Shown here piece by piece: positions 1 through 64,000 of a stretch of 64,000 nucleotides of DNA. Numbering within the stretch: the first letter of the stretch is position 1; every line of letters starts with the position of its first letter. The notes beneath the pieces are model-generated. The model searched no databases. It saw only the letters and a program-made list of their open reading frames with translations, and was not told where the DNA came from. This DNA comes from Squalus acanthias (lineage: Eukaryota), in the NCBI GenBank assembly GCA_030390025.1, contig CM059435.1, positions 101,122,001-101,186,000 of the forward strand, read 5' to 3'. The position numbers and the translations under genes were made by a program.

Positions 1-605
1 CTGACTAACCTGATTGAGTTCTTTGATGAAGTAACAGAGAGGGTTGATGAAGGTAGTGCAATAGGTGTAATATATGGACTTTCAAAAGGAATTTGATAAA
101 GTACTGCATAACAGACTTATTCGGAAAATAGAAGCACATGGTATTAAAGGGATGGTGGTAATTTGGGTACATAATTAGATAACAGATAGGAGGCAGAGAG
201 TAGTGGGGAACAGATGTTTCTCTGACTGGAGGGAAGTATGCAGTGGGGTCCCCCCAGGGATCGGTATTAGGATCATTGCTTTTCTTGTTATATATAAATG
301 ACCTGGACTTGGGTATAGGGAGTACAATTTCAAAGTTTGCAGATGATATAAAACTTGGCAATGTAGTAAAGAGTGAATCGGATAGTTGCACACTTCAGGA
401 GGACATAGACAGACTGGTGAAATGGGCAGACACATGGCAGATGCAATTTAATGCGGATAAGTGTGAAGCGATGTACTTTGGAAGAAACAACATGGAGAGG
501 CAGTATAATCTAAATGGTACCATTTTGAGGGGGGGGGGGGGTGCAAGAGCAAGGAGACCTGGGGATGCTTAATCACAAATCTTTGAAGGTGGCAGGACAA
601 GTTGA
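1..605 (+). mobile_element. CR1-type LINE ORF2 (reverse transcriptase) fragment, frameshifted
   Basis: Translations LTNLIEFFDEVT..., PQGSVLGSLLFLLYINDL, SKFADD, WQMQFNADKC are typical CR1 RT motifs. Confidence 0.92.
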
Positions 606-1234
606 CTTCAGCACTCATGAGTCACACAGTTCTGCGTCATGCAGTAGTTTATTTTCTATAATACCCTACTTCCTAAAGTGTAAGCTCTATTTGTTGCATG
701 AGTGGTAAAGTTACTTTCATTTTTCAAAAACATAGCATTACTTGCAATGATTACCTACAATGAGGATAAAACATTATCTGAGAACTGGCATCAGCACACT
801 AGAACTGATTCATTATTAAATTGCAATAGTGACTTAACAAATTCAGCATCATTTTTGTAGAATTAATAAAATCTCTTTGAAAATAGTATGAAATATCCTC
901 GACAAAACTTTGTAATAAATATGGAATTCTTATTTGTGACAGAACAATACTGAATTTAATTCATAAGCATGAAGGAGAAAGATATTTCCTTCCCAATAAA
1001 TTAAGGGTAATAATACTCATAGATGTGTTATATATATGCATGCACTGTAAGAAACATCACTCGCAATTCAAAACAGATAATGTTGTAGCTTTTAGTATTG
1101 TTTTCCAAAGATTTATTTTACGGAAGAACAATACAATAAAATTGTATAGAAAGACATACCTCTTTCCAAGAACTTCAAACCGTGGAGCTCCTTACCTCAC
1201 TCAATTTTTCCTTCTTTAACATCTACAAGCGTTT

Positions 1235-1340
1235 AATTTGTTCTCGGGTTGTGGGTGATACTGGCAAGGCTGCGTTCGATACCCTGTGATGGTGGTGATG
1301 GACCTTCTCCATGAACCACTGAAGCCTCTGTGGTGTTATT
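1235..1340 (-). mobile_element. Decayed LINE 3'-end fragment (same family as 47130 and 59175)
   Basis: tgtgggtgatactggcaaggc...ggtggtgatg resembles the cleaner copies at 47146-47230 and 59194-59280. Confidence 0.5.
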
Positions 1341-2850
1341 CCATCTGTCCTCATCAAGCACAACAACTATTGGTGTTCAACAAAAATGGACAGAAAATTA
1401 AACACACTGTTGTCCCTTCTCTCTGCACTCCCCCTAACTATATCACAGTGAAGCAATGGAGCCTTGAAACTGAATATGACTTGTATCTCATACAATGACC
1501 AACCCAATAATGTGATATAAATCATATCCTGTAGCATTTGATTGTGACTGTATTCATCATTACTTGTATGGTTCCTTGGTAGCTTGATTTAAATGAGATG
1601 AAAAGAGCATTAGCGAAGGATCGCACTCCCTAACAGTGAGGTTTATATTTACAATTTATGACCGGTTGTTACCCAATTAATACCCTGCTCGATGTCTGGA
1701 CAGAGCATTTAGCACTCAGTAACAGAGCGTTGACTGCCTGCTCGGTGATGGGCCGCCCCTTGGTGTTGCCCAATGGAATCTCTCAGGAACAGTTGGGTGT
1801 TTTTTCAGTCGTGACCGTTCATCAATGAAAAAACTGACACAGGCTCGCGAGCACCTGCCAGCGACAAGTGTGTGTCTGAGCCACCCACAACACCACAGCT
1901 CGCCCAAATCTAACTCCCTCTTTACGGCCTCCACCAGATCATTTGTATTTTCTTTGCAAAGTAGGACCAATAAATTGGAGAGTTGCTAAAATGAATGGTA
2001 ACTGATTTATTTCAAGTGCCCCGGGGCAACTCAATATGCAAATCGGAAATTATGCCTTAATATAAATAGTTTAATTGCATCATGACATACTAGTGAAAAA
2101 AGGAAGACGAACACAAAGTGCACAATCATATATGGAGAAAAATGGGTTTAACGTTGCAGTATAACAAACTGCTGAGTGATCTTATTTTCAAGTTCGTTTC
2201 AGTTTAAATCACAAACAAGGCCAGACAACAATTTAATTTTGACAGGTAAACCAGGATAAAACATTTTTTTTAGCGATGTGCCGCATCATAAAATTTGATT
2301 ACGATAACAATCAGATTTTATGAATTACAGCAGGTGCTCTGAAACTGCCTGTTTGTATTATGCGATTTCACTCATTTAGGAGTCTTGGTTAAAGAGTTAC
2401 TAAACATACCTGGATCCTCACTCTGCTCTGGGATCCTCCAACAGGTGTAAGGTCGCTTTAATGTTTAACACGTGCGTAACATTAAATCTAAAAATATGGC
2501 TGTACTGTATATCTCCAAATAATATTAACTAAATGCGAGTTAGGATAAATACATAAAGCTGAGCGGCAGGCATCGTTTTTTAATAATAATTTAACAAGCT
2601 AATAAGTAAGGCAGAAAATAACGGATTTTATTCAGAATTGAAACAACGGAGCGTTGAAAGGAAATCTTCAACAGAGAAGAGATTCTCTCCCGGAGGTAGA
2701 TGGAACATTTGGTTATCACAGAAGAAACCTGGTGTTTCTCGATCCCAGGAAACGTTGCGTTTCTAAAATAGAATCGCTGTAATAATGACAGCACCCAGAC
2801 AGCTCGGGAAGAGTTGATGCACTGCGACAGCTAAATGTTGGATAGAATTT

Positions 2851-2923
2851 CACCTGCTTCTATATATATGTATGTATGTATATATAGCACAGGGACTTGT
2901 CATCCAACTGTTTAAATGCCATC
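2851..2923 (+). promoter_or_regulatory. myf6 proximal promoter: E-box, TATA/MEF2-like AT tract, TTAAATGCCATC block
   Basis: CACCTG at 2851-2856, CTATATATAT at 2860-2869, second TATATATAG at 2879-2887, TTAAATGCCATC at 2912-2923, 90-160 bp upstream of the ATG. An E-box plus overlapping TATA/MEF2 site is the known MRF4 promoter layout. Confidence 0.65.
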
Positions 2924-3011
2924 CAGACCCCTCAGCAGCTTTTGATCCACTGTCTCTCACATACACACGCACATATTCGCAAACACATACATAAAACCTG
3001 CAGGATCGACA

Positions 3012-3536
3012 ATGATGGAGATGTTTGAAACCAACCCCTTTTATTACCATGATCAGCGATATCTGGTTAGTGAAAATATGGTTTTTCCACACTTGGATGG
3101 GGCTGGGGTGTCTCCACTCTACCCGGGAAGCGAGGACGGCCTGTCTCCAGTCGGAGACGCGAGCCAACCCGAACCGAGCTGTGACAGTGGCGGCGAGGAG
3201 CACGTGTACGCTCCGCCCGGCCTGAAGTCCCACTGCCCCGGCCAGTGCCTGATCTGGGCTTGTAAAGCGTGCAAGAGGAAATCGGCCACCACCGACAGGA
3301 GGAAGGCGGCTACTCTCAGGGAGAGGAGGAGGCTCAAAAAAATCAACGAGGCTTTCGAGGCGTTAAAACGGAGGACGGTGCCAAACCCGAACCAGAGGCT
3401 ACCCAAAGTGGAGATCCTCCGCAGTGCCATTCACTACATCGAGAAACTCCAGGATCTGCTGCACAGCCTCGACCAGCAAGAGAAAATGCAGGAGAACGTG
3501 GACCCGATCAACGGCTGCCACGGCTCCCGTTCAATG
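3012..3536 (+). CDS. myf6: Myogenic factor 6 (MRF4/herculin), exon 1: N-terminus, Cys/His region, bHLH
   Basis: [12 protein letters not shown]..., [76 protein letters not shown] are MYF6-diagnostic; donor ATG|GTAAGC at 3536/3537, phase 0. Confidence 0.97.
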
Positions 3537-3645
3537 GTAAGCGACACAGAGCCCTGTCCGTCACCGTCCGTGTACTGCAGCTGCTCATTTACACGGTGGA
3601 AGTTTCAGGGTCTCACTACCTAATACCTTCCACATTTCTTCACAG

Positions 3646-3742
3646 GTAACCACGGCAGATTGCTGGGGAACAAACACCTGTCCTTCTGAATGGGGGAATT
3701 TGTCTGATCATTCCAATATCCCAAATAAACTCCACAAAGAAG
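3646..3742 (+). CDS. myf6: myf6 exon 2 (VTTADCWGTNTCPSEWGNLSDHSNIPNKLHKE-G)
   Basis: Pyrimidine tract + CACAG acceptor at 3645; AAG|GTAAAT donor at 3742/3743; open in phase 0; W..xSDHS motif of MYF6 exon 2. Confidence 0.93.
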
Positions 3743-4149
3743 GTAAATACTCTTCTATCAATCGTTAAGTAATTCATCCATAGAAATTCAATTATATTTT
3801 CAATGAGGTTGCGCTCAATATAGATATAGCTCCCAGGAAACTACGAGAGAGCACATTGTCAATAATTAGCAAATTATAGAAACTTTCAAACATGTTTATT
3901 TGCCGTGAACATTTGATAAACATGTAATCAAGTTCTTGAGAAAAGTATCTCAACGAGGTTTTAATCTTGGGCTACAATCATAGTTTTGAGTCTTCCAGGC
4001 GGTTCGGTTTGCAAGCGATAGGACACTTATATTTATGTTGCGGCGGGGCCCCTTTGTATTTGGATGGCCCCGAGTTAATGAGTAGGAAGAGAGACTGTTC
4101 TGACAATCCTCACTAACTTCTTCCGTGTTGGCTGTTTTGTTTTAACCAG

Positions 4150-4265
4150 GAAATAGTTCGGAATCATCAGGCACCAGCAGCCTTCGTTACCTGACCTCAA
4201 TAGTCGACAGTATTTCAACGGACGAATCCACTACATTATATACCCAAGACTCAAATGCAAAGTAA
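4150..4265 (+). CDS. myf6: myf6 exon 3 coding part (helix III, SSLRYLTSIVDSIS; stop TAA)
   Basis: T-rich tract + CCAG acceptor at 4149; phase-1 join is open; 525+97+116=738 nt = 245 aa + stop. Confidence 0.94.
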
Positions 4266-4641
4266 TATGATTTATTACAAACGATAAGCTTGAACTAGAT
4301 TTATACAATAGTTATGGTGACGGTTCACCAGAACTGTACTTGCCTGCCCCGATAACTTTGTGCCGTGTTGTACCTAGACAATATACTTTAATACTGTTTG
4401 AAAGTGTCGATTTTTGGAAAAAAAATCATTCCCTTAAGTAGAAGGAAAAGGCCAAAAATGTTGTAACGATTTATTTGACCAAGATTAATTCTAGAGTAAA
4501 GGTTTGAATGACATTAAATAAGTTGTAAATATGTTTGTAAAAATTCCGCTTGCGTATATCCAGCAACAAGTTTCGTAATTTTATATGATATATTTTTGTT
4601 TGTTTTAAGCAATATGTATTTAGCATTTATTGTAAAAACGG

Positions 4642-4647
4642 AATAAA
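4642..4647 (+). terminator. Probable myf6 polyadenylation signal
   Basis: AATAAA after an AU-rich 3' UTR, followed by GT/T-rich sequence; alternative ATTAAA at 4513-4518. Confidence 0.6.
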
Positions 4648-6970
4648 AAATCTTTATTCGATGTTTTCACAATGTCTGGGCGCTGTGTTTTAGTAAGGTT
4701 GTGCGACGATTTACAGAGAGGTATAGAACGATAAAGACTCGCAAGTGTAATGTCAGTGTGGGGTTAGCTCTACTGTACGCTATCTATAACACACTCTCTG
4801 CAACCCCAGTACAGAGTTGCAAAGTGTAATAGTTGTGATACGGTTTCATATTTTCACAGCTAATAAATTTGGATAAATACAAATATTCAAAATTCTAGCT
4901 GCAAAATGGTCTAATTCTAGGACTGGAAGCAAGTAGCCTGTGTTTCGACTATTTCCGTAAAACGTTTGCTGTTCCTAATTTAGTTTACTGCATTGCCATC
5001 CACTGTCAACAGATTGTTAACATTTCCGATGCACCAGTGGCTTGAGGAACCCGAAAGTGGAAAGGTAAAACCAGAAAGGATCACATGCCGAATATATAAA
5101 CCGGCTTTAAACAGGGTAGTTGCAGACTTTACTGAAAAGGTTTGGCGAGTGGCGGTACTATATTATTTTATAATGTGTAAGACAACGCGTCTGTTTTGTT
5201 ATATACACATTATACTGATACTCCTAGATTAAAACATAGCAGGAGTCAAGACTTAATTCCCCCACTTCATTGCTCCAGCAATATCCCTGAACCCTAGTGT
5301 CAGAATTGTACAACCATCTTACAGCAGGCTGATATTTCCATTTCAGCAACCATCTCAGGGTGCATTCACACTGCAGGTACTGCAGTTCGGGTTCCAGCAT
5401 GGCAGAGCCGACTTTAGGTTGCCTGGCTCCTGTCTGGCTGGTACTGTACCAATCTTGACCAGAAGATATAGGCGTGGGCAGAGCTCTCTCCCAACAGTTA
5501 AAAACTCAGAAATCTAACTTAGAAAGCGGGGAGGGAGGAATCTTCACTCTCCAAACATTTAAATCAAGGTTAGTTGGATTTAGGGGGTGAGGGTACTTTG
5601 TCAACCAGATTTGACACCACAATGGATTTGCAGTGTGAAGCAAAGCTGTGTGATACCAGCCTACCAGGAAGTCTTACTCGCCTTTGCTCTGGATACACTG
5701 CCAGCTTAGCATGGTTGCTGAGCCAATATCGCTTCGCACCAACTTTAAACTTGCAGTGTAAATTCACTGTAATGGGCTTCTGTCTAGTAATGTCAACTAC
5801 TGGAAATTTCAACGGCAGTTTGTGCCATCCTCTGGTTTTCACTGGGATCTGGATTGAAAGGGCAGAAATTTCTGATGCCCACACTATTGGCAAAACCTGG
5901 CATGGAGGTTTATCAGCAAACCGTGGGTGCATTGCCTGTGATTTACTGTCCATTGATATCAATAAATAGAAAAACTTGAGCAAAGCACCTGTAATTTTCT
6001 GATGTCATTATCAGAAGCTGAACTGGAGCCCAAGCCCCAGGTGAATTCTTTAGAACACGAATCTCAAAAGTGTCTTGTAAATGTCACAATATCTGTCAGT
6101 TCTTCTGTTACAGCAAGTATGTATCAGCATTACAGTCAGGGTCCCTAGAATTCTGCGCCACACCAAAGCTAATTTATAGTACAGTTATATCTGCAAACAT
6201 GCACAATTTGAGCAATTACAATTTTCTTTAATGTCTGACATTTGGTTTCGAATACCATCCCCTGATTTGATTGACTACCTGAATAGTTGATATGCATTGA
6301 CATCCAATACCACATTTCATAGAATCATAAAATCTTACAGCCCAGAAGGAGGTCATTCGGCCCATCATGTCTGTGCTGGCTCTTTGAATGAGCTATCCAA
6401 TTAGTCGCACTCCCCTACTCTTTCCCCAGAGCCCTGCAAATTTTTCCCCTTCAAAGTATTTATCCAGTTCCCTTTTGAAAGTTATTATTGAATTTGCTTT
6501 CACCACCTTTTCTGGCAGTGCATTCCAGATCATAACAACTCGCTGCATAAAAAAAATTCTCCTCATGTCACTTCTGATTCTTCTGCCAATTACCTTAAAT
6601 CTGTGTCCTCTGGTTACCGACCCTTCTCTTTATTTACCCTATCAAAACCTTCATGATTTTGAACCTCTCTATCAAATCTTCTCTTAACCTTCCCTGCTGT
6701 AAGGAGAACAACCCCAGTTTCTCTAGTCTCTATGACATAGCTGAAATCCTTCATCCCTGGTACCATTCTAGTAAATCTCCTCTGCACCCTCTCTAAGGAA
6801 TTGACATCCTTCCTAAAGTGTGGTGCCCAGAATTAGCCACAATACTCCACCTGGAGGCTAACCAGTGTTTTATAAAGGTTTATGATGCGGAGATGCCGGT
6901 GTTGGACTGGGGTGGACAAAAGTGAGAAGTCGCACAACACCAGGTTATAGTCCAACAGTTTTATTTGAAA

Positions 6971-7008
6971 TCACAAGCTTTCGGAGCGGCTGCTCCTTCG
7001 TCAGGTGA
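6971..7008 (-). ncRNA. Minimal type I hammerhead ribozyme (A1 left arm)
   Basis: Reverse strand: UCAC CUGACGA A GGAGC-agcc-GCUCC GAAA GC UU GUGA. Confidence 0.8.
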
Positions 7009-7091
7009 AGTGAAGAAATACAAATGGGCACAGCATATATAATTGAGAGGTCGCACAACACCAGGTTATAGTCCAACAGTTTTATTTGAAA

Positions 7092-7129
7092 TCACAAGCT
7101 TTCGGAACTATCGCTCCTTCCTCAGGTGA
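7092..7129 (-). ncRNA. Minimal hammerhead ribozyme (A2 left arm)
   Basis: Reverse strand: UCAC CUGAGGA A GGAGC-gaua-GUUCC GAAA GC UU GUGA. Confidence 0.78.
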
Positions 7130-7795
7130 AGTAAATTGGATACAGAATCGTCAGAGCATATATAGATGGAAAAAAAAGCATGTGTACTTTACAATTGCAG
7201 ACCAATAAATTAAATCATCCTGACTATCTGCCGAGGTGTGATAAAGTTAATTAAGTCAGCCAGGAAGGTACCACATCAAAAGACATAGCAAGATACAACT
7301 GAGACAATGAGGTGAAGTCGCAGGGGTTCTAACGTGTCAAAAGCTGCCGTCTGTATGTAAAACGAAAAGCTTTAAAAAAAAAAAATTTACTTTTTTACTG
7401 GGAAAATTTTTACTTTTTTACTGGGAATCACATCTGTGAACAAGCTAACGACGACTCGAGTCCGGATCACGTCATGTATCGTGACATAAACCCAAGATCC
7501 CGATTGAGACCGTCTTCATGAGTGCAGAACTTGGCTATCAGTTTCTGCTCGATGATTTTGCGTTTTACATACAGACGGCAGCTTTTGACACGTTAGAACC
7601 CCTGCGACTTCACCTCATTGTCTCAGTTGTATCTTGCTATGTCTTTTGATGTGGTACCTTCCTGGCTGACTTAATTAACTTTATCACACCTCGGCAGATA
7701 GTCAGGATGATTTAATTTATTGGTCTGCAATTGTAAAGTACACATGCTTTTTTTTCCATCTATATATGCTCTGACGATTCTGTATCCAATTTACT

Positions 7796-7833
7796 TCACC
7801 TGAGGAAGGAGCGATAGTTCCGAAAGCTTGTGA
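7796..7833 (+). ncRNA. Minimal hammerhead ribozyme (A2 right arm)
   Basis: tcac ctgagga a ggagc gata gttcc gaaa gc tt gtga. Confidence 0.78.
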
Positions 7834-8158
7834 TTTCAAATAAAACTGTTGGACTATAACCTGGTGTTGTGCGACCTCTCAATTTTGTCCACCCCAGTCC
7901 AACACCGGCATCTCCGCATCACAGCATATATAGACAGAGATCAATGCCTGTGCAGAGAACAATGTCAGAAGACTACAGTTAATCTTTCTGACTGCCCTTT
8001 ATCACACCTCGGCAGAGAGATTTGATTGCCGTGATTGTCTCTCTGCCGAGGTGTGATAAAGGGCAGTCAGAAAGATTAACTGTAGTCGTCTGGCATTGTT
8101 CTCTGCACAGGCATTGATCTCTGTCTATATATGCTGTGCCCATTTGTATTTCTTCACT

Positions 8159-8196
8159 TCACCTGACGAAGGAGCAGCCGCTCTGAAAGCTTGTGA
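8159..8196 (+). ncRNA. Minimal hammerhead ribozyme (A1 right arm)
   Basis: tcac ctgacga a ggagc agcc gctct gaaa gc tt gtga (G-U wobble at base of stem II). Confidence 0.75.
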
Positions 8197-9017
8197 TTTC
8201 AAATAAAACTGTTGGACTATAACCTGGTGTTGTGCGACTTCTCACTTTTATAAAGGTTTAGCGTAACTTCCTTGCTTTTGTATTCTATGCCTCTATTTAT
8301 AAAGCCAAGGATCCTGTATGCCTTTTTAACAGCCTTCTCAACTTGTCCTGCCACCTTCAAAGACTTGTGACTTCACTCCCAGGTCTCTTTTTTCCTGCAC
8401 TCCCTTTAAAATTGTACCACTTAGTCTATAGTCCCTCTACTCATCCTTCCTACCAAAATGAATCACTTTGCACTTCTCTGCATTAAATTTCATCTGTCAT
8501 GTGTCTACCCATTTCACCAGCCTGCCTATGGCCTCCTGAAGTCTGTTACTATCCTCCTCTCTGTTTACTACATATCTGAGTTTCCTGTCATCTGTAAACT
8601 TTGAAATTTGCCCTGTATACCCAAGTCCAGGTCATGAATATATATCAAAAAGAGCAGTGGTCCCAACACTGACCCCTGGGGAACACCACTGTATACTTCC
8701 CTGTAGTCTGAAAAAACAACTGCTCACCACTACTCTCTGCTTTCTGCCCCTTAGCCAATATGTATCCAAGTAGCTACTGCCCCCTTAATCCCAAGGGCTT
8801 TAATTTTGCTAACAATATAACAATCTCTCAACTAAATTACTGAATTTACACATCAGTTGCGTGTTTTTTTGTCTGATGTGGAGTGCATACACTTTTCCCG
8901 CATGGGCACATCCATATACCTAAAGCTAGAGAACTTAGGAGCAGGTTGGCGAGATCCAATGCTTACTGATCCTCAAGTGTGTGTAGAGGCCTTGCCGGAG
9001 TTTAATCAACTAAAACA

Positions 9018-9200
9018 GCACAGCTCATCAGAAGGAGACCATTTGGCCCATCGTGCCTGTGCCAGCTCTTTGAAAGAGCCATCCAATTAGTCGCACTGCC
9101 CTGCTCTTTCCCCATAACCCTGCAAATGTTTCCACTTCAAAGTATTTATACAGTTCCCTTTTGAAAGTTATTATTGAATCTGCTTTCACCACCCTTGCAA
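9018..9200 (-). mobile_element. CR1 3'-end fragment
   Basis: Near copy of 6335-6515 (gagccatccaattagtcgcac...cccttttgaaagttattattgaat). Confidence 0.8.
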
Positions 9201-12200
9201 GTGGGAAGGAAACATTTTTGCTGCTTACCCAGGCAGGTCTATTGTACCTGTTAAACTATTGATTTTTGGGGTTATCTAGTGTTAAGTGGGTAGAATTCTA
9301 GCCCCAGTGACATAACGATCCTCCAGGTCCCATCAATGAGCCAGATTGGCTGGTCAATGGTCAACAGAATCCTGAAGTGCTGTGGACCTGCTTGGCCCAG
9401 GTACTGAATTACGCAGTCTGGCACATCCCACTTCCCATCGCCTCTTGCCTTTCTCCTCGATGAGGATAATCAATATTTGGTCATTGGACAACTGAAAAAT
9501 GTAGCTTTAGAGCAGGCACAGATACTTTTCCTAAGCGTCATAGAAAGCAGCACAACTCACCACAAATGCGAGAACGCATTGCCTGTAATGTCCCAACCAT
9601 AACAAAGACCAAACACGCCGAAAGTTCATGTGAAAATAATCCTGGATATGCTTAAAACAACCTGGTTAACATGACTGGAACCAGCAAAACAGTCATAGTT
9701 GATGTAAAAATGTTGAGATAAAATCAACATTTATATTTGCTAAAACGTTAAATTAAGACCAAAACATGTATGTGGAGTTTGAATTATTAACTAAGCAACC
9801 TTCAGTTACAAAAATCATATCTAAACTATATTGTAACAGCTATGATGCAATTGCAAACATGAGGGCATTTGCAGCTCTCTGTCGCAAGAAATCTTGTCAC
9901 AACCTCGTGCAGAAATCTAGTGTAAAACAATGTAACGTTGCAGGATATAGTTGCAGTCAATAATGGTCTATTGCTCTCTTCATTTCTTATCTCACTTGAA
10001 TTAAGACAGGATTAGACTTCGATGCTGTCGTCAGAGTCAATCTTTAGTTCAAGCTTGTGTGGAAATGCAGCGCGTACAACATTCCTGCTGATTGAGAAGA
10101 GCAGCTAACCTTTGAACCTACAGCTCCAGTTCCACCCAACTTCCTGACTTCGCAGGTCAATTTCAGTAATTCATTTGAAACTCAACCAATCAGAGATCTT
10201 TGTACAGGTGGGCCTTCAGTCAGGCTGTTGCTGTAAAATCTAAGCGTTTAAAAAAAATGTAATTGCAACAATTTAAATGGGTAACGGTATGGTTGGGTTA
10301 CTGATGAAGTCGAAGAATAAGAGAAATGTTAAATCCAGATGTTTGCTTTCGGCCGAAAGTTTCCGCGAAACAAACTTTATTCCTCTCTCAGAAACAGAAA
10401 GCGGAAACCTAGCTCCCAGAGTTTGCTTTAAAAGACGCCATGCGTTAAGTTAGAAATGCTGGGATTCGAAATGAGCTGCAGTTGTAGACAGCTGTTTCAT
10501 TTACTGATTGGAAAGAAAACGTTTCCCTCATTTCAAGCTGAAAACAGAATCGGTTTTATGTTTCATCATCTTGGGTTGAATGTGTCCATTCTATTTTATG
10601 CCACTGGCTCAGTAGAGTCGAATTAGAAACCTTGACATTTAATGAAGGACACTGTTGGAGATCAGATGTAGTGTTGCTAAATACAGACAGTCGTTTACCT
10701 TCTCTTTCTATAGATCCGATTCATTAATGCTTTGCCAGTGGGGAGCGGTGTTTTATGTTAATTAATAGCGCAGTATTAGCATTGCACTTGGTTCAGTGAC
10801 TAACCAGCTTAGCCATCAGTATGTCCAGAGTTAACCTGCTATGCTTTTTGTGGAACAAACCAAAATATATATTTACCGCTATTTGGTTTAATGTGGACTC
10901 AGGATGTCATAACACTGGAATGTTACCACGTCAGAGTAATAGAACCCAGGAGAATACACGTGGAAGTACAAGTCATATCCTTTTCATTCCAGGATTTAGT
11001 TAACAAATTCAAATGTTTACAGATGGTTCTTCCGGAATTAATAATAGTAACTACACAGAATGAGCTGTTTAAATTGTTAAGCACTTGACCAAGTTTGATA
11101 AGGTACCACATAATAGACTTGTTAGCAAAATTGAAGCCCATGGGATTAAAAGGGCAACGGCAGCATGGATACGAAATTGGCTAAGGGACTGAAAGCAAAG
11201 AGTAGTGGTGAACGGTTGTTTTCCAGACTGGAGGAAAGTATATGGTGGTGTTCCCCAGGGGTCAGTGTTAGGACCACCACAGGGCATAATTTCCAAATTA
11301 GTAGTGAAACTCAAAAATGTAGTAAACAGTGAGGAGGATAGTACCAGACATCAGGAGGACACAGACACACTGGTGAAATGGGCAGGCAGGAACAGAGAGA
11401 CCTGGGGGGTTTACATACACAAATCTTTGAAGGTGGCAGGACAAGTTGATAAGGCTGTTTAAAAAATCATTTGGGATCTTTGGCTTTATAAATGGCGGCA
11501 TAGAGTACAAAAGCAAGAAAGTTATGCTAAACCTTTATACATCACTGGTTAGGCCTTAGCTGGAGTATTGTGGCCAATTCTGGGCACCACACTTTAGGTA
11601 GGATGTCATGGGCTTGGAGATGGTGCAGAGGAGATTTACTAGAATGGTACCAGGGATGAAGTACTTCAGTTACTTGGAGAGCCTGGAGAAGCTGGGATCG
11701 TTCTCCTTAGAGCAGAGAAGGTTAAGGGTAAATTTAATAGAGGGGTTCAAAATCATGAAGGGTTTTGATAAAGTAAATAAGGAGAAACTGTTTCTACTGG
11801 CAGAAGGGTCAGTAAACCAGGTCATACAGATTTAAGAACATAAGAACCTAAGAAATAGGAGCAGGAGTAGGCCATTTGGCCCTTCGAGCCTGCTCCGCCA
11901 TTCAATAAGATCATGGCTGATCTTCTATCTCAACTCCATCTTCCCACACTATCCCCATATCCCTTAATTCCCTTCATTCCCAAATATTTATTGACCTCTG
12001 TCTTGAATATACTCAACGACTGAGTATCCACAGCTCACAACCCTTTGAGTGAAGAAATTTCTCCTCATCTCAGTCCTAAATGGCTGACCCCTTATTCTGA
12101 GACTGTGACCCCGTGTTCTAGATTCCCCAGCCAGGGGAAACATTTTCTCAGCATTAACCCTGTCAAGCCCCTTAAGAATTTTATATGTTTCAATTAGATC

Positions 12201-12491
12201 ACCCCTCATTCTTCTATACTCCAGGGAATATAGGCCTAGTCTACTCAATCTCTCCTCATAGGGCAATCCCCTCATCCCAGGAACCAGTCTAGTGAACCTT
12301 TGTTGCACCCCCTTTAAGGTAAGTATGTCTTTCCTTAGGTAAGGAGACCAGAACTGTACACAGTATTCCAGGTGTGGCCTTACCAATGCCCTATATAATT
12401 GTATGATGTGGAGATGCCGGCGTTGGACTGGGGTGGACAAAAATGAGAAGTCGCACAACACCAGGTTATAGTCCAACAGATTTATTTAATT

Positions 12492-12529
12492 TTACAAGCT
12501 TTCGGAGCTATCGCTCCTTCGTCAGGTAA
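12492..12529 (-). ncRNA. Minimal hammerhead ribozyme (B left arm)
   Basis: Reverse strand: UUAC CUGACGA A GGAGC-gaua-GCUCC GAAA GC UU GUAA. Confidence 0.8.
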
Positions 12530-13249
12530 GTTAGCAATGAGAGAATCTCCCAGAATTCACAATTTAAACCCAGACAAAATCTATTCACATTATTCGCTAC
12601 AACAAAGAGCACAGCCAAGACAATGAGATGTGTCCCAGGGGGTCCAGCGTGTCAAACCACCTGCTGGCTGCATATCCTGTCAATTTGTGTTCTTGTGTTT
12701 TTTAAAAAAAAAACAAAAAAAAACAAAAAAAACACCTGGGAAGACCGGCCATGATGTCAAGTCACGTTCTGTATCGTGACATGAACCCTAACGGACACCG
12801 CGCAACAATCGCCAGGCAGGAGGATTGCCTCCCAGTCGGGGAACACTTCAGCAGCCAGGGGCATTCAGCCTCGGATCTGCGGGTAAGCGTTCTCCAAGGC
12901 GGCCTTCGAGATACACGACAGCGCAAAATCATAGAGCAGAAACTGATAGCCAAGTTCCGCACTCATGAGGATGGCCTCAATCGCGATATCGGGTTCATGT
13001 CACGATACAGAACGTGACTTGACATCATGGCCGGTCTTCCCAGGTGTTTTTTTTGTTTTTTTTTGTTTTTTTTTTAAAAAACACAAGAACACAAATTGAC
13101 AGGATATGCAGCCAGCAGGTGGTTTGACACGCTGGACCCCCTGGGACACATCTCATTGTCTTGGCTGTGCTCTTTGTTGTAGCGAATAATGTGAATAGAT
13201 TTTGTCTGGGTTTAAATTGTGAATTCTGGGAGATTCTCTTATTGCTAAC

Positions 13250-13287
13250 TTACCTGACGAAGGAGCGATAGCTCCGAAAGCTTGTAA
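13250..13287 (+). ncRNA. Minimal hammerhead ribozyme (B right arm)
   Basis: ttac ctgacga a ggagc gata gctcc gaaa gc tt gtaa. Confidence 0.8.
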
Positions 13288-15377
13288 AATTAAATAAATC
13301 TGTTGGACTATAACCTGGTGTTGTGCGACTTCTCATTTCTATATAATTGTAGTAAGACTTCTTTGCTCTTGTACTCTAATCCCTTTGTAACAAAAGCTAA
13401 CATACCATTTGCTCTCCTAATTGCTTGCTGTACCTGCATGTTAACTTTCTGTGATTCATATACAAGGACATCCAGATCCCTCTGAATGCAAACATTTCCC
13501 AATCTCTCAATATTCAAAAAATATTCTGATTTTTTGTTTTTCCAACCAAAGTGGATAACTTCACACTTCCCCACATTGTATTCCATTTGCAATGTTTTTG
13601 TCCACTCCGTCAACCTGTCTATATCTCTTTGCAGCCTCTTTGTGTCCTCCTCACAGCTTACTTTCCCACCTAACTTTGTATCATCAGCAAACTTGGATAT
13701 GTTACACTCAGTCCCTTCATCTAAATCATTAATATAGATTGTAAATAGCTGAGACCCAAGCACTGATCCTTGCGGTACCCCACTAGTTACAGCCTGCCAA
13801 CCTGAAAAAGTCCTGTTTATTCCTACTCTCTATTTTCTGGTAATTTAAGGTAATTGGCAGAAGAACCAGAGGATTACATTACATAGGATTACATAAGATA
13901 TACAGCACAGAAACAGGCCATTTGGCCCAACCAGTCCATGCCGGCGTTTAAGCTCCACTTGAGCCTCCTCCCGTCTTTCCTCATCAAAATCTATCAGCAT
14001 AATCTATTCCCTTCTCCCTCATATGCTTGTCTAGCCTCCCCTTAAATGCATCTTCAACCACTCCCTGTGGTAGCGAGTTCCACATTCTCACCACTCTTTG
14101 GGTAAAGAAGTTTCTTCTGAATTCCCTATTGGATTTCTTGGTGACTATCTTATATTGATGGCCTCTAGTTATGTTCTTCCCCACAAGTGGAAACATTCTC
14201 TCTGTATCCACTCTATCAAAACCTTTCATAATTTTAAAGACCTCTATTAGGTCACCCATCAGCCTTCTTTTTTCAAGAGAAAAGTGACCCATCCTGTTCA
14301 TCCTTTCCTGATATGTATACCCTTGCATTTCTGGTATCATCCTTGTAAATCTTCTCTGCACCCTCTCCAGTGCCTCTATATCCTTTTTATAATATGGCAA
14401 CCAGAACTGCATGCAGTACTCTAAGTGTGGTCTAACCAAGGTTCGATAGAGGTTTAGCATAACTTCCCTACTTTTCAATTTTATACCCCTAGAAATAAAC
14501 TCTAGTGCTTGGTTTGCTTTTTTTATGGCCTTGCTAACCTGTGTCACTACTTTTAGTGATTTGTGTATTTGTACTCCGAAATCCCTTTGTTCCTCTACCC
14601 CACCTAGACTCGCACCCTCCAAGTAATAAGTGACCTCCCTATTCTTCCTACCCAAATGTACTACCTCACATTTATCTGTGTTGAATTTCATTTGCCAATT
14701 ATATGCCCATTCTGCAAGTTTATTAATGTCTTCCTGTAATTTGTTGCAGTCCTCCTCAATATTGACTAACCACCCCCCCCCCCCCACCAATTTGGTGTCA
14801 TCCGCAAATTTAGAAATTGTGTTTTTGATTCCAAAGTCTAAATCATTAATGGAAATTGTGAACAACAGTGGTCCCAGCACTGATCCTTGTGGAACACCAC
14901 TACCCACCTTCTGCCACTGTGAATAGCTACCCTTTACCCCGACTCTGCGCTTTCTGTCTTGAAGCCAGCTAGCTACTTGTCCCCTGACTCCGCATTCTCT
15001 GACCTTGCTCATCAGTGTATTATGGAGTACCTTATTGAAGGCCTTTTGAAAATCTAGATAAATTACATCTACTGCATTGCCATTGTCTACTCTCTCTGTT
15101 ACCTCTTCAACAAATTCAATTAGGTTGGTCAAGCAAGACTTTCCCTTTTGAAATCCATGCTGAATATTCCTTATATTTTTGGTTTCTAGATGTTCTTCTA
15201 TTTTCTCCTTTAGTAGGGATTCCATTATTATTCCTACCACCGATGTTAAGCTGACTGGTCTATAATTCCCTGGACAAGTTCTATCCCCCTTCTTGAATAT
15301 AGGTATTACGTTAAATAAAAACAGAAAATGCTGGAGATACTCAGCAGGTCAGGCAGCATCTGTGAAGAGAGAAACAG

Positions 15378-15414
15378 AGTTAACATTTCAGGTTGATGAC
15401 CTTTCGTCAGAACT
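15378..15414 (-). ncRNA. Minimal hammerhead ribozyme (C left arm, two substitutions)
   Basis: Reverse strand: AGUU CUGACGA A AGGUC-auc-AACCU GAAA UG UU AACU. Confidence 0.65.
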
Positions 15415-16674
15415 GGAAAAAAGCAGGAAATGGAACAGATTTTTAAGCACGTGTAGGAGCTGGGAAAGGGGGGAGGGGATGAAAGAACAAAAGGGAAGGT
15501 CTGTGATAGGATAGAAGGCAGGAGAGGTTAAGAGACATTAAGAGACATTAAGAGATATTCAAGGCAAAAGGAGATGGTAATGGGACAGGTTAAGAAACAA
15601 AAGATGGCTCTAGATGAAGTGTAAATTGCGCTGGCAGAATGAAAGACAGCTGCCATGTGGGAGAGAAGAAAAGAAAACACAAACAAACAAAAAAAAAGTG
15701 TGGAAAAAAATATACATGATAGAGGCCAAGGTTATGATCTGAAATTGTTGAACTCTATGTTGAGTCCAGAAGGCTGTAAAGTGCCTAATCAAAAGATGAG
15801 GTGCTGTTCCTCGAGCTTACGTGGAACAATGTAAGAGGCCTAGGATGGTGAAGTCTGAGTGGGAGTGGAGCGGAGAATTAAAGTGACAGGCGACCGGAAG
15901 CTCGGGGTCCCCCTTACGGACTGAACAGAGGTGTTTCGCAAAGCGGTCACCCAATCTGCGTTTGGTCTCCCCAATGTAGAGGAGACCGCATCGTGAGCAG
16001 CAAATACAGTATACTAAATTGCAAGAAGTACAAGTAAATCGCTGTTTCACCTGGAAGGGGTGTTTGGGGCCCTGGACAGTGGGAAGGGGGGAGGTATAAG
16101 GGCATGTGTTGCATCTCCTGCGCTTGTACGGGAAGGTGCCGGGTGAAGGGGAAGGGTTGTTGGGGGTGATAGAGGAGTGGATTTACTCCGAGCTTCCAGT
16201 CGCCTGTCACTTTAATTCTCCGCTCCACTCCCACTTGGACCTCACCATCCTTGGCCTCTTACATTGTTCCACTGAAGCTCAACGTAAGCTCGAGGAACAG
16301 CACCTCATCTTTCGATTAGGCACTTTACAGCCTTTTGGACTCAACATAGAGTTCAAAAATTTCAGATCATAACCTCGGCCCCTATCATGTATATATTTAT
16401 TTTACACTTTTTTTTTGTTTGTGTTTTCTTTTCTTCATTCCCACATGGCAGCTGTCTTTCATTCTGCCAGCGCAATTTACACTTCATCTAGAGCCATCTT
16501 TTGTTTCTTAACCATCTCCTTTTGCCTTGAATATCTCTTAATGTCTCTTAATGTCTCTTAACCTCTCCTGCCTTCTATCCTATCACAGACCTTCCCTTTT
16601 GTTCTTTCATCCCCTCCCCCCTTTCCCAGCTCCTACATGTGCTTAAAAATCTGTTCCATTTCCTGCTTTTTTCC

Positions 16675-16711
16675 AGTTCTGATGAAAGGTCATCGGCCTG
16701 AAACGTTAACT
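16675..16711 (+). ncRNA. Minimal hammerhead ribozyme (C right arm)
   Basis: agtt ctgatga a aggtc atc ggcct gaaa cg tt aact. Confidence 0.78.
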
Positions 16712-19700
16712 CTGTTTCTCTCTTCACAGATGCTGCCTGACCTGCTGAGTATCGCCAGCATTTTCTGTTTTTATTTCAGATTTCCAGCATCTGCTGTATT
16801 TTCTTTTTGTATAGGTATTACATTAGCTATCCACCAGTCTTCTGGCACTACACCTTTTTTGAACAAATTATTAAATATGTGTAGTAATGCCTCTGCTATC
16901 TCCTCCCTAGATTCTTTTAAAATGCGTGGATGCAATCCATTCGGACCAAGGGTTTTATCCTCTTTGAGTTTGATTAGTTTATTTAATATATCCCCTCTTT
17001 TTATTTTAAATGCACTTATCTCATTACTAATCTGATCATCCAATGTCATGTCCACCTGTTTTATCTCCCTGGTAAATACTGACGCAAAATAATTATTTAA
17101 TATTTCTGCCATCTCTCTATCATTACCTGTGGTATTATCCTGTCTATCCCTTAATGGCCCTATTCCCATCCCAACCTTCCTTTTTTTATTGATGTGCCTG
17201 TAAAATATTTTACTATTTTGTTTTATGTTCCTTGATAATTTAATTTCATAGTTCCTCTTTGCCTTCCTAATTGTTTTTTTGACTTCTCTCCTAATCTCTT
17301 CATATTCTCCCTTATCATGCTCTCCCCTGCTGTCCATGTGCTTAATGTATGCCTCTTTCATTGCCCTCAATTGTTCCCTTATGGCTTTATTCATCCATGG
17401 AGTGTCATTAGTGTTTAGTTTGTTCTTTCCTTTTAGTGGAATATATTGTTCCTGCACTCTGTTGAACACCATTTTAAATGTTTCCCATTGCTGTTCTACA
17501 TCGTTGTTTGCCAATATTGTTGCCCATTTTATTTTCCCAAGTTCTATTCTCAGCCCCTCAAAATCAGCTTTTCTCCAATCTATTAACCTAGTTTTTGTCA
17601 TACTTATGTCTTTCTCAATTATCATCTTAAAACATATTATATTATGGTCACTATTGCCTAGATATTCCCCTACTTTTACTTCTCTTATCTGCTCTGGTTC
17701 ATTCCCCATTACTAGATCCAATAGTAAATCCTCCTTTGTTGGGCTTTTTACATATTGGGTTAGAAAGGAGTCATGTACACATTGTAGGAACTACATTCCC
17801 TTATCCCCTTTACCTACCTCTTCTGTCCAATTAATATCGGGGTAGTTGAAATCACCCATGATTATTATTCTATGTTTTTTTACTCGTTTCCCTAATTTGT
17901 CTGCATATTTCATCCTCCACCTCCCTTCCACTATTAGGTGGTCTGTAGACTACACCTATTAATGTGATTGATCCTTTATTATCATTTATCTCTATCCATA
18001 TGGATTCTATTTCTGTCTTGCTGATAGCTGCATCACTTTTTCTACTGCCATTATGTTATCCCTAATAAGTACAGCTACTCCACCTCCCCTTTTTCCCTCT
18101 CTATCTTTTCTAAATATGTTATACCCTGCAATGTTTAATTCCCAGTCCTGATTTTTCTGTAGCCATGATTCAGTAATCCCTACTATGTCTGGTTCCTCAC
18201 AACGCATGATTGCCTGCAGCTCCCCTGTTTTATTATGGACACTGTGTGCATTGCTGTACAGATAGTTTAACTAATTTTTAATAAGATTTCCTCTCACTTT
18301 ACATTTAACCATCTTTTTATACTCCTGTTCTATAACTCTATTTATTTCCTGCCTATCAATATCCTCCCTTACTTTATTCTTTCCTATGCTCTCTTTTCCT
18401 GTTTTGTTTATATTTAGGCTGGTTACATTTCTTGTAGATCCCTCCCCCCATCTTACTAGTTTAAAGCCTTTGCCACCTCCCTATTTACCCTTTCCGCTAG
18501 GACACAGGTCCCATCCCGGTTCAGGTGGAGCCTGTCCCATCGGTACAGCTCCTTCCTGTCCCAGAACTGGTGCCAGTGTCCCATGAAAAGTAACCCCGCT
18601 TTCCCACACCAGCCCTTTAGCCACGTGTTAATTCTCCTGATCTGTCTGAGAGATGAGGAGAAATTTTTTGACTCAGCGAGTTGTTATGATCTGGAATACA
18701 CTGCATGAAAGGATGGTGGAAGCCGATTCAATAGCAACTTTCAAAAGGGAATAGGATAAATACTTGAAAAGGAAACATTTGCAGTGCTATGGGGAAAGAG
18801 TAGGGGAGTGCGACTAATTGGATAGCTCTTTCAAAGAGCCGGCACAGTCATGGTGGGCCGAATGGCCTCCTTCTGGGCTGTAAGATTCTTTGATTTTTAT
18901 GACCAGGATGAACTACATTCATTGTAGAAGCACGGGCATTATTCAGTATGTCCGAATGTAATTCGGGTGTACTTACATGAATAATTACAAAACTCGCAGT
19001 TAGAATAACAGCAATACCAATGGTAATGGATTAATCGCGTGAGTTTTATACAATTTGTTGCGGGTATTGATGTAAATATGATTGCAGCACATATTTATCT
19101 CCTCGTGATGCTTCCGATTGGGAGGTAAATCCAGCGTTAAGCCAGCAGTCAGATACTTCAATGCTCCTCAATTTGTTTACAGACCTTGTTCGGGAGACTC
19201 CCAAACTTTTCCTACAAGGGGCATGTGAACTTGTTTTCGTGCTTAATAGAGAACATATTTTGCAATATTTCACGATATTATCACAACAATGATTACTAGG
19301 TCGATTTTTAAATATTAAGTATAGAGATCTTCCTGTAAACACTTAAAAATTGCAAAGTGAAGGATATCTTAACTATTATCTATCCTTTCGAGAAAGGTCA
19401 GGCAAAACGTCAGGATGAGATGGCGTTATCTTCTGAAATCATTTAAAATTGTGTTCCCCCTATTTTCATTAGCAATAAATAGTAATTTCAGGTTACTGCA
19501 GTTTGGGGGAAATAAATGTATTGCAATTTAAATTGCTTTTGATAAACTGGTCGTTCCTATAGCAATTGTAATTTGAAAATGGCAGTCAGAACGGGAATGA
19601 CCAAATCATGCCCAATTCATCAAAAGTTCCCTTTCATAAATCATGAATTTAGTAACTTGCAATGTAATATTCCGGTGGCAGCGGCAGGGCCGAAGATCCA

Positions 19701-22700
19701 CATCACAAAGTCTTCTAACATTTAGAATTTGGCGGTCAATCTGGCCAGTTAGAAATACGTGGGTTTAGCCAACTCTGTGAAACTTTAAGCCATATCAAAA
19801 ATGGAACTGGAGCTTGCATTGTGGGCTGTAGAGAGGCACAAAAGGATAGAAAACACACAGAAAATAAGATTTTAAAGGAACTGAAAACTTACGAAGCTGC
19901 CATGCTGTGTGTTTCCTGTTGGGCAGAGAAACTCAGGCCTTCTTTTGAGGTCGTTTAACTCTAACGCATATTATTTACGCAACAAGTTTCTCAAATCTAT
20001 CTCGCAATACTGTTTTCATTTTCATTATTACAATTGCACATGGTATATTTACCTGTCACTGTAAACCGTTTAAACCCTATTACAAAAATTCCAGTAGATA
20101 GGTCTTAATTATGTTTAACGGTAGTAACAACCATTATCCTTCGTGCACTGCAACAAACTGTCATATTAAAGTAACATTGTATCTCTAGTTTGCAACTGGA
20201 ATGTCTTGAGTACAACATTATTGGATAACACGTATAGCACTCGTTAATAATTGATACAATCACTCATTAATAATGGATGCAATAACCTTACATAAAAATA
20301 ATCTGTTACAACCACTATTTTAAGCTAATGACATCAGGTTGGTGCTGCTTTTAAAAAAAAAGAAATCCTCTTTAAAATTTAGCAACGATATTATTTGTGT
20401 CTGATATTAACTATGACGATTAGTGTCTGACTTTACATCCAAAGAAAGCACACCTCATATATGCAAAAGACAAGCAATAACGTGCTCGAGATCAGAGGTT
20501 GGGATTTAATCTAGGTTGTTTCCAGTGGGATTTGGTTGCAAAATTATCAGCTCAAGAACTAATGAAAGTGATTCGAGTTGGAGATTTTATCTGCTATGCA
20601 CAGAGTGTTTAAAGGTCTCGTTTTCACAAACTAACCTTTAATGTTTAATTCAAAAAGGAGTATTTATTTTTATTCCAAAACACAGCTTAGTCGTGATTAT
20701 TTCATGTCAAATGACCAAAGGCAGTCTATCAGAAACCTGAAGCATTCATGGTTAAAGAAGTAATTAACTAGTAGTAGTAACAAGCAAAACCCGCCATATT
20801 AAATCTCAGATTTTGGTCTAAGTTTTTCAATCAGTATCTTCAATGGTTGGTGGCAGACTCCTAACGTTCAACCACTTTGTTCGCATTTCCTGCTTAAATC
20901 TGCAAACCCATGAAATGAAAGTCAGTGGCATCAGTGCTGCTAACCCCATGCGCTAGATCTTCAGACAGTGGCTATTGTTTGAGTCCAATGAGGGACAATG
21001 CTCCAACTAGTGCACTCTACCCCTTTGTGCTGTGTGGGAATGTTTAGCGAGAAACAAAAGTTATTGCATATATTAATTTCCACATCTTATCGATAAGCAG
21101 TTATGTTGGGTGTCTTTTTATCAATTCATATTTCCCTATCGAGTAACCAGGCAGGAGTCGGCGGTGAGCTCCTTTCTCTTTAATTGGCTGACGCACGTTT
21201 GCCAGACCCAGGGGTCCTCCCACCATATTCGCAGTTTCCATACGAGTCAGATAACATTCCGAGATTGCACGTCAGCCCCGATAAATCAGTACTGCTGAAG
21301 GAGAGATCATATTGGCCGCTGTACAAGTTATCGTGCTGTACAGTGAGAACCCAGCTCGAGTTAAATGTGTTGATTGCATGATTTAGGTACAGTATTTTTA
21401 TTGGGTTTGAACACGATTTTTTTTTAAACCCACATCACCTCCTGTGAACATTTCAGTGGTCATGTAACTTCGGCAACCTGTACATAGAGCATACAGATAG
21501 CCAATCCAGGGCACACTGCGCCAACTGCTTGTCCATGCTTGCGCTTCAAAGGGGCCAATGCAGCAGAACTTCCCCCTTGTGGGGTCTTGGAAAAGCAGCT
21601 CACTTTGATCTCTCTTGGAAGTCGATTAGAACAGCAAAACTCAATGTCGTTTTCAGCTGTCTTTCTACTGAGTTCCAGTAAAGTAGTGAATGGAAAGTGG
21701 CACGCATGCGTGTAGCATGGGAGACGTGCAAAAGGTCGCAAAGACAAGTCTTCAAACGGTCTGACAGCTGTAATACAAATGTGGTTGCGTTCCCCATGCA
21801 GGTTTGAACTAACACTATGCAGTATTTGTATCTAACTCACACGCATCGTAACTTGCAAAATATTTCAGACTGTATCAAACAGTTAGAAGAAGATGGTTCA
21901 AATAGGATCTGAATGAAACCCACGGGGCAAAAACATGTGAATATACTTCGTGACACTCAGAGTTTTATAGGGACTATGTGGAATCTATTTTATGATACAA
22001 AGAGTTGACAACAATTTAACATCGGTTGTGCAGATCAGAATTTTAGGATTAAAAGAGTAAAGGAGGAATCGGTTGTTTACACACAATCATTAAACACTGC
22101 CAGTAATTTACTTCCTGTATATATATATCCAATATATTATTTCCACTAAATATATTTGCAAAAGGAATCGACTACAAAGGATGGGTTATCGATTTTTTAA
22201 TTAGAAAGAAAATACGTCATTATTCCCATTGTCTGTTGGTGTTCAAGTGTTGGTGGATTGGAGAGGTTTGATCTTGCCGTCTAACAGCAGTTGTGTTTGT
22301 TGGGAGTCCTTCCAGCACTTTCAGCACCTCGACTCCCAGCTCAGCAAAGAGCAGGAGTCAGTTTCCTCAACGTCCTATTGGTCTTGTACAGTGTGTGTTC
22401 ACTCTCGCTGTTCTGTTGCCATTGCTTGCTTGGTTTGGAAGTTGTTTTGATAACTGCTTTCGCAAAACATACCAAGTAGCTGCAGTAAAGTGGTGCTTCC
22501 TTTAAAAGGACGGCAACATGTCCCAACGGAGTTTAAAGTGTTGCCCAAGGATGCAGCATAACCTTATTTCACAAAAAAGCTCATTACTTTTCATCAGATT
22601 AAGGAGAATTTGAATAAACGACTTTTAATGTGTTTTAATACTTATTTTGTGAGCATTTATTTCTTTGTACATCGTTCACTAATTACATATGAGTTTTGAC

Positions 22701-24145
22701 TGCTTTTCGAATATCCCTTACGGAATTGGGATGATTTGTTTTCATAATGAAGTGTTTAAAGTTAGATAAGGGAGAATGAAAATAAACCAGATCAGAAAAT
22801 CCCACAGAAGGTTATACAAATAAAACGATATTACAGGCAAGTGGAAATCTATCCCTCTTCCACTGAATAGCTTTTCGGTTTCACTTAACCTGTTCCTAAT
22901 CTGACAAACACTCACTAATACGCTTCATTACCAATTTGATGATCACTTAGCGGTTTCCCTGACCCATTCAAACTTTTGGGAAAGTTTTGTCACCGGGGTG
23001 TGTGAATTTGCCCGACACTTTGGTGCGGGAGAATCTAGCACCTTTAAAGGGTCTGGTGAAGATGCAGCTGGGACGCATCTGTAACGGTGCGAATTTGCTT
23101 CAACCATAAAATCAGCAAACCCCAAAGAGCAGTAAAAATGCTGTTTTACAGTCTGTAGCCTGAGAAACGGCGTGTCAGGACTTTCGACAAGTTTGACCTG
23201 ACACGCAGTGCTCAAGACTGCTACACTGCCGATGGACACACATTCTGGCTTAAAAAGAAAGCCACAGCTTCTTCGTGTGTTTTATTGTATAGAGTCATAA
23301 TGCTAGTCTTTCCAACAATTTGAAATGTATGTTCGCGAATTCCTTAAACTAAGGCCCTAAAGCATCCAGCAATGAATGACCTGTGCTGATTTTATTACAA
23401 AATGTACGAAGATTTCTGTTAAGAGATTATTGCAGATGTGGGTTTATTTTCCCAGTGACGTTATATTGGTCTGACAAACAGAAATTGCAACAAGGAAATA
23501 TATCCAGCGGCAACGTTGCTAAAATGATCTGCTGTATGTGCTCTACACAGCAGGTACTGGCTGCTTTCACTGATTACGAGTTGTGGGTATCTGGTACTGA
23601 ACACCACACAAACTGTACACTGCATGCACTCACCCAGCCACTTCAGCACGATTTCTGTTTGAACATATACGAACTAGTAGGAAACGAACGGGAATAAAAC
23701 CTCAGACAAACCACTTAGCAAAGTACTTTGAGTCGATGTTCTTGGAGTGTTGCTTCGGTCCATTCAGTAACTTGACTCGACAACGGGTTGCCGACTATGT
23801 TAACGTTCACATAACTTCGAACAAACATTATTATGGAACTTGGAGTATATTTATTATTTGGATTTAAATCAATATACATCTATTAAAAGACAAGAGAGTA
23901 CTATATTTTTCTGATTCATTTAAACTATTATTACCCACGGGTCAGAAGTGATCCTCTTATTGGGATGGTTCAATGGAATTCCCTTATTTCTTGCTGGTCT
24001 CATTTCGCGGAATGTCCTAGCTGAGTTGTGGGAGGAGATCTTCCCGACCCAACAAGGGTTAATGAGATACCCATGGGACGGATCTTGGGTTAATGATATA
24101 GGGGAAGGACTGGATGCTAGTCGGTGTGACCGACCTCATCGTGTG

Positions 24146-24153
24146 TATATAAA
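24146..24153 (+). promoter_or_regulatory. myf5 TATA box
   Basis: TATATAAA 150 bp upstream of the myf5 ATG. Confidence 0.7.
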
Positions 24154-24295
24154 GAGCTCTTCAGTGTAAGCCCAAGGCACTTTACTCTGACCCTTAACCG
24201 ATGTTTGTCTTTGAACTCTATCGCCTAGTTTAGTTATACGGAAAGGTTGTGCGAGTTTTGCGTTTCAGTTAAACCTTGTTTCGGTATTATTACAA

Positions 24296-24799
24296 ATGGA
24301 TATCATGGTCGACTGCCACTTTTCTCCGTCCGATCTGTTTTATGATAATTCGTGCCTCTCATCGCCCGAGGAGGCAGACTTTGCAGATGATTTTGAGCAC
24401 GGCGCCGTTGTGTTTGGGGATCATAAGCTCGAGTCCCGTGGAACTGATGAAGAGGAACATGTCAGGGCTCCAAACGGCCACCACCAGGCTGGCCACTGTC
24501 TCCTGTGGGCTTGCAAAGCCTGCAAACGCAAAAGCTCCAACACCGATAGGAGGAAGGCAGCCACCATGAGGGAGAGGAGGAGGCTTAAGAAAGTGAACCA
24601 GGCTTTCGAGACTCTGAAGAGGTGCACCAGCTCCAACCCCAACCAGCGGCTGCCGAAAGTGGAGATTCTGAGAAACGCCATCAGCTACATCGAGAGTCTT
24701 CAGGAGCTCCTCAGGGAGCAGGTGGCCAACTATTATAGCCTCCCCGACAATGTCAACTCAGAGCCGGGAAGCCCCACATCCAACTGCTCGGACGGAATG
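24296..24799 (+). CDS. myf5: Myogenic factor 5, exon 1 (Cys/His region, bHLH)
   Basis: [17 protein letters not shown]; [28 protein letters not shown]; [46 protein letters not shown]; [14 protein letters not shown]; donor ATG|GTAAGC. Confidence 0.97.
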
Positions 24800-24834
24800 G
24801 TAAGCACTAGTTTATTTAATCTGTAACCCCCCCA

Positions 24835-24861
24835 CCACACACACACACAGACACACACACA
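24835..24861. repeat. Interrupted (CA)n microsatellite in myf5 intron 1
   Basis: cacacacacacacagacacacacacag. Confidence 0.85.
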
Positions 24862-26731
24862 GAATCAGTGTGCGTTCCTATTATTGGAGAATTAAAACAA
24901 TATGCATAGCTTAAACTGTCTGTATTAATGAGCATATACATGGTAAGAGCCCAGGTCTGAATCAGAATCTTTTTGTATGATCTCGTCTATTTAGCCCAGG
25001 AACGCGTCCCTTCCTATAATCAATATACCCGATCGCTCTGGCAGTTAACGTGCGGCGTGTCCGATTATTACATTAGATCAGTGTGTTCTTTGCACAACTA
25101 ATGCAAGACGAGAACATCTGGTTAGGGTAACCCATCCTTAATTAAAATATTTGTCCATAACATTTTCTTCTTCGCGCCCTGAAAGAAAACCTGATATCCA
25201 TGAGTCGGTAAATATCGATTACAAACGTATTCGCAAAAGCTGTTTCCTCTGACCATCAAACTAAGCCTGAAGTTTACAGTTAGTTACATTTTCCATTCTT
25301 TTAGAGAGCAGGGTGAATTGTGAAGGGTGGAAAATGCACGTGCGTGTGTGTAAGGAAAAGTTTACCAGTTTTATTCTCTAAGGCTGCCTTGCTCTTGTTT
25401 TATAAGGTGTCATCTCCGTTAATGTGTTGTTGGTACAGGATTTGCAATGACACCAACTCACCGGCTTCATAAATGGAATTGCATCAATAATGGGTCGCAG
25501 GAGTTACAGAACTACGCTCGATGTTACAATATACATGAAGACAGAAGGGGATTATAGCCAAATGGATTGATTTTACCAAACTAATTTCAATCTTAAATAT
25601 TTTAAATAAGGTTTAGTTAACTAGTGAACCAACCAGTGGACCAAAGATCAAAATACTTTAAAAATAAACGTTGCAGTGTTTTTAAAAACAAGCCTGTCCC
25701 TTTTAAATTTTGTTTTAAATGTTTTCCAAACGAGGATTCAACCAAGCTCAATGAATGAACAATAACGCTGTTTGTTCAGGTGCAATACTTCCAACGTTTC
25801 AATTCACTTATTAGTGTTCTGATTTCCCGTAGCTTTTTCATGTAGCATCAATATAATTCCACTGTGCAGCAGTCCCGACCAACTCTGATCCTTATCCATG
25901 TTTTAACTAGTAGAAGTCACTGAACGTTCACTTTGACACTATCTAAAGGCGGCATGTCGAAAACCAGAGTAAGAGTACAGCTGTAAGAATCGTCAAAAGT
26001 TGCATTCACAGTTGTCGGACATTCTGTTCTATGACATATTTCCTTAACTAACTTGGGAGAAAGGGAAGAGAGGAGCTAAAGTTAAACGTCTTCATCAGCA
26101 CTTGTTGAAAATTAGGTGAAATGCTCTCTGTAGCTCAGGGTTTGATTTCGATGGCGTCTGGGTCTCATTATGTGTGACCGACTGCTTCTTCTCGCCACTT
26201 CAGTAAAAGTTGCTGCCACACACATTGATCTCTTTGGATGCGGGGATGATGACTTTCCCACCTCTGCACATATTGCTATCCACAGGAGCCGAAAACAGCA
26301 GCAAGCTGAAGGCTGTGTTATTTGAAACAACAACCAGTGAAGCATTCTTATAGCACTACGTTTTAACTATTGGAGCCAAGGCTTTAATATGAATTTAGTA
26401 TGGGAAAATCTGACCTGGCACAATTAATGTAGCTTCCGTTAACTGCATAGACATGCAATCCATTTTCCATGGATAACACAATGCACATTTCTGTAAGGCA
26501 TACAGACATACCTAATGCTTTATGTGAGAAAACCATGGTGTGGCAAAGAAACCAGCTATGTCTAATCAACAGATGGGCATATTTCCGTCCAGGGGTAATC
26601 ATTGTTTTACTCATTCAAGACTCATGACATATACAGTATAAAGTGATATGTTACGGCGAATCTATATAAAGACTTAATTTAAAGGTTTGGAGGTTGCTTT
26701 ATTTTGATTACCTTATGCTTTTTTTTTGCAG

Positions 26732-26807
26732 ATGGGATGTAACAGCCCCGTCTGGTCTAGAAGGAACATCAGTTTTGACCGCATTTACTGTTCGGAATTA
26801 CAGAATG
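26732..26807 (+). CDS. myf5: myf5 exon 2 (MGCNSPVWSRRNISFDRIYCSELQN-V)
   Basis: polyT+GCAG acceptor at 26731; ATG|GTACGT donor; CNSPVWSR motif of MYF5. Confidence 0.95.
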
Positions 26808-27269
26808 GTACGTTTTTATTGTTCTCATGAATCCACTTTACACTTCATCATAAATCTGCCTTGAAACTGACGAAATTACACCTTGACTCGTAAGGCGCAG
26901 CTTGTGAAAACGACCAAGAACACAAGGCTCTCCAGTTAAGAAGGGAGATAGAAATATTTTAATGGTAGACTATTTCCTAAACTATGGTCGAAATGTCACT
27001 TTGTAGTTTGAACTCCCCCCCCCCCCCACCATTTTAAAGTAATAACTACTTTGTAACCATATTCATTGTTTGCTCTCATTCGTACTACATTTCTAAATAG
27101 GACTACTGATTCTTCCACTTCTCAAAGTTTGAGATAATGTTGAAGAACACGTGGTACAGTTAAAAAGCGGGTGTTACGGAAGGGGCCAGGGAATCTGATA
27201 TAGTTCATTTGACATTTTTTAAAGAGCACTTTACTAACATTAAACATTTTTGAATAATGTACTGTTTAC

Positions 27270-28378
27270 TTATAAAAAGGCCAACAACATTTTAAGGATT
27301 ATAAATAGGGGCATAGAGTATGAGTAAACAAGTAATGATACATTTACACAAAATATTGATTAGGCCACAGTTAGACTACTGTGTGCAGTTTTGGATGTTC
27401 CATTAGATAAAAAGAAAGAAGGAAAGAAAGTAGGAAGGAAAGACATTTATGTAACGCCTTTCAGGACCTCAGGACGTCCCAAAGCACTTTACAGCCAATA
27501 AAGTACTCTTGAAGTGGAGTCACTGTTGTAATGTAGAAAACACGGAGCCAATTTGCCCACAAGGTCTCACAAACAGTAATGTGATAATGACCAGATAATC
27601 TGTTTCAGTGATGTTGGTTGATATTGGCCAGGCCACCACCAGGGAGAACTCCTCTGCTCTTCTTCGAAATAGTATCATGGAATCTTTTATGTCCACCTCA
27701 GAGGGCAGATGGGGCCTCAGTTTAACATCTTATCCAAAAGACAGCACCTCTGACAGTGCAGCACACCCTCAGTACTGCACTGGCGCGCATCAGCCTAGAT
27801 TTTGTGCTCATGTCTCTGGAGTGGGCCTTGAACGCACAACCTTCTGACTCGAAGGCGAGGGCACTACCACTGAACCACAGCTGGCACCGTTAAAGAGCAT
27901 TAAAGCCTACAGAATAGATTCACCAGAATGGTCCTGAGAATGGGAAACTATTATTATGAAGGGAACCTTGAGATACTAGGGTTATTTTCATTGCAGTATG
28001 GAAGGCTAAGAGAAGATGAATAAAGTTTTGTAAAAGAAAGTTATGAAGCGTTTTGATAGAGTAAATGGGGAAATATTGTTTTCTGTAGTTGGGGGAGTCA
28101 GTGAGGAGCGGTCATCAACTTAAAATTGTGACTGAGAGTGAGCAGAGAGGTGAGGAGAAATGTCTTTACATGGAATAGGGAATGCTTTACCACAGGGAAT
28201 GGTTGGAGCAGAGACCATGGCATCTTTTAAGGGGATATATATTTGAACCAGGGTAAGATACAGGGCTATGGCATGAGACAGGGACTGTGGAGTTCGTTTT
28301 GGATAGCTCTGTGAAAAGCCTCACAGACAGCATGGGCCATAGCCTCCTTCTGTGATGTAAAGTTCTATGGTTCCATAA
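27270..28378 (+). mobile_element. Decayed CR1 3' fragment in myf5 intron 2, interrupted by a SINE
   Basis: ataaataggggcatagagta...ttaggccacagttagactactgtgtgcagttttgg; resumes at about 27890 and ends in gggccatagcctccttctgtg tail. Confidence 0.75.
27410..27887 (-). mobile_element. tRNA-headed Deu-domain SINE (SacSINE1-like) with L2-type tail
   Basis: Reverse strand begins with A/B-box-like head (tggttcagtggtag...gttcaagg), central gtggacataaaagattccatgatactatttcgaagaagag block, and (tttc)n tail; family name from recall. Confidence 0.75.
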
Positions 28379-28521
28379 CATATTTAAAATACGTGTTAGA
28401 GAAGTTAAAACATAGTAGATATGATTGCTATCTTCAGGATTGTTTGACATGTTTTTAACCGACTTATTTACACATTTGATCAGTTGTTTTTTTACCACAC
28501 GATCCATTTCTTTTTCTCTAG

Positions 28522-28706
28522 TTTGTTCCAGTAGCCGAGGCCTTGCTGTTTCCAGTTTGGACTATCTGTCCAATATAGTGGAGCGGATTTCACCGTCCCC
28601 CGAGCGTTGTCCTCTTTCAGGTCAGGACGGAAGGACCATATCCCCGCCCAGCAGCGATTGCTCGCAGCCCACCACGCCCAGCCAGCCTGTCTATCATGTC
28701 CTTTAA
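28522..28706 (+). CDS. myf5: myf5 exon 3 coding part (helix III SSLDYLSNIVERIS ... PVYHVL*)
   Basis: Pyrimidine tract + TAG acceptor at 28521; phase-1 join; C-terminal YHVL is MYF5-diagnostic; 504+76+185=765 nt = 254 aa + stop. Confidence 0.96.
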
Positions 28707-28883
28707 ATCCTCAAGCTGCCGACCTTCAGATTGGACGATTCCACCGCAACACACAACAAGCCACCATGTGGATTCAAAGCTTCAGACATAACTTGTTCTA
28801 TAAGTAGGACCACATCCTATTGTATATTTGTAAATAGCATAATATTCATTAGTTGTCAACAAAATAATTGTATTTAAGAATTA

Positions 28884-28889
28884 AATAAA
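28884..28889 (+). terminator. Probable myf5 polyadenylation signal
   Basis: AATAAA 180 nt after the stop, followed by T-rich sequence. Confidence 0.55.
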
Positions 28890-29223
28890 ATCATGAAAGA
28901 CTTTTTATAAATCTCGTTATTTTCACTTTTGGGTTCCAGTTGTCCAGCTGTGCAGATAAATAAATACGTTTTAAACATGTTACATTCCTGCTGTAGTATC
29001 ACCCCAAGAACTACACACTTGTGCTTTTTGAGGGGGAGAGCATTTAGGAACTGATGTCAATAAGAACGTGGAGATAAGGGAGCGTTACACTTTTCAACAG
29101 AAAACAATCCCAAGCATTATAGTTATTTTTCAGAACTGTCGTACTTCTTGTGAGATTTCGTGTAGCCTATCTTTTTGAAATAAACATCTTCCGTTTATTG
29201 AGGGAGCCAGCTTCGTACAAGAC

Positions 29224-29612
29224 GGGCAACACGGTGGCATAGTGGTTAGCACTGGTGCCTCACAGCGCCAGGGACCCGGGTGACTGTCTGTGTGGAGTTT
29301 GCACATTCTCCCCGTGTCTGCGTGGGTTTCCTCCGGGTGCTCCGGTTTCCTCCCACAGTCCAAAAATGTGCGGGTTAGGTTGATTTGGCTATGATAAATT
29401 GACCCTTAGTGTTAGGGGGGGAATTAAATATGTGGGGTTACGGGGATAGGATGGGATATGTGTCGGTGCAGGCTCGATGGGGATTCTGTGTGAGAAAGCA
29501 GGGACAGGGTACTGGATTTGGATGATCAGCCATGATCGTATTGAATGGTGGAGCAGGCTCGACGGGCCGAATGGCCTACTCCTGCTCCTAGTTTCTATGT
29601 TTCTATGTTTCT
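29224..29612 (+). mobile_element. HE1-like V-SINE (tRNA head, V domain) joined to a CR1 3' tail
   Basis: gtggcatagtggttagcact A box; tgtgtggagtttgcacattctccccgtgtctgcgtgggtttcctccgggtgctccggtttcctccca V domain; tail gggccgaatggcctactcctgctcct(tttctatg)n; B box deleted. Confidence 0.85.
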
Positions 29613-31202
29613 AAGTCTTTGGATTTCAATTGCTTGATTGAATTCTAATGAAGTCCCATTAAAGAACACAGGCCATCAACAAATATACAAATTAACTAGA
29701 ATTCATCATGAAGAGGGTTGCATAATATTTGAAAGAGGCTCGGTCGAACCGAGTTTATTATAGTTCCCGCATTTCCTCAGGACTGGGCTCCAGGAGTTTC
29801 ATCACTTCCTCTTCTCACTCATTCAGTACCCCTTGAAATTATTCCTGAATCATCAGAATTAATGGAGCCCAGCTGATCCTTGGGGCTGCACTTCCTTTTT
29901 AATGTTAGTCAAGTGTTGACAGTAAACAGGCAACTGTCCTAACATTAAGCATTTCATCCACATTTGGATGCCAGTTATGGTGCTCTGCTTTAAAGCTACT
30001 TTTACTTTTCAAAAGTGGATCCAACTGAACACGCCTCAATCTCCCATTCTAGATTGCACTTAGAAATGTTAAAAAAAAACATGCCTGTTCAGCAACGGTT
30101 GAAATCCACTGCTTTTGTGGGTCTTGGGAACAGGAACTGGATTCACTAGCTGTGCTTCTACCCAGTGCTTGCTGAAGAACAGTAGCAGATGGTCGAGTAA
30201 ATGGAGGAGAGGGGCGCTCCAGGAATCAGACCTGCAAAGTAAAGGTGCTTCCAAAGCAGTGTGACGGCAATATGCTCCCACACATGGTATCCCAATGAAG
30301 CAGTTTCTGTGCCACAGCGACAGACATTAATTAAGCAGTTTGTCAGTTTGGCATCTTTATATTATGTGCAAGACCTCCCGGAGGAGGTAACCACACATTG
30401 GTTTGACTTTTCACGGGTCACAGAAGTGCAACTGCTGTAAAATAAGCTTAAGTTTATAAAGAATGCAGGCGGTCAGCTGGACCGCTTAAAAAAAGTTTAG
30501 AAAGAGCTGACTAGTTTTATTTACATTAAAAAGTTCACCGACATTTGAATGTTGATGTGCCTTTGTTTAACTTCGCTCAGGTTAGGCAGCAGTATAAACA
30601 GGACAGTGTAACTCGTTATTGTCCATTCACCTCACATTATTCTGAAAATCATACTAATGTCAACTATAGGTGCAATATGGGAACAGGAACTGGATTCACG
30701 TCTTATACTAATGGTGCCAGTGCATCGCCATCACCAAATGAGCAGCGATTTAAATGGAGAGCTACAGTCACAACATCATTACAGAGTGGGGGAGACTAGC
30801 TCCCTGCATGCACACTGAAACCTATGCATTGAATCGGAATTACCTTCCTCCAACAGCCAGTGATATTTTCTGATCAAGAATATTAAGGGTACAGTCAGCT
30901 TTTTTCAATCAGTAGAAGATAGATAAGCAGTCTCTCCTGCATTGACAAAACATAGCTGAAATACCATTTTATTACTGATTGCAGTTATACGTCAGTCAGT
31001 ATAAATTAAAATCGACGTGAGACAGTTTCTTAATGGTTTTATTTAAAGAAAATAAAGATTTTCAACGATATAACACTTCATCTCTCTTGGAAATGTCCAA
31101 ACTGCATCATAGACAATTAATTTTTGAGTGCAGTATCTGCTGTTTTGTAGACAAACATGGAAGTCATTTTGTACACTATATGATACCAGAAAATAGCAAT
31201 TA

Positions 31203-33533
31203 CATAGAAACATAGAAACATAGAAGATAGGAGCAGGAGTAGGCCATTCGGCCCCTCTAGCCTGCTCCACCATTCAATGCGATCATGGCTGATCATCCAA
31301 ATTCAGAACCCTGTCCCTGCTTTCTCCCCATATCCCTTGATCCCTTTAGCCTTAAGAAATATATCCAACTCCTTCTTGAATATATTTAATGAATTGGCCT
31401 CTACTGCCTTCTGAGGTAGAGAATTCCACAGGTTCACCAATCTCTGGGTGAAGAAATTCCTCCTCATTTCTGTCCTAAATGGCTTACCCCTTATCCTTAG
31501 ACTGTGACCCCTGGTTCTGGACTCCCCAACCATCGGGAACATCTTCCTGCATCTAGTCTGTCCAGTCCTGTCAGAATTTTATAAGTTTCAATGAGATCCC
31601 CTCTCATTCTTATAAACTCCAGCGAGTATAAGCCCAATCGACCCAATCTCTCCTCATACGTCATTCCTGCCATCCCAGGTATCAGCCTGGTGAATCTTCG
31701 CTGAACTCCTTCCATGGCAAGAACCTCCTTCCTCAGATAAGGTGACCAAAACTGCACACAATACTCAAGATGTGGTCTCACCAAGGCCCTGTACAACTGC
31801 AGCAAGACATCCTTGTTCCTGTACTCAAACCCTTTCACTACGAAGGCCAACATACCATTTGCCTTCTTAACCATCTGCTGCACCTGCATGCTTACCTTCA
31901 GCGACTGGTGCACATAGACACCCAGGTCTCGTTGCACTTCCCCTTCTCCCAATCTATTGCCATTCAGATAATAATCTGCCTTCCTGTTTTCGACACCAAA
32001 GTGGATAACCTCGCATTTATCCACGTTGTATTGCATCTGCCATGCTTCTGCCCAATCACCCAACCTGTCCAAATCATCCTGGAGTTTCTCAGCATCCTCC
32101 TCACAGCACACACGCCCACCCAGCTTTGTGTCGTCTGCAAACTTGGAGATATCACATCTAGTTCCCTTGTCTAGATCATTAATATATATTGTGAATAGCT
32201 GGGGTCCAAGGACTGATCCCTGCGGTACCCCACTAGTCACTGCCTGCCACTCGGAAAAAGACCCGTTTATTCCAACTCTTTGCTTTCTGTCTGCCAACCA
32301 GTTCTCTATCCAAGTCAATACCTTGCCCCCAATCCCATGTGCCTTAACTTTACACGCTAATCTCTTATGCGGGACCTTATCGAAAGCCTTTTGAAAGTCC
32401 AAATACATCACATCCACTGGTTCTCCCTTATCTATTTTACCAGTTACATCCTCAAAAAATTCCAGTAGATTAGTCAAGAACGATTTACCTTTTGTAAATC
32501 CATGTTGACTTTGTCCGATCCTGTCACTGTTTTCCAAGTGCTCTGCTATTACATTTTTTACAATGGACTCTAGCATTTTCCCCACTACCGATGTCAGTCT
32601 GTAATTCCCCGTTTTCTCTCTACCACCTTTTTTGAATAGTGGGGTAACATTAGCTACCCTCCAATCCATGGGTATTGTTCTATATATGCTTTGACGATTC
32701 TGTATCTCCTCACTTCACCCGACGAAGGAGTTGTAACTCCGAAAGCTTGTGATTTAAAATAAAACTGTTGGACTATAACCTGGTGTTGTGCGACCTCTCA
32801 ATTTTGTCCACCCCAGTCCAACACCGGCATCTCCGCATATTGTTCCAGATTCCATTGAATGTTGGTGAATGATCAGCAATGCATCTACTATTTCTAGGGC
32901 CACTTCCTTAAGTACCCTAGGATGTAGATTATCAGGCCCTGGGGATTTATCGGCCTTCAATCCCATCAATTTCCCTAACACCATTACCCTACAAATACTG
33001 ATTTCTTTCAGTTCCTCCCTTTAATCAGACCCTATGTTCCCCGACATCTCTGGGAGGTTATTTGTGTCCTCCTTTGTGAAGACAGAACCAAAATATGTAT
33101 TTAATTGGTCTGCCATTTCTTTGTTCCCCATTATAAGTTCCCCTGATTCTGACTGCAAGGGACCTACGCTTGACTTCACCAATCTTTTTCTCTTCACATA
33201 TCTATAAAAGCTTTTACAGTCAGTTTTTATGTTCCCTGCAAGCTTCCTCTCATATTCTATTTTCCCCTTCTTAATTAATCCCTTTGTCCTCCTTTGTTGA
33301 ATCCTAAACTGCTCCCAATCCTCAGGTTTACTGCTTTTTCTGGCCAATTTATATGTCCTCTCCTTGGATCTTATGCTATCCCTAATTTCCCTTGTTAGCC
33401 ACGGTTGAGTCACCTTTTTTGTTTTATTCTTATGCCAAACTGGGATGAACAAATTCTGTAGTTCATCCATGCGGTCTTTGAATGTTTGCCATTGCCTATC
33501 CACCGTCAACCCTTTGAGTGACATTCCCCAATC
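31203..33533 (-). mobile_element. 5'-truncated CR1 LINE ORF2 with solo PLE arm inserted
   Basis: 390-aa RT ORF 31497-32669 plus ORFs 33021-33524 and 31303-31542; (catagaaa)n tail at left. Confidence 0.95.
32681..32837 (+). mobile_element. Solo PLE family-1 3' arm (element F) with mutated hammerhead (32715-32752)
   Basis: Homologous to A2 right arm including tail; TSD tattgttc at 32673-32680 and 32838-32845; core reads CCGACGA, stem II ggagt-tgta-actcc. Confidence 0.88.
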
Positions 33534-33539
33534 AATTAA

Positions 33540-33795
33540 ATGAATGTCCAGTTAATCTGTATTTGATTGTGTTGGTTGATGGAGTGATATTGATCACGAC
33601 ACCTGGAGAACTCCCCTGCTCTTCCTTGATACTTACCCATAGAACACGGCAGATAGGACCTCAGTTTAATGTCTCCTTGGAAGGATGACAGCTCCAATAA
33701 TACAGCACTCCCTGGGTATTGCACTGGAGTGTCAGTCTATTCCACCAGAGTGTCAGCCCTATCATGTGTTCAAGTGCTGGAATGGAGCTTGAACT
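33540..33795 (-). mobile_element. Decayed Deu-SINE fragment
   Basis: gagaactcccctgctctt...cagcactccctgggtattgcactggagtgtcag matches 27640-27830. Confidence 0.65.
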
Positions 33796-33879
33796 AATTT
33801 ACTTCAGTAAATGAAATGGGGCTTACAATATCAATTTTGATACCAATTTTTTGCCATCACCACAATAAAAACTTCAGTT

Positions 33880-35900
33880 TCACATCAATGCCCGATGTGT
33901 AACATATGCCTTCCTCAAGCTTTGAGTGGCATTCAACATGGTTGTTCACTTCAAACTACTCCATCATCTCTCCTCCGGGCACACCTCTATGACACTGTAC
34001 TCACTTGATTCCACTGTCTGAACATAGCCAGCACATCTCCTGCCATGACTTCTTCTCCCACTCACACACAGTCACCTTGAGAGTGCAGCAAGGTTCCATC
34101 CTTAGTCCCTTTATACTCATCCAGTTGATATGCTGTGGCAACATATTGGGCCGGATTTTGCTCTGTTCTTTAGACTTGCACTTGCCCATAGATTTTCTAT
34201 GGGCTTTTGCATGGCAAGTTGCTGTCTGCCAACATTCAAAAAGTGCAGCACCCTCTACAGGGCATTTGGGACCTGCGAGAGCAGGGCAAGCAACTGTACA
34301 TCTCCTTAACCAATCAGATTGAAGAATTGTTAATGAGCAGCGTAGAGTCTGAACCAGGAAGGATCAATTCGAATATTAAATTCAATGTCAAATCAGTTAC
34401 AGAAAGCAAAATAACGAGAGGGAAAGAAAGATTGGATTAAGAGAGAGAGAGATAAAAGAGACAGAAATAAAAAGTAAAACAAAATGATGTACATTTAAAA
34501 ACAAATTCCAACAATAATCAAAAGCTGAAAGAATGAGACTCCACACTTGCAAAAGTTAATTTTCAGTGCCAGAGTGGTTGCTTTGCAGTAATTAAGACAC
34601 TGTTGAAAGGGTACATAAACTGGAATGGACAAGCCCTAACATTTTTTGCCATGTTTAGTTATAAGTACAGCAACTTCACGCCAATGAGGAACCAGATGTC
34701 GAAATGCCGTTTTGCTCAGCTTTTAGAGGAGTGCCTCATCTCAAACATTACAACAGTGACTACACTTCAAAAGTATTCATTGGCTGTAAAGTGCTTTTGG
34801 ACATCCTGAGGTTGTAAAAGGCACTATATAAATGTAAATCTTTCTTTCTTTTCTCGAACAGCAACTTCCAGATTTCCGTGTTTAACTGTGCATATGGGGT
34901 CTCTGGAAGTTGCTGTCCAATTTGCACATATATAACGGTGAGCGCTGTTAGCCTCACTCTTAATTTTATAGCAAACCCCAGCCCAATCTGTAAATTTGAG
35001 GTCAGCTTCTATACATACGCTGAAGACAGCAACTCTACCTTTTTGTCGCCACCTTAGACTCCATGACTATCATGGTGCTGTCTGACATAAAGTCATGGAT
35101 GAGTGAGAACTTTTCAACTTAACATCAGCAAGAACAAAGCCATTCTGTTTCGGTCCCACCAAAAACTCTGCACTATAGCCCCTAATTTCACCCCTTCACC
35201 ATCCATTTCTTCAGGCTGAATCAAACAGTGCACAGCCACAATGTCCTTTTGACTCTGAGCTAAGCTTTAAACCTGGATCCTATCTATCACTAAGAATGCC
35301 TATTTCTAACTCTACAACATGGCCAGCCTATCTCCTTACCCAGCTGTCACTAAAACCCAGACCGTTGTCATCTTCTGACTAGATTTCTACAATGCTATCT
35401 TCACTGGGCTCCTGGTTACATTCTACATAAACTATAACATCCAAAACTTTGCCACCCATATTCTACACTGCACTAATTTCCAATCCCCATCACTCTTGTC
35501 CTTGGTAACCTCTACTAGCTCCCTATCCTCCAACTCCATCAAATTCAAAATCACTTTGCTCATTTACAAATCCCTGCATGGCATTGCCCCTCTCTACTTC
35601 TGCAACATCTTGCAGCCCTACATGCCAGCTCACATCCTTTACACTTTCGACTCTAATCTCTTCTGCATTGTCAATCCACCATCCATGACAGAACCTTCAA
35701 TTGCATTAGTCCCACGTTTTCCAGAAACTCCATCACCTGCTACAATCTCTACCCTTATTCAAAAGCCTCTTCAAAATCTACCTTTTTAAATATGCCTTTG
35801 ATCACTTCCTCTAACCATCACCTACCACTGGTTGGTATCCATGCTTACCTTCATCAAGTGCTTTGGGATGTTTTACTATATTAAAGGTATTATAGTCATT
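33880..35900 (+). mobile_element. Old L2-type LINE fragment interrupted by a DNA element at 34148-34984
   Basis: Remnants RVQQGSILSP, IKFKITLLIYKSLHGIAPLY and tail aagtgctttgggatgttttactatattaaaggtattata. Confidence 0.65.
34148..34984. mobile_element. Non-autonomous DNA transposon (G-rich TIRs)
   Basis: gggccggattttgct ... agcaaaccccagccc imperfect terminal inverted repeats; interrupts L2. Confidence 0.55.
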
Positions 35901-36582
35901 GTTGACCTGAAATAAAAATAGAACGTACACAAAGCCAGCCAATCAACATCTCAAAAAACCAAAACAGATTAATATTTTGTGCATAATTCTTCATCAATTT
36001 TACATTTTCTTTGTCTTTTTTGGTGTACCATTTTGATCAAGCACCAAAGCCCCAATTTTAATTTGAAGCGGGAATCGGGTGGGTTGGGGCTCAGGCAGGT
36101 GGTAAACAGTCCTGACCTTGTCAGTGTGAGGCTCTGGAGGTTTTAACTCATGAACCTCATCTGCATGCTACCAGTCAGTTTCCTGCCTGAAACCAACGGG
36201 AAGCTTGCAGCTGGCCTGCTGGCAGAGCACAATGTCAAATGACAAGAGGCAGATGATGGGGACCAAAGAAACGGTCCCTGGCACTCAGGTAAGTCACTTT
36301 AAGGTGGTTTCGGGAGGGTCTCGCGATCGCTGAGGGAACCCCAAAGCAGGGGAGGCCTAAATGCTTCTTACGGAGCCTGGAGGAGCATAAGTGCTCCTCC
36401 TAGCCCCACAAGGAATGTAAAAAAGAAAGTAAAAAGACTTGCCTTTTTGGCCCTCTTCTTGCCTGGATCCTTTTCCTACTAATACAAAAGCAAAATACTG
36501 CGGATGCTGGAAATCTGAAATAAAAACAGAAGATGCTGGAAATACTCAGCAGGTCAGGCAGCATCTGTGGAGAGAGAAACAG

Positions 36583-36619
36583 AGTTAACGTTTCAGGTCG
36601 ATGACCCTTTGTCAGAACT
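36583..36619 (-). ncRNA. Hammerhead ribozyme with core mutation (D left arm)
   Basis: Reverse strand: AGUU CUGACAA A GGGUC-auc-GACCU GAAA CG UU AACU; G8>A, probably inactive. Confidence 0.6.
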
Positions 36620-37392
36620 GGAAAAAGCTGGAGATGGAACAGGTTTTTAAGCAAGTGCTGGGTCAGGGAAAGGGGGGAGGGGAGGAAAGAACAAAAGGGA
36701 AGGTCTGTGATAGGATGGAAGGCAGGAGAGATTAAGAGACATTAAGAGAGATTAAAGATGGTACTGGGACAAGTTAAGAAACAAAAGATGGCTCTAGATG
36801 AAGTGTAAATGGCACTGGCAGAATGAAAGACAGCTGCCATGTGGGAGAGACCATTGGGGAGACCAAACACAGATTGGGTGACCGTTTTGCAGAACACCTT
36901 CGTTCAGTCCGTAAGGGTGACCCCGAGCTTCCGGTCGCCTGTCACTTTAATTCTCCACTCCATTCCCACTCAGACCTCACCATCCTCGGCCTCTTACACT
37001 GTTCCAATGAAGCTCAATGTAAGCTAGAGGAACAGCACCTCATCTTTCGATTAGGCACTTTACAGCCTTCTGGACTCAACATAGAGTTCAACAATTTCAG
37101 ACTATAACCTCTGCCCCTTTCCTTTTTGTTCATTTATTGTTTTTCTGTCTCTCACATGGCAGCTGTCTTTCATTCTGCCAGTGCCATTTACACTTCATCT
37201 AGAGCCATCTTTTGTTTCTTAACTTGTCCCATTACCATCTCCTTTTGCCTTGCACCATCTCTTAATCTCTCTTAATGTCTCTTAATCTCTCCTGCCTTCC
37301 ATCCTATCACAGATAGGATGTTCTTTCCTCCCCTCCCCCCTTTCCCTGCCCCTGCACTTGCTTAAAAACCTGTTCCATCTCCAGCTTTTTCC

Positions 37393-37429
37393 AGTTCTGA
37401 CGAAGGGTCAGCGACCTGAAACGTTAACT
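37393..37429 (+). ncRNA. Minimal hammerhead ribozyme (D right arm)
   Basis: agtt ctgacga a gggtc agc gacct gaaa cg tt aact. Confidence 0.8.
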
Positions 37430-40400
37430 CTGTTTCTCTCTCCACAGATGTTGCCTGACCTGCTGAGTATTTCCAGCATCTTCTGTTTTTATTCCTTTTC
37501 CTACTAGATGGACTTGGCAGGAAAGGCACAACCGCTTCTCCACTCAGGCCTATAGTTAAAATTGCAGTCGCACCCCGATTATATCATCAGAGACAATCTC
37601 CATATTTGAAGAAGGAACCTACGGTTTCCAGCAGGTTTCCTTTTCACCTACTCAAAAGAGCAGGATAAAACTGTAGCATGTGGTACATCGGCGAGTGAGT
37701 CCCACGGGTAATTTTAACTGCTTGCTTGACCAGGTTAAAATCGCTCTCTAAATACATGTATTTAACTGAGAAAAAAATTCAAGGGTGAAAAAAATGGAAA
37801 AGCTAAAAAATTAAATAAAAATCTCATCGTCATTCCGTATGAATTGTTCAACTGGTTGGTGTCATGGATTGAATAGATAATACAAGCAGATGCATGGCTG
37901 TGATTCAACCCATGACAGCATCAGTGGAGCAGTCCTTTAAGAACGGGAAAGCATAGCATAGTGAGAACTGTAAATGTTTATTTTAAATTGCTTTTTAAAT
38001 TCAGTTTTCAGTGAGCAATGCTACTACTTACCAGAATTTTAAAAATGAACTGTTTACAGTATAAGTAGAGATTTACTTATAATAGTTACCATATTTTCTT
38101 TGAAACTTTATATGCAATGGTCTTTTTATATCTACAGTTTGTTCCAATGAGTTATTTTGAGATTGAGTGCTGCTTTGCAATGTATATGGTTGTGGGAGGA
38201 GTACATGTTTCACCAGAGTCCACTTTATAACTGCAAGATTATCATCAGTGTTAGATATCATCTGACGCTGCATAGCTAAAAAAGCAAAAATAGCAACATA
38301 ATATGTTAAAATACACATAAGTAATAATCGGACTCCTTAGCATCTTAAACAAGAAAGAGAAGGAACGATAGAAGATAAGACACATGAGAAAAACCAAGTT
38401 TCCTGCTGAAACATGTCCTTCATTTTTATCCTAAACTAACAGATTTGTTTACAATAAGGTGACACTGATAGTTTATGCTAATCAAGAGTACAGCTCCAAA
38501 GTCAACTGCAGGGCTGGAATCTATGAGACTGTACGGATGGAATTTTAGTCTACGACAGTCACTAAAGTAAATCTGACATTTTCAAGGCACAAATCTTCCA
38601 TAACAAAACAGACAGCATCTTGGCACCTGATGCGAGAGTTGTACCAATGGCAGAGATTATTTGTAGGAAAGTGAAAGAAGTTAAACTAACTCTGTAAGGT
38701 TTTCATATTCTAGAAAAGCTGTTTTATTTGTCCTCTTTCTTCCTCAAGCCTGCAATAACTGGTTCTCCTAATTACCCTTCCTCCACATATGGAAAAATAT
38801 CTGGCCTTTGCTCTGTATTTCTCCATGTCACAGATGAGATTAGTAACGCCAAGTGTGGCAGAAACGTATATACTGTAATGTAGCACCACCCGTAAACCTT
38901 CATTTCAAGTTCATCAATGGTTGGTCAAATAAGCCATGGAGGTTACTTTAATAAAGTAGCTGAGGAAAAAAGCTCTTGTAATGTTGCATCGTACAGTACT
39001 TGTAAGAGCTTATAGGTGAAGGTTCACTGATAAAAATAAATGAACTATAATTAATTCTGAGCAGTCAACAGAAAAATACTACTCTACCTTTTCTAGGTCA
39101 AATAGTAAATCAATTTTCATTATCGTTGTGAAAGTCACCAAAAATTAATTTCAAGCCTGAGCCTAATTACAAAAAAGGCATTTAACCTTAGCCAAATTCT
39201 TCACCCTAAAAAGATACAATAAACTCAGCCCAAAATGATCAAAATGAGTCAATTAAATTCTGGAATTCTAGAATATTAGAATAGGAAGCTGCATATTACA
39301 GTTGAATGGACATTCCCAATTTCAGAGGTTGATCTCCTGCTCTCTTGTGGTGGAGGGCCTCTTGAAATTGTCAGAAACCAGCACTTTCCATGAGTACAGT
39401 TGTCGCTTGATCATAAAAAGAAACAAAAGCTATTCAGATAATATTCAGCTACAGGATTACCAGGGAATCTGTTTTTTGCTTTTGAATCATAAAAAGGAAT
39501 TCTGATGAAGAATTTAATTAATTTCATCAATATATATTTTCCCATACACAGCAGAGAATATAAATGCTTCCTCTTAACAGATGGTAAACTCGTCTTTTCT
39601 TTATTAGTGAAGATAATTAGATCAGTTGTCCATTGACATTATCCCACTGGCAAAGGCATTCATCAACGATTAAAGCCAGTTGGTAAGGAGCCAAGCCACA
39701 GAAATGTATTACAGGTCATGATTTTAGGCCTCCTGATTTTAGATTTTAACCCAAAGATACCTGATAATTACCACCTAAAAGATGAATTCCAAAATAAGAT
39801 TTTAACTCGATAAACTCAAAAATGTTATTTCCAAGCCGAATTGTCATAAAATAAAAAGACTAGTCTATTTTTGATACTGACCAATAATCAAAATTGCAAT
39901 CTCATTTGGGTGATTGAACAGTAAACAGGGCATAAACTATTCCTGACATTTTGTTGTTTAAATCAATACAATGCAAAATGGAGGTGGCGGGTCATTAAGC
40001 TGATTCATGTGACTTTTTTTAAGAGAAATCAGGGCACCAATAAATTCATCATTTGCCTTGTTTTGTAGTCAGACATCTGTAAACATCTAAGTGATAATTT
40101 CTCGACTTTGCATTACCAGCAGGGAGCTTTACCCTTTGGTAGTGCATATTGGAAATTTGGCAAATATGCCTGGAACCTTAATATCCAAATATCATAAAAA
40201 AATAAAAACATTTACTTACAATGCAACATCAGTGTCCATAACAGCATAGGCGTCACAGGTCTTGGAACTGCACTTGAGTGTCACATTTAATTCTATCAGC
40301 GCATGCATTAGACAGCCACTGCTCTAGCTGGCACAATGATGGTATTCAGCCTGACAATGTAAAATGAGTTTGCATCGCCTTAAGGAGGTGGATTTGTTCA

Positions 40401-42749
40401 ACTATGTGGAAGAGTTTGTTTGCTCAAAGCATGGCTCTAGTGGAAATGAATTATTCTGGGAAAAATCATCTATAACACAATGGTCATAATAAGAAAAGCT
40501 ATATTCTAAACAAAACACAATAAAGATATGTACAACCACTTTATCACAAATATCGGTAAGAAAAATGTAGACATTTATAGAGATTCTGCAGTGTTTTAAT
40601 CTTCATAGTAGATTGGCCTAGAACACAGGCAAGATAATGCACTGGAACCACTGCAAAGGCAGATCATTTAAATATTTGATGGCACACTCAGGGTTGAACA
40701 CATGATGTGCTGGGAGTATTCTGAGAATAGGGGCTGAATTTCCTGCACCCGCAGCTCTTAAAGGTGGCTAGCACATTTGCTTTGCATAAAAAATGGCTTT
40801 GGGCAAAACAACCCCATTTAGCAATCAGGCATTGGATTTTACTGTAGGAGGTTCCGCATTGAAGAGCGGCTCGATTAGGAGGGAATGGCCACCCAGCAAT
40901 AAAGAGTACCATCAGAGCAGCATGGATGGAGGTGATGGAGTCTGCCAAAACAGTCTAACACATAACTCAATCCTGGGAGCAGGATGAAATTTTACAGCCT
41001 ATACAAAATGCCAAGGAAATTGTGCAAACATGTGACAACATTTTAATGGTGTGTCTTTATTGTTCTTCATTGTAAACTGATTACATTATCACAGAAGGAG
41101 AACTCAATGAATTTTGTCAAATGTGTATCCTTCTAAATGGACAGGCATGCTCATGTTTTAACGTGGCACAGCCATAAACTAAGTGTTGAACATGTTGCCT
41201 GTTAAATTAAGCAAATGACAAACACTAAGTGCTATGCCAACACAAGATTCCTTAATACTTCCTGCTTATACATTCACATTAGGTAGCTAGAAAACAGTCA
41301 ACATGGTTGCAGTGCCAGAAAAACATCACAGACCTCACCAGATGGGGCTAGGTAAACCATTGGCTGTCTATGCTTCTCACCAAAGAAAAACTACTCTGTG
41401 CAGCTCAATACATTCTGTCCCTCGCAATCTCTATTCTTTAGCACAGGCTCTAAACCATAGAACAATTCAATCTTTCAGCACAGAAGGAGCCTATTTGGTC
41501 CATTGTGTCTGGGCCAGCTCTTTTCTAGGGCAATCCAAAACTAATCCCACAGCCCCACTTTCTCACCATAGCTCTAAAATCTGGGGGGGGGGGGGGTGCG
41601 GGGGTGGACACATAGCTGTAGCAGACTCCCACCCTCCAATTTTCCTTCTATTTTAATCAATGGAAGAAAATCAGGCAGGCTGTACTATTGCGTGCAATCC
41701 TCCCACCAAACTTTTGAGTCTGCTTTCTGCCCAGGTGATGCTTAATGGCTAGGCAGTAAAGATAAAAATCTGCCCCATTAAGTTTAAAATACAGTCCCCA
41801 CGGCTTATAGCGGACGCATTCCTGGATATTATACTGAGGACTGTAAAGTTCTAAATAGTAGGGAATATTATCTGAGCCTAATTAATACTTCTATTGAAAA
41901 CAATGGACAGGTTTTCAGTCAGAAACAAATGCTTCATGCTTGGAGTGTTTACAGTGCCTCACAAATTTTACAGCTGCCAAGTGTAAGGGGCACTTTAAAT
42001 TTGCTCAGAAAATACTTTCAGCAATCTGCAAGATTGCATGCTATATTAGTCACACATTCTTGCATATTTATTATGCTCCTAGAGCAAGGCCATTCTGGAA
42101 GTGAGGAAATGAAAGAGGTTAGACATTTAACAAGTCTGGACAGCGACTAAATAGTAAATAGTGAAAGCACCTGTGTGGTATTTGTTCAAAAGATGAATAC
42201 ACATATTTTCTATATTTTAGCAAACATTTTGGTTGATTCCAAGTTGTAATTTTGCCAGTGTAAGATGGGGCTGAGTACTTTGGCGGGGTTTGTCACAGAC
42301 TCTTGGAAATGCTTGTTCATTTACCAAAAAGAAGATACAGTATTCAGATAGGAATTTATTTCTCCAGCTTATGTTACTGATGGCAGCCTGAGACATCCAC
42401 AGTCATATTTTCCATGCCATGGCTATAAAAAAGAAAGGAATATTGACCTAAAATTTGAAGGAATGGAACTGCTAACATGACTTTGAAAGAAGCTCCAGTA
42501 CTGTTGACTCAATAAAGTTCAATCTGTTTTCTTTTTTGGTGAATTATTCTGCTCATCAGAGGGAAGGACATCAGTTCTGGGAACTGGAAAATGAAGCATT
42601 ACTTCATTTTGGGCATGACATGCCAGAGGCAAACACAAGCTGGATGCAAAGTAATACCATGACAATTCTGAACTTTTGCCGTGATTTTCCTTATGGCAAC
42701 TCAGGAGTGCGGTATAATGCGACTTTAGTGATGTTAGTGAGACAACCTC

Positions 42750-44185
42750 CATAGGAACAGGAGTAGGTCATTCAGCCCCTCAAATCTGTTCACATTCAAT
42801 TAGATCATGGCTGATCTGTACCTCAACTTCATCTACCTGCCTTTTATCCAGATCCCTTGATACCCTTACTAATAAAAAACTGTGGACCTCAAACTTGAAA
42901 ATGCGAATTGACCCAGCATCTACAGCCTTTTGAGGGAGAGAATTTCACATTTCCACTACCCGTTGTGTGAAAAAGTGCTTCCTGATTTCACGCTTGAATT
43001 CCCGAGCTTTAATTTAAAGATTATGGGGGAGAAATTTCAGTATCGCCCCATTTGGGGCGCAATTATCGGCCCAGCGCAAAGATTAGCGCCTGGCGCTAAT
43101 TATCGCCTCCGACTGCAAACTTGACTTTTATTGCCCCTGGAGGTGATTGGAGTGCTAAATCAGGCGCTACACATCTGTCTTAAGGCGCAAAGGCTGAGGA
43201 GCGAGGTGCTAACTCAGAGCGCTGGCGAAGCTCATGTGATGTCAGTCAGCAATGGAACACAGACACAATGGCGCCGGCCAGTTCTTAAAGGGGAGGGTTG
43301 ATCTTGCTTTCCATCCACATCCTGCTCATTGCAGCCTTGAATCTCGGCCTGGAGAGACCTGTACATCAAATCTGCTGGAAAGAACAATGGAGAGGACCAG
43401 GGAAAGAGCTCAGAGTGCAGCCCCCACAGTCTCTTCTAAATCGATACAAGGAAGGGCAAATCAAAATGAACCTGCAAAGTGCTGCTCAGTACCCAAAACT
43501 CCTTCACACAACGTTGAATCTCTCCAGAAGTCTCTCTCTCTCTCTCTCAGAATGCGTGGTTCAAAAATGTCACCAACAAAAAAAGGCAGGAAGCGGTCGC
43601 CTTTAAATAGCACTCCCCCAGTCCCTTCCTGACTGCAAAATGCTCCCCTCAACCTGTCGTTGCTAGCGGCAGGCGGTAAGTCAGGGGGCGCCACTCAATA
43701 TCCACTCTGGGACGCTACCGGGGCATTGCACACTCGACTGACGTCACGATCTGCCGGCGCAGGAGATCATGGCGGCAGTGTTTAGCGCCGCCGCAAAATG
43801 TCTAGTTAATTTCACGAGCGGCGCAAACATCACCGCGCCCGGGCGCTAGTTGCTTTGCCCCCCATTTGCGCCCTCTTAAGGCGCTAATGGGCGATGCAAC
43901 CAACTGAATTTTTCCCCCTATGTCCCCTTGTTCTGGAATCCTCCACCAGAGGAAAGAGTTTCTCTGTATCTACTCTATCTAATACTTTTATCATTTTAAA
44001 CACATCAATTAAATCACCCCTCAACCTTCTAAACTTAAGGGAATATAAGCCAAGTTTATGCAACCAGTCCACATAATTTAACCTTTAAGCCCTGCTTTCA
44101 ATCTGATGAATCTGCACTGTACCTCCTCCAAGGCTAATATATCTTTTCTGAGGTGTGGTGCCCAAAACTGAATGCAGTAGTCTCC
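42750..44185 (-). mobile_element. CR1 3' fragment interrupted by a MITE
   Basis: Tail cataggaacaggagtaggtcattcagccc; KLGLYSLKFRRLRGDLIDVFK; YCIQFWAPHLRKDI. Confidence 0.85.
43025..43918. mobile_element. Non-autonomous PIF/Harbinger-like DNA element
   Basis: TIRs gggggagaaatttcagt / actgaatttttccccc; 3-bp TSD TAT (43022-43024, 43919-43921); CpG-rich subterminal gcgcc repeats; CR1 host rejoins. Confidence 0.75.
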
Positions 44186-45888
44186 ACATTGGTTTTTCTT
44201 TGATCCAGCAGTAGGGGATTTGTAGTTTACACAATTTTGATGTTTTAATTTAACAACATTCAATTTTTACCATTTAAAAAATAGCTAACTGCCACGTCAC
44301 CTCTTTTCAGTCAGAAGGAAATACATTGGCTGGAATTTTCTTTACCTGGGCGGGTCCGGTGCGGCCGGTGTCAGTGGCGGGTCGCGACCCCGCTGCTGGC
44401 TCCATCCCACTGTACAAAATGAACTTACCTTAATGGGGCCTATTAAGCCCGCCTAACACGTTACCCGGCTCAATTAGATGGAGCAGGTCTGGTGACGTCA
44501 TTCATGGCGCGTTTTAAGTAGGGATCCTTAAAGGGACCCTGGTCACATTACATTTTAAGTTTAATCTAACATAGTGGGTGTTGAATCTTTACTGTACAAT
44601 AATATAATAAAAGTTATATATAAGTGACAAAGAAATATTTAAATAAAGTTATCATTAAGTAATATGACTCCATCAACAAATACAATCAAGGACATAATTT
44701 TAAAAAGTACATTAATTGGGAAGTTATTGGTGCTTTAGTCACAAATCTATAGACTTTTGTATCAGTAACTGGTACAAGTAAAAGATGTGTGTGTATAAGT
44801 AATACATAAAATGAAACAGATTTTAAATGTAATTGTAAAGGGGTGGATTTACAATTTATGCAAGTTCAGCGGAAGAGCTGCGGAATCCCTGACAAACAGT
44901 GTAAGTGGTGCTTACAATGTGTTTCTGGGATTTCTGCAGCTCTTCCATTGAAGTTAACAATGGACAAGTGAGAGAACCTCTGCAGAAATTCACCCCCAAA
45001 GTCTCAGACTGAAAAATTAAATTAGTCATATTCAGGGACTGAAAACAAATTGAACCAGTGGAATGAGTGATGAGAATGAAATTGTTACGGTTGATGACTT
45101 GATTTAATGTGTAACTGGACAATCACAGTATACTGTGAGAAACACCTGACCAGAAACAACACAAAAATTTATTTAAATGGTATATGTCATTTTTTATAGT
45201 GCAGATCAATTCACTGCAATTACTGTTCAGTTGGAAGGCAATAGCCGAGAATGGCCAGTGAAAAATTAACATTTACCAGTCGCTTTTCAAGTAGAACAAA
45301 ATCTCCATCAATCTGTTAGCTGATGTAATCAACATGTTTTTATTTTGGTTTGTTTTCCATGCTGTCAAGTAATCAGCTGGAGCAATGGCCACGGAACTCA
45401 TGCCTCAGGTTGACAGACATGGTTCCTGAACTGTGTGAATCCCGTAGTCATGCATTTAAAAAGTAGGGGGAAAAAGGTCTTAAGTGCCTGTAAAGTACCT
45501 CATAATGATTTCAGTGAGGTCCCCTGCCGCTGCAGGTCAGGTCAGCTCCACGCTGACAGATGCGCCTGTCGAGGAGCAGTGAATGACAGACCACAACTTC
45601 AGGATTTCCGCATTAGGATGCGCATGCGCTAAATCATGACGTTGCGGTCAGTTTCAAAGGCGAAATGTTGGCAAACGCTGCCAGTTTGCTGTCATCAGGA
45701 CTGCAAATTCTGAGCCATTATCACAATGTACACTACATCACCATGAACAGTACGTGATATGCATTAAAACTAATTTGTCTATTACAAAAATGCTGTATAT
45801 AACTTTAGATATCAGAAAAGATTGTGACATCGTATCAAGTAGTCATGGATAACAGGAAAGATTGGTCACAAGATATGTATGAGTGGTA

Positions 45889-46434
45889 CAGGAAACTCTT
45901 GTTTAACCGGCACCTAAATATCCGAAATTCTCTCTTAACCGGCAAAAATCATACTCCGAAAACTCCTCTCAAATAACCGGCAATGTTGCCGAGTCCGAGT
46001 CCGAGTCTCCCGCGAATGCCGAGTACTCCGAAAACTCCTCTCAAATAACCGGCAATGTTGCCGAGTCCGAGTCCAAGTCTCCCGCGAACGCCGAGTTAGT
46101 CAGTGGGGGTAGTTCTCCTGGCGCTGTCGGAAGTCCGAACACTGCAGTAACAGGAGTCTGATTCTCCCGCGCTGCCGGGAGTCTCACTTACTGTTAAGTA
46201 ATTAAAGAGTTACGGATTACCCTCAACTGGCAGTACTGTACTTAATCAAGCATCTTCCACCATCCATTTAACACAACATTCCGTAGGTGAGTAACCAAAT
46301 ACTGTATACTGCACATTTCTTGATTTTTGTTTGTTAAAAATAGCCTCGGTAGATATAACTCTCCGTTATCCGGAACTTTCGATCAACCGGCACCACGCCG
46401 GTCCCGTCGGTGCCGGATACCAAAGAGTTTCCTG
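45889..46434. mobile_element. Tc1/mariner-superfamily (pogo/Tigger-like) MITE
   Basis: TA TSD; about 26-bp TIRs caggaaactct...ccggcacc / ggtgccgga...agagtttcctg; internal 72-bp tandem duplication 45952-46095. Confidence 0.85.
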
Positions 46435-47129
46435 TACCAGGTAAAATAGAGAATAAATGCCAAGGAGAGATTGTTGTAAAAGGATACTTATGTTAAACTA
46501 TGTTATATTCATTTTTTGATATTAAGAATTAATAGTCTCTGATTTTTCTCTCCTCCCGAGGCTCTATTCAGGCAGAATGAATCCAAAATGCACTAAACTT
46601 AGCTGAACCCACCTGTATTTATAAGTTCAGGCCATTAGCTTAGGCCTAATACACCCTAGGTACAGGTTCATTCCTCGATTGGGCCTTGCACCTGGAACCA
46701 GGGGCAGAAATCCAAATGTTGCTCCAGGCCTGAGCACAAAGGAGAGGAAAATCAGCCCCATCATTTCAGTGAACATTAGCATTGAGTAAGTAGAATGTAA
46801 GCAATCTTTTGGAACAAATAAAATCACAATAGAACCAAGAAGCCTGTCTCTTTTTGATAATAGAAATCACCTTTCTGCCATCTCATCATATTACTCAATT
46901 CCTTCTCACCCAAGAAACACATTTAATTGCCTTTTAAAACCACCTACACTGCCTGCTCAATGACTATCCATTACAGATTTGGGTTTTTAGGGCTATCTTC
47001 TCTCTCAAACAATTTAACACTCCCTGTAAATGGATCTTGTCCCCTACGATCCACAATGTGGATCCAAAATATACCTTTTCTACAATCTTGTCCTCACAGA
47101 GGTGAAAAGGGCCATCATTTTTTCTGTTT

Positions 47130-47260
47130 TTTAAAATTCTTTCATGGGATGTGGGCGTTGCTGGCAAGGCCAGCATTTATTGCCCATCCCTAGTTGCCCT
47201 TGAGAAGGTGGTGGTGAGCCGCCTTCTTGAAGCGCTGCAGTCCGTGTGGTGGAGGTACAG
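47130..47260 (-). mobile_element. LINE 3'-end fragment
   Basis: tgggatgtgggcgttgctggcaaggccagcatttattgcccatccct...; near-identical to 59190-59300. Confidence 0.75.
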
Positions 47261-47964
47261 TAATCTATTTATTGGATTTAACTTAGTCTTGCACTGTGCT
47301 AACATTGTCTTTGGGATGGGGGATATTATCACATTGATCGGGAAGTTACAAATGGAAATTAAATTTGGGCAGTTTCGTTAGCGATTCACAATGCCAGTTT
47401 TACACCTGGATGGTAAGTTGAATATCTACTCCAGCGTGTCTGCGTGAAACATAACAGAACAACCTAGATCGTTTCAAACACAGGAACAATGCCGCTAATA
47501 AAATTAAGGAAACAAACCAATTTGACCTTTTGATCAAAGATACAATCTGATCTTTATGTAATTTACATAATTCAACCTTCACGATACCTTCATGATAACT
47601 TATTCTACAAGCCTATTACCCTTTGGGTGAAAAAGTTTCTACAACGTTGCTTCTCAGTGTTAATTTCCTAAGTTTTAATTCAACAATTTAAAATTCAGGG
47701 ACAATTTTTCGGCTCAAACTGACTGTACCTCACTCCCTTTTTTGCCTCCACTGCTATCTCCTCTAAAGAATGAAAGGTTGCAGTTTTAGTGATTGTCCTC
47801 CTATCTGCATGTGCTGCCTCTTGTTATGTGCAGAATTCTCCTGCAACCAAATGGAAAAGGGATTTGTGTCCAGGGGTGGGTATACCTGATTTTGTTGGAA
47901 TAAAATCCTGAAACTCTGAAGCAAAATTGTTTCATTTGTAAGCACATCCTCATCAGTGGCTCAC

Positions 47965-48690
47965 TCAACAACAACAAGCAATTATATAGCACCTTTAATG
48001 TAGTAAAAATGTCCCCAAGCACTTTGCAGGAGCGTTAACTGATAAAATTTGACACCGAGCCACAAAGAGATATTAGGACAGGTGACCAAAGGCTTGGTCA
48101 AAGAGATAGGTTTTAAGGAGTAACTTAAAGGAGGAGAGAGAGGTAGAGAGGTGGAGAGGTTTAAGGAGGGAATTCCAGAGCTTAGGGCCCAGGCAGCTGA
48201 AGGCACGGCGCCAATGGTGGAGCGATTAAAATCGGGGATGCTCAATAGGCCAGAACTGGAGGAGTGCAGATATCTCGGAGGGTTGTAAGATTGGTGGATA
48301 TTAGAGAGATGGGTGGGGTGAGGTCATGGAGGGATTTGAACACAAGGATGAGAATTTTAAAATCGAGGTGTTGTCGGTCAGACAGCACAGGGGTCTTGGT
48401 GCGAGTTAGGATACGGGCAGCAGAGTTTTGGATGAGCTCATGTTTACGGAGGGTGGAAGGTGGGAGGCCAGCCAGGAGAGCATTGGACTTGTCGAGTCTG
48501 GAGGTAACAAAGGCAGGATTGAGAGTTTCAGCAGCACATGAACTGAGGCGGGGGTGGAGATGGACAATGTTACAGAGGTGGAAGTAGGCGGTCTTGGTGA
48601 TGGAGAGGGTATCGGGTCGGAAGCTCTGCTCAGGGTCAAATAGGATGCAGAGTTTGCGAACAGTCTCAGACAGCGCAAACAAATCTGTCT
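47965..48690 (-). mobile_element. L2-type LINE 3' fragment
   Basis: ORF 48242-48721 (AFVTSRLD..NALLAGLP...IQNSAARILTRT...FKILILVFKSLH) and L2 tail ending (ttg)n. Confidence 0.88.
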
Positions 48691-48840
48691 GTGACAGTAA
48701 ATGACTGAAACCAATCTGCATGGCTACAACATTTGTATGTGTAAATCCCTGTGTATATCAAGAGCTCTCTTCCTCTATATCCCAGTGTGTATCTGTGGTT
48801 TTCTTCTCTCTAAATCCGTGTATATGTTTTTTTTCTCTAT

Positions 48841-49495
48841 GGGCTCGATTCTGATACTGGGGCGGGCTGGGGTCGTGTCATCCACTTTTTGTGTTATCCA
48901 CCCGACTCCAATTGGATGTGGGAGATTGATGCGATTTTCACCTAATTGGGCAATTGAGTTCCAGCATGTGGGAACCCATGACCCAATTAGTGTTTTCAGT
49001 CTGAAAGTCGCCTCTGATGATGTCATCATTGCTGCTGCATTGAAGGTCTGCAAAGACTGCCTGGCCTTTGCTGTGAGAGGACCTGGATGCAAAATGAGCA
49101 GCAGCAGCCCTAAGTCTTCTACCACCACCACCGCCGCCACCCATCAAATCTCTGTTGTAATAGTGGACCTGCAGCTGATAGTCAGCAATCCAAATGTGCT
49201 ACCGCCAGGTTTCACATTCGTGGTTCAGAACAGGCGTGCTTCACATAGAAAAAGGGTTAAAATCACAAAGGCCTTTCAAAATGGCATTATAGAGGCAATT
49301 TAGTGCTTGTTAAGGGCCTTAACAGCCTATCCCGCCTCTTGGAGGCGGGACGGAGTCGGGACCAGCAGACACGATTTAATGAAAATTGCGTGGAGGCGGG
49401 ATGGAGGTGGGCTTGTGCCCGCCCGCCAGTTTTCGCAATTTTAACCCCCCACACGCCTCCAAACCCACCTCCATGGGTCAATGAAAATTCTTCCC
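48841..49495. mobile_element. Non-autonomous DNA element, Harbinger-like
   Basis: TAT|gggctcgattct ... gaaaattcttccc|TAT; GC-rich subterminal regions like 44326-44545. Confidence 0.55.
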
Positions 49496-49749
49496 TATGT
49501 GTCTATCACTCTGTGTGAAAATCCCTCTATCTCTATTTGCCTCTGTGGGTCTGAATTTCTTTTTCTTTCCCTGTTGGTCTGAAGTTATCTTTCTTTCCTC
49601 TGTTTGAACTTTCTCTTCACTGTATGTTTGAATTCTCTCTGTGAAAAACCTGTACAGGAGCAGTGGCAGACGTTTATGAATAGTGGTATGATATAGTTGT
49701 TTTTTTGACTTTCCAAATTAAAATAGGTTCAGATGGGCTGAGCAACAAA

Positions 49750-50198
49750 TAAGGAAAGAACTTGCACATCTTTCATGCCCTCAAGATATCCCAAAGCACT
49801 TCGCAGCCAATGAGGTGTTTTTGAAGTGTAGTCAGTACTGTAACTTAAGCAAACATGGCAGCCAATTTGGACACAGCAAGGTCTCACAAACAGCAATGAG
49901 ATAAATAACCTGATAATCCATTTTGGTGCTCTTGATTGAGGAATAAATGTAGGGCAGGGCATTGGGATAACTCCCCTGCTCTTAATCAAAAAGTGCCATG
50001 GGATCATTTTATCCACCTGCGTGGCAGACGCCCGGGCCTCAGTTTAACATCTTATCTAAAAGATGGCACCACTGACATTAATATCTTACCTGAAAGACAG
50101 CACCTTCATCAAAGCAGTACTCCCTCAGTACTACACTGAAGTGTCAGCCTAGGTTATGTGCTCAAGTCCTGGAGTGGGACTGGCTCAGAGGTGAGAGG
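49750..50198 (-). mobile_element. Deu-domain SINE copy
   Basis: Colinear with 27410-27887. Confidence 0.75.
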
Positions 50199-53100
50199 TA
50201 TTCAAAACAGTGTAAGCTTTTCACCTGCAGGTGGCACTAGATTCTCATAATATTCTGTCTGACTCTTTGTAAGACGTCAATATTTATTTTCAACCCTGTC
50301 AATAGAAAAGTGAAGCAAAATCTTTCAAAGTTGTATGTAATAGAATATGTGGCTCCATAGCACCTGTGTGACCCACCCTGACTAAAAGCTTGGACTCCAC
50401 CAATGCAACAGTGATTAAACTTTAAAAATATTTTCAACAATTATTATTGATTGCTGCTTTGTCGCACCTTCATTAAATTATTTGAATCTCACAGAATGTA
50501 GCTTTTGTGATGTAGAACCTCATAGGATACTAAATTATTTCAACAATGAATTACAGAAAAAAAATATCATTATCCTCTTTACTAAAACAATGTTTGCAGT
50601 GATGTGTTGATGATAATATTCCTCAGTCCCTCTCCGCCATAGAAATCCGGCACTGTATATGGCAGGGGAAAAGGGATTAAAATACAGCTCCTCATAGCTA
50701 ATTACTATTCGCACCAGTCATCCTGATGATAACGATGTGTAACAGCAATGCACTAGCGACATCATTTCATTGCTGGTCTGAGAGGTCCTACTTATCTTCA
50801 GAGGAGGACTAAAGATAAAACATAAAGGTTCATGATTCATGAGCACAATCACAAAATCTGTAACAACTGAATAGTAATCGACTGGTTTCACTCCAGAGTA
50901 TTACCACAGAGGCCATGTTATACCTGCTGCACATGCAGTGTGGAGATAGGATAGAGGCTAATATACACTTGGAACAGAATACCCATGGAGTAGCAGAAAA
51001 AGGAGCTATGAAAGGAAACGAATGACAAAACGAAAAGCCGCCCACTGACAGATCAAACATTTCCAAGGAATAGAGATTCTTTACCACATTTGAAGGGTCG
51101 GAGGAATCAGTGTGTCAATTCAAGCAGAAAATAAGATAAAGGAAAAAAAATCTTCCCAGAAAAAGGTGATACATTTTTTGGTTGATAGTGTTTACATTGT
51201 GGAAATAGAGCAAGTATAGAAAAGAATAAAACAGCTCTAGTTCAGCATTGTGTTCACTTAAAATAAACCTCCCCCACCCACCATCACCATCTGTTCCCAT
51301 AGGAGTGTGAACCCAGCATAAATAGCATATGTCATTGCAAAGAATGATTACACCTCCAGCCTTTGTCCCACAGTTTTTGTGTGTGGGTGTCCACACATGC
51401 AAAGACAGCTTTACATGTGTGAAATATTAAATAAGGTACACCACACAAGCAAATAAAGCAAGCAACTGTCCCAACAACAAAGCCCCCTCACCCTTCCACT
51501 CATGTGCATACAAATCACTGCCTTTTACATCATTGTATGTGAATTTGTAGAAGTTGAAATACAAGATGTGCTGAAAGTCCCCTTGCGTAAAAGGCTCGGG
51601 TGTAATCCTTCTTTACATTGACACATGACTATTTGTGCTCCTTCACACTCCAATGAGAACAGAAGACCAGTAGAAAAAATTCCAATGGCACATTAAAGTA
51701 AACACAATCCTGAACTGGAGCCCTCTGTATCCTTTTTATTACACTGAAACCATTTGCATAATATAAATTTTAAACCCGTTCTTTGTGTCAATTCAATGTA
51801 AACATCATAGAATGGATATAGAATCCACAGTATAACTAATGCAATTTTGTTCAACAGAAATGGTCTAAAATGATCTTGAAGCAATAGTCTCACATCAATT
51901 TGCCTTAGTACAACTGCAACCAGTGCAAAGAGAACTTCTTACACTTTATTTTTAAATGTTTTTAATGTCAGTAAAGAGTTCACTATTCTTCTAACAATTT
52001 GCTATCATGGAAGCGCTCACCCTTATTTGAATGCTGGTGAGTGGAATGCACAAGTATGTAAGCCCTCCTATACGTAGCTACAATTTCCCTGACCAGACAG
52101 CTGTGCAGAGTCAGCAGTATAAGTCATTGTTGCTGGCTCATACCACTGTAAAACAGGTAGTGGTCTCAAAATTGCACTACAACTATAAAGCAACATCTGT
52201 CTCAACCCAACCCTGAAATGGAAGCTATGCACCCCCAACATCACGCCAATTCCTATTTGAGAGAGAGGATCCCATGCCTCTGCTAGTGCTGTATTAGGAG
52301 AGAGGCTGTCTGCTTTTCTGTGGAGAAGCATTTGCTTTCCTCTTGAATAAAATTTGATGGAATATGCCAGCTATCTCTTCTTGCTTAATTTCTGTCATTA
52401 TGTTAAAACAAAATTAACCAGCCTCACAATTACCATTTCTTTTAAAACACAAAACCCATTCATGAAAGGAAATCAGTTTATCTTTCACAGAACGTGCCTG
52501 TATAGTGCTGAGGTCTGGGAAGCCATTATTACAATAAACTGACTCTGCCATTTACTTCTATCAAATCAGATGCAGCTCTAAAAGGAAACGTTTATCCATT
52601 AGGGAACTATCTATGAAATGATGTGCAGGTCTGTGCTATAAATTGGGCCTAGACAAATATAAACGTGGGCAAAGTGTTTCTTCCTAGGGTTCCTTTTTCT
52701 AAAATATGCGTTATGTCTGAATCGTTAACTCTTCAACTGCCAGCAGTTCAAGAGAATGTCTCACACCCTGGCACTGCCACTTTTCCAAGGATTCAGTCCA
52801 AGGCTAAAAAAATCCCCTATTATAACATTGGCCCTGAATTTGCAGTCGGAGGCATACCAGAAGAATACGCCTCAGAACCGAAAAAAAAATCCTTACTTAC
52901 CTAATGTCTCGTTATTTGGCTCAGTGTCAACTTTTCTCTGATTACACTCCTGTGAAATGCCTTGTGACATTTTCCTACATTAAAGGTGCTATATAAATGC
53001 AAGCTGTTGTTGTTTCTTCCCTCTCCATCTCTTCAATATTTACTGCAATATTATTTCACACTCACTACCTATTTCAATTACATTTTTAAAACAAAATTCT

Positions 53101-54336
53101 ACTCGTTGATCTGTACCTACACTGTTTTTGCTGTCTATTTTTGGAGTTGGAACTCACATACGTAAAATTTAGTCTTTATGTTTCCTGATGGGACTTATTT
53201 AATTTGGGTTACCCCTTGTGTTATGATAAGATTAATTAGAAAATCTATACTATTTAGAAATGAGCTCCAAAGACTAGTTAACTAGCCAACCAAGAGGCTG
53301 AACGTCAAAAGTTGACCAGTTTATGTCATTGGAGTGACCAGGTCAAGTTCTGTTGTTGTTTCTAGGTCAACATGTAGAAGACCAAAGCAGCTAATGAAAT
53401 AACTGATCAGTGGCACAAGAAAGTAGATGTGCCAAGATAAGTTGCCTTGCTATAGTTGGCTAGGAGATGGGAGTTGCAGCTAGTACTGTGGAAAAACTCA
53501 TTGCAATGAAAAATGTACAACATCTTTGTTACAAAAAAAATTATGGTATACCCCCTCTTTCCACTCCCAAGGGAAGATAGATTTTTTTTTAAAGGCAAAA
53601 AAACCCATGAAATAAACAAGCATCGTTGTATTTATGCACATTCAATAAGAGGGCCAGATAAGATTTAATTAAAATGTGTATTATTCATGCATGCCTGAAT
53701 GGTTATGTTTACTTGAATTCAAATTGATGGATTGTGTCTTTCAAGTAATACTAAACTAATCCCTGCATTGGGATTTTATTCCCTCATATAATCTCCCTTT
53801 TGTTCCAGCATCAAAACCATTCTTGATAATGGTTGTATACTAGAAGATATTCCAGTCCAAAGTAAAATATTAGAATGTGTAACATGGTTTGCACAGCATG
53901 AACATCTTATTAATTTAAAAACAGTATGGGCTAAAAGCCAAAAGGTGTGCTAAAGATTGATCTGAAAACTAAAACAATAAGAATTTAGATTTATCAAATA
54001 TGGAGTGATGCTTGAACCCAGAACCTTTTAACTCAGAAGCAAAAGTGCTAGGACTAAACCAAACATGAGCCAAGCTAACACTCGGTACCGTTACTGTAAA
54101 CTTAAAACTGTTAAATGAAAAATCTTAATGAAGGTGTCAAGGTGGAGCACCAATGTATAGCACCATAGGATGGAAAAAAGCAGATTCAATTCCCCCTTGT
54201 CATAAGAATCACGAGGGGAGGTACCAAGGGAAGGCGAGCCACTTCTTCCATAGACAAATTCAGAAGAAGAGTCATCCCTCGCCACTCTAACACACCTTCT
54301 AGAGGTCAGTTTAGAGCTGCATTGGCTGAGGTCAAG

Positions 54337-54955
54337 GAGAATCATACAGCACAGGAGGACGTCATTGGGCCTATTATGTCTGGTCCAGTGCTCAGAAAGG
54401 GCGAGCTACTTGGTCTTAGTCCCCTGCCAGTTACTTAAACCCCTTTTAAAAGCTGTTATTGATTCTGCTTCTACCATTGTTTCCAGTAGGGCATTCCATG
54501 TCCTTACAACCCTCTCCCTAAAATAAATTCTCCTAGCCTCTCCTTTCATTCTTTTTTAATTTATCACCACTAGTTACCGACTCCCACTATTGGAAATAGT
54601 TTTTCCCTATTTACCTCATCAAAACTCTTCATAATTTTGAACAGCTCTATCAGATCTCCTCTTAACCTTCACTGGTCTAATAAAATGAGCCCCAGTTTCT
54701 CTGGTGTCTCCTCTTAATTAAAGTCTTTCATCCTTGGTATGATGTTAGTGAATCTCTTCTACACCATGTCTATAGCCTTACCATGCTTCCTAACATATGG
54801 TGCCCAAAACGGAGCACAATATTCTAACTGTAGCATAACCACTGAGTTGTATAAGCTTAGCATTACCTCTTTACTTTTGTACTTTATCTCCCTAAAACTA
54901 GAGACTTAAAAAAAACAGCTTTATCAACTAGCCCTCCCACTTTAAAAAATATGTA
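54337..54955 (-). mobile_element. Decayed CR1 3' fragment
   Basis: agaatcatacagcacagga tail; similarity to 6330-6880. Confidence 0.7.
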
Positions 54956-56003
54956 TCTTAAGAGGTCACCCACACTCAGGTATAGATAGTGGTCCAGGTA
55001 AATTAGGAATTGGGGACAGGAATACTCAAAGGTCATTCTTTAATCTTTTTTAGAAAAGGAACCAAGTTATGAACAAGTGTATAATTAAACCTCCATCTAA
55101 AAGCTGGGAAGTTTAGAGAAATGGTAAAGAGGACCATTTTTAAACCATTCTAATTTTCTGTTTATTCCTACATAATTCTGAATGGGTCAGTATTTACTTC
55201 TCTTAAATCTCCCTATTCATTGATATTTTTTCTAACATAAATTATTATGTTATAGAATTGTAGACAATTCAGTTCCTCGTGAGCAATCTGTTTTCTAGAT
55301 TTTGTGCTTGGGTAAACGTTCACAATGCATGCTGGGCAATGCAGATTTTCCACAGCAATTCTAATTTCACTTTCAACTATTTTGACCAGCCTCGAGCAAT
55401 TATCTAACCCTCCAGCCTGCTACCTCCATACAGAACCATTGCCAATTACCTCTCTATTCATATACGCCCCTCCAACCTGCGGTCTGCTCATTTCAGGACT
55501 TCAAAGATTGGAATGATGGCCCACTCCGAAACGCATGGAGAGGGGGAAGGATTTTTCAAATTGCTACAGCATGAGGCTGCAAATTCCTGCCCTTTGTAGG
55601 ATTACTTCACTGTCTGGGTGAGAGAGTATGTTGACAGTCATCACGATCAGGGATAGAAGCAGGAAATTTAGAATTGTACACACTTCTTCCAAAATTCGCC
55701 ACATCCCTCCCCTGAGGCCCAAACATTGCTCCCCCAGAAAATTTATACATTAAAAATGGTGCATTTCACAATTGATAGACCTTCAATCTAAAAAAAAATG
55801 GAAAAATAAATAACATACTAACCAGACCATCAATTCTCCAAAAGCTATCTGAAAAATCACCATTCCTCTGTTCAGTTGTAGTCCCCTTCCCTTCACAGAG
55901 AGCCTCTTTCACAAAGGAATTCTTCAATTCTGATCTCTGTCCTAATTTACAAAAATGAGAAGTCGCACAACACCAGGTTATAGTCCAACAGATTTATTTA
56001 ATT

Positions 56004-56042
56004 TTACAAGCTTTCGAAGCAGTTCGCTCCTTCGTCAGGTAA
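56004..56042 (-). ncRNA. Minimal hammerhead ribozyme (E left arm)
   Basis: Reverse strand: UUAC CUGACGA A GGAGC-gaacu-GCUUC GAAA GC UU GUAA. Confidence 0.78.
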
Positions 56043-56807
56043 GTTAGCAATGAGAGAATCTCCCAGAATTCACAATTTAAACCCAGACAAAATCTATTCA
56101 CATTATTCCCTGCAACAAAGAGCACAGTCAAGACAATGAGTTGTGTCCCAGGGGGTCCAACGTGTCAAACCACCTGCTGGCTGCATATCCTGTCAATTTG
56201 TGTTCTTGTGTTAGCCTTTTAAAAAAAAAAACACCTGGGAAGACCGGCCATGATGTCAAGTCACGTTCTGTATCGTGACATGAACCCGATATCGCGATTG
56301 AGGCCATCCTCATGAGTGCGGAACTTGGCTATCAGTTTCTGCTCTATGATTTTGCGCTGTCGTGTATCTCGAAGGCCGCCTTGGAGAACGCTTACCCGCA
56401 GATCCGACTGGGAACACTTCAGCAGCCAGGGGCATTCAGCCTCGGATCTGCGGGTAAGCGTTCTCCAAGGCGGCCTTCGAGATACACGACAGCGCAAAAT
56501 CATAGAGCAGAAACTGATAGCCAAGTTCCGCACTCATGAGGATGGCCTCAATCGCGATATCGGGTTCATGTCACGATACAGAACGTGACTTGACATCATG
56601 GCCGGTCTTCCCAGGTGTTTTTTTTTTTAAAAAGGCTAACACAAGAACACAAATTGACAGGATATGCAGCCAGCAGGTGGTTTGACACGTTGGACCCCCT
56701 GGGACACAACTCATTGTCTTGACTGTGCTCTTTGTTGCAGGGAATAATGTGAATAGATTTTGTCTGGGTTTAAATTGTGAATTCTGGGAGATTCTCTCAT
56801 TGCTAAC

Positions 56808-56846
56808 TTACCTGATGAAGGAGCGAACTGCTTCGAAAGCTTGTAA
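56808..56846 (+). ncRNA. Minimal hammerhead ribozyme (E right arm)
   Basis: ttac ctgatga a ggagc gaact gcttc gaaa gc tt gtaa. Confidence 0.78.
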
Positions 56847-57123
56847 AATTAAATAAATCTGTTGGACTATAACCTGGTGTTGTGCGACTTCTCATTTTTG
56901 TCCACCCCAGTCCAACGCCGGCATCTCCACATCATGACCTCTAATTTACAAAGGCACTGTCTCCCTCTGTTCCCAAGATCAATGATATACTTTTCCCCTC
57001 TACCTCTTCTCCCAGCTCAAAGAAGCAATGTTTGCCATCTAACCACTTCTCCAATTCATAGAGACATTCTCCCTCTCTGATGGTCTACTTATTGACAATC
57101 TCAGCTGAAGCTTGTAACTAGCA

Positions 57124-57340
57124 TCATAGATTCACAGAGCCGTACAGCACAGAAAGAGGTCAAACAGCCCATGGTGCCTGTGCCGGCTCTCTGAAAAAGC
57201 TACCAATTAGTCTCACTCCCCTGCTCTTTGCCCATAGCCCTGCAAATGTTTCCTTTTTAAGTCTATATCCAACTCCCTTTTGAAAGTTATTATTAAATCT
57301 GCTTCCACCACCCTTTCAGGCAATGCATTCCAGATCTAAC
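57124..57340 (-). mobile_element. CR1 3'-end fragment
   Basis: Similar to 6317-6540 and 9018-9200. Confidence 0.78.
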
Positions 57341-59174
57341 ACTATTGTTTTGCTCCGGAAATTCTCTCTGTGTTGCAGGCAGGAACTCCGAGAGCTATTG
57401 TAAGACCAGGAATTCCCACTGGTAGCCTGTATCTGCTCCTGGAGTGAAGCAGCAGTGGCAGCAGAAGCTTCGATGTTAGGTATGAGCCAAAGCTGGGACC
57501 AGTAATGAGAAGAGCATTAGGAAATGGGAGGGCATTGATCTCCTGACCTGATTCCCTAGGGCAGCAAATCAGCTGTTGTAGAGCAAACAGCTGAATTATC
57601 ATTCCAAGAGATATAAAGTGCATACATTTGCATACAGTGCATATATCTAGCTATACTTCTGATCTCGATCAATTGAGTTACAGGTAAGGGGTAGCAAGCG
57701 GGAGGGGTAGCTTTCTATTAATTCAATTGCCTTATTTCACTTGAATCCAGTTCCAGTAGTACTAAATGTTATCATGAGAGAAATGTGCAGTAATCAACAA
57801 GATTGCCCTTTGTCAGTGGTAATAACCACAACAATCCCATTAAATTGAAATATATGCTCAGAATATGATGCTGAAATTATATTCTGCAGTGTAAGTAACC
57901 ACCCTTTTTCCTTCATTCTGCTCTATTATGTTGATAATTCTGGATAAACACATTCAATAAAAACTATTGAAATATGCCATGTGGTTAATTTGCACTAATT
58001 AAATTTAGTTCAATAATAACATTCAATAAAATGAAATACTGTCAATTGAAAATAAATGTCAATGGTTTCAGGGTTGAGTTGAAGTTTACAATTAAATTAC
58101 TTGCAAATTTACACCCAGTCTGACTTCAATATTTTGGTTTGCAGTTGCTACTGCTCATATTTCACTACTTGTGTTGCATAAAGTACACTCAGACTTCTAC
58201 AGGGTTCATACTTAAATGGAAAATATTTGTCCTCTAATTTAGCACTTGCTTGGTGTCTGTTAAGTTAACGGGAAGTGGTCGAAATGTATTTTTAAGAGAG
58301 CCTTGGATTAAACCATAAATTCACTTAGGTATTTATGTTAGCGCTGAGCCTTGTAATTCCAATTAAATGTTTCCATAGCAACCAGATACATAATACTAAA
58401 TGGCTGTCCTGTCTCTGTGCCTCAAGGAAATAAAGCTCTGCTATATTTTCTCTGTAGTTTGGTGTTGTGCCACACTTAATTATGTTCAATCAAGTTTTAC
58501 TAGTTCACACAGTTACCCCAAAACAGGAGGGAAGAAAAAATGTATGAGGTAAACAACATAGTTAATTACACCTCCAATAAATATATTCCCACAACCTTCA
58601 AGACTTTACCCGGCATCAGTAGCTCATTTTTCGCAACATAGAGACGATATTTCACTCAGCTACATGTCCCAATGACCTTGAAGCATCAGGATTAATTGTA
58701 AAACTCATCAGCCATTTTGTGCTACAGTTTGCAAATAAATCATATAGGTTGGAATCTCGAACATGGCAGAAATCTGCATTAAACAAGGGAGACACTAGAG
58801 GGCATTTTGAAATGCTATTTATTCAATAGCTAAACCCAATTAAAATGCACGAGCGATGAGGTTGCACCTCAGTAATTCACATTGGATGCACCAGTGTATT
58901 ATCCAACGACTCAACAGGTTTCCTACCTAGACCATAGAGAAACTAATGTAAATAATTATTACTTAAAATGTCAGAAAACTGGGAGAAAAAAATAAACAGT
59001 CTTGCTGTGCATTAAGGTAAAACAGCATGTATTGATACCATAGAAAACATAATGCCTTCTCATTTGAAGCTTTAAAAGAATGGTTCAGTCATGGTCATGG
59101 CTCCAATTCAATTTAATTGACCTTAATTGGTCAGTTTCACTTTCCAACCCAAAGAAGACAGTATGCTTGCTTTT

Positions 59175-59507
59175 TTTTAATTATTCGTTTTATGGGATGT
59201 GGGCGTCGCTGGCAAGGCCAGCATTTATTGCCCATCCCTAATTGCCCTTGAGAAGGTGGTGGTGAGCCGCCTACTTGAACTGCTGCAGTCTGTGTGGTGA
59301 AAGTGCTCCCACAGTGCTGTTAGCTAGGGAGTTCCAGGATTTGGACCCAGCGACGATGAAGGATCGGCGATATACTTCTAAGTCAGGATGGTGTGAGACT
59401 TGGAGGGGAACTTGGAGGGGATGGTGTACCCATGCGTCTGGTGTACCCATGCGCCTGCTGCTCTTGTCCTTCTAGGTGGAAGAGGTCGCGGGTTTGGGAG
59501 GTTGCTT
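59175..59507 (-). mobile_element. LINE 3'-end fragment
   Basis: Longer copy of the family at 47130; its tail is shared with the SINE at 60615. Confidence 0.75.
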
Positions 59508-60074
59508 AAAGAACAATTTTCTCCAGTGTGTGGGTGAAAGAGGTTACTGCATATGCTCTGCCCAAACATGGACCAAAAATAATTTCATGAAATTATGAAA
59601 GGGGGGGAACAACAATCTTTAGGGAGAAAAGCACTTTGGGACGTCCTGAGGTCATGAAAGGCGCTACATGAATGCAAGACTTTCTTTTTAAAAAGGTTTT
59701 ACATGAATACATGAAATTGTACTTACAAGTACCCCAGAAACATTCTTAGTTCGAAATCTGTACCAGATTCACTTTTTAATGGCCATTTTAATTGTACTGA
59801 CCTCTTGCATTAACAGCTCAGGCCATTTTAAAGGTTTGAATCTGATTTGCGATGTCAGCTTTACCTCGGCAAAACCAGCACATTATGGGTGCATTTTGCC
59901 AATTGCGCCCCTAGCAGAAACTCCACTGCCTCATGTCTAAGTTTTGGTGACAGTGAATTGGATTGTTGCATAAAAAGAATATATTACTCTCCTATGGTGT
60001 TGTTTTAAAACTAAATTCCTATGAAATTATTCACTAACTGTTTTACTTTAAGTAATCCTGCTTCATTGTAGTTT

Positions 60075-60472
60075 TGCACAGTCAACAGCACTTGTACCTG
60101 ATTCAGAAGGTTGTGGGTTCAAGCTCCATTGCAGGAATCGAATTAATAATTGAGGCAAACACCCCAGTCATTGTTGGAGATGCTGTTAGACTGTTTTGCC
60201 TGGTTATTCAGGTGGACTTTAAAGATCCCATGGCATCTTTTGAGCAGAGTTCTTCTCGCCAACATTCCTTCCTCAACCAACATCACCAACAACAGAGTAA
60301 CTGGTTAGTTATTTAATTTGCTGTTTGAAGGATCTTGCTGTGTGCAAATTGGCTATCACATTTGGCTACATCACAACAGCGACTGAAGTTAAAAGTAATT
60401 CATTAGTTGTGAAGTGCTTTGCGACAAACTGAGGATACGATAAAGTACTATATAATTGCAAGTTCTTTCTTT
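60075..60472 (+). mobile_element. Decayed Deu-domain SINE
   Basis: cagaaggttgtgggttcaagc head, caggtggactttaaagatcccatggca core, L2-like tail. Confidence 0.65.
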
Positions 60473-60614
60473 AAACCTGTGTTTAATCAGTATCATTTTC
60501 AGTTACATTATAATTTGTAATGCTGTCTGTGATGCAACTATTTGAGATTGATGGCACATTCTGTAAAAAAAATCACGAACCACCTGCATTTTAATTTTAA
60601 CAGCAATGTTATGG

Positions 60615-60975
60615 ATACAGTGGTGGAGTGGCTATATTACTGGACTAGTAATCCAGAAGCCAGGACTAATAATCCAGAGAACATGAGTTCAAATCCCACC
60701 ATGGCAGTTTGAGATTTTGAGTTCAGTTCTAAAAAAACTGGTATCAGTAAAAAAGTGACCATGAAGCTTTCAAATTGTTGTAAAATCCCAACTGGTTCAC
60801 TAATGTACTTTAGGGAAGGAAACCTGCCGGCTTACCCAGTCTGGCCTATATGTGACTCCAGTACCACACCGATGTGATTTATTCTTAACAGCTCTCTCAA
60901 GTAGCCTAGCAAACTACTCAGTTGTATCAAACTCTCAGGGCAATTAGGGATGGGCAATAAATGCTGGCCGAGAAT
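60615..60975 (+). mobile_element. tRNA-derived SINE sharing its 3' tail with the 47130/59175 LINE
   Basis: gtggtggagtggc A box; gagttcaaatccc B box; tail gggcaattagggatgggcaataaatgctggcc is the reverse complement of 59216-59247. Confidence 0.75.
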
Positions 60976-63725
60976 GAAAACATTTTGTTCCACTAGTCAC
61001 GAGTTAATCTTATTCATAAAAATACTGGTTTAGGGAAGGTAAGGAATTACATAATGATCGGGTAGGACAATCAAGGCTGATTTGTGTGACATTATTCCAA
61101 TGCTGACATCATTCATGAAACACAAATTTATATCTATTTTGAAATAATTCACAGCTTCAAATAAAGTATGGCATTTATATGTCATATTCAGCAATATACA
61201 TTGCTATAAACCTATTACTTAATACAATCTGAAAAATTTATATAATTTCATTACACATCAAAATTTTACAATTTACATGTGTATGTTAGCAGAGGGAATC
61301 AATCTAAAGAAAACAATGTGTTACCATAGTTATGTTAAAACTATGGAGTCTATAGATAATATCAAATACGTATAGCAATTGTGGGAACGGATTTAGAAAA
61401 AAAATTAAAGAATCTGAATATTTCCACAATACAATCAATTACTCAGCACAGATCTCTATTTAACAACAATCAGGTTATTTTGGGGCTCAAGAGAAATCAG
61501 TACTGGTGAATGGATAATTTTTGTACTTTGATCACCAGGTATCACCATCAAGCACTGCCAGATAAAGTATACGCCCTCTACTCTGCCTCAATCTATGAAT
61601 ATTTCCTTTTTCTGTACCCGCCAGCCTTCAAGTTTTTGTGTGAAATTGTCATTTGGTGTTAATTTATTGATAGTTTTGCACTGCAGGGCCCATCATTGGT
61701 AATTTGGGTTTATGCTGGCCAAACACATGTGATAGCTGGTTATTTTAGGTCACCTGACTGCCATCAGCGTGAATGGGCACAGCCAGTCAGACCCATGAAA
61801 GCGAATGGGAGAGAATACTTTTAAAGAGGATAAAAAGCCTCAATTAAGTATTCCGGATTTCTGATTACTTGGCTGCTAATGAACAAGTGCTAAATTTGCA
61901 ATTGTACAGCACGTTGTGCCATTTTGAATTTATTCAATTGAAGGTCACAAAGGCATAAATGTTATCACTCGTGAATCAGGGAGCCACAATGGTTCTTTCA
62001 TAAACTTAAGAGGACCATATTTCATTGTCACAGACCTGAGTGAGTTATGACCATCTTAGGTACAAGGAAAAGAACACCTGGAATTTACTACCACTTCTAC
62101 CATTTTATGTATTTCAGCTCCATTTCTCCCTTTCTTGGACTTCCACTGGGAGAAGGTATCAGAGACCGCCAACGTTTCAATGATTGCCATGAATACATTT
62201 TTGACCAGCAGCTGGAAGGTACTGAAGCGTTAGAATTCAGAGGAACCCACAAGTATCTTCCTCCCTTCCCTCTAGATGGGTAGGCATCTTATTTCTGCTT
62301 ACTGCTAACAGTAACTGCTGCTAGCAGTAATTGTTCCTTTGATCAGAGTGCCAAGTGTGATTGATAGCTGAACCAAACATTCAAAGCAAAGCCCCGACTG
62401 CTCCATGATCCAGCCAACTCTCCCAGGTTGTCCTGGAGTCTCTCAAAATGAAAGATTCATCTCCCGGGCACTGCTGTAAGCAACCTGGGGGAAAAAAAAT
62501 CACAGGGAGTAGAGTTTCCTGTGTATTTGTGCCCAGAAACACGTAATCAGGGTGTGAAGCAAATACCCGCCGTAAAAGAGCGAGAAATCACACGCTCGAA
62601 TTTCCTCGTTCTTTAACGGCAGTCTATCGATCCCTGCACCAGAACGCCTCTTAGCTCATTATATTGTAACCGCACCCCAGGCTAAAGAGATGTACGTGTG
62701 GATTTCCTGCAATTATGCTGGTTCAAAATGGGTGTAAAATTAAGCCAAGAATTTTAGGTGCAGCAGGAAACAAAGTAATTTCAGAGATTTTTTAATTTAT
62801 CTTCATCGAGACCTACATTGTATTTTCTGTTTTTTTGAATGCATTTTTATGGCATCAGTATGTCACATTAAAAATTGAAAGCTTCCACAATTGCATGTTC
62901 TTAAACATGCTGTGCCTAATGTGTATGAATGATAAATAGATGGCATGAAACTTTAATTTTCATACTTAGAGAAGGAATATATGGTGAGAGTTTGGCGGTT
63001 TCCTCGGGGTCCCAGTTGTTTGCGGTGATTTATGCTTGTTTACATCCATTTTTATGTTTGGGCATATACTAATGAGGTTGACAGGAAATGTGGGTGTAAC
63101 TAGACATTTTCAAATTGGGCGCACGAATGGGTGTAATTTTGGGTGTAACTTTTGGTTACGGCCCCACAGGAAATTCCAGCCTGGAAGTAGAGTTTGCATT
63201 TTGGCGTTCACGGTTTGTGCCTGTGAACTCTCTTATTCAAACTGCTTTGTTCCTGTTTGTGGTGTCCCTGCCCATTCCATTAGCTCCTGCTCTGTCCTTT
63301 ATTTGAAATGAATGGGAGGGTCACTCTCACTCTCAGCAATGAGGAGCTCGCTGTGCTTGCCCAGAGTACAGACGCTGTTGTATTGCTCCCGCACTCCACC
63401 CTCTCTGGTCCTCTGATCTAGCACCAGGGGGTAGAGTTTCCACTTGTTTCTGCTAGTTTTGTGCCCAGATTCCAGCGCAATCGGCTGAACCAGTGCAAAA
63501 GATCAGGAAATTTTTTAAACGCAATTGAGCTATGCCACAAACCACTTACGTTCGTGTTTTCCGCTGGTTCAAGATTCAATTCGCTCGAACATATATCAGG
63601 AATAAAAAAACTGACAAAATTCATAGTTTCCTATAAAAAGATTAAAGTCAGAGCAGAACTGAAACAGTAAATACATTTAATGGCTGTATAGAGCCCCCTT
63701 CCATACACACGCCATTGCTTTAATA

Positions 63726-64000
63726 GAAAGAAAGACTTGTGTATATATATATAGCGCCTTTTACGACCACTGGATGTCTCAAAGCGCTTTACAGCAATGG
63801 AGTGTAGTCACTGTTGTAATGTGGGAAACACAGCAGCCAATTTGCGCACAGCAAGGTCCCACAAATAGCAATGTAATAATGACCAGATAATCTGGGTTTT
63901 TTTGTTATGTTGGTTGAGGGATAAATATTGGCCAGGACACCGGGGATAATTCCCCTACTCTTCTTCGAAATAGTGCCATGGGATCTTTTACATCCACCTG
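63726..64000 (-). mobile_element. Deu-domain SINE, 3' part (runs off the window)
   Basis: Colinear with 27410-27700. Confidence 0.78.

Follow-up and report, generated by a model that had tools for sequence, protein, structure and literature searches.

The window, by which we mean the whole stretch of 64,000 nucleotides of Squalus acanthias DNA analysed here, carries several PLE insertions, two of which, A and B, lie within ORF2 of LINEs that we take to be CR1. Both elements and both hosts, with the duplicated target sequences, are on the minus strand. Insertion A is compound. The downstream part of its host extends below 6882 to about 6640 and includes the tail copy of the target-site duplication (6868-6882; 15 nt apparent, compatible with 12 nt plus microhomology), followed by the pLTR tail at the 3' end of the outer element, A1 (6883-7028, with a candidate hammerhead-like motif, by pattern, at 6973-7005). 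Nested within A1, and inserted in the opposite direction, is a second element, A2 (7029-7932, plus strand), a palindrome at 7042-7919 between duplications at 7029-7041 and 7920-7932; its arms (7041-7368 and 7557-7884) are 99.7% identical. In the remainder of A1 (7933-8245) the sequence turns back on itself near 8030 to form an inverted terminal repeat, and another candidate motif lies at 8162-8194. The 15-nt inverted-end copy of the duplication (8246-8260) then joins the upstream ORF2 part of the host, which ends ...SKEVT (8261-8816).

Insertion B is simpler. The downstream ORF2 end and tail of its host (11837-12390, left boundary approximate) and a duplication of 13 nt apparent (12391-12403) adjoin a PLE palindrome at 12404-13338, whose arms (12441-12788 and 12991-13338) are again 99.7% identical. 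The end of the endonuclease coding region lies between and within these arms, and candidate hammerhead-like motifs are found at 12494-12526 and 13253-13285. The 13-nt inverted-end copy (13339-13351) is followed by upstream host ORF2 ending ...SKEVL (13352-13880). Elsewhere in the window, a non-palindromic PLE fragment, C (32673-32845, plus strand), lies antisense in a third CR1 with an 8-nt apparent duplication, at SGTIPMDW codons; this position is the homologue of the hottest CR1 site, described below. A further palindrome, D (55942-56952, plus strand), is flanked by a 12-nt duplication (55942-55953 and 56941-56952) in DNA without a CR1 ORF2 match.

The family is, by its sequence, an endonuclease-bearing PLE with a single ORF in which a reverse transcriptase is followed by a GIY-YIG domain with CCHH residues. 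An open ORF of 892 aa at another locus, L162, to which B is 96-97% identical, contains RVT_1 by Pfam. A local Pfam search of this ORF did not detect a GIY-YIG domain; reading the protein, we saw VVY..C..C..YIG and H..H and, upstream of this core, CHGNLCKTC, which matches the CX2-5CxxC linker of the Neptune/Nematis clade. The nearest Atlas clusters (score 0.98) bear RVT_1, and in one of them 52% of members carry GIY-YIG. The family also has the pLTR in direct and inverted copies with an optional tail. The hammerhead core pattern CUGANGA...GAAA occurs 8 times in the 64-kb window, and an Rfam scan of 6800-13500 gave no hammerhead match for the PLE motifs. That scan returned only hairpin microRNA models, all below gathering scores and caused by the palindrome, and the terminal repeat folds no more stably than shuffled sequence (z = -0.65), which speaks neither for nor against a ribozyme. 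As for the hosts, translations, RVT_1 on a natural copy and tblastn of the window hosts show an ORF2 with a reverse transcriptase and the conserved C-terminal motif LVRP.LEY..QFW.

An earlier sequence-only reading had placed the tails of A and B at the same TA of homologous L-x-L-Y codons, in the same orientation, and on re-reading these junctions are correct. It had also taken the two insertions to be independent, and this too holds: the hosts are 65-68% identical over their aligned parts, and A (93-96% identity) and B (96-97%) match different full-length PLEs, which rules out a duplicated composite as their origin. As had been noted, CR1 copies near 11530, 14460, 31800 and 54860 are empty at the same site, and we found a further empty copy near 27330. 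The T after 'catca' possibly belongs to the start codon of the element itself (catc-ATG), which leaves two neighbouring bases as candidates for the cut, and other loci show cuts at each of them.

How hot is this position? Among 220,530 anchor-bearing CR1 copies there are about 130 same-direction insertions at it, a per-copy rate about 100 times that of one average base (two positions pooled). Beside the same anchor there were 228 matches in the opposite orientation, which refutes a fixed orientation as a rule. Of 17 resolved opposite-orientation loci, 11 have their cuts at the same offsets, 16-17, and 5 at offset 21; observed CR1 cuts as a whole cluster at offsets 16-17, 21 and 56-62. The L-x-L-Y position is thus a real, modest hot spot. 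About 0.4 windows per genome should contain two same-direction events in 7 copies, so the present window is a lucky draw from that hot spot.

Target-specific retrotransposons that enter other transposons, such as Tx1L in Tx1D, also insert again and again at a single base, and most of their copies lie at one site in one orientation. By contrast, even the hottest site of the Squalus PLE holds about 1% of copies, in both orientations, and the L-x-L-Y site accounts for 2 of 200 sampled junctions by eye (0/200 same direction, 2/200 opposite). In neither concentration nor fixed orientation, then, does the family behave as a target-specific element of the R2/Tx1 type.

Sites outside CR1 ORF2 define the preference that does exist. 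A logo built from 54 such sites gives CnCTGnC|12-nt duplication|GnCAGnG, a dyad that lies outside duplications that are mostly 12 nt long and mostly AT-rich. Its paired positions carry similar weights, namely C(-1) 0.63 and G(+13) 0.63, C(-5) 0.51 and G(+17) 0.50, C(-7) 0.44 and G(+19) 0.52, and T(-4) 0.48 and A(+16) 0.52, and the symmetry emerged without being imposed. The left-flank matrix applied to reverse-complemented right flanks scored above all 190 shifted controls (31 sites). In a fresh sample of 10 non-ORF2 sites whose duplications are exactly 12 nt long, 36 of 80 distal positions matched, versus 18.8 expected. Occupancy of non-ORF2 DNA climbs about tenfold for every two matches, both in the training sample (2e-6, 1.5e-5, 1.4e-4 and 2e-3) and in the fresh one (2.7e-6, 2.3e-5, 1.6e-4 and 3.2e-3). 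Within the window, the targets of D and A2 fit the motif at 9 and 7 of ten letters.

When 82 empty CR1 copies are scored with the matrix from this logo, the peaks fall at offsets 16, 17, 21, 52 and 60. Moreover, in a 67-bp minisatellite that does not resemble CR1, 389 junctions lie at about one base among 156,500 units, at the single predicted peak and with inserts of 126 to >1,500 nt; per copy this minisatellite is hotter than the L-x-L-Y position. The sequence-only reading had proposed a preferred target within CR1, which these results do not support: a peak at the codon exists, but junctions are spread and the logo from non-CR1 sites predicts where the peak falls. Its simpler alternative, a general sequence preference, fares better, although not as the TA-N6-TATA motif it named: there the T often belongs to the start codon of the element, and the spacer shows nothing beyond AT-richness. 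The information lies mainly in the dyad outside the 12-nt duplication.

Several observations weigh against the general motif. A itself fits weakly (4 of ten matches, 4.5-fold), and the predicted peak at offset 52 yielded about 1 occurrence in 100 rows. The hottest CR1 site, described below, has a GC-rich spacer, and the full matrix gives it just 37-fold where 3,660-fold is seen. The matrix also under-predicts counts at offsets 13-19 (about 133 seen versus 38, bootstrap 15-91), 20-22 (about 74 versus 6, 2-16) and 57-66 (about 144 versus 43, 13-135), where the observed counts were scaled up from 100 rows sorted by eye. Overall the shortfall is 3-12-fold, the minisatellite hot spot outside CR1 included. 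CR1 ORF2 took 22 of 101 sampled duplications versus 14-15% of background; in the fresh sample its share, 6 of 40 (15%), was that of the background. Beyond the motif, CR1 may keep an excess of up to a few-fold. Some of the logo's 54 sites lie in repeats, and the training set contained one site in the minisatellite. Junctions with no palindromic duplication, about 40% of the total, were excluded (62/96, 44/71 and 40/70 kept). We used the first 70 junctions for the logo and not for genome shares, since they are from a chromosome end that is rich in CR1, where anchors are about 2.5 times as dense as on average. Of the two spread samples, the first had a GATC anchor, which may favour one CR1 site, and the second was therefore drawn with another anchor.

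The hottest site that we measured lies in one CR1 family, at SLATGEVPEDW codons, and raises the alternative that CR1 ORF2 is a safe landing site to which the specificity of the endonuclease is tuned, with relaxed off-targets elsewhere. This site matches all ten consensus letters, which were picked from non-ORF2 sites, with a random-position chance of 4.4e-7. It holds 239 antisense junctions per 11,800 anchors and 171 sense junctions per 29,009; 2% of copies are occupied, far more than at the L-x-L-Y position, and element lengths of 33 to >1,800 nt show that the insertions are independent. One half-site falls within the conserved V-P-x codons, other CR1 families are struck at the homologous base (L161 and element C of the window), and CR1 ORF2 is about 1.5-fold over-represented in samples. 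However, the site has just about 1% of junctions (410 versus 41,105 by pattern count; 3/100 and 7/100 in two samples, a share that far anchors may inflate), and the full dyad is present in one CR1 family only. Its occupancy is close to extrapolation from non-CR1 DNA. The site also came from a search for hot spots, in which some repeat was bound to fit best, and the fresh sample, as above, showed CR1 ORF2 at background. We therefore regard tuning to CR1 as unlikely. The same doubt attaches to its fuller version, a relaxed homing-type GIY-YIG endonuclease whose optimal dyad evolved on the GEVPEDW codons, with a 12-nt double cut, two-ended priming and all other hot spots, the window's included, as off-targets. 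The ORF of the PLE shares a 12-base match with one half of this site, probably by chance.

It is less probable still that the hot spots are a few PLE-in-CR1 composites copied by CR1 retrotransposition, segmental duplication or satellite expansion. Some junctions are identical letter for letter, the loci L050 and L051 are duplicates, and certain minisatellite insertions are only 1-2 kb apart. Yet seven resolved same-direction inserts at offsets 16-17 range from 119 to 941 nt and differ in their inverted joins, similar variety of size is seen at the GEVP site and in the minisatellite, both orientations occur, the hosts belong to different families, and A and B are themselves demonstrably separate events. 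About as improbable is a specific preference for the L-x-L-Y codon, since its insertions, although they affect several CR1 families at 3-4 times the matrix prediction, are so small a share of junctions, occur in both orientations, and are matched by equally hot offsets at 21 and about 60 and exceeded in other repeats. A and B are, instead, independent insertions at a repeatedly hit position, and it is likely that this position fits a general mirror-symmetric preference and that the element does not recognise CR1.

How might such a preference arise? Both ends of the duplication share short sequence identity with the element RNA at the join. At the tail end the match over the first three bases is 2.05 versus 1.02 in permutations, and at the inverted end, over the first five, 3.2 versus 1.9 (93/98 sites at each end; none of 2000 permutations was as high). 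From this we infer paired nicks and double priming. Two GIY-YIG domains, as a dimer or as one acting twice, would cut the two strands at positions 12 nt apart, with both nicks immediately 5' of a G, so that 3' overhangs remain. Each overhang would pair through 1-5 bases with the terminal-repeat RNA, one of them close to the ORF start codon and the other at a U-run about 40 nt upstream, and prime reverse transcription; joining of the two cDNAs would yield the palindrome. A motif-fitting position in CR1 or in a satellite would become a recurrent hot spot because 10^4-10^5 near-identical copies present it.

Known systems share parts of this picture. The Poseidon PLE of Anolis carolinensis, PAc, is a predicted dimer that in vitro cleaves both strands and extends them (PMC11167929); an AT-rich cut region and an internal reverse-transcription start that gives a tail are also in common, and PAc has a hammerhead in its terminal repeat, where the Squalus PLE has candidate motifs. 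PAc prefers 5'-ATT-3' and starts 111-118 nt into the ORF, where the RNA is not homologous to the cut DNA, which argues against priming by microhomology. In the Squalus PLE, by contrast, joins cluster at the start codon and show microhomology, and the information lies mainly in the G/C flanks outside the duplication. Passages of PMC8557442 describe Neptune/Nematis-type PLEs with the same single ORF, reverse transcriptase and C-terminal GIY-YIG-like domain, CCHH-type residues, CX2-5CxxC linker, inverted 5'-truncated copy and optional tail; there Neptune and Naiad are linked to microsatellite targets, whereas the Squalus PLE has a dyad, non-microsatellite motif and clean 12-nt duplications. In Adineta vaga, according to passages of PMC3846280 that give no target consensus, Penelope likewise has inverted terminal repeats around inserts and enters LINEs and other Penelope copies, with duplications of 8-10 bp. 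Those palindromes are ascribed to self-priming on an antisense template, whereas target-RNA microhomology at both outer ends in the Squalus PLE fits priming from both DNA ends. The homing endonucleases I-TevI and I-BmoI, in passages of PMC12774661, share the GIY-YIG fold family, a sequence-tolerant motif and a nick just 5' of a G (proposed here), but place their nicks 2 nt apart in one asymmetric site, whereas those proposed here would lie 12 nt apart in a dyad.

Our literature search, in which coverage of subscription papers and Repbase reports was thin and the supplements of PMC11167929 were outside the scope, found no published symmetric PLE target motif and no CR1 targeting by a PLE. How PLEs cut their targets and how their inverted structures originate are posed as open questions in PMC11167929 and in passages of PMC8557442. 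This highly abundant family, with 41,105 tail junctions by pattern count, offers a defined substrate, namely a symmetric site with a fixed stagger of 12 nt and two RNA start regions that have been mapped, together with a natural open 892-aa ORF, and the model of double nicking and two-ended priming is thereby directly testable. More broadly, recurrent insertion into another mobile element can come from sequence preference and host copy number alone.

Both PLE/CR1 junctions described in the sequence-only reading are present in the window. Insertion A carries a 15-nt target duplication (6868-6882 and 8246-8260) and insertion B one of 13 nt (12391-12403 and 13339-13351), each at the same L-x-L-Y codon of CR1 ORF2. 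Because the CR1-type LINE hosts are 65-68% alike and A and B resemble different full-length PLEs (93-96% and 96-97%, respectively), the two are independent events and not a duplicated composite, as had been argued; the same site is indeed empty in five further CR1 copies here. Insertion A is compound, with a second PLE palindrome and its own duplication inside it. This palindrome (7029-7932) runs opposite to the PLE it entered, a member of the same family whose 3' region it interrupts. The window also holds several direct and inverted copies of another repeat family, 84-92% alike (15313-15976, 16185-16812 and 36482-37493), one of which interrupts a long CR1.

The 17-base PLE tail has 41,105 exact copies in the 3.71-Gb genome and leads directly into an ORF start codon (catc-ATG). 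Open ORFs of 892 aa with an RT (locus L162, 7317-9995, (-) strand) and of 872 aa as listed (locus L161, 2148-4766, (+) strand) point to a young family that may be active. A GIY-YIG-like core in the L162 ORF, missed by a local Pfam search, was recognised by eye and is supported by Atlas neighbours. The same ORF carries a CX4CxxC linker, a type that PMC8557442 gives as a mark of Neptune/Nematis PLEs.

Is insertion at the L-x-L-Y codon recurrent? The genome contains 220,530 copies of a conserved CR1 anchor that is placed 17 nt downstream of the codon site, and 390 of them have a PLE tail at 0-70 nt on the upstream side. Among the 100 matches listed, sorted by eye, 34 fall at offsets 13-19 from the anchor, compatible with the cut in the window, 19 at 20-21, 37 about 60 nt upstream and 10 elsewhere. 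Duplications were resolved in 21 of 30 same-direction loci: 7 at offsets 16-17, with inserts 119-941 nt long, 6 at 21, 5 at 56-62 and 3 at others. Orientation relative to CR1 is not fixed, as 228 opposite-orientation tails lie within 39 nt of the anchor (3 of the 100 listed are tail variants), and 11 of the 17 loci resolved from 30 fall at offsets 16-17, with 5 at 21. With two positions pooled, the codon site receives about 100 times the insertions of an average base. It is thus a real hot spot, one of several, used in both orientations. Its share of junctions in two genome-spread samples is 0 and 2 of the 100 listed in each (by eye), and about 0.4 cases per genome of two same-direction insertions in one window are expected. 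Further recurrent cuts in CR1, in ORF2 and downstream, are seen at four groups of loci: L036, L237, L318; L122, L192; L001, L003, L005, L020; and L052, L068, L109, L112, L193, L307.

The target itself is symmetric. We used 102 distinct sites with both a duplication and an inverted end, the palindromic end opposite the tail; junctions with no recognisable inverted end were left out (62/96 and 44/71 retained). Duplications of 12 nt (49 sites), 13 (25), 14 (12) and less than 12 (14) fit a 12-nt stagger that is lengthened by chance at some sites. Outside CR1 ORF2, 54 sites give a logo that reads CnCTGnC, an AT-rich 12-mer and GnCAGnG, a mirror symmetry that arose unforced; left flanks predicted reverse-complemented right flanks better than 190 of 190 shifted controls. 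A fresh sample resolved 40 of 70 junctions, and its 10 non-ORF2 sites with exact 12-mers matched 36 of 80 distal letters (eight per site) against 18.8 expected. Occupancy rises about tenfold per two motif matches, in the fresh sample as in the training set. Targets in the window match 9 of 10 letters at insertion D, 7 at the inner element of A, 4-5 at B and 1-4 at A.

Does this motif predict the CR1 peak? Following the check proposed in the sequence-only reading, a null from non-CR1 insertions, we ran the matrix on 82 empty CR1 copies. It peaks at offsets 16 (21-fold), 17 (8), 21 (4), 52 (5.5) and 60 (29), recovering the positions of all observed clusters, with an unmatched extra peak at 52. 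The counts are too low: 38 predicted (15-91) versus about 133 observed at offsets 13-19, 6 (2-16) versus about 74 near 21, and 43 (13-135) versus about 144 near 60, with 22 versus about 20 between peaks. CR1 ORF2 accounts for 14% of a 380-kb random background, 15% once matrix-weighted, and for 16/61 and 6/40 of sampled duplications; CR1 may still be favoured up to a few-fold. Among the random background stretches, L172 has long ORFs resembling an LTR retroelement and L171 an 876-residue stop-free frame.

Under-prediction extends beyond CR1, to a minisatellite with no CR1 match. This 67-bp tandem repeat (156,500 units; seen in L293:1460-2426) has 389 PLE junctions at about one base (loci L281-L300), exactly the predicted one, at 450-fold observed versus 74-fold predicted; the training set included one such site, and some of the junctions are tandem copies. 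L286 and L287 show an inverted duplicated arrangement whose PLE abuts a CR1 dyad half-site on one side and the minisatellite on the opposite side.

A stronger CR1 site lies at the SLATGEVPEDW codons of one CR1 family, where the dyad motif matches 10/10. Antisense, 239 junctions per 11,800 anchors give at least 2% occupancy, a floor since the anchor count includes some within the ORF of the PLE itself; sense, 171 per 29,009 give 0.6%. Loci L008, L012, L039, L113, L115, L129 and L186 are occupied, L251 and L256 empty, and insert lengths from 33 to >1,800 nt show the insertions to be independent. Window element C and the full-length PLE in L161 occupy the homologous base in other CR1 families. 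Enrichment is 753-fold by the flank-only matrix, 37-fold by the full matrix and 3,660-fold observed. An endonuclease tuned to this site stays alive as an explanation given the perfect match, but the site takes only about 1% of PLE junctions, near the trend of non-CR1 DNA. At the L-x-L-Y codon the observation is real and its cause most likely ordinary. The PLE's own ORF (L161:1106 and 3391 region; L070) has a 12-base word in common with half of the hottest CR1 site, a half-site only and probably chance.

How might integration proceed? Next to the tail, 2.05 of the first three duplication bases match the RNA continuation, versus 1.02 in permutations (over 93 of 98 sites), and in the 14 sites whose first base is mismatched, positions 3-6 still match in excess. 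For the inverted end the figure is 3.2 of the first five bases versus 1.9 (again over 93 of 98 sites). We propose that a dimer would nick the two strands 12 nt apart, in each case 5' of a G, and that both 3' overhangs would prime reverse transcription on terminal-repeat RNA. PMC11167929 describes an anole PLE that cleaves both strands and extends them, and for which a dimer is predicted, but with an ATT preference and no homology. PLE palindromes are explained by self-priming in PMC3846280, and PMC12774661 gives I-TevI and I-BmoI motifs with a nick before G. A literature search outside subscription papers, Repbase reports and supplements found neither a symmetric PLE target motif nor a CR1-targeting PLE. 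A well-defined symmetric target, together with the priming signature, makes PLE integration testable.

What the first reader, a model, noticed from the sequence alone, without database searches (positions are those of the whole stretch)
6883..56940. System of fold-back Penelope-like elements: two 3' ends joined head-to-head, a hammerhead in each arm, a one-sided tail and a different turn-point each time
Seen: six palindromes (A1 6883-8245, A2 7042-7919, B 12404-13338, C 15314-16809, D 36482-37492, E 55954-56940) from two families with no obvious nucleotide similarity share one architecture. Both outer ends are PLE 3' ends, one arm extends 33-41 nt further than the other, TSDs are 12-16 bp, and the centre holds a variable amount of GIY-YIG C-terminus. 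B and E are the same subfamily yet turn at different points. Copy-specific variants occur in both arms of one copy, e.g. stem II loop gata in B versus gaact in E, and the A-tract pattern in B. Known: PLEs encode RT + GIY-YIG, have pseudo-LTRs in direct or inverted orientation with a short tail, and carry minimal hammerheads. Inference: the palindrome is built anew at each insertion, by priming from both target strands at two fixed RNA positions about 35 nt apart and joining at microhomology (e.g. cgtt at 7561). Here that is the dominant product (6 of 7 insertions), not an occasional one.
Basis: partly seen in the sequence, partly recalled or inferred. Interest (0 to 1): 0.8.

Follow-up and report, generated by a model that had tools for sequence, protein, structure and literature searches.

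The report
Shark Penelope-like insertions primed from both ends
Six mirror-image repeats in a cartilaginous-fish genome are short, dead copies of a known class of jumping gene (Penelope-like retrotransposons) in an arrangement already described for that class, but their junctions add modest new clues that each copy was written into the genome from both ends of a staggered DNA cut.

Summary
Six head-to-head palindromes have 12-16 bp TSDs, a minimal hammerhead in all 12 arms, a 34-44 nt tail on one arm only, and different turn-points. One solo copy makes 6 of 7. They are 5'-truncated Neptune-type Penelope-like elements (PLEs) of a cartilaginous fish, and RT+GIY-YIG relatives exist. They are not an assembly artefact and not a fixed MITE.

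The architecture is published as the typical PLE structure (PMC3846280, PMC8557442, PMC2377424). Two RT start sites bounding the tail, and nicking and extension of both strands, were shown in vitro (PMC11167929).

What this window adds:
(1) In 4 of 6 copies the tailed arm is the shorter, so neither arm is a subset of the other. This excludes plain fold-back of one cDNA.
(2) 10 of 11 scorable outer junctions show target/element microhomology at near-fixed positions.
(3) A TA|G motif occurs at 5 of 13 TSD edges.

Best reading: both target 3' overhangs prime cDNA at the two start sites, and the ends are joined at variable points. Microhomology at the turn is clear only in E and A2. 'Dominant product' rests on n=7. 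Verdict: new member of a known kind, with a testable mechanistic clue.

The parts
6883..8245 (.). Palindromic PLE copy A1 (family 1), interrupted by A2. Tailed arm on the left (tail 6883-6921), 17-nt centre 8021-8037, no EN sequence. TSD 6868-6882 / 8246-8260. Inserted in a CR1/L2-type LINE remnant.
7042..7919 (.). Palindromic PLE copy A2, nested at the TATA-like motif of A1. Long untailed arm 7042-7564 (-) carries the GIY-YIG C-terminus (7473-7565). Short tailed arm 7561-7919 (+), tail 7884-7919. TSD 7029-7041 / 7920-7932.
12404..13338 (.). Palindromic PLE copy B. Short tailed arm 12404-12788 (-). Long untailed arm 12789-13338 (+) with a 75-aa EN C-terminus (12790-13014). TSD 12391-12403 / 13339-13351.
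15314..16809 (.). Palindromic PLE copy C (family 2). Long untailed arm 15314-~16179 (-) carries the Cys linker and the GIY-YIG domain (decayed, frameshifted). Short tailed arm ~16186-16809 (+), tail 16776-16809. TSD 15298-15313 / 16810-16825.
32681..32837 (+). Solo 5'-truncated family-1 3' end F with tail. Hammerhead core mutated. TSD 32673-32680 / 32838-32845.
36482..37492 (.). Palindromic PLE copy D (family 2). Short tailed arm 36482-36850 (-), tail 36482-36519. Long untailed arm 36851-37492 (+) with the EN C-terminus (36853-37101). TSD 36468-36481 / 37493-37506.
55954..56940 (.). Palindromic PLE copy E (same subfamily as B). Untailed arm 55954-56413 (-), tailed arm 56410-56940 (+), tail 56897-56940. 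The junction has a 35-nt skip at CCGA and a GGGA overlap. TSD 55942-55953 / 56941-56952.
6975..7004 (-). Minimal type-I hammerhead, A1 left arm (mirror copy 8163-8192 +)
7096..7125 (-). Minimal hammerhead, A2 left arm (mirror copy 7800-7829 +)
12496..12525 (-). Minimal hammerhead, B left arm (mirror copy 13254-13283 +)
15382..15410 (-). Minimal hammerhead, C left arm (mirror copy 16679-16707 +)
36587..36615 (-). Minimal hammerhead, D left arm, core mutated (mirror copy 37397-37425 + intact)
56008..56038 (-). Minimal hammerhead, E left arm (mirror copy 56812-56842 +)

Best explanation
These are dead, 5'-truncated insertions of two Neptune-type EN+ PLE families in a cartilaginous fish, made by two-ended target-primed reverse transcription. 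The GIY-YIG endonuclease nicks both strands of AT-rich DNA 12-16 nt apart, often at or near TA|G, which leaves two 3' overhangs (inferred from TSDs). One overhang primes cDNA at the upstream RT start site (a U-rich tract, giving the untailed arm). The other primes at a second start site about 35-40 nt further 3' (giving the tailed arm). Both cDNAs stop early at variable points and their 5'-truncation ends are joined by end-joining with 0-4 nt microhomology or filler. The result is a head-to-head palindrome with one tail and a new turn-point each time. The hammerhead in each arm is a by-product of copying the 3' end twice: only one is in sense on any transcript. Shown: the anatomy, fixed outer ends, microhomology at the outer junctions, locus-paired arms. 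Inferred: order of events, nick positions, end-joining. Not resolved: whether both primers use one RNA (a second RT following and displacing the first, which would explain why the tailed arm is the shorter) or two RNAs from one source.
For: (1) Neither arm is a subset of the other in A2, B, C and D: tailed/untailed lengths are 359/523, 385/550, 624/866 and 369/642, so each outer end needs its own RNA-templated start. (2) Outer ends are near-fixed: family-1 untailed ends fall at +14 to +16 of a common register and tailed ends at +50 to +53 (E +59); family 2 at 31-32 and 66-69. (3) 10 of 11 scorable element/target junctions have at least 1 nt microhomology, sum 20 against 7.1 for shuffled TSDs, P=0.0002 (2 of 13 junctions could not be scored). 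(4) Exactly one tail in 6 of 6, P=1/64 if each end chose its site independently at 50:50. (5) TA|G at 5 of 13 TSD edges, on either strand (4 of 12 counting A1 and B as one site; P about 3e-4 given an A end). (6) In vitro, anole Poseidon protein cleaves and extends both strands, starts RT at two sites that bound the tail, and is predicted to be a dimer (PMC11167929). (7) D has a blunt turn; B and C have filler bases.
Against: n is 6, in one window. The tailed-arm-shorter rule is 4 of 4 clear cases (P=0.06). E as it stands has the tailed arm longer (531/460) and fits only after a 35-nt deletion is inferred using B as a stand-in parent. A1 cannot be scored. The turn-points of A1 (17-nt loop) and of E as parsed (5-nt loop) are very tight, which fits fold-back. 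The homopolymer tract of B is identical in both arms, which fits DNA-templated copying. PMC11167929 saw no difference in start-site use between strands and did not link its result to inverted copies; it studied a Poseidon, not a Neptune. The TA|G motif was noticed after the fact and differs from the ATT motif reported there.
Confidence: 0.6

Rival explanations
1. Fold-back plus tail patch. The untailed cDNA is made first, folds back on an internal microhomology and copies itself. A short second cDNA primed at the tail site supplies only the tail and anneals to it.
For: It predicts outright that the centre belongs to the untailed arm (4 of 4, or 5 of 5 with E parsed). E's join is a TCCC/GGGA hairpin with a 5-nt loop. 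A1 has a 17-nt loop. Arms are 99.7-100% identical in the young copies A2, B and E, including B's T/A tract.
Against: Loops of 196-299 nt in A2, B, C and D have 2 nt or less shown microhomology; D is blunt. It still needs priming at both nicks, so it is a variant of the best explanation rather than an alternative to it.
Confidence: 0.22
2. Self-priming on an antisense template, as proposed for Adineta PLEs, with the tail arising from endonuclease resolution of the intermediate.
For: This is the published reading of head-to-head PLE palindromes (PMC3846280, section 11) and of the tail (PMC8557442). A TATA-like motif that reads both ways is present in A1, A2 and F.
Against: It does not by itself explain target/element microhomology at both fixed outer ends or the non-nested arms. 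Later in vitro data place RT starts at both tail boundaries on sense RNA (PMC11167929).
Confidence: 0.07
3. Insertions began as near-perfect palindromes. Present centres and arm identity reflect later central deletions and gene conversion between arms.
For: E carries a 35-nt microhomology-bounded skip at its centre, and C and D arms carry private deletions. Conversion would also make arms pair by locus.
Against: Random revision would not shorten the tailed arm in 4 of 4 long-centre copies. The youngest copies (A2, B) already have centres of about 200 nt. It does not explain how the palindrome or the tail arose. It may act as a modifier on top of the best explanation.
Confidence: 0.08
4. A fixed palindromic master (MITE-like or fold-back DNA element) copied as a unit, or an assembly or read fold-back artefact.
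For: Long terminal inverted repeats with TSDs look like this superficially. No reads were available to check.
Against: B and E have identical EN sequence (0 of 144 mismatches) yet different turn-points. TSD length varies from 12 to 16. Ends are asymmetric. Removing A1 or B restores contiguous LINE sequence (A1 empty site 88% identical over 244 nt to 11418-11661). A2 is nested in A1 with its own TSD. Arms of C and D have diverged 2-4%.
Confidence: 0.03

Closest known systems
EN+ Penelope-like elements with an inverted 5'-truncated copy and one-sided tail (D. virilis Penelope; Adineta vaga Pen2/Pen2a; general scheme in Craig et al. 2021)
   Same: Inverted 5'-truncated copy adjacent at the 5' end; head-to-head as the most frequent arrangement; inverted repeats that vary in size between copies; 30-40 bp tail at one end only; TSD (9-10 bp in Adineta); TATA about 20 bp before a TCACT initiator-like motif; 5'-truncated members flanked by inverted pLTRs (PMC3846280 sections 6 and 11; PMC8557442 and PMC2377424 passages).
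   Different: Here both arms are severely truncated, with no RT and no direct tandem pLTR, so the insert is a pure palindrome. TSDs are 12-16 bp. In the passages I read, no paper reports that the tailed arm is the shorter, quantifies outer-junction microhomology, or gives a nick motif for a Neptune element.
Poseidon of Anolis carolinensis (PAc) in vitro (Frangieh et al. 2024, PMC11167929)
   Same: Two internal RT start sites that bound the tail; both target strands cleaved and extended; AT-rich targets including its own pLTR; hammerhead just upstream; predicted dimer.
   Different: Different clade (no Cys linker). The paper reports an ATT cleavage motif and no strand difference in start site. 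The main text does not derive inverted copies from these activities (the word 'inverted' occurs once, for a primer block).
L1 twin priming and 'dual priming' (Meyer et al. 2010, PMC2837659)
   Same: The second-strand 3' overhang primes a second cDNA; the product is inverted and bounded by TSDs; the internal junction has little or no microhomology. Dual priming (two RNAs, both primed at their 3' ends) gives two 3' ends facing outward.
   Different: L1 twin priming copies non-overlapping parts of one RNA (inversion with deletion) and is a minority product. Here the same 200-580 nt are copied twice, from two fixed non-poly(A) start sites.
Non-LTR retrozymes (non-autonomous PLE derivatives; bioRxiv 10.64898/2026.07.22.740005)
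   Same: Short PLE pLTR-related units with type-I hammerheads in vertebrates, including a chondrichthyan.
   Different: Retrozymes are head-to-tail tandem repeats. These copies are head-to-head, carry EN remnants in 5 of 6, and cannot supply two sense hammerheads on one transcript.

Membership tests
EN+ Penelope-like element | C-terminal GIY-YIG endonuclease with the CCHH motif | tested here: met
   The C long arm hits PF01541 above the cut-off (23.3 versus 22.6 bits) and reads LVYCICCSRCGLLYIGET...H...H. B alone has no Pfam hit but is 92% identical to the C-terminus of P0061.
EN+ Penelope-like element | Telomerase-like RT in the same ORF | tested here: inconclusive
   No PLE RT remains in the window (tblastn of 13 relatives). 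Relatives with RVT_1 plus this EN exist: P0061, P0075, P0035. The actual parent copies could not be fetched and no RT phylogeny was built.
EN+ Penelope-like element | Minimal type-I hammerhead in the pLTR | tested here: met
   13 of 13 copy ends match the descriptor. In family 1, 70 of 70 cells pair and 2 pairs change on both sides (relatedness inflates the shuffle control). Rfam gave no hammerhead hit. Cleavage was not tested.
EN+ Penelope-like element | Direct or inverted pLTR with an optional 30-40 bp tail on one end | tested here: met
   6 of 6 are inverted with one tail of 34-44 nt; F is a solo with tail.
Neptune clade (versus Penelope/Poseidon) | CX2-5CXXC linker between RT and EN | tested here: met
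   C has the motif with its first Cys decayed (PYKRRRCNTC); relatives have it intact (P0005 PCNRRKCYTC; family-1 relative P0061 PCHSNLCKTC). Definition from PMC8557442. For family 1 the motif is seen only in relatives.
Neptune clade (versus Nematis) | RT phylogenetic placement | not tested
   Both clades have the linker. The preprint found Neptune and Poseidon widespread, including vertebrates, and did not list Nematis among its groups, so Neptune is the likely call.
MITE / fold-back DNA transposon | Fixed-length TSD, symmetric termini, and copies sharing one internal structure | tested here: not met
   TSDs are 12-16 bp, ends are asymmetric, and B and E turn at different points.
Non-LTR retrozyme | Head-to-tail tandem units, each with a hammerhead | tested here: not met
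   All paired copies are head-to-head.
L1-type twin priming product | Inverted and direct parts come from non-overlapping portions of one RNA | tested here: not met
   The arms overlap fully over 208-578 nt. It works like twin or dual priming but is not the L1 product.

The most novel reading that the evidence does not exclude
In shark Neptune elements the normal integration route is tandem twin priming on a single RNA. A dimeric RT-EN nicks both strands at TA|G-like sites 12-16 nt apart. One RT starts at the upstream U-tract; the other starts about 35-40 nt downstream and follows by strand displacement, so the same RNA segment is copied twice and the tailed arm cannot outrun the untailed arm. 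Alternative stems that pair the tail with sequence upstream of the first start site (seen in both families) present the two start sites. This would account in one mechanism for the tail, the inverted pLTR and its variable length.
Probability: 0.25. Interest if true: 0.7.

Novelty: new member of a known kind. Interest (0 to 1): 0.42.

Why it matters
How PLEs form inverted repeats and a one-sided tail is still called undefined in the field (PMC8557442), and the steps after initiation are unvalidated (PMC11167929). The architecture here is not new. But young, nearly undamaged shark copies give three countable rules that a genome-wide tally or a reconstituted assay can test directly: exactly one tail, tailed arm shorter, and microhomology at both fixed ends. 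If palindromes are the usual product in these genomes, they would also be a large source of hairpin RNA and unstable inverted repeats, and a trap for repeat annotators who would call them MITEs or microRNA hairpins (Rfam's top sub-threshold hits here were such).

Tried and rejected
- Rfam scan: 12 matches, all below gathering score, mostly miRNA models on the palindrome centres; no hammerhead family matched. Rejected as chance hairpin hits.
- Plain pattern search for the hammerhead found only 5 of 13; replaced by a descriptor.
- A mixed-family hammerhead alignment was misregistered after stem II, so pairs were counted for family 1 only.
- tblastn with 13 of 91 fetched relatives found no PLE RT and no further PLE copies in the window.
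- MFE folding of the 3' ends was not significant for family 1 (z -0.11, -0.36) and modest for family 2 (z -2.2, -1.75), so the tail-pairing stems remain a lead only.
- The direction of A1's 17-nt centre could not be assigned, since no parent is in the window.
- The literature search for PLE plus 'twin priming' gave 3 papers, none on PLE mechanism by title or abstract; PLE plus cryo-EM plus dimer since 2024 gave 3, none on PLE structure. The other searches surfaced no paper deriving inverted PLE copies from two-ended priming. The library lacks most subscription papers: Evgen'ev & Arkhipova 2005, Arkhipova 2006 and Pyatkov 2004 were not seen. PMC12910113 and PMC9977147 passages had nothing on this.
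- A supplement search of PMC11167929 for inverted/tail/palindrom found 0 hits in 3 text files; its figures (Fig. S2) were not visible and may bear on which arm carries the tail. Preprint supplements were closed.
- No eukaryotic DNA collection was available (genome contigs is prokaryotic and was not scanned; metagenome and viral contigs were closed), so genome-wide counts, parent elements and long-read support stayed unchecked.
- Structure prediction was not run, as it would not bear on the question.


Full report
1. Observation. Self-comparison of the window recovers all six inverted repeats at the stated coordinates, plus one solo 3' end at 32681-32837. TSDs are A1 15 bp, A2 13, B 13, C 16 (one mismatch), D 14, E 12 and F 8. 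Mirror arms are 96-100% identical by substitutions: A2 0/323, B 1/348, E 1/454, A1 3/208, D 7/318, C 22/578. Each palindrome has a tail on one arm only, 34-44 nt as bounded by the TSDs. Un-mirrored centres are 17 (A1), about 196 (A2), 202 (B), 278 (C), 299 (D) and 34 nt (E). A minimal hammerhead descriptor finds 13 motifs, one in each of the 12 arms and one in F, against 1 in 30 random sequences of the same size. The core is mutated in D-left and in F. In family 1 all 70 cells of stems I-III pair and two pairs change on both sides. Profile searches found no other copies, so 6 of 7 is correct for the window; the 95% interval is 0.42-0.996.

2. Not an artefact, not a fixed master. Removing A1 restores a LINE remnant that is 88% identical over 244 nt to another copy at 11418-11661, and removing B restores one 73% identical over 229 nt. 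A2 is nested in A1 with its own TSD. B and E have identical EN sequence (0 of 144 mismatches) but turn at different points. Arms pair by locus: among four-way informative columns, B/E gives 16 locus-type and 0 side-type or tail-type (8 of the 16 lie in the poorly aligned A/T tract); C/D gives 17 and 0. The tree of nine family-1 ends agrees. Because B and E differ at about 8 non-coding substitutions while their own arms differ at 1, these variants most likely belong to different source elements. They show that both arms came from one source, not that they came from one RNA molecule, and later conversion between arms is not excluded.

3. Identity. The long arm of C encodes a Cys linker and a GIY-YIG domain (PF01541 above cut-off). 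Its named relatives include skate, ray and shark proteins at 57-75% identity (60 hits of 97 candidates). The B fragment is 92% identical to the C-terminus of a 643-aa RT-containing Heptranchias perlo protein, and 70% to an 881-aa RT+EN protein (31 hits of 59 candidates). The host is therefore a cartilaginous fish. Both families have the CX2-5CXXC linker (family 1 only through its relatives), which marks Neptune/Nematis and is absent from Penelope/Poseidon (PMC8557442, passages). No PLE RT remains in the window. The families share no significant DNA similarity (best E 0.13) but their ENs are about 32% identical. A1 carries no coding sequence.

4. What the anatomy constrains. In A2, B, C and D the centre belongs to the untailed arm and the tailed arm is the shorter (359/523, 385/550, 624/866, 369/642). 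The short arm has a tail that the long arm lacks, and the long arm has a centre that the short arm lacks. One cDNA folding back on itself therefore cannot make these four. E looks like the exception (531/460). Using B as a stand-in parent, E's untailed arm follows the antisense to 56407, skips 35 nt between two CCGA, resumes for CTGGGA, and joins the tailed arm through GGGA. So before that skip the untailed arm reached about 9 nt further; this parse has a chance level of about 0.015 and depends on the stand-in. A1 cannot be assigned. The polarity is thus 4 of 4 clear cases (P=0.06) or 5 of 5 (P=0.03): suggestive only.

The outer ends are near-fixed in both families. 10 of 11 scorable element/target junctions share at least 1 nt with the target (sum 20 versus 7.1 expected, P=0.0002); two tailed ends could not be scored. 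The clearest are TTTT in A1 and TTTGT in E at the untailed end. Exactly one tail in 6 of 6 has P=1/64 if each end chose a start site independently. TSDs are AT-rich (64-87% versus 59% for the window), and 5 of 13 TSD edges read TA|G (4 of 12 independent; noticed post hoc). At the turn, microhomology is 4 nt in E, 2 nt shown in A2 (4 if the parent codon is CAA), none in D, and filler bases in B and C. In B a 6-nt match (ATGAAC) lies near the join if the parent encodes RMNGH as its relatives do; this is inference.

5. Mechanism. Best reading (0.6): staggered nicks on both strands leave two 3' overhangs; one primes at the upstream start site, the other at the tail-end start site; both cDNAs truncate and are end-joined. 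With the fold-back-plus-tail-patch variant (0.22), which also needs both nicks to prime, two-ended priming totals about 0.8. Antisense self-priming (0.07), post-insertion revision as the main cause (0.08) and MITE/artefact (0.03) are less likely. One RNA versus two cannot be told from the window. One-sided tails and the shorter tailed arm lean towards one RNA with a trailing RT; the tight turns of A1 and E fit either a trailing RT meeting a stalled leader or a fold-back.

6. Comparison with what is known. The arrangement is described as the typical Penelope structure in flies, fish and rotifers: an adjacent inverted pLTR, a 31-bp tail on one of the inverted pLTRs, 9-10 bp TSDs, 5'-truncated members flanked by inverted pLTRs, and head-to-head as most frequent (PMC3846280, passages and sections 6 and 11). 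Craig et al. state the same for several clades, with the tail often at one end only (PMC8557442, passages). Schostak et al. describe D. virilis copies with inverted repeats that vary in size by copy as the most frequent form (PMC2377424, two passages). Minimal hammerheads in pLTRs are from Cervera and de la Pena (PMC4209133, passages). Frangieh et al. showed two RT start sites bounding the tail, cleavage and extension of both strands, and a predicted dimer (PMC11167929, parts 1-3 of 4). L1 twin and dual priming are defined in PMC2837659 (passages). I also read passages of PMC8969392, PMC12910113, PMC9977147 and bioRxiv 10.1101/2024.12.14.628481, and parts 1-3 of 5 of bioRxiv 10.64898/2026.07.22.740005. 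In nine searches I found no paper that derives PLE palindromes from two-ended priming or reports tail/arm-length polarity. The key subscription reviews were not in view, so absence from print is not established.

7. Verdict. The feature is real and well spotted, but it is a set of truncated members of a known class in a known arrangement. What is fresh is a small set of countable rules from young copies that make the open question of PLE inverted-repeat formation testable. Novelty: new member of a known kind. Interest 0.42. Genome-wide prevalence, parent elements and read support stayed unchecked because no eukaryotic DNA collection was available.

Noticed in passing
window 3012-3500 (+) and 24299-24766 (+): Two myogenic bHLH first exons (Pfam Basic + HLH) in tandem; by recalled sequence and order they are Myf6/MRF4 and Myf5 (names from memory, not from a call). 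A1, A2, B and C lie between them.
   Followed up: partly
window 6868-6882 and 12391-12403: A1 and B, from different PLE subfamilies, are inserted at the same homologous base of two diverged CR1/L2-type LINE copies (empty sites align, TSD right edges coincide). This points to a real target preference.
   Followed up: partly
window 7029-7041: A2 is inserted at the TATA-like motif of A1, that is, into a related pLTR, as PMC11167929 suggests for PAc. A1, A2 and F have TATATA about 20-25 nt before a (T)CACTTCAC or TTACTTCAC initiator-like motif next to the hammerhead; B/E and C lack it at that spacing.
   Followed up: partly
window 7220-7260 versus 7990-8020 / 8038-8070: A 26-nt segment (92% identical) lies in opposite orientation relative to the hammerhead in subfamilies A1 and A2. 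In A2 it is bounded by a 6-bp inverted repeat, so it may be a micro-inversion.
   Followed up: partly
tails and upstream 3' ends, e.g. window 7830-7919 and 16708-16809: In both unrelated families the tail can pair with sequence between the hammerhead and the untailed end (8-9 bp stems; 0-12 of 400 shuffles per copy), with a mutually exclusive alternative stem. Possible RNA switch for the two start sites; overall folding z-scores are weak.
   Followed up: partly
window 12871-13014 versus 56264-56407 / 56442-56585: B and E are identical over 144 nt of EN coding sequence but differ at several 3' non-coding sites and in hammerhead stem II, suggesting several recently active source elements with fast-changing non-coding ends.
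   Followed up: partly
proteins P0062, P0069, P0077, P0080, P0082, P0086-P0089, P0091: Many predicted shark host-gene isoforms (XRCC5, septin 5a, FAM210B and others) include this PLE endonuclease fragment: either annotation error or exonisation of these insertions.
   Followed up: no
window 44862-44955: An old, imperfect hairpin (76% self-complementary) with no hammerhead and no similarity to the PLE arms.
   Followed up: no
window 45952-46096: A 73-bp tandem duplication at 97% identity.
   Followed up: no
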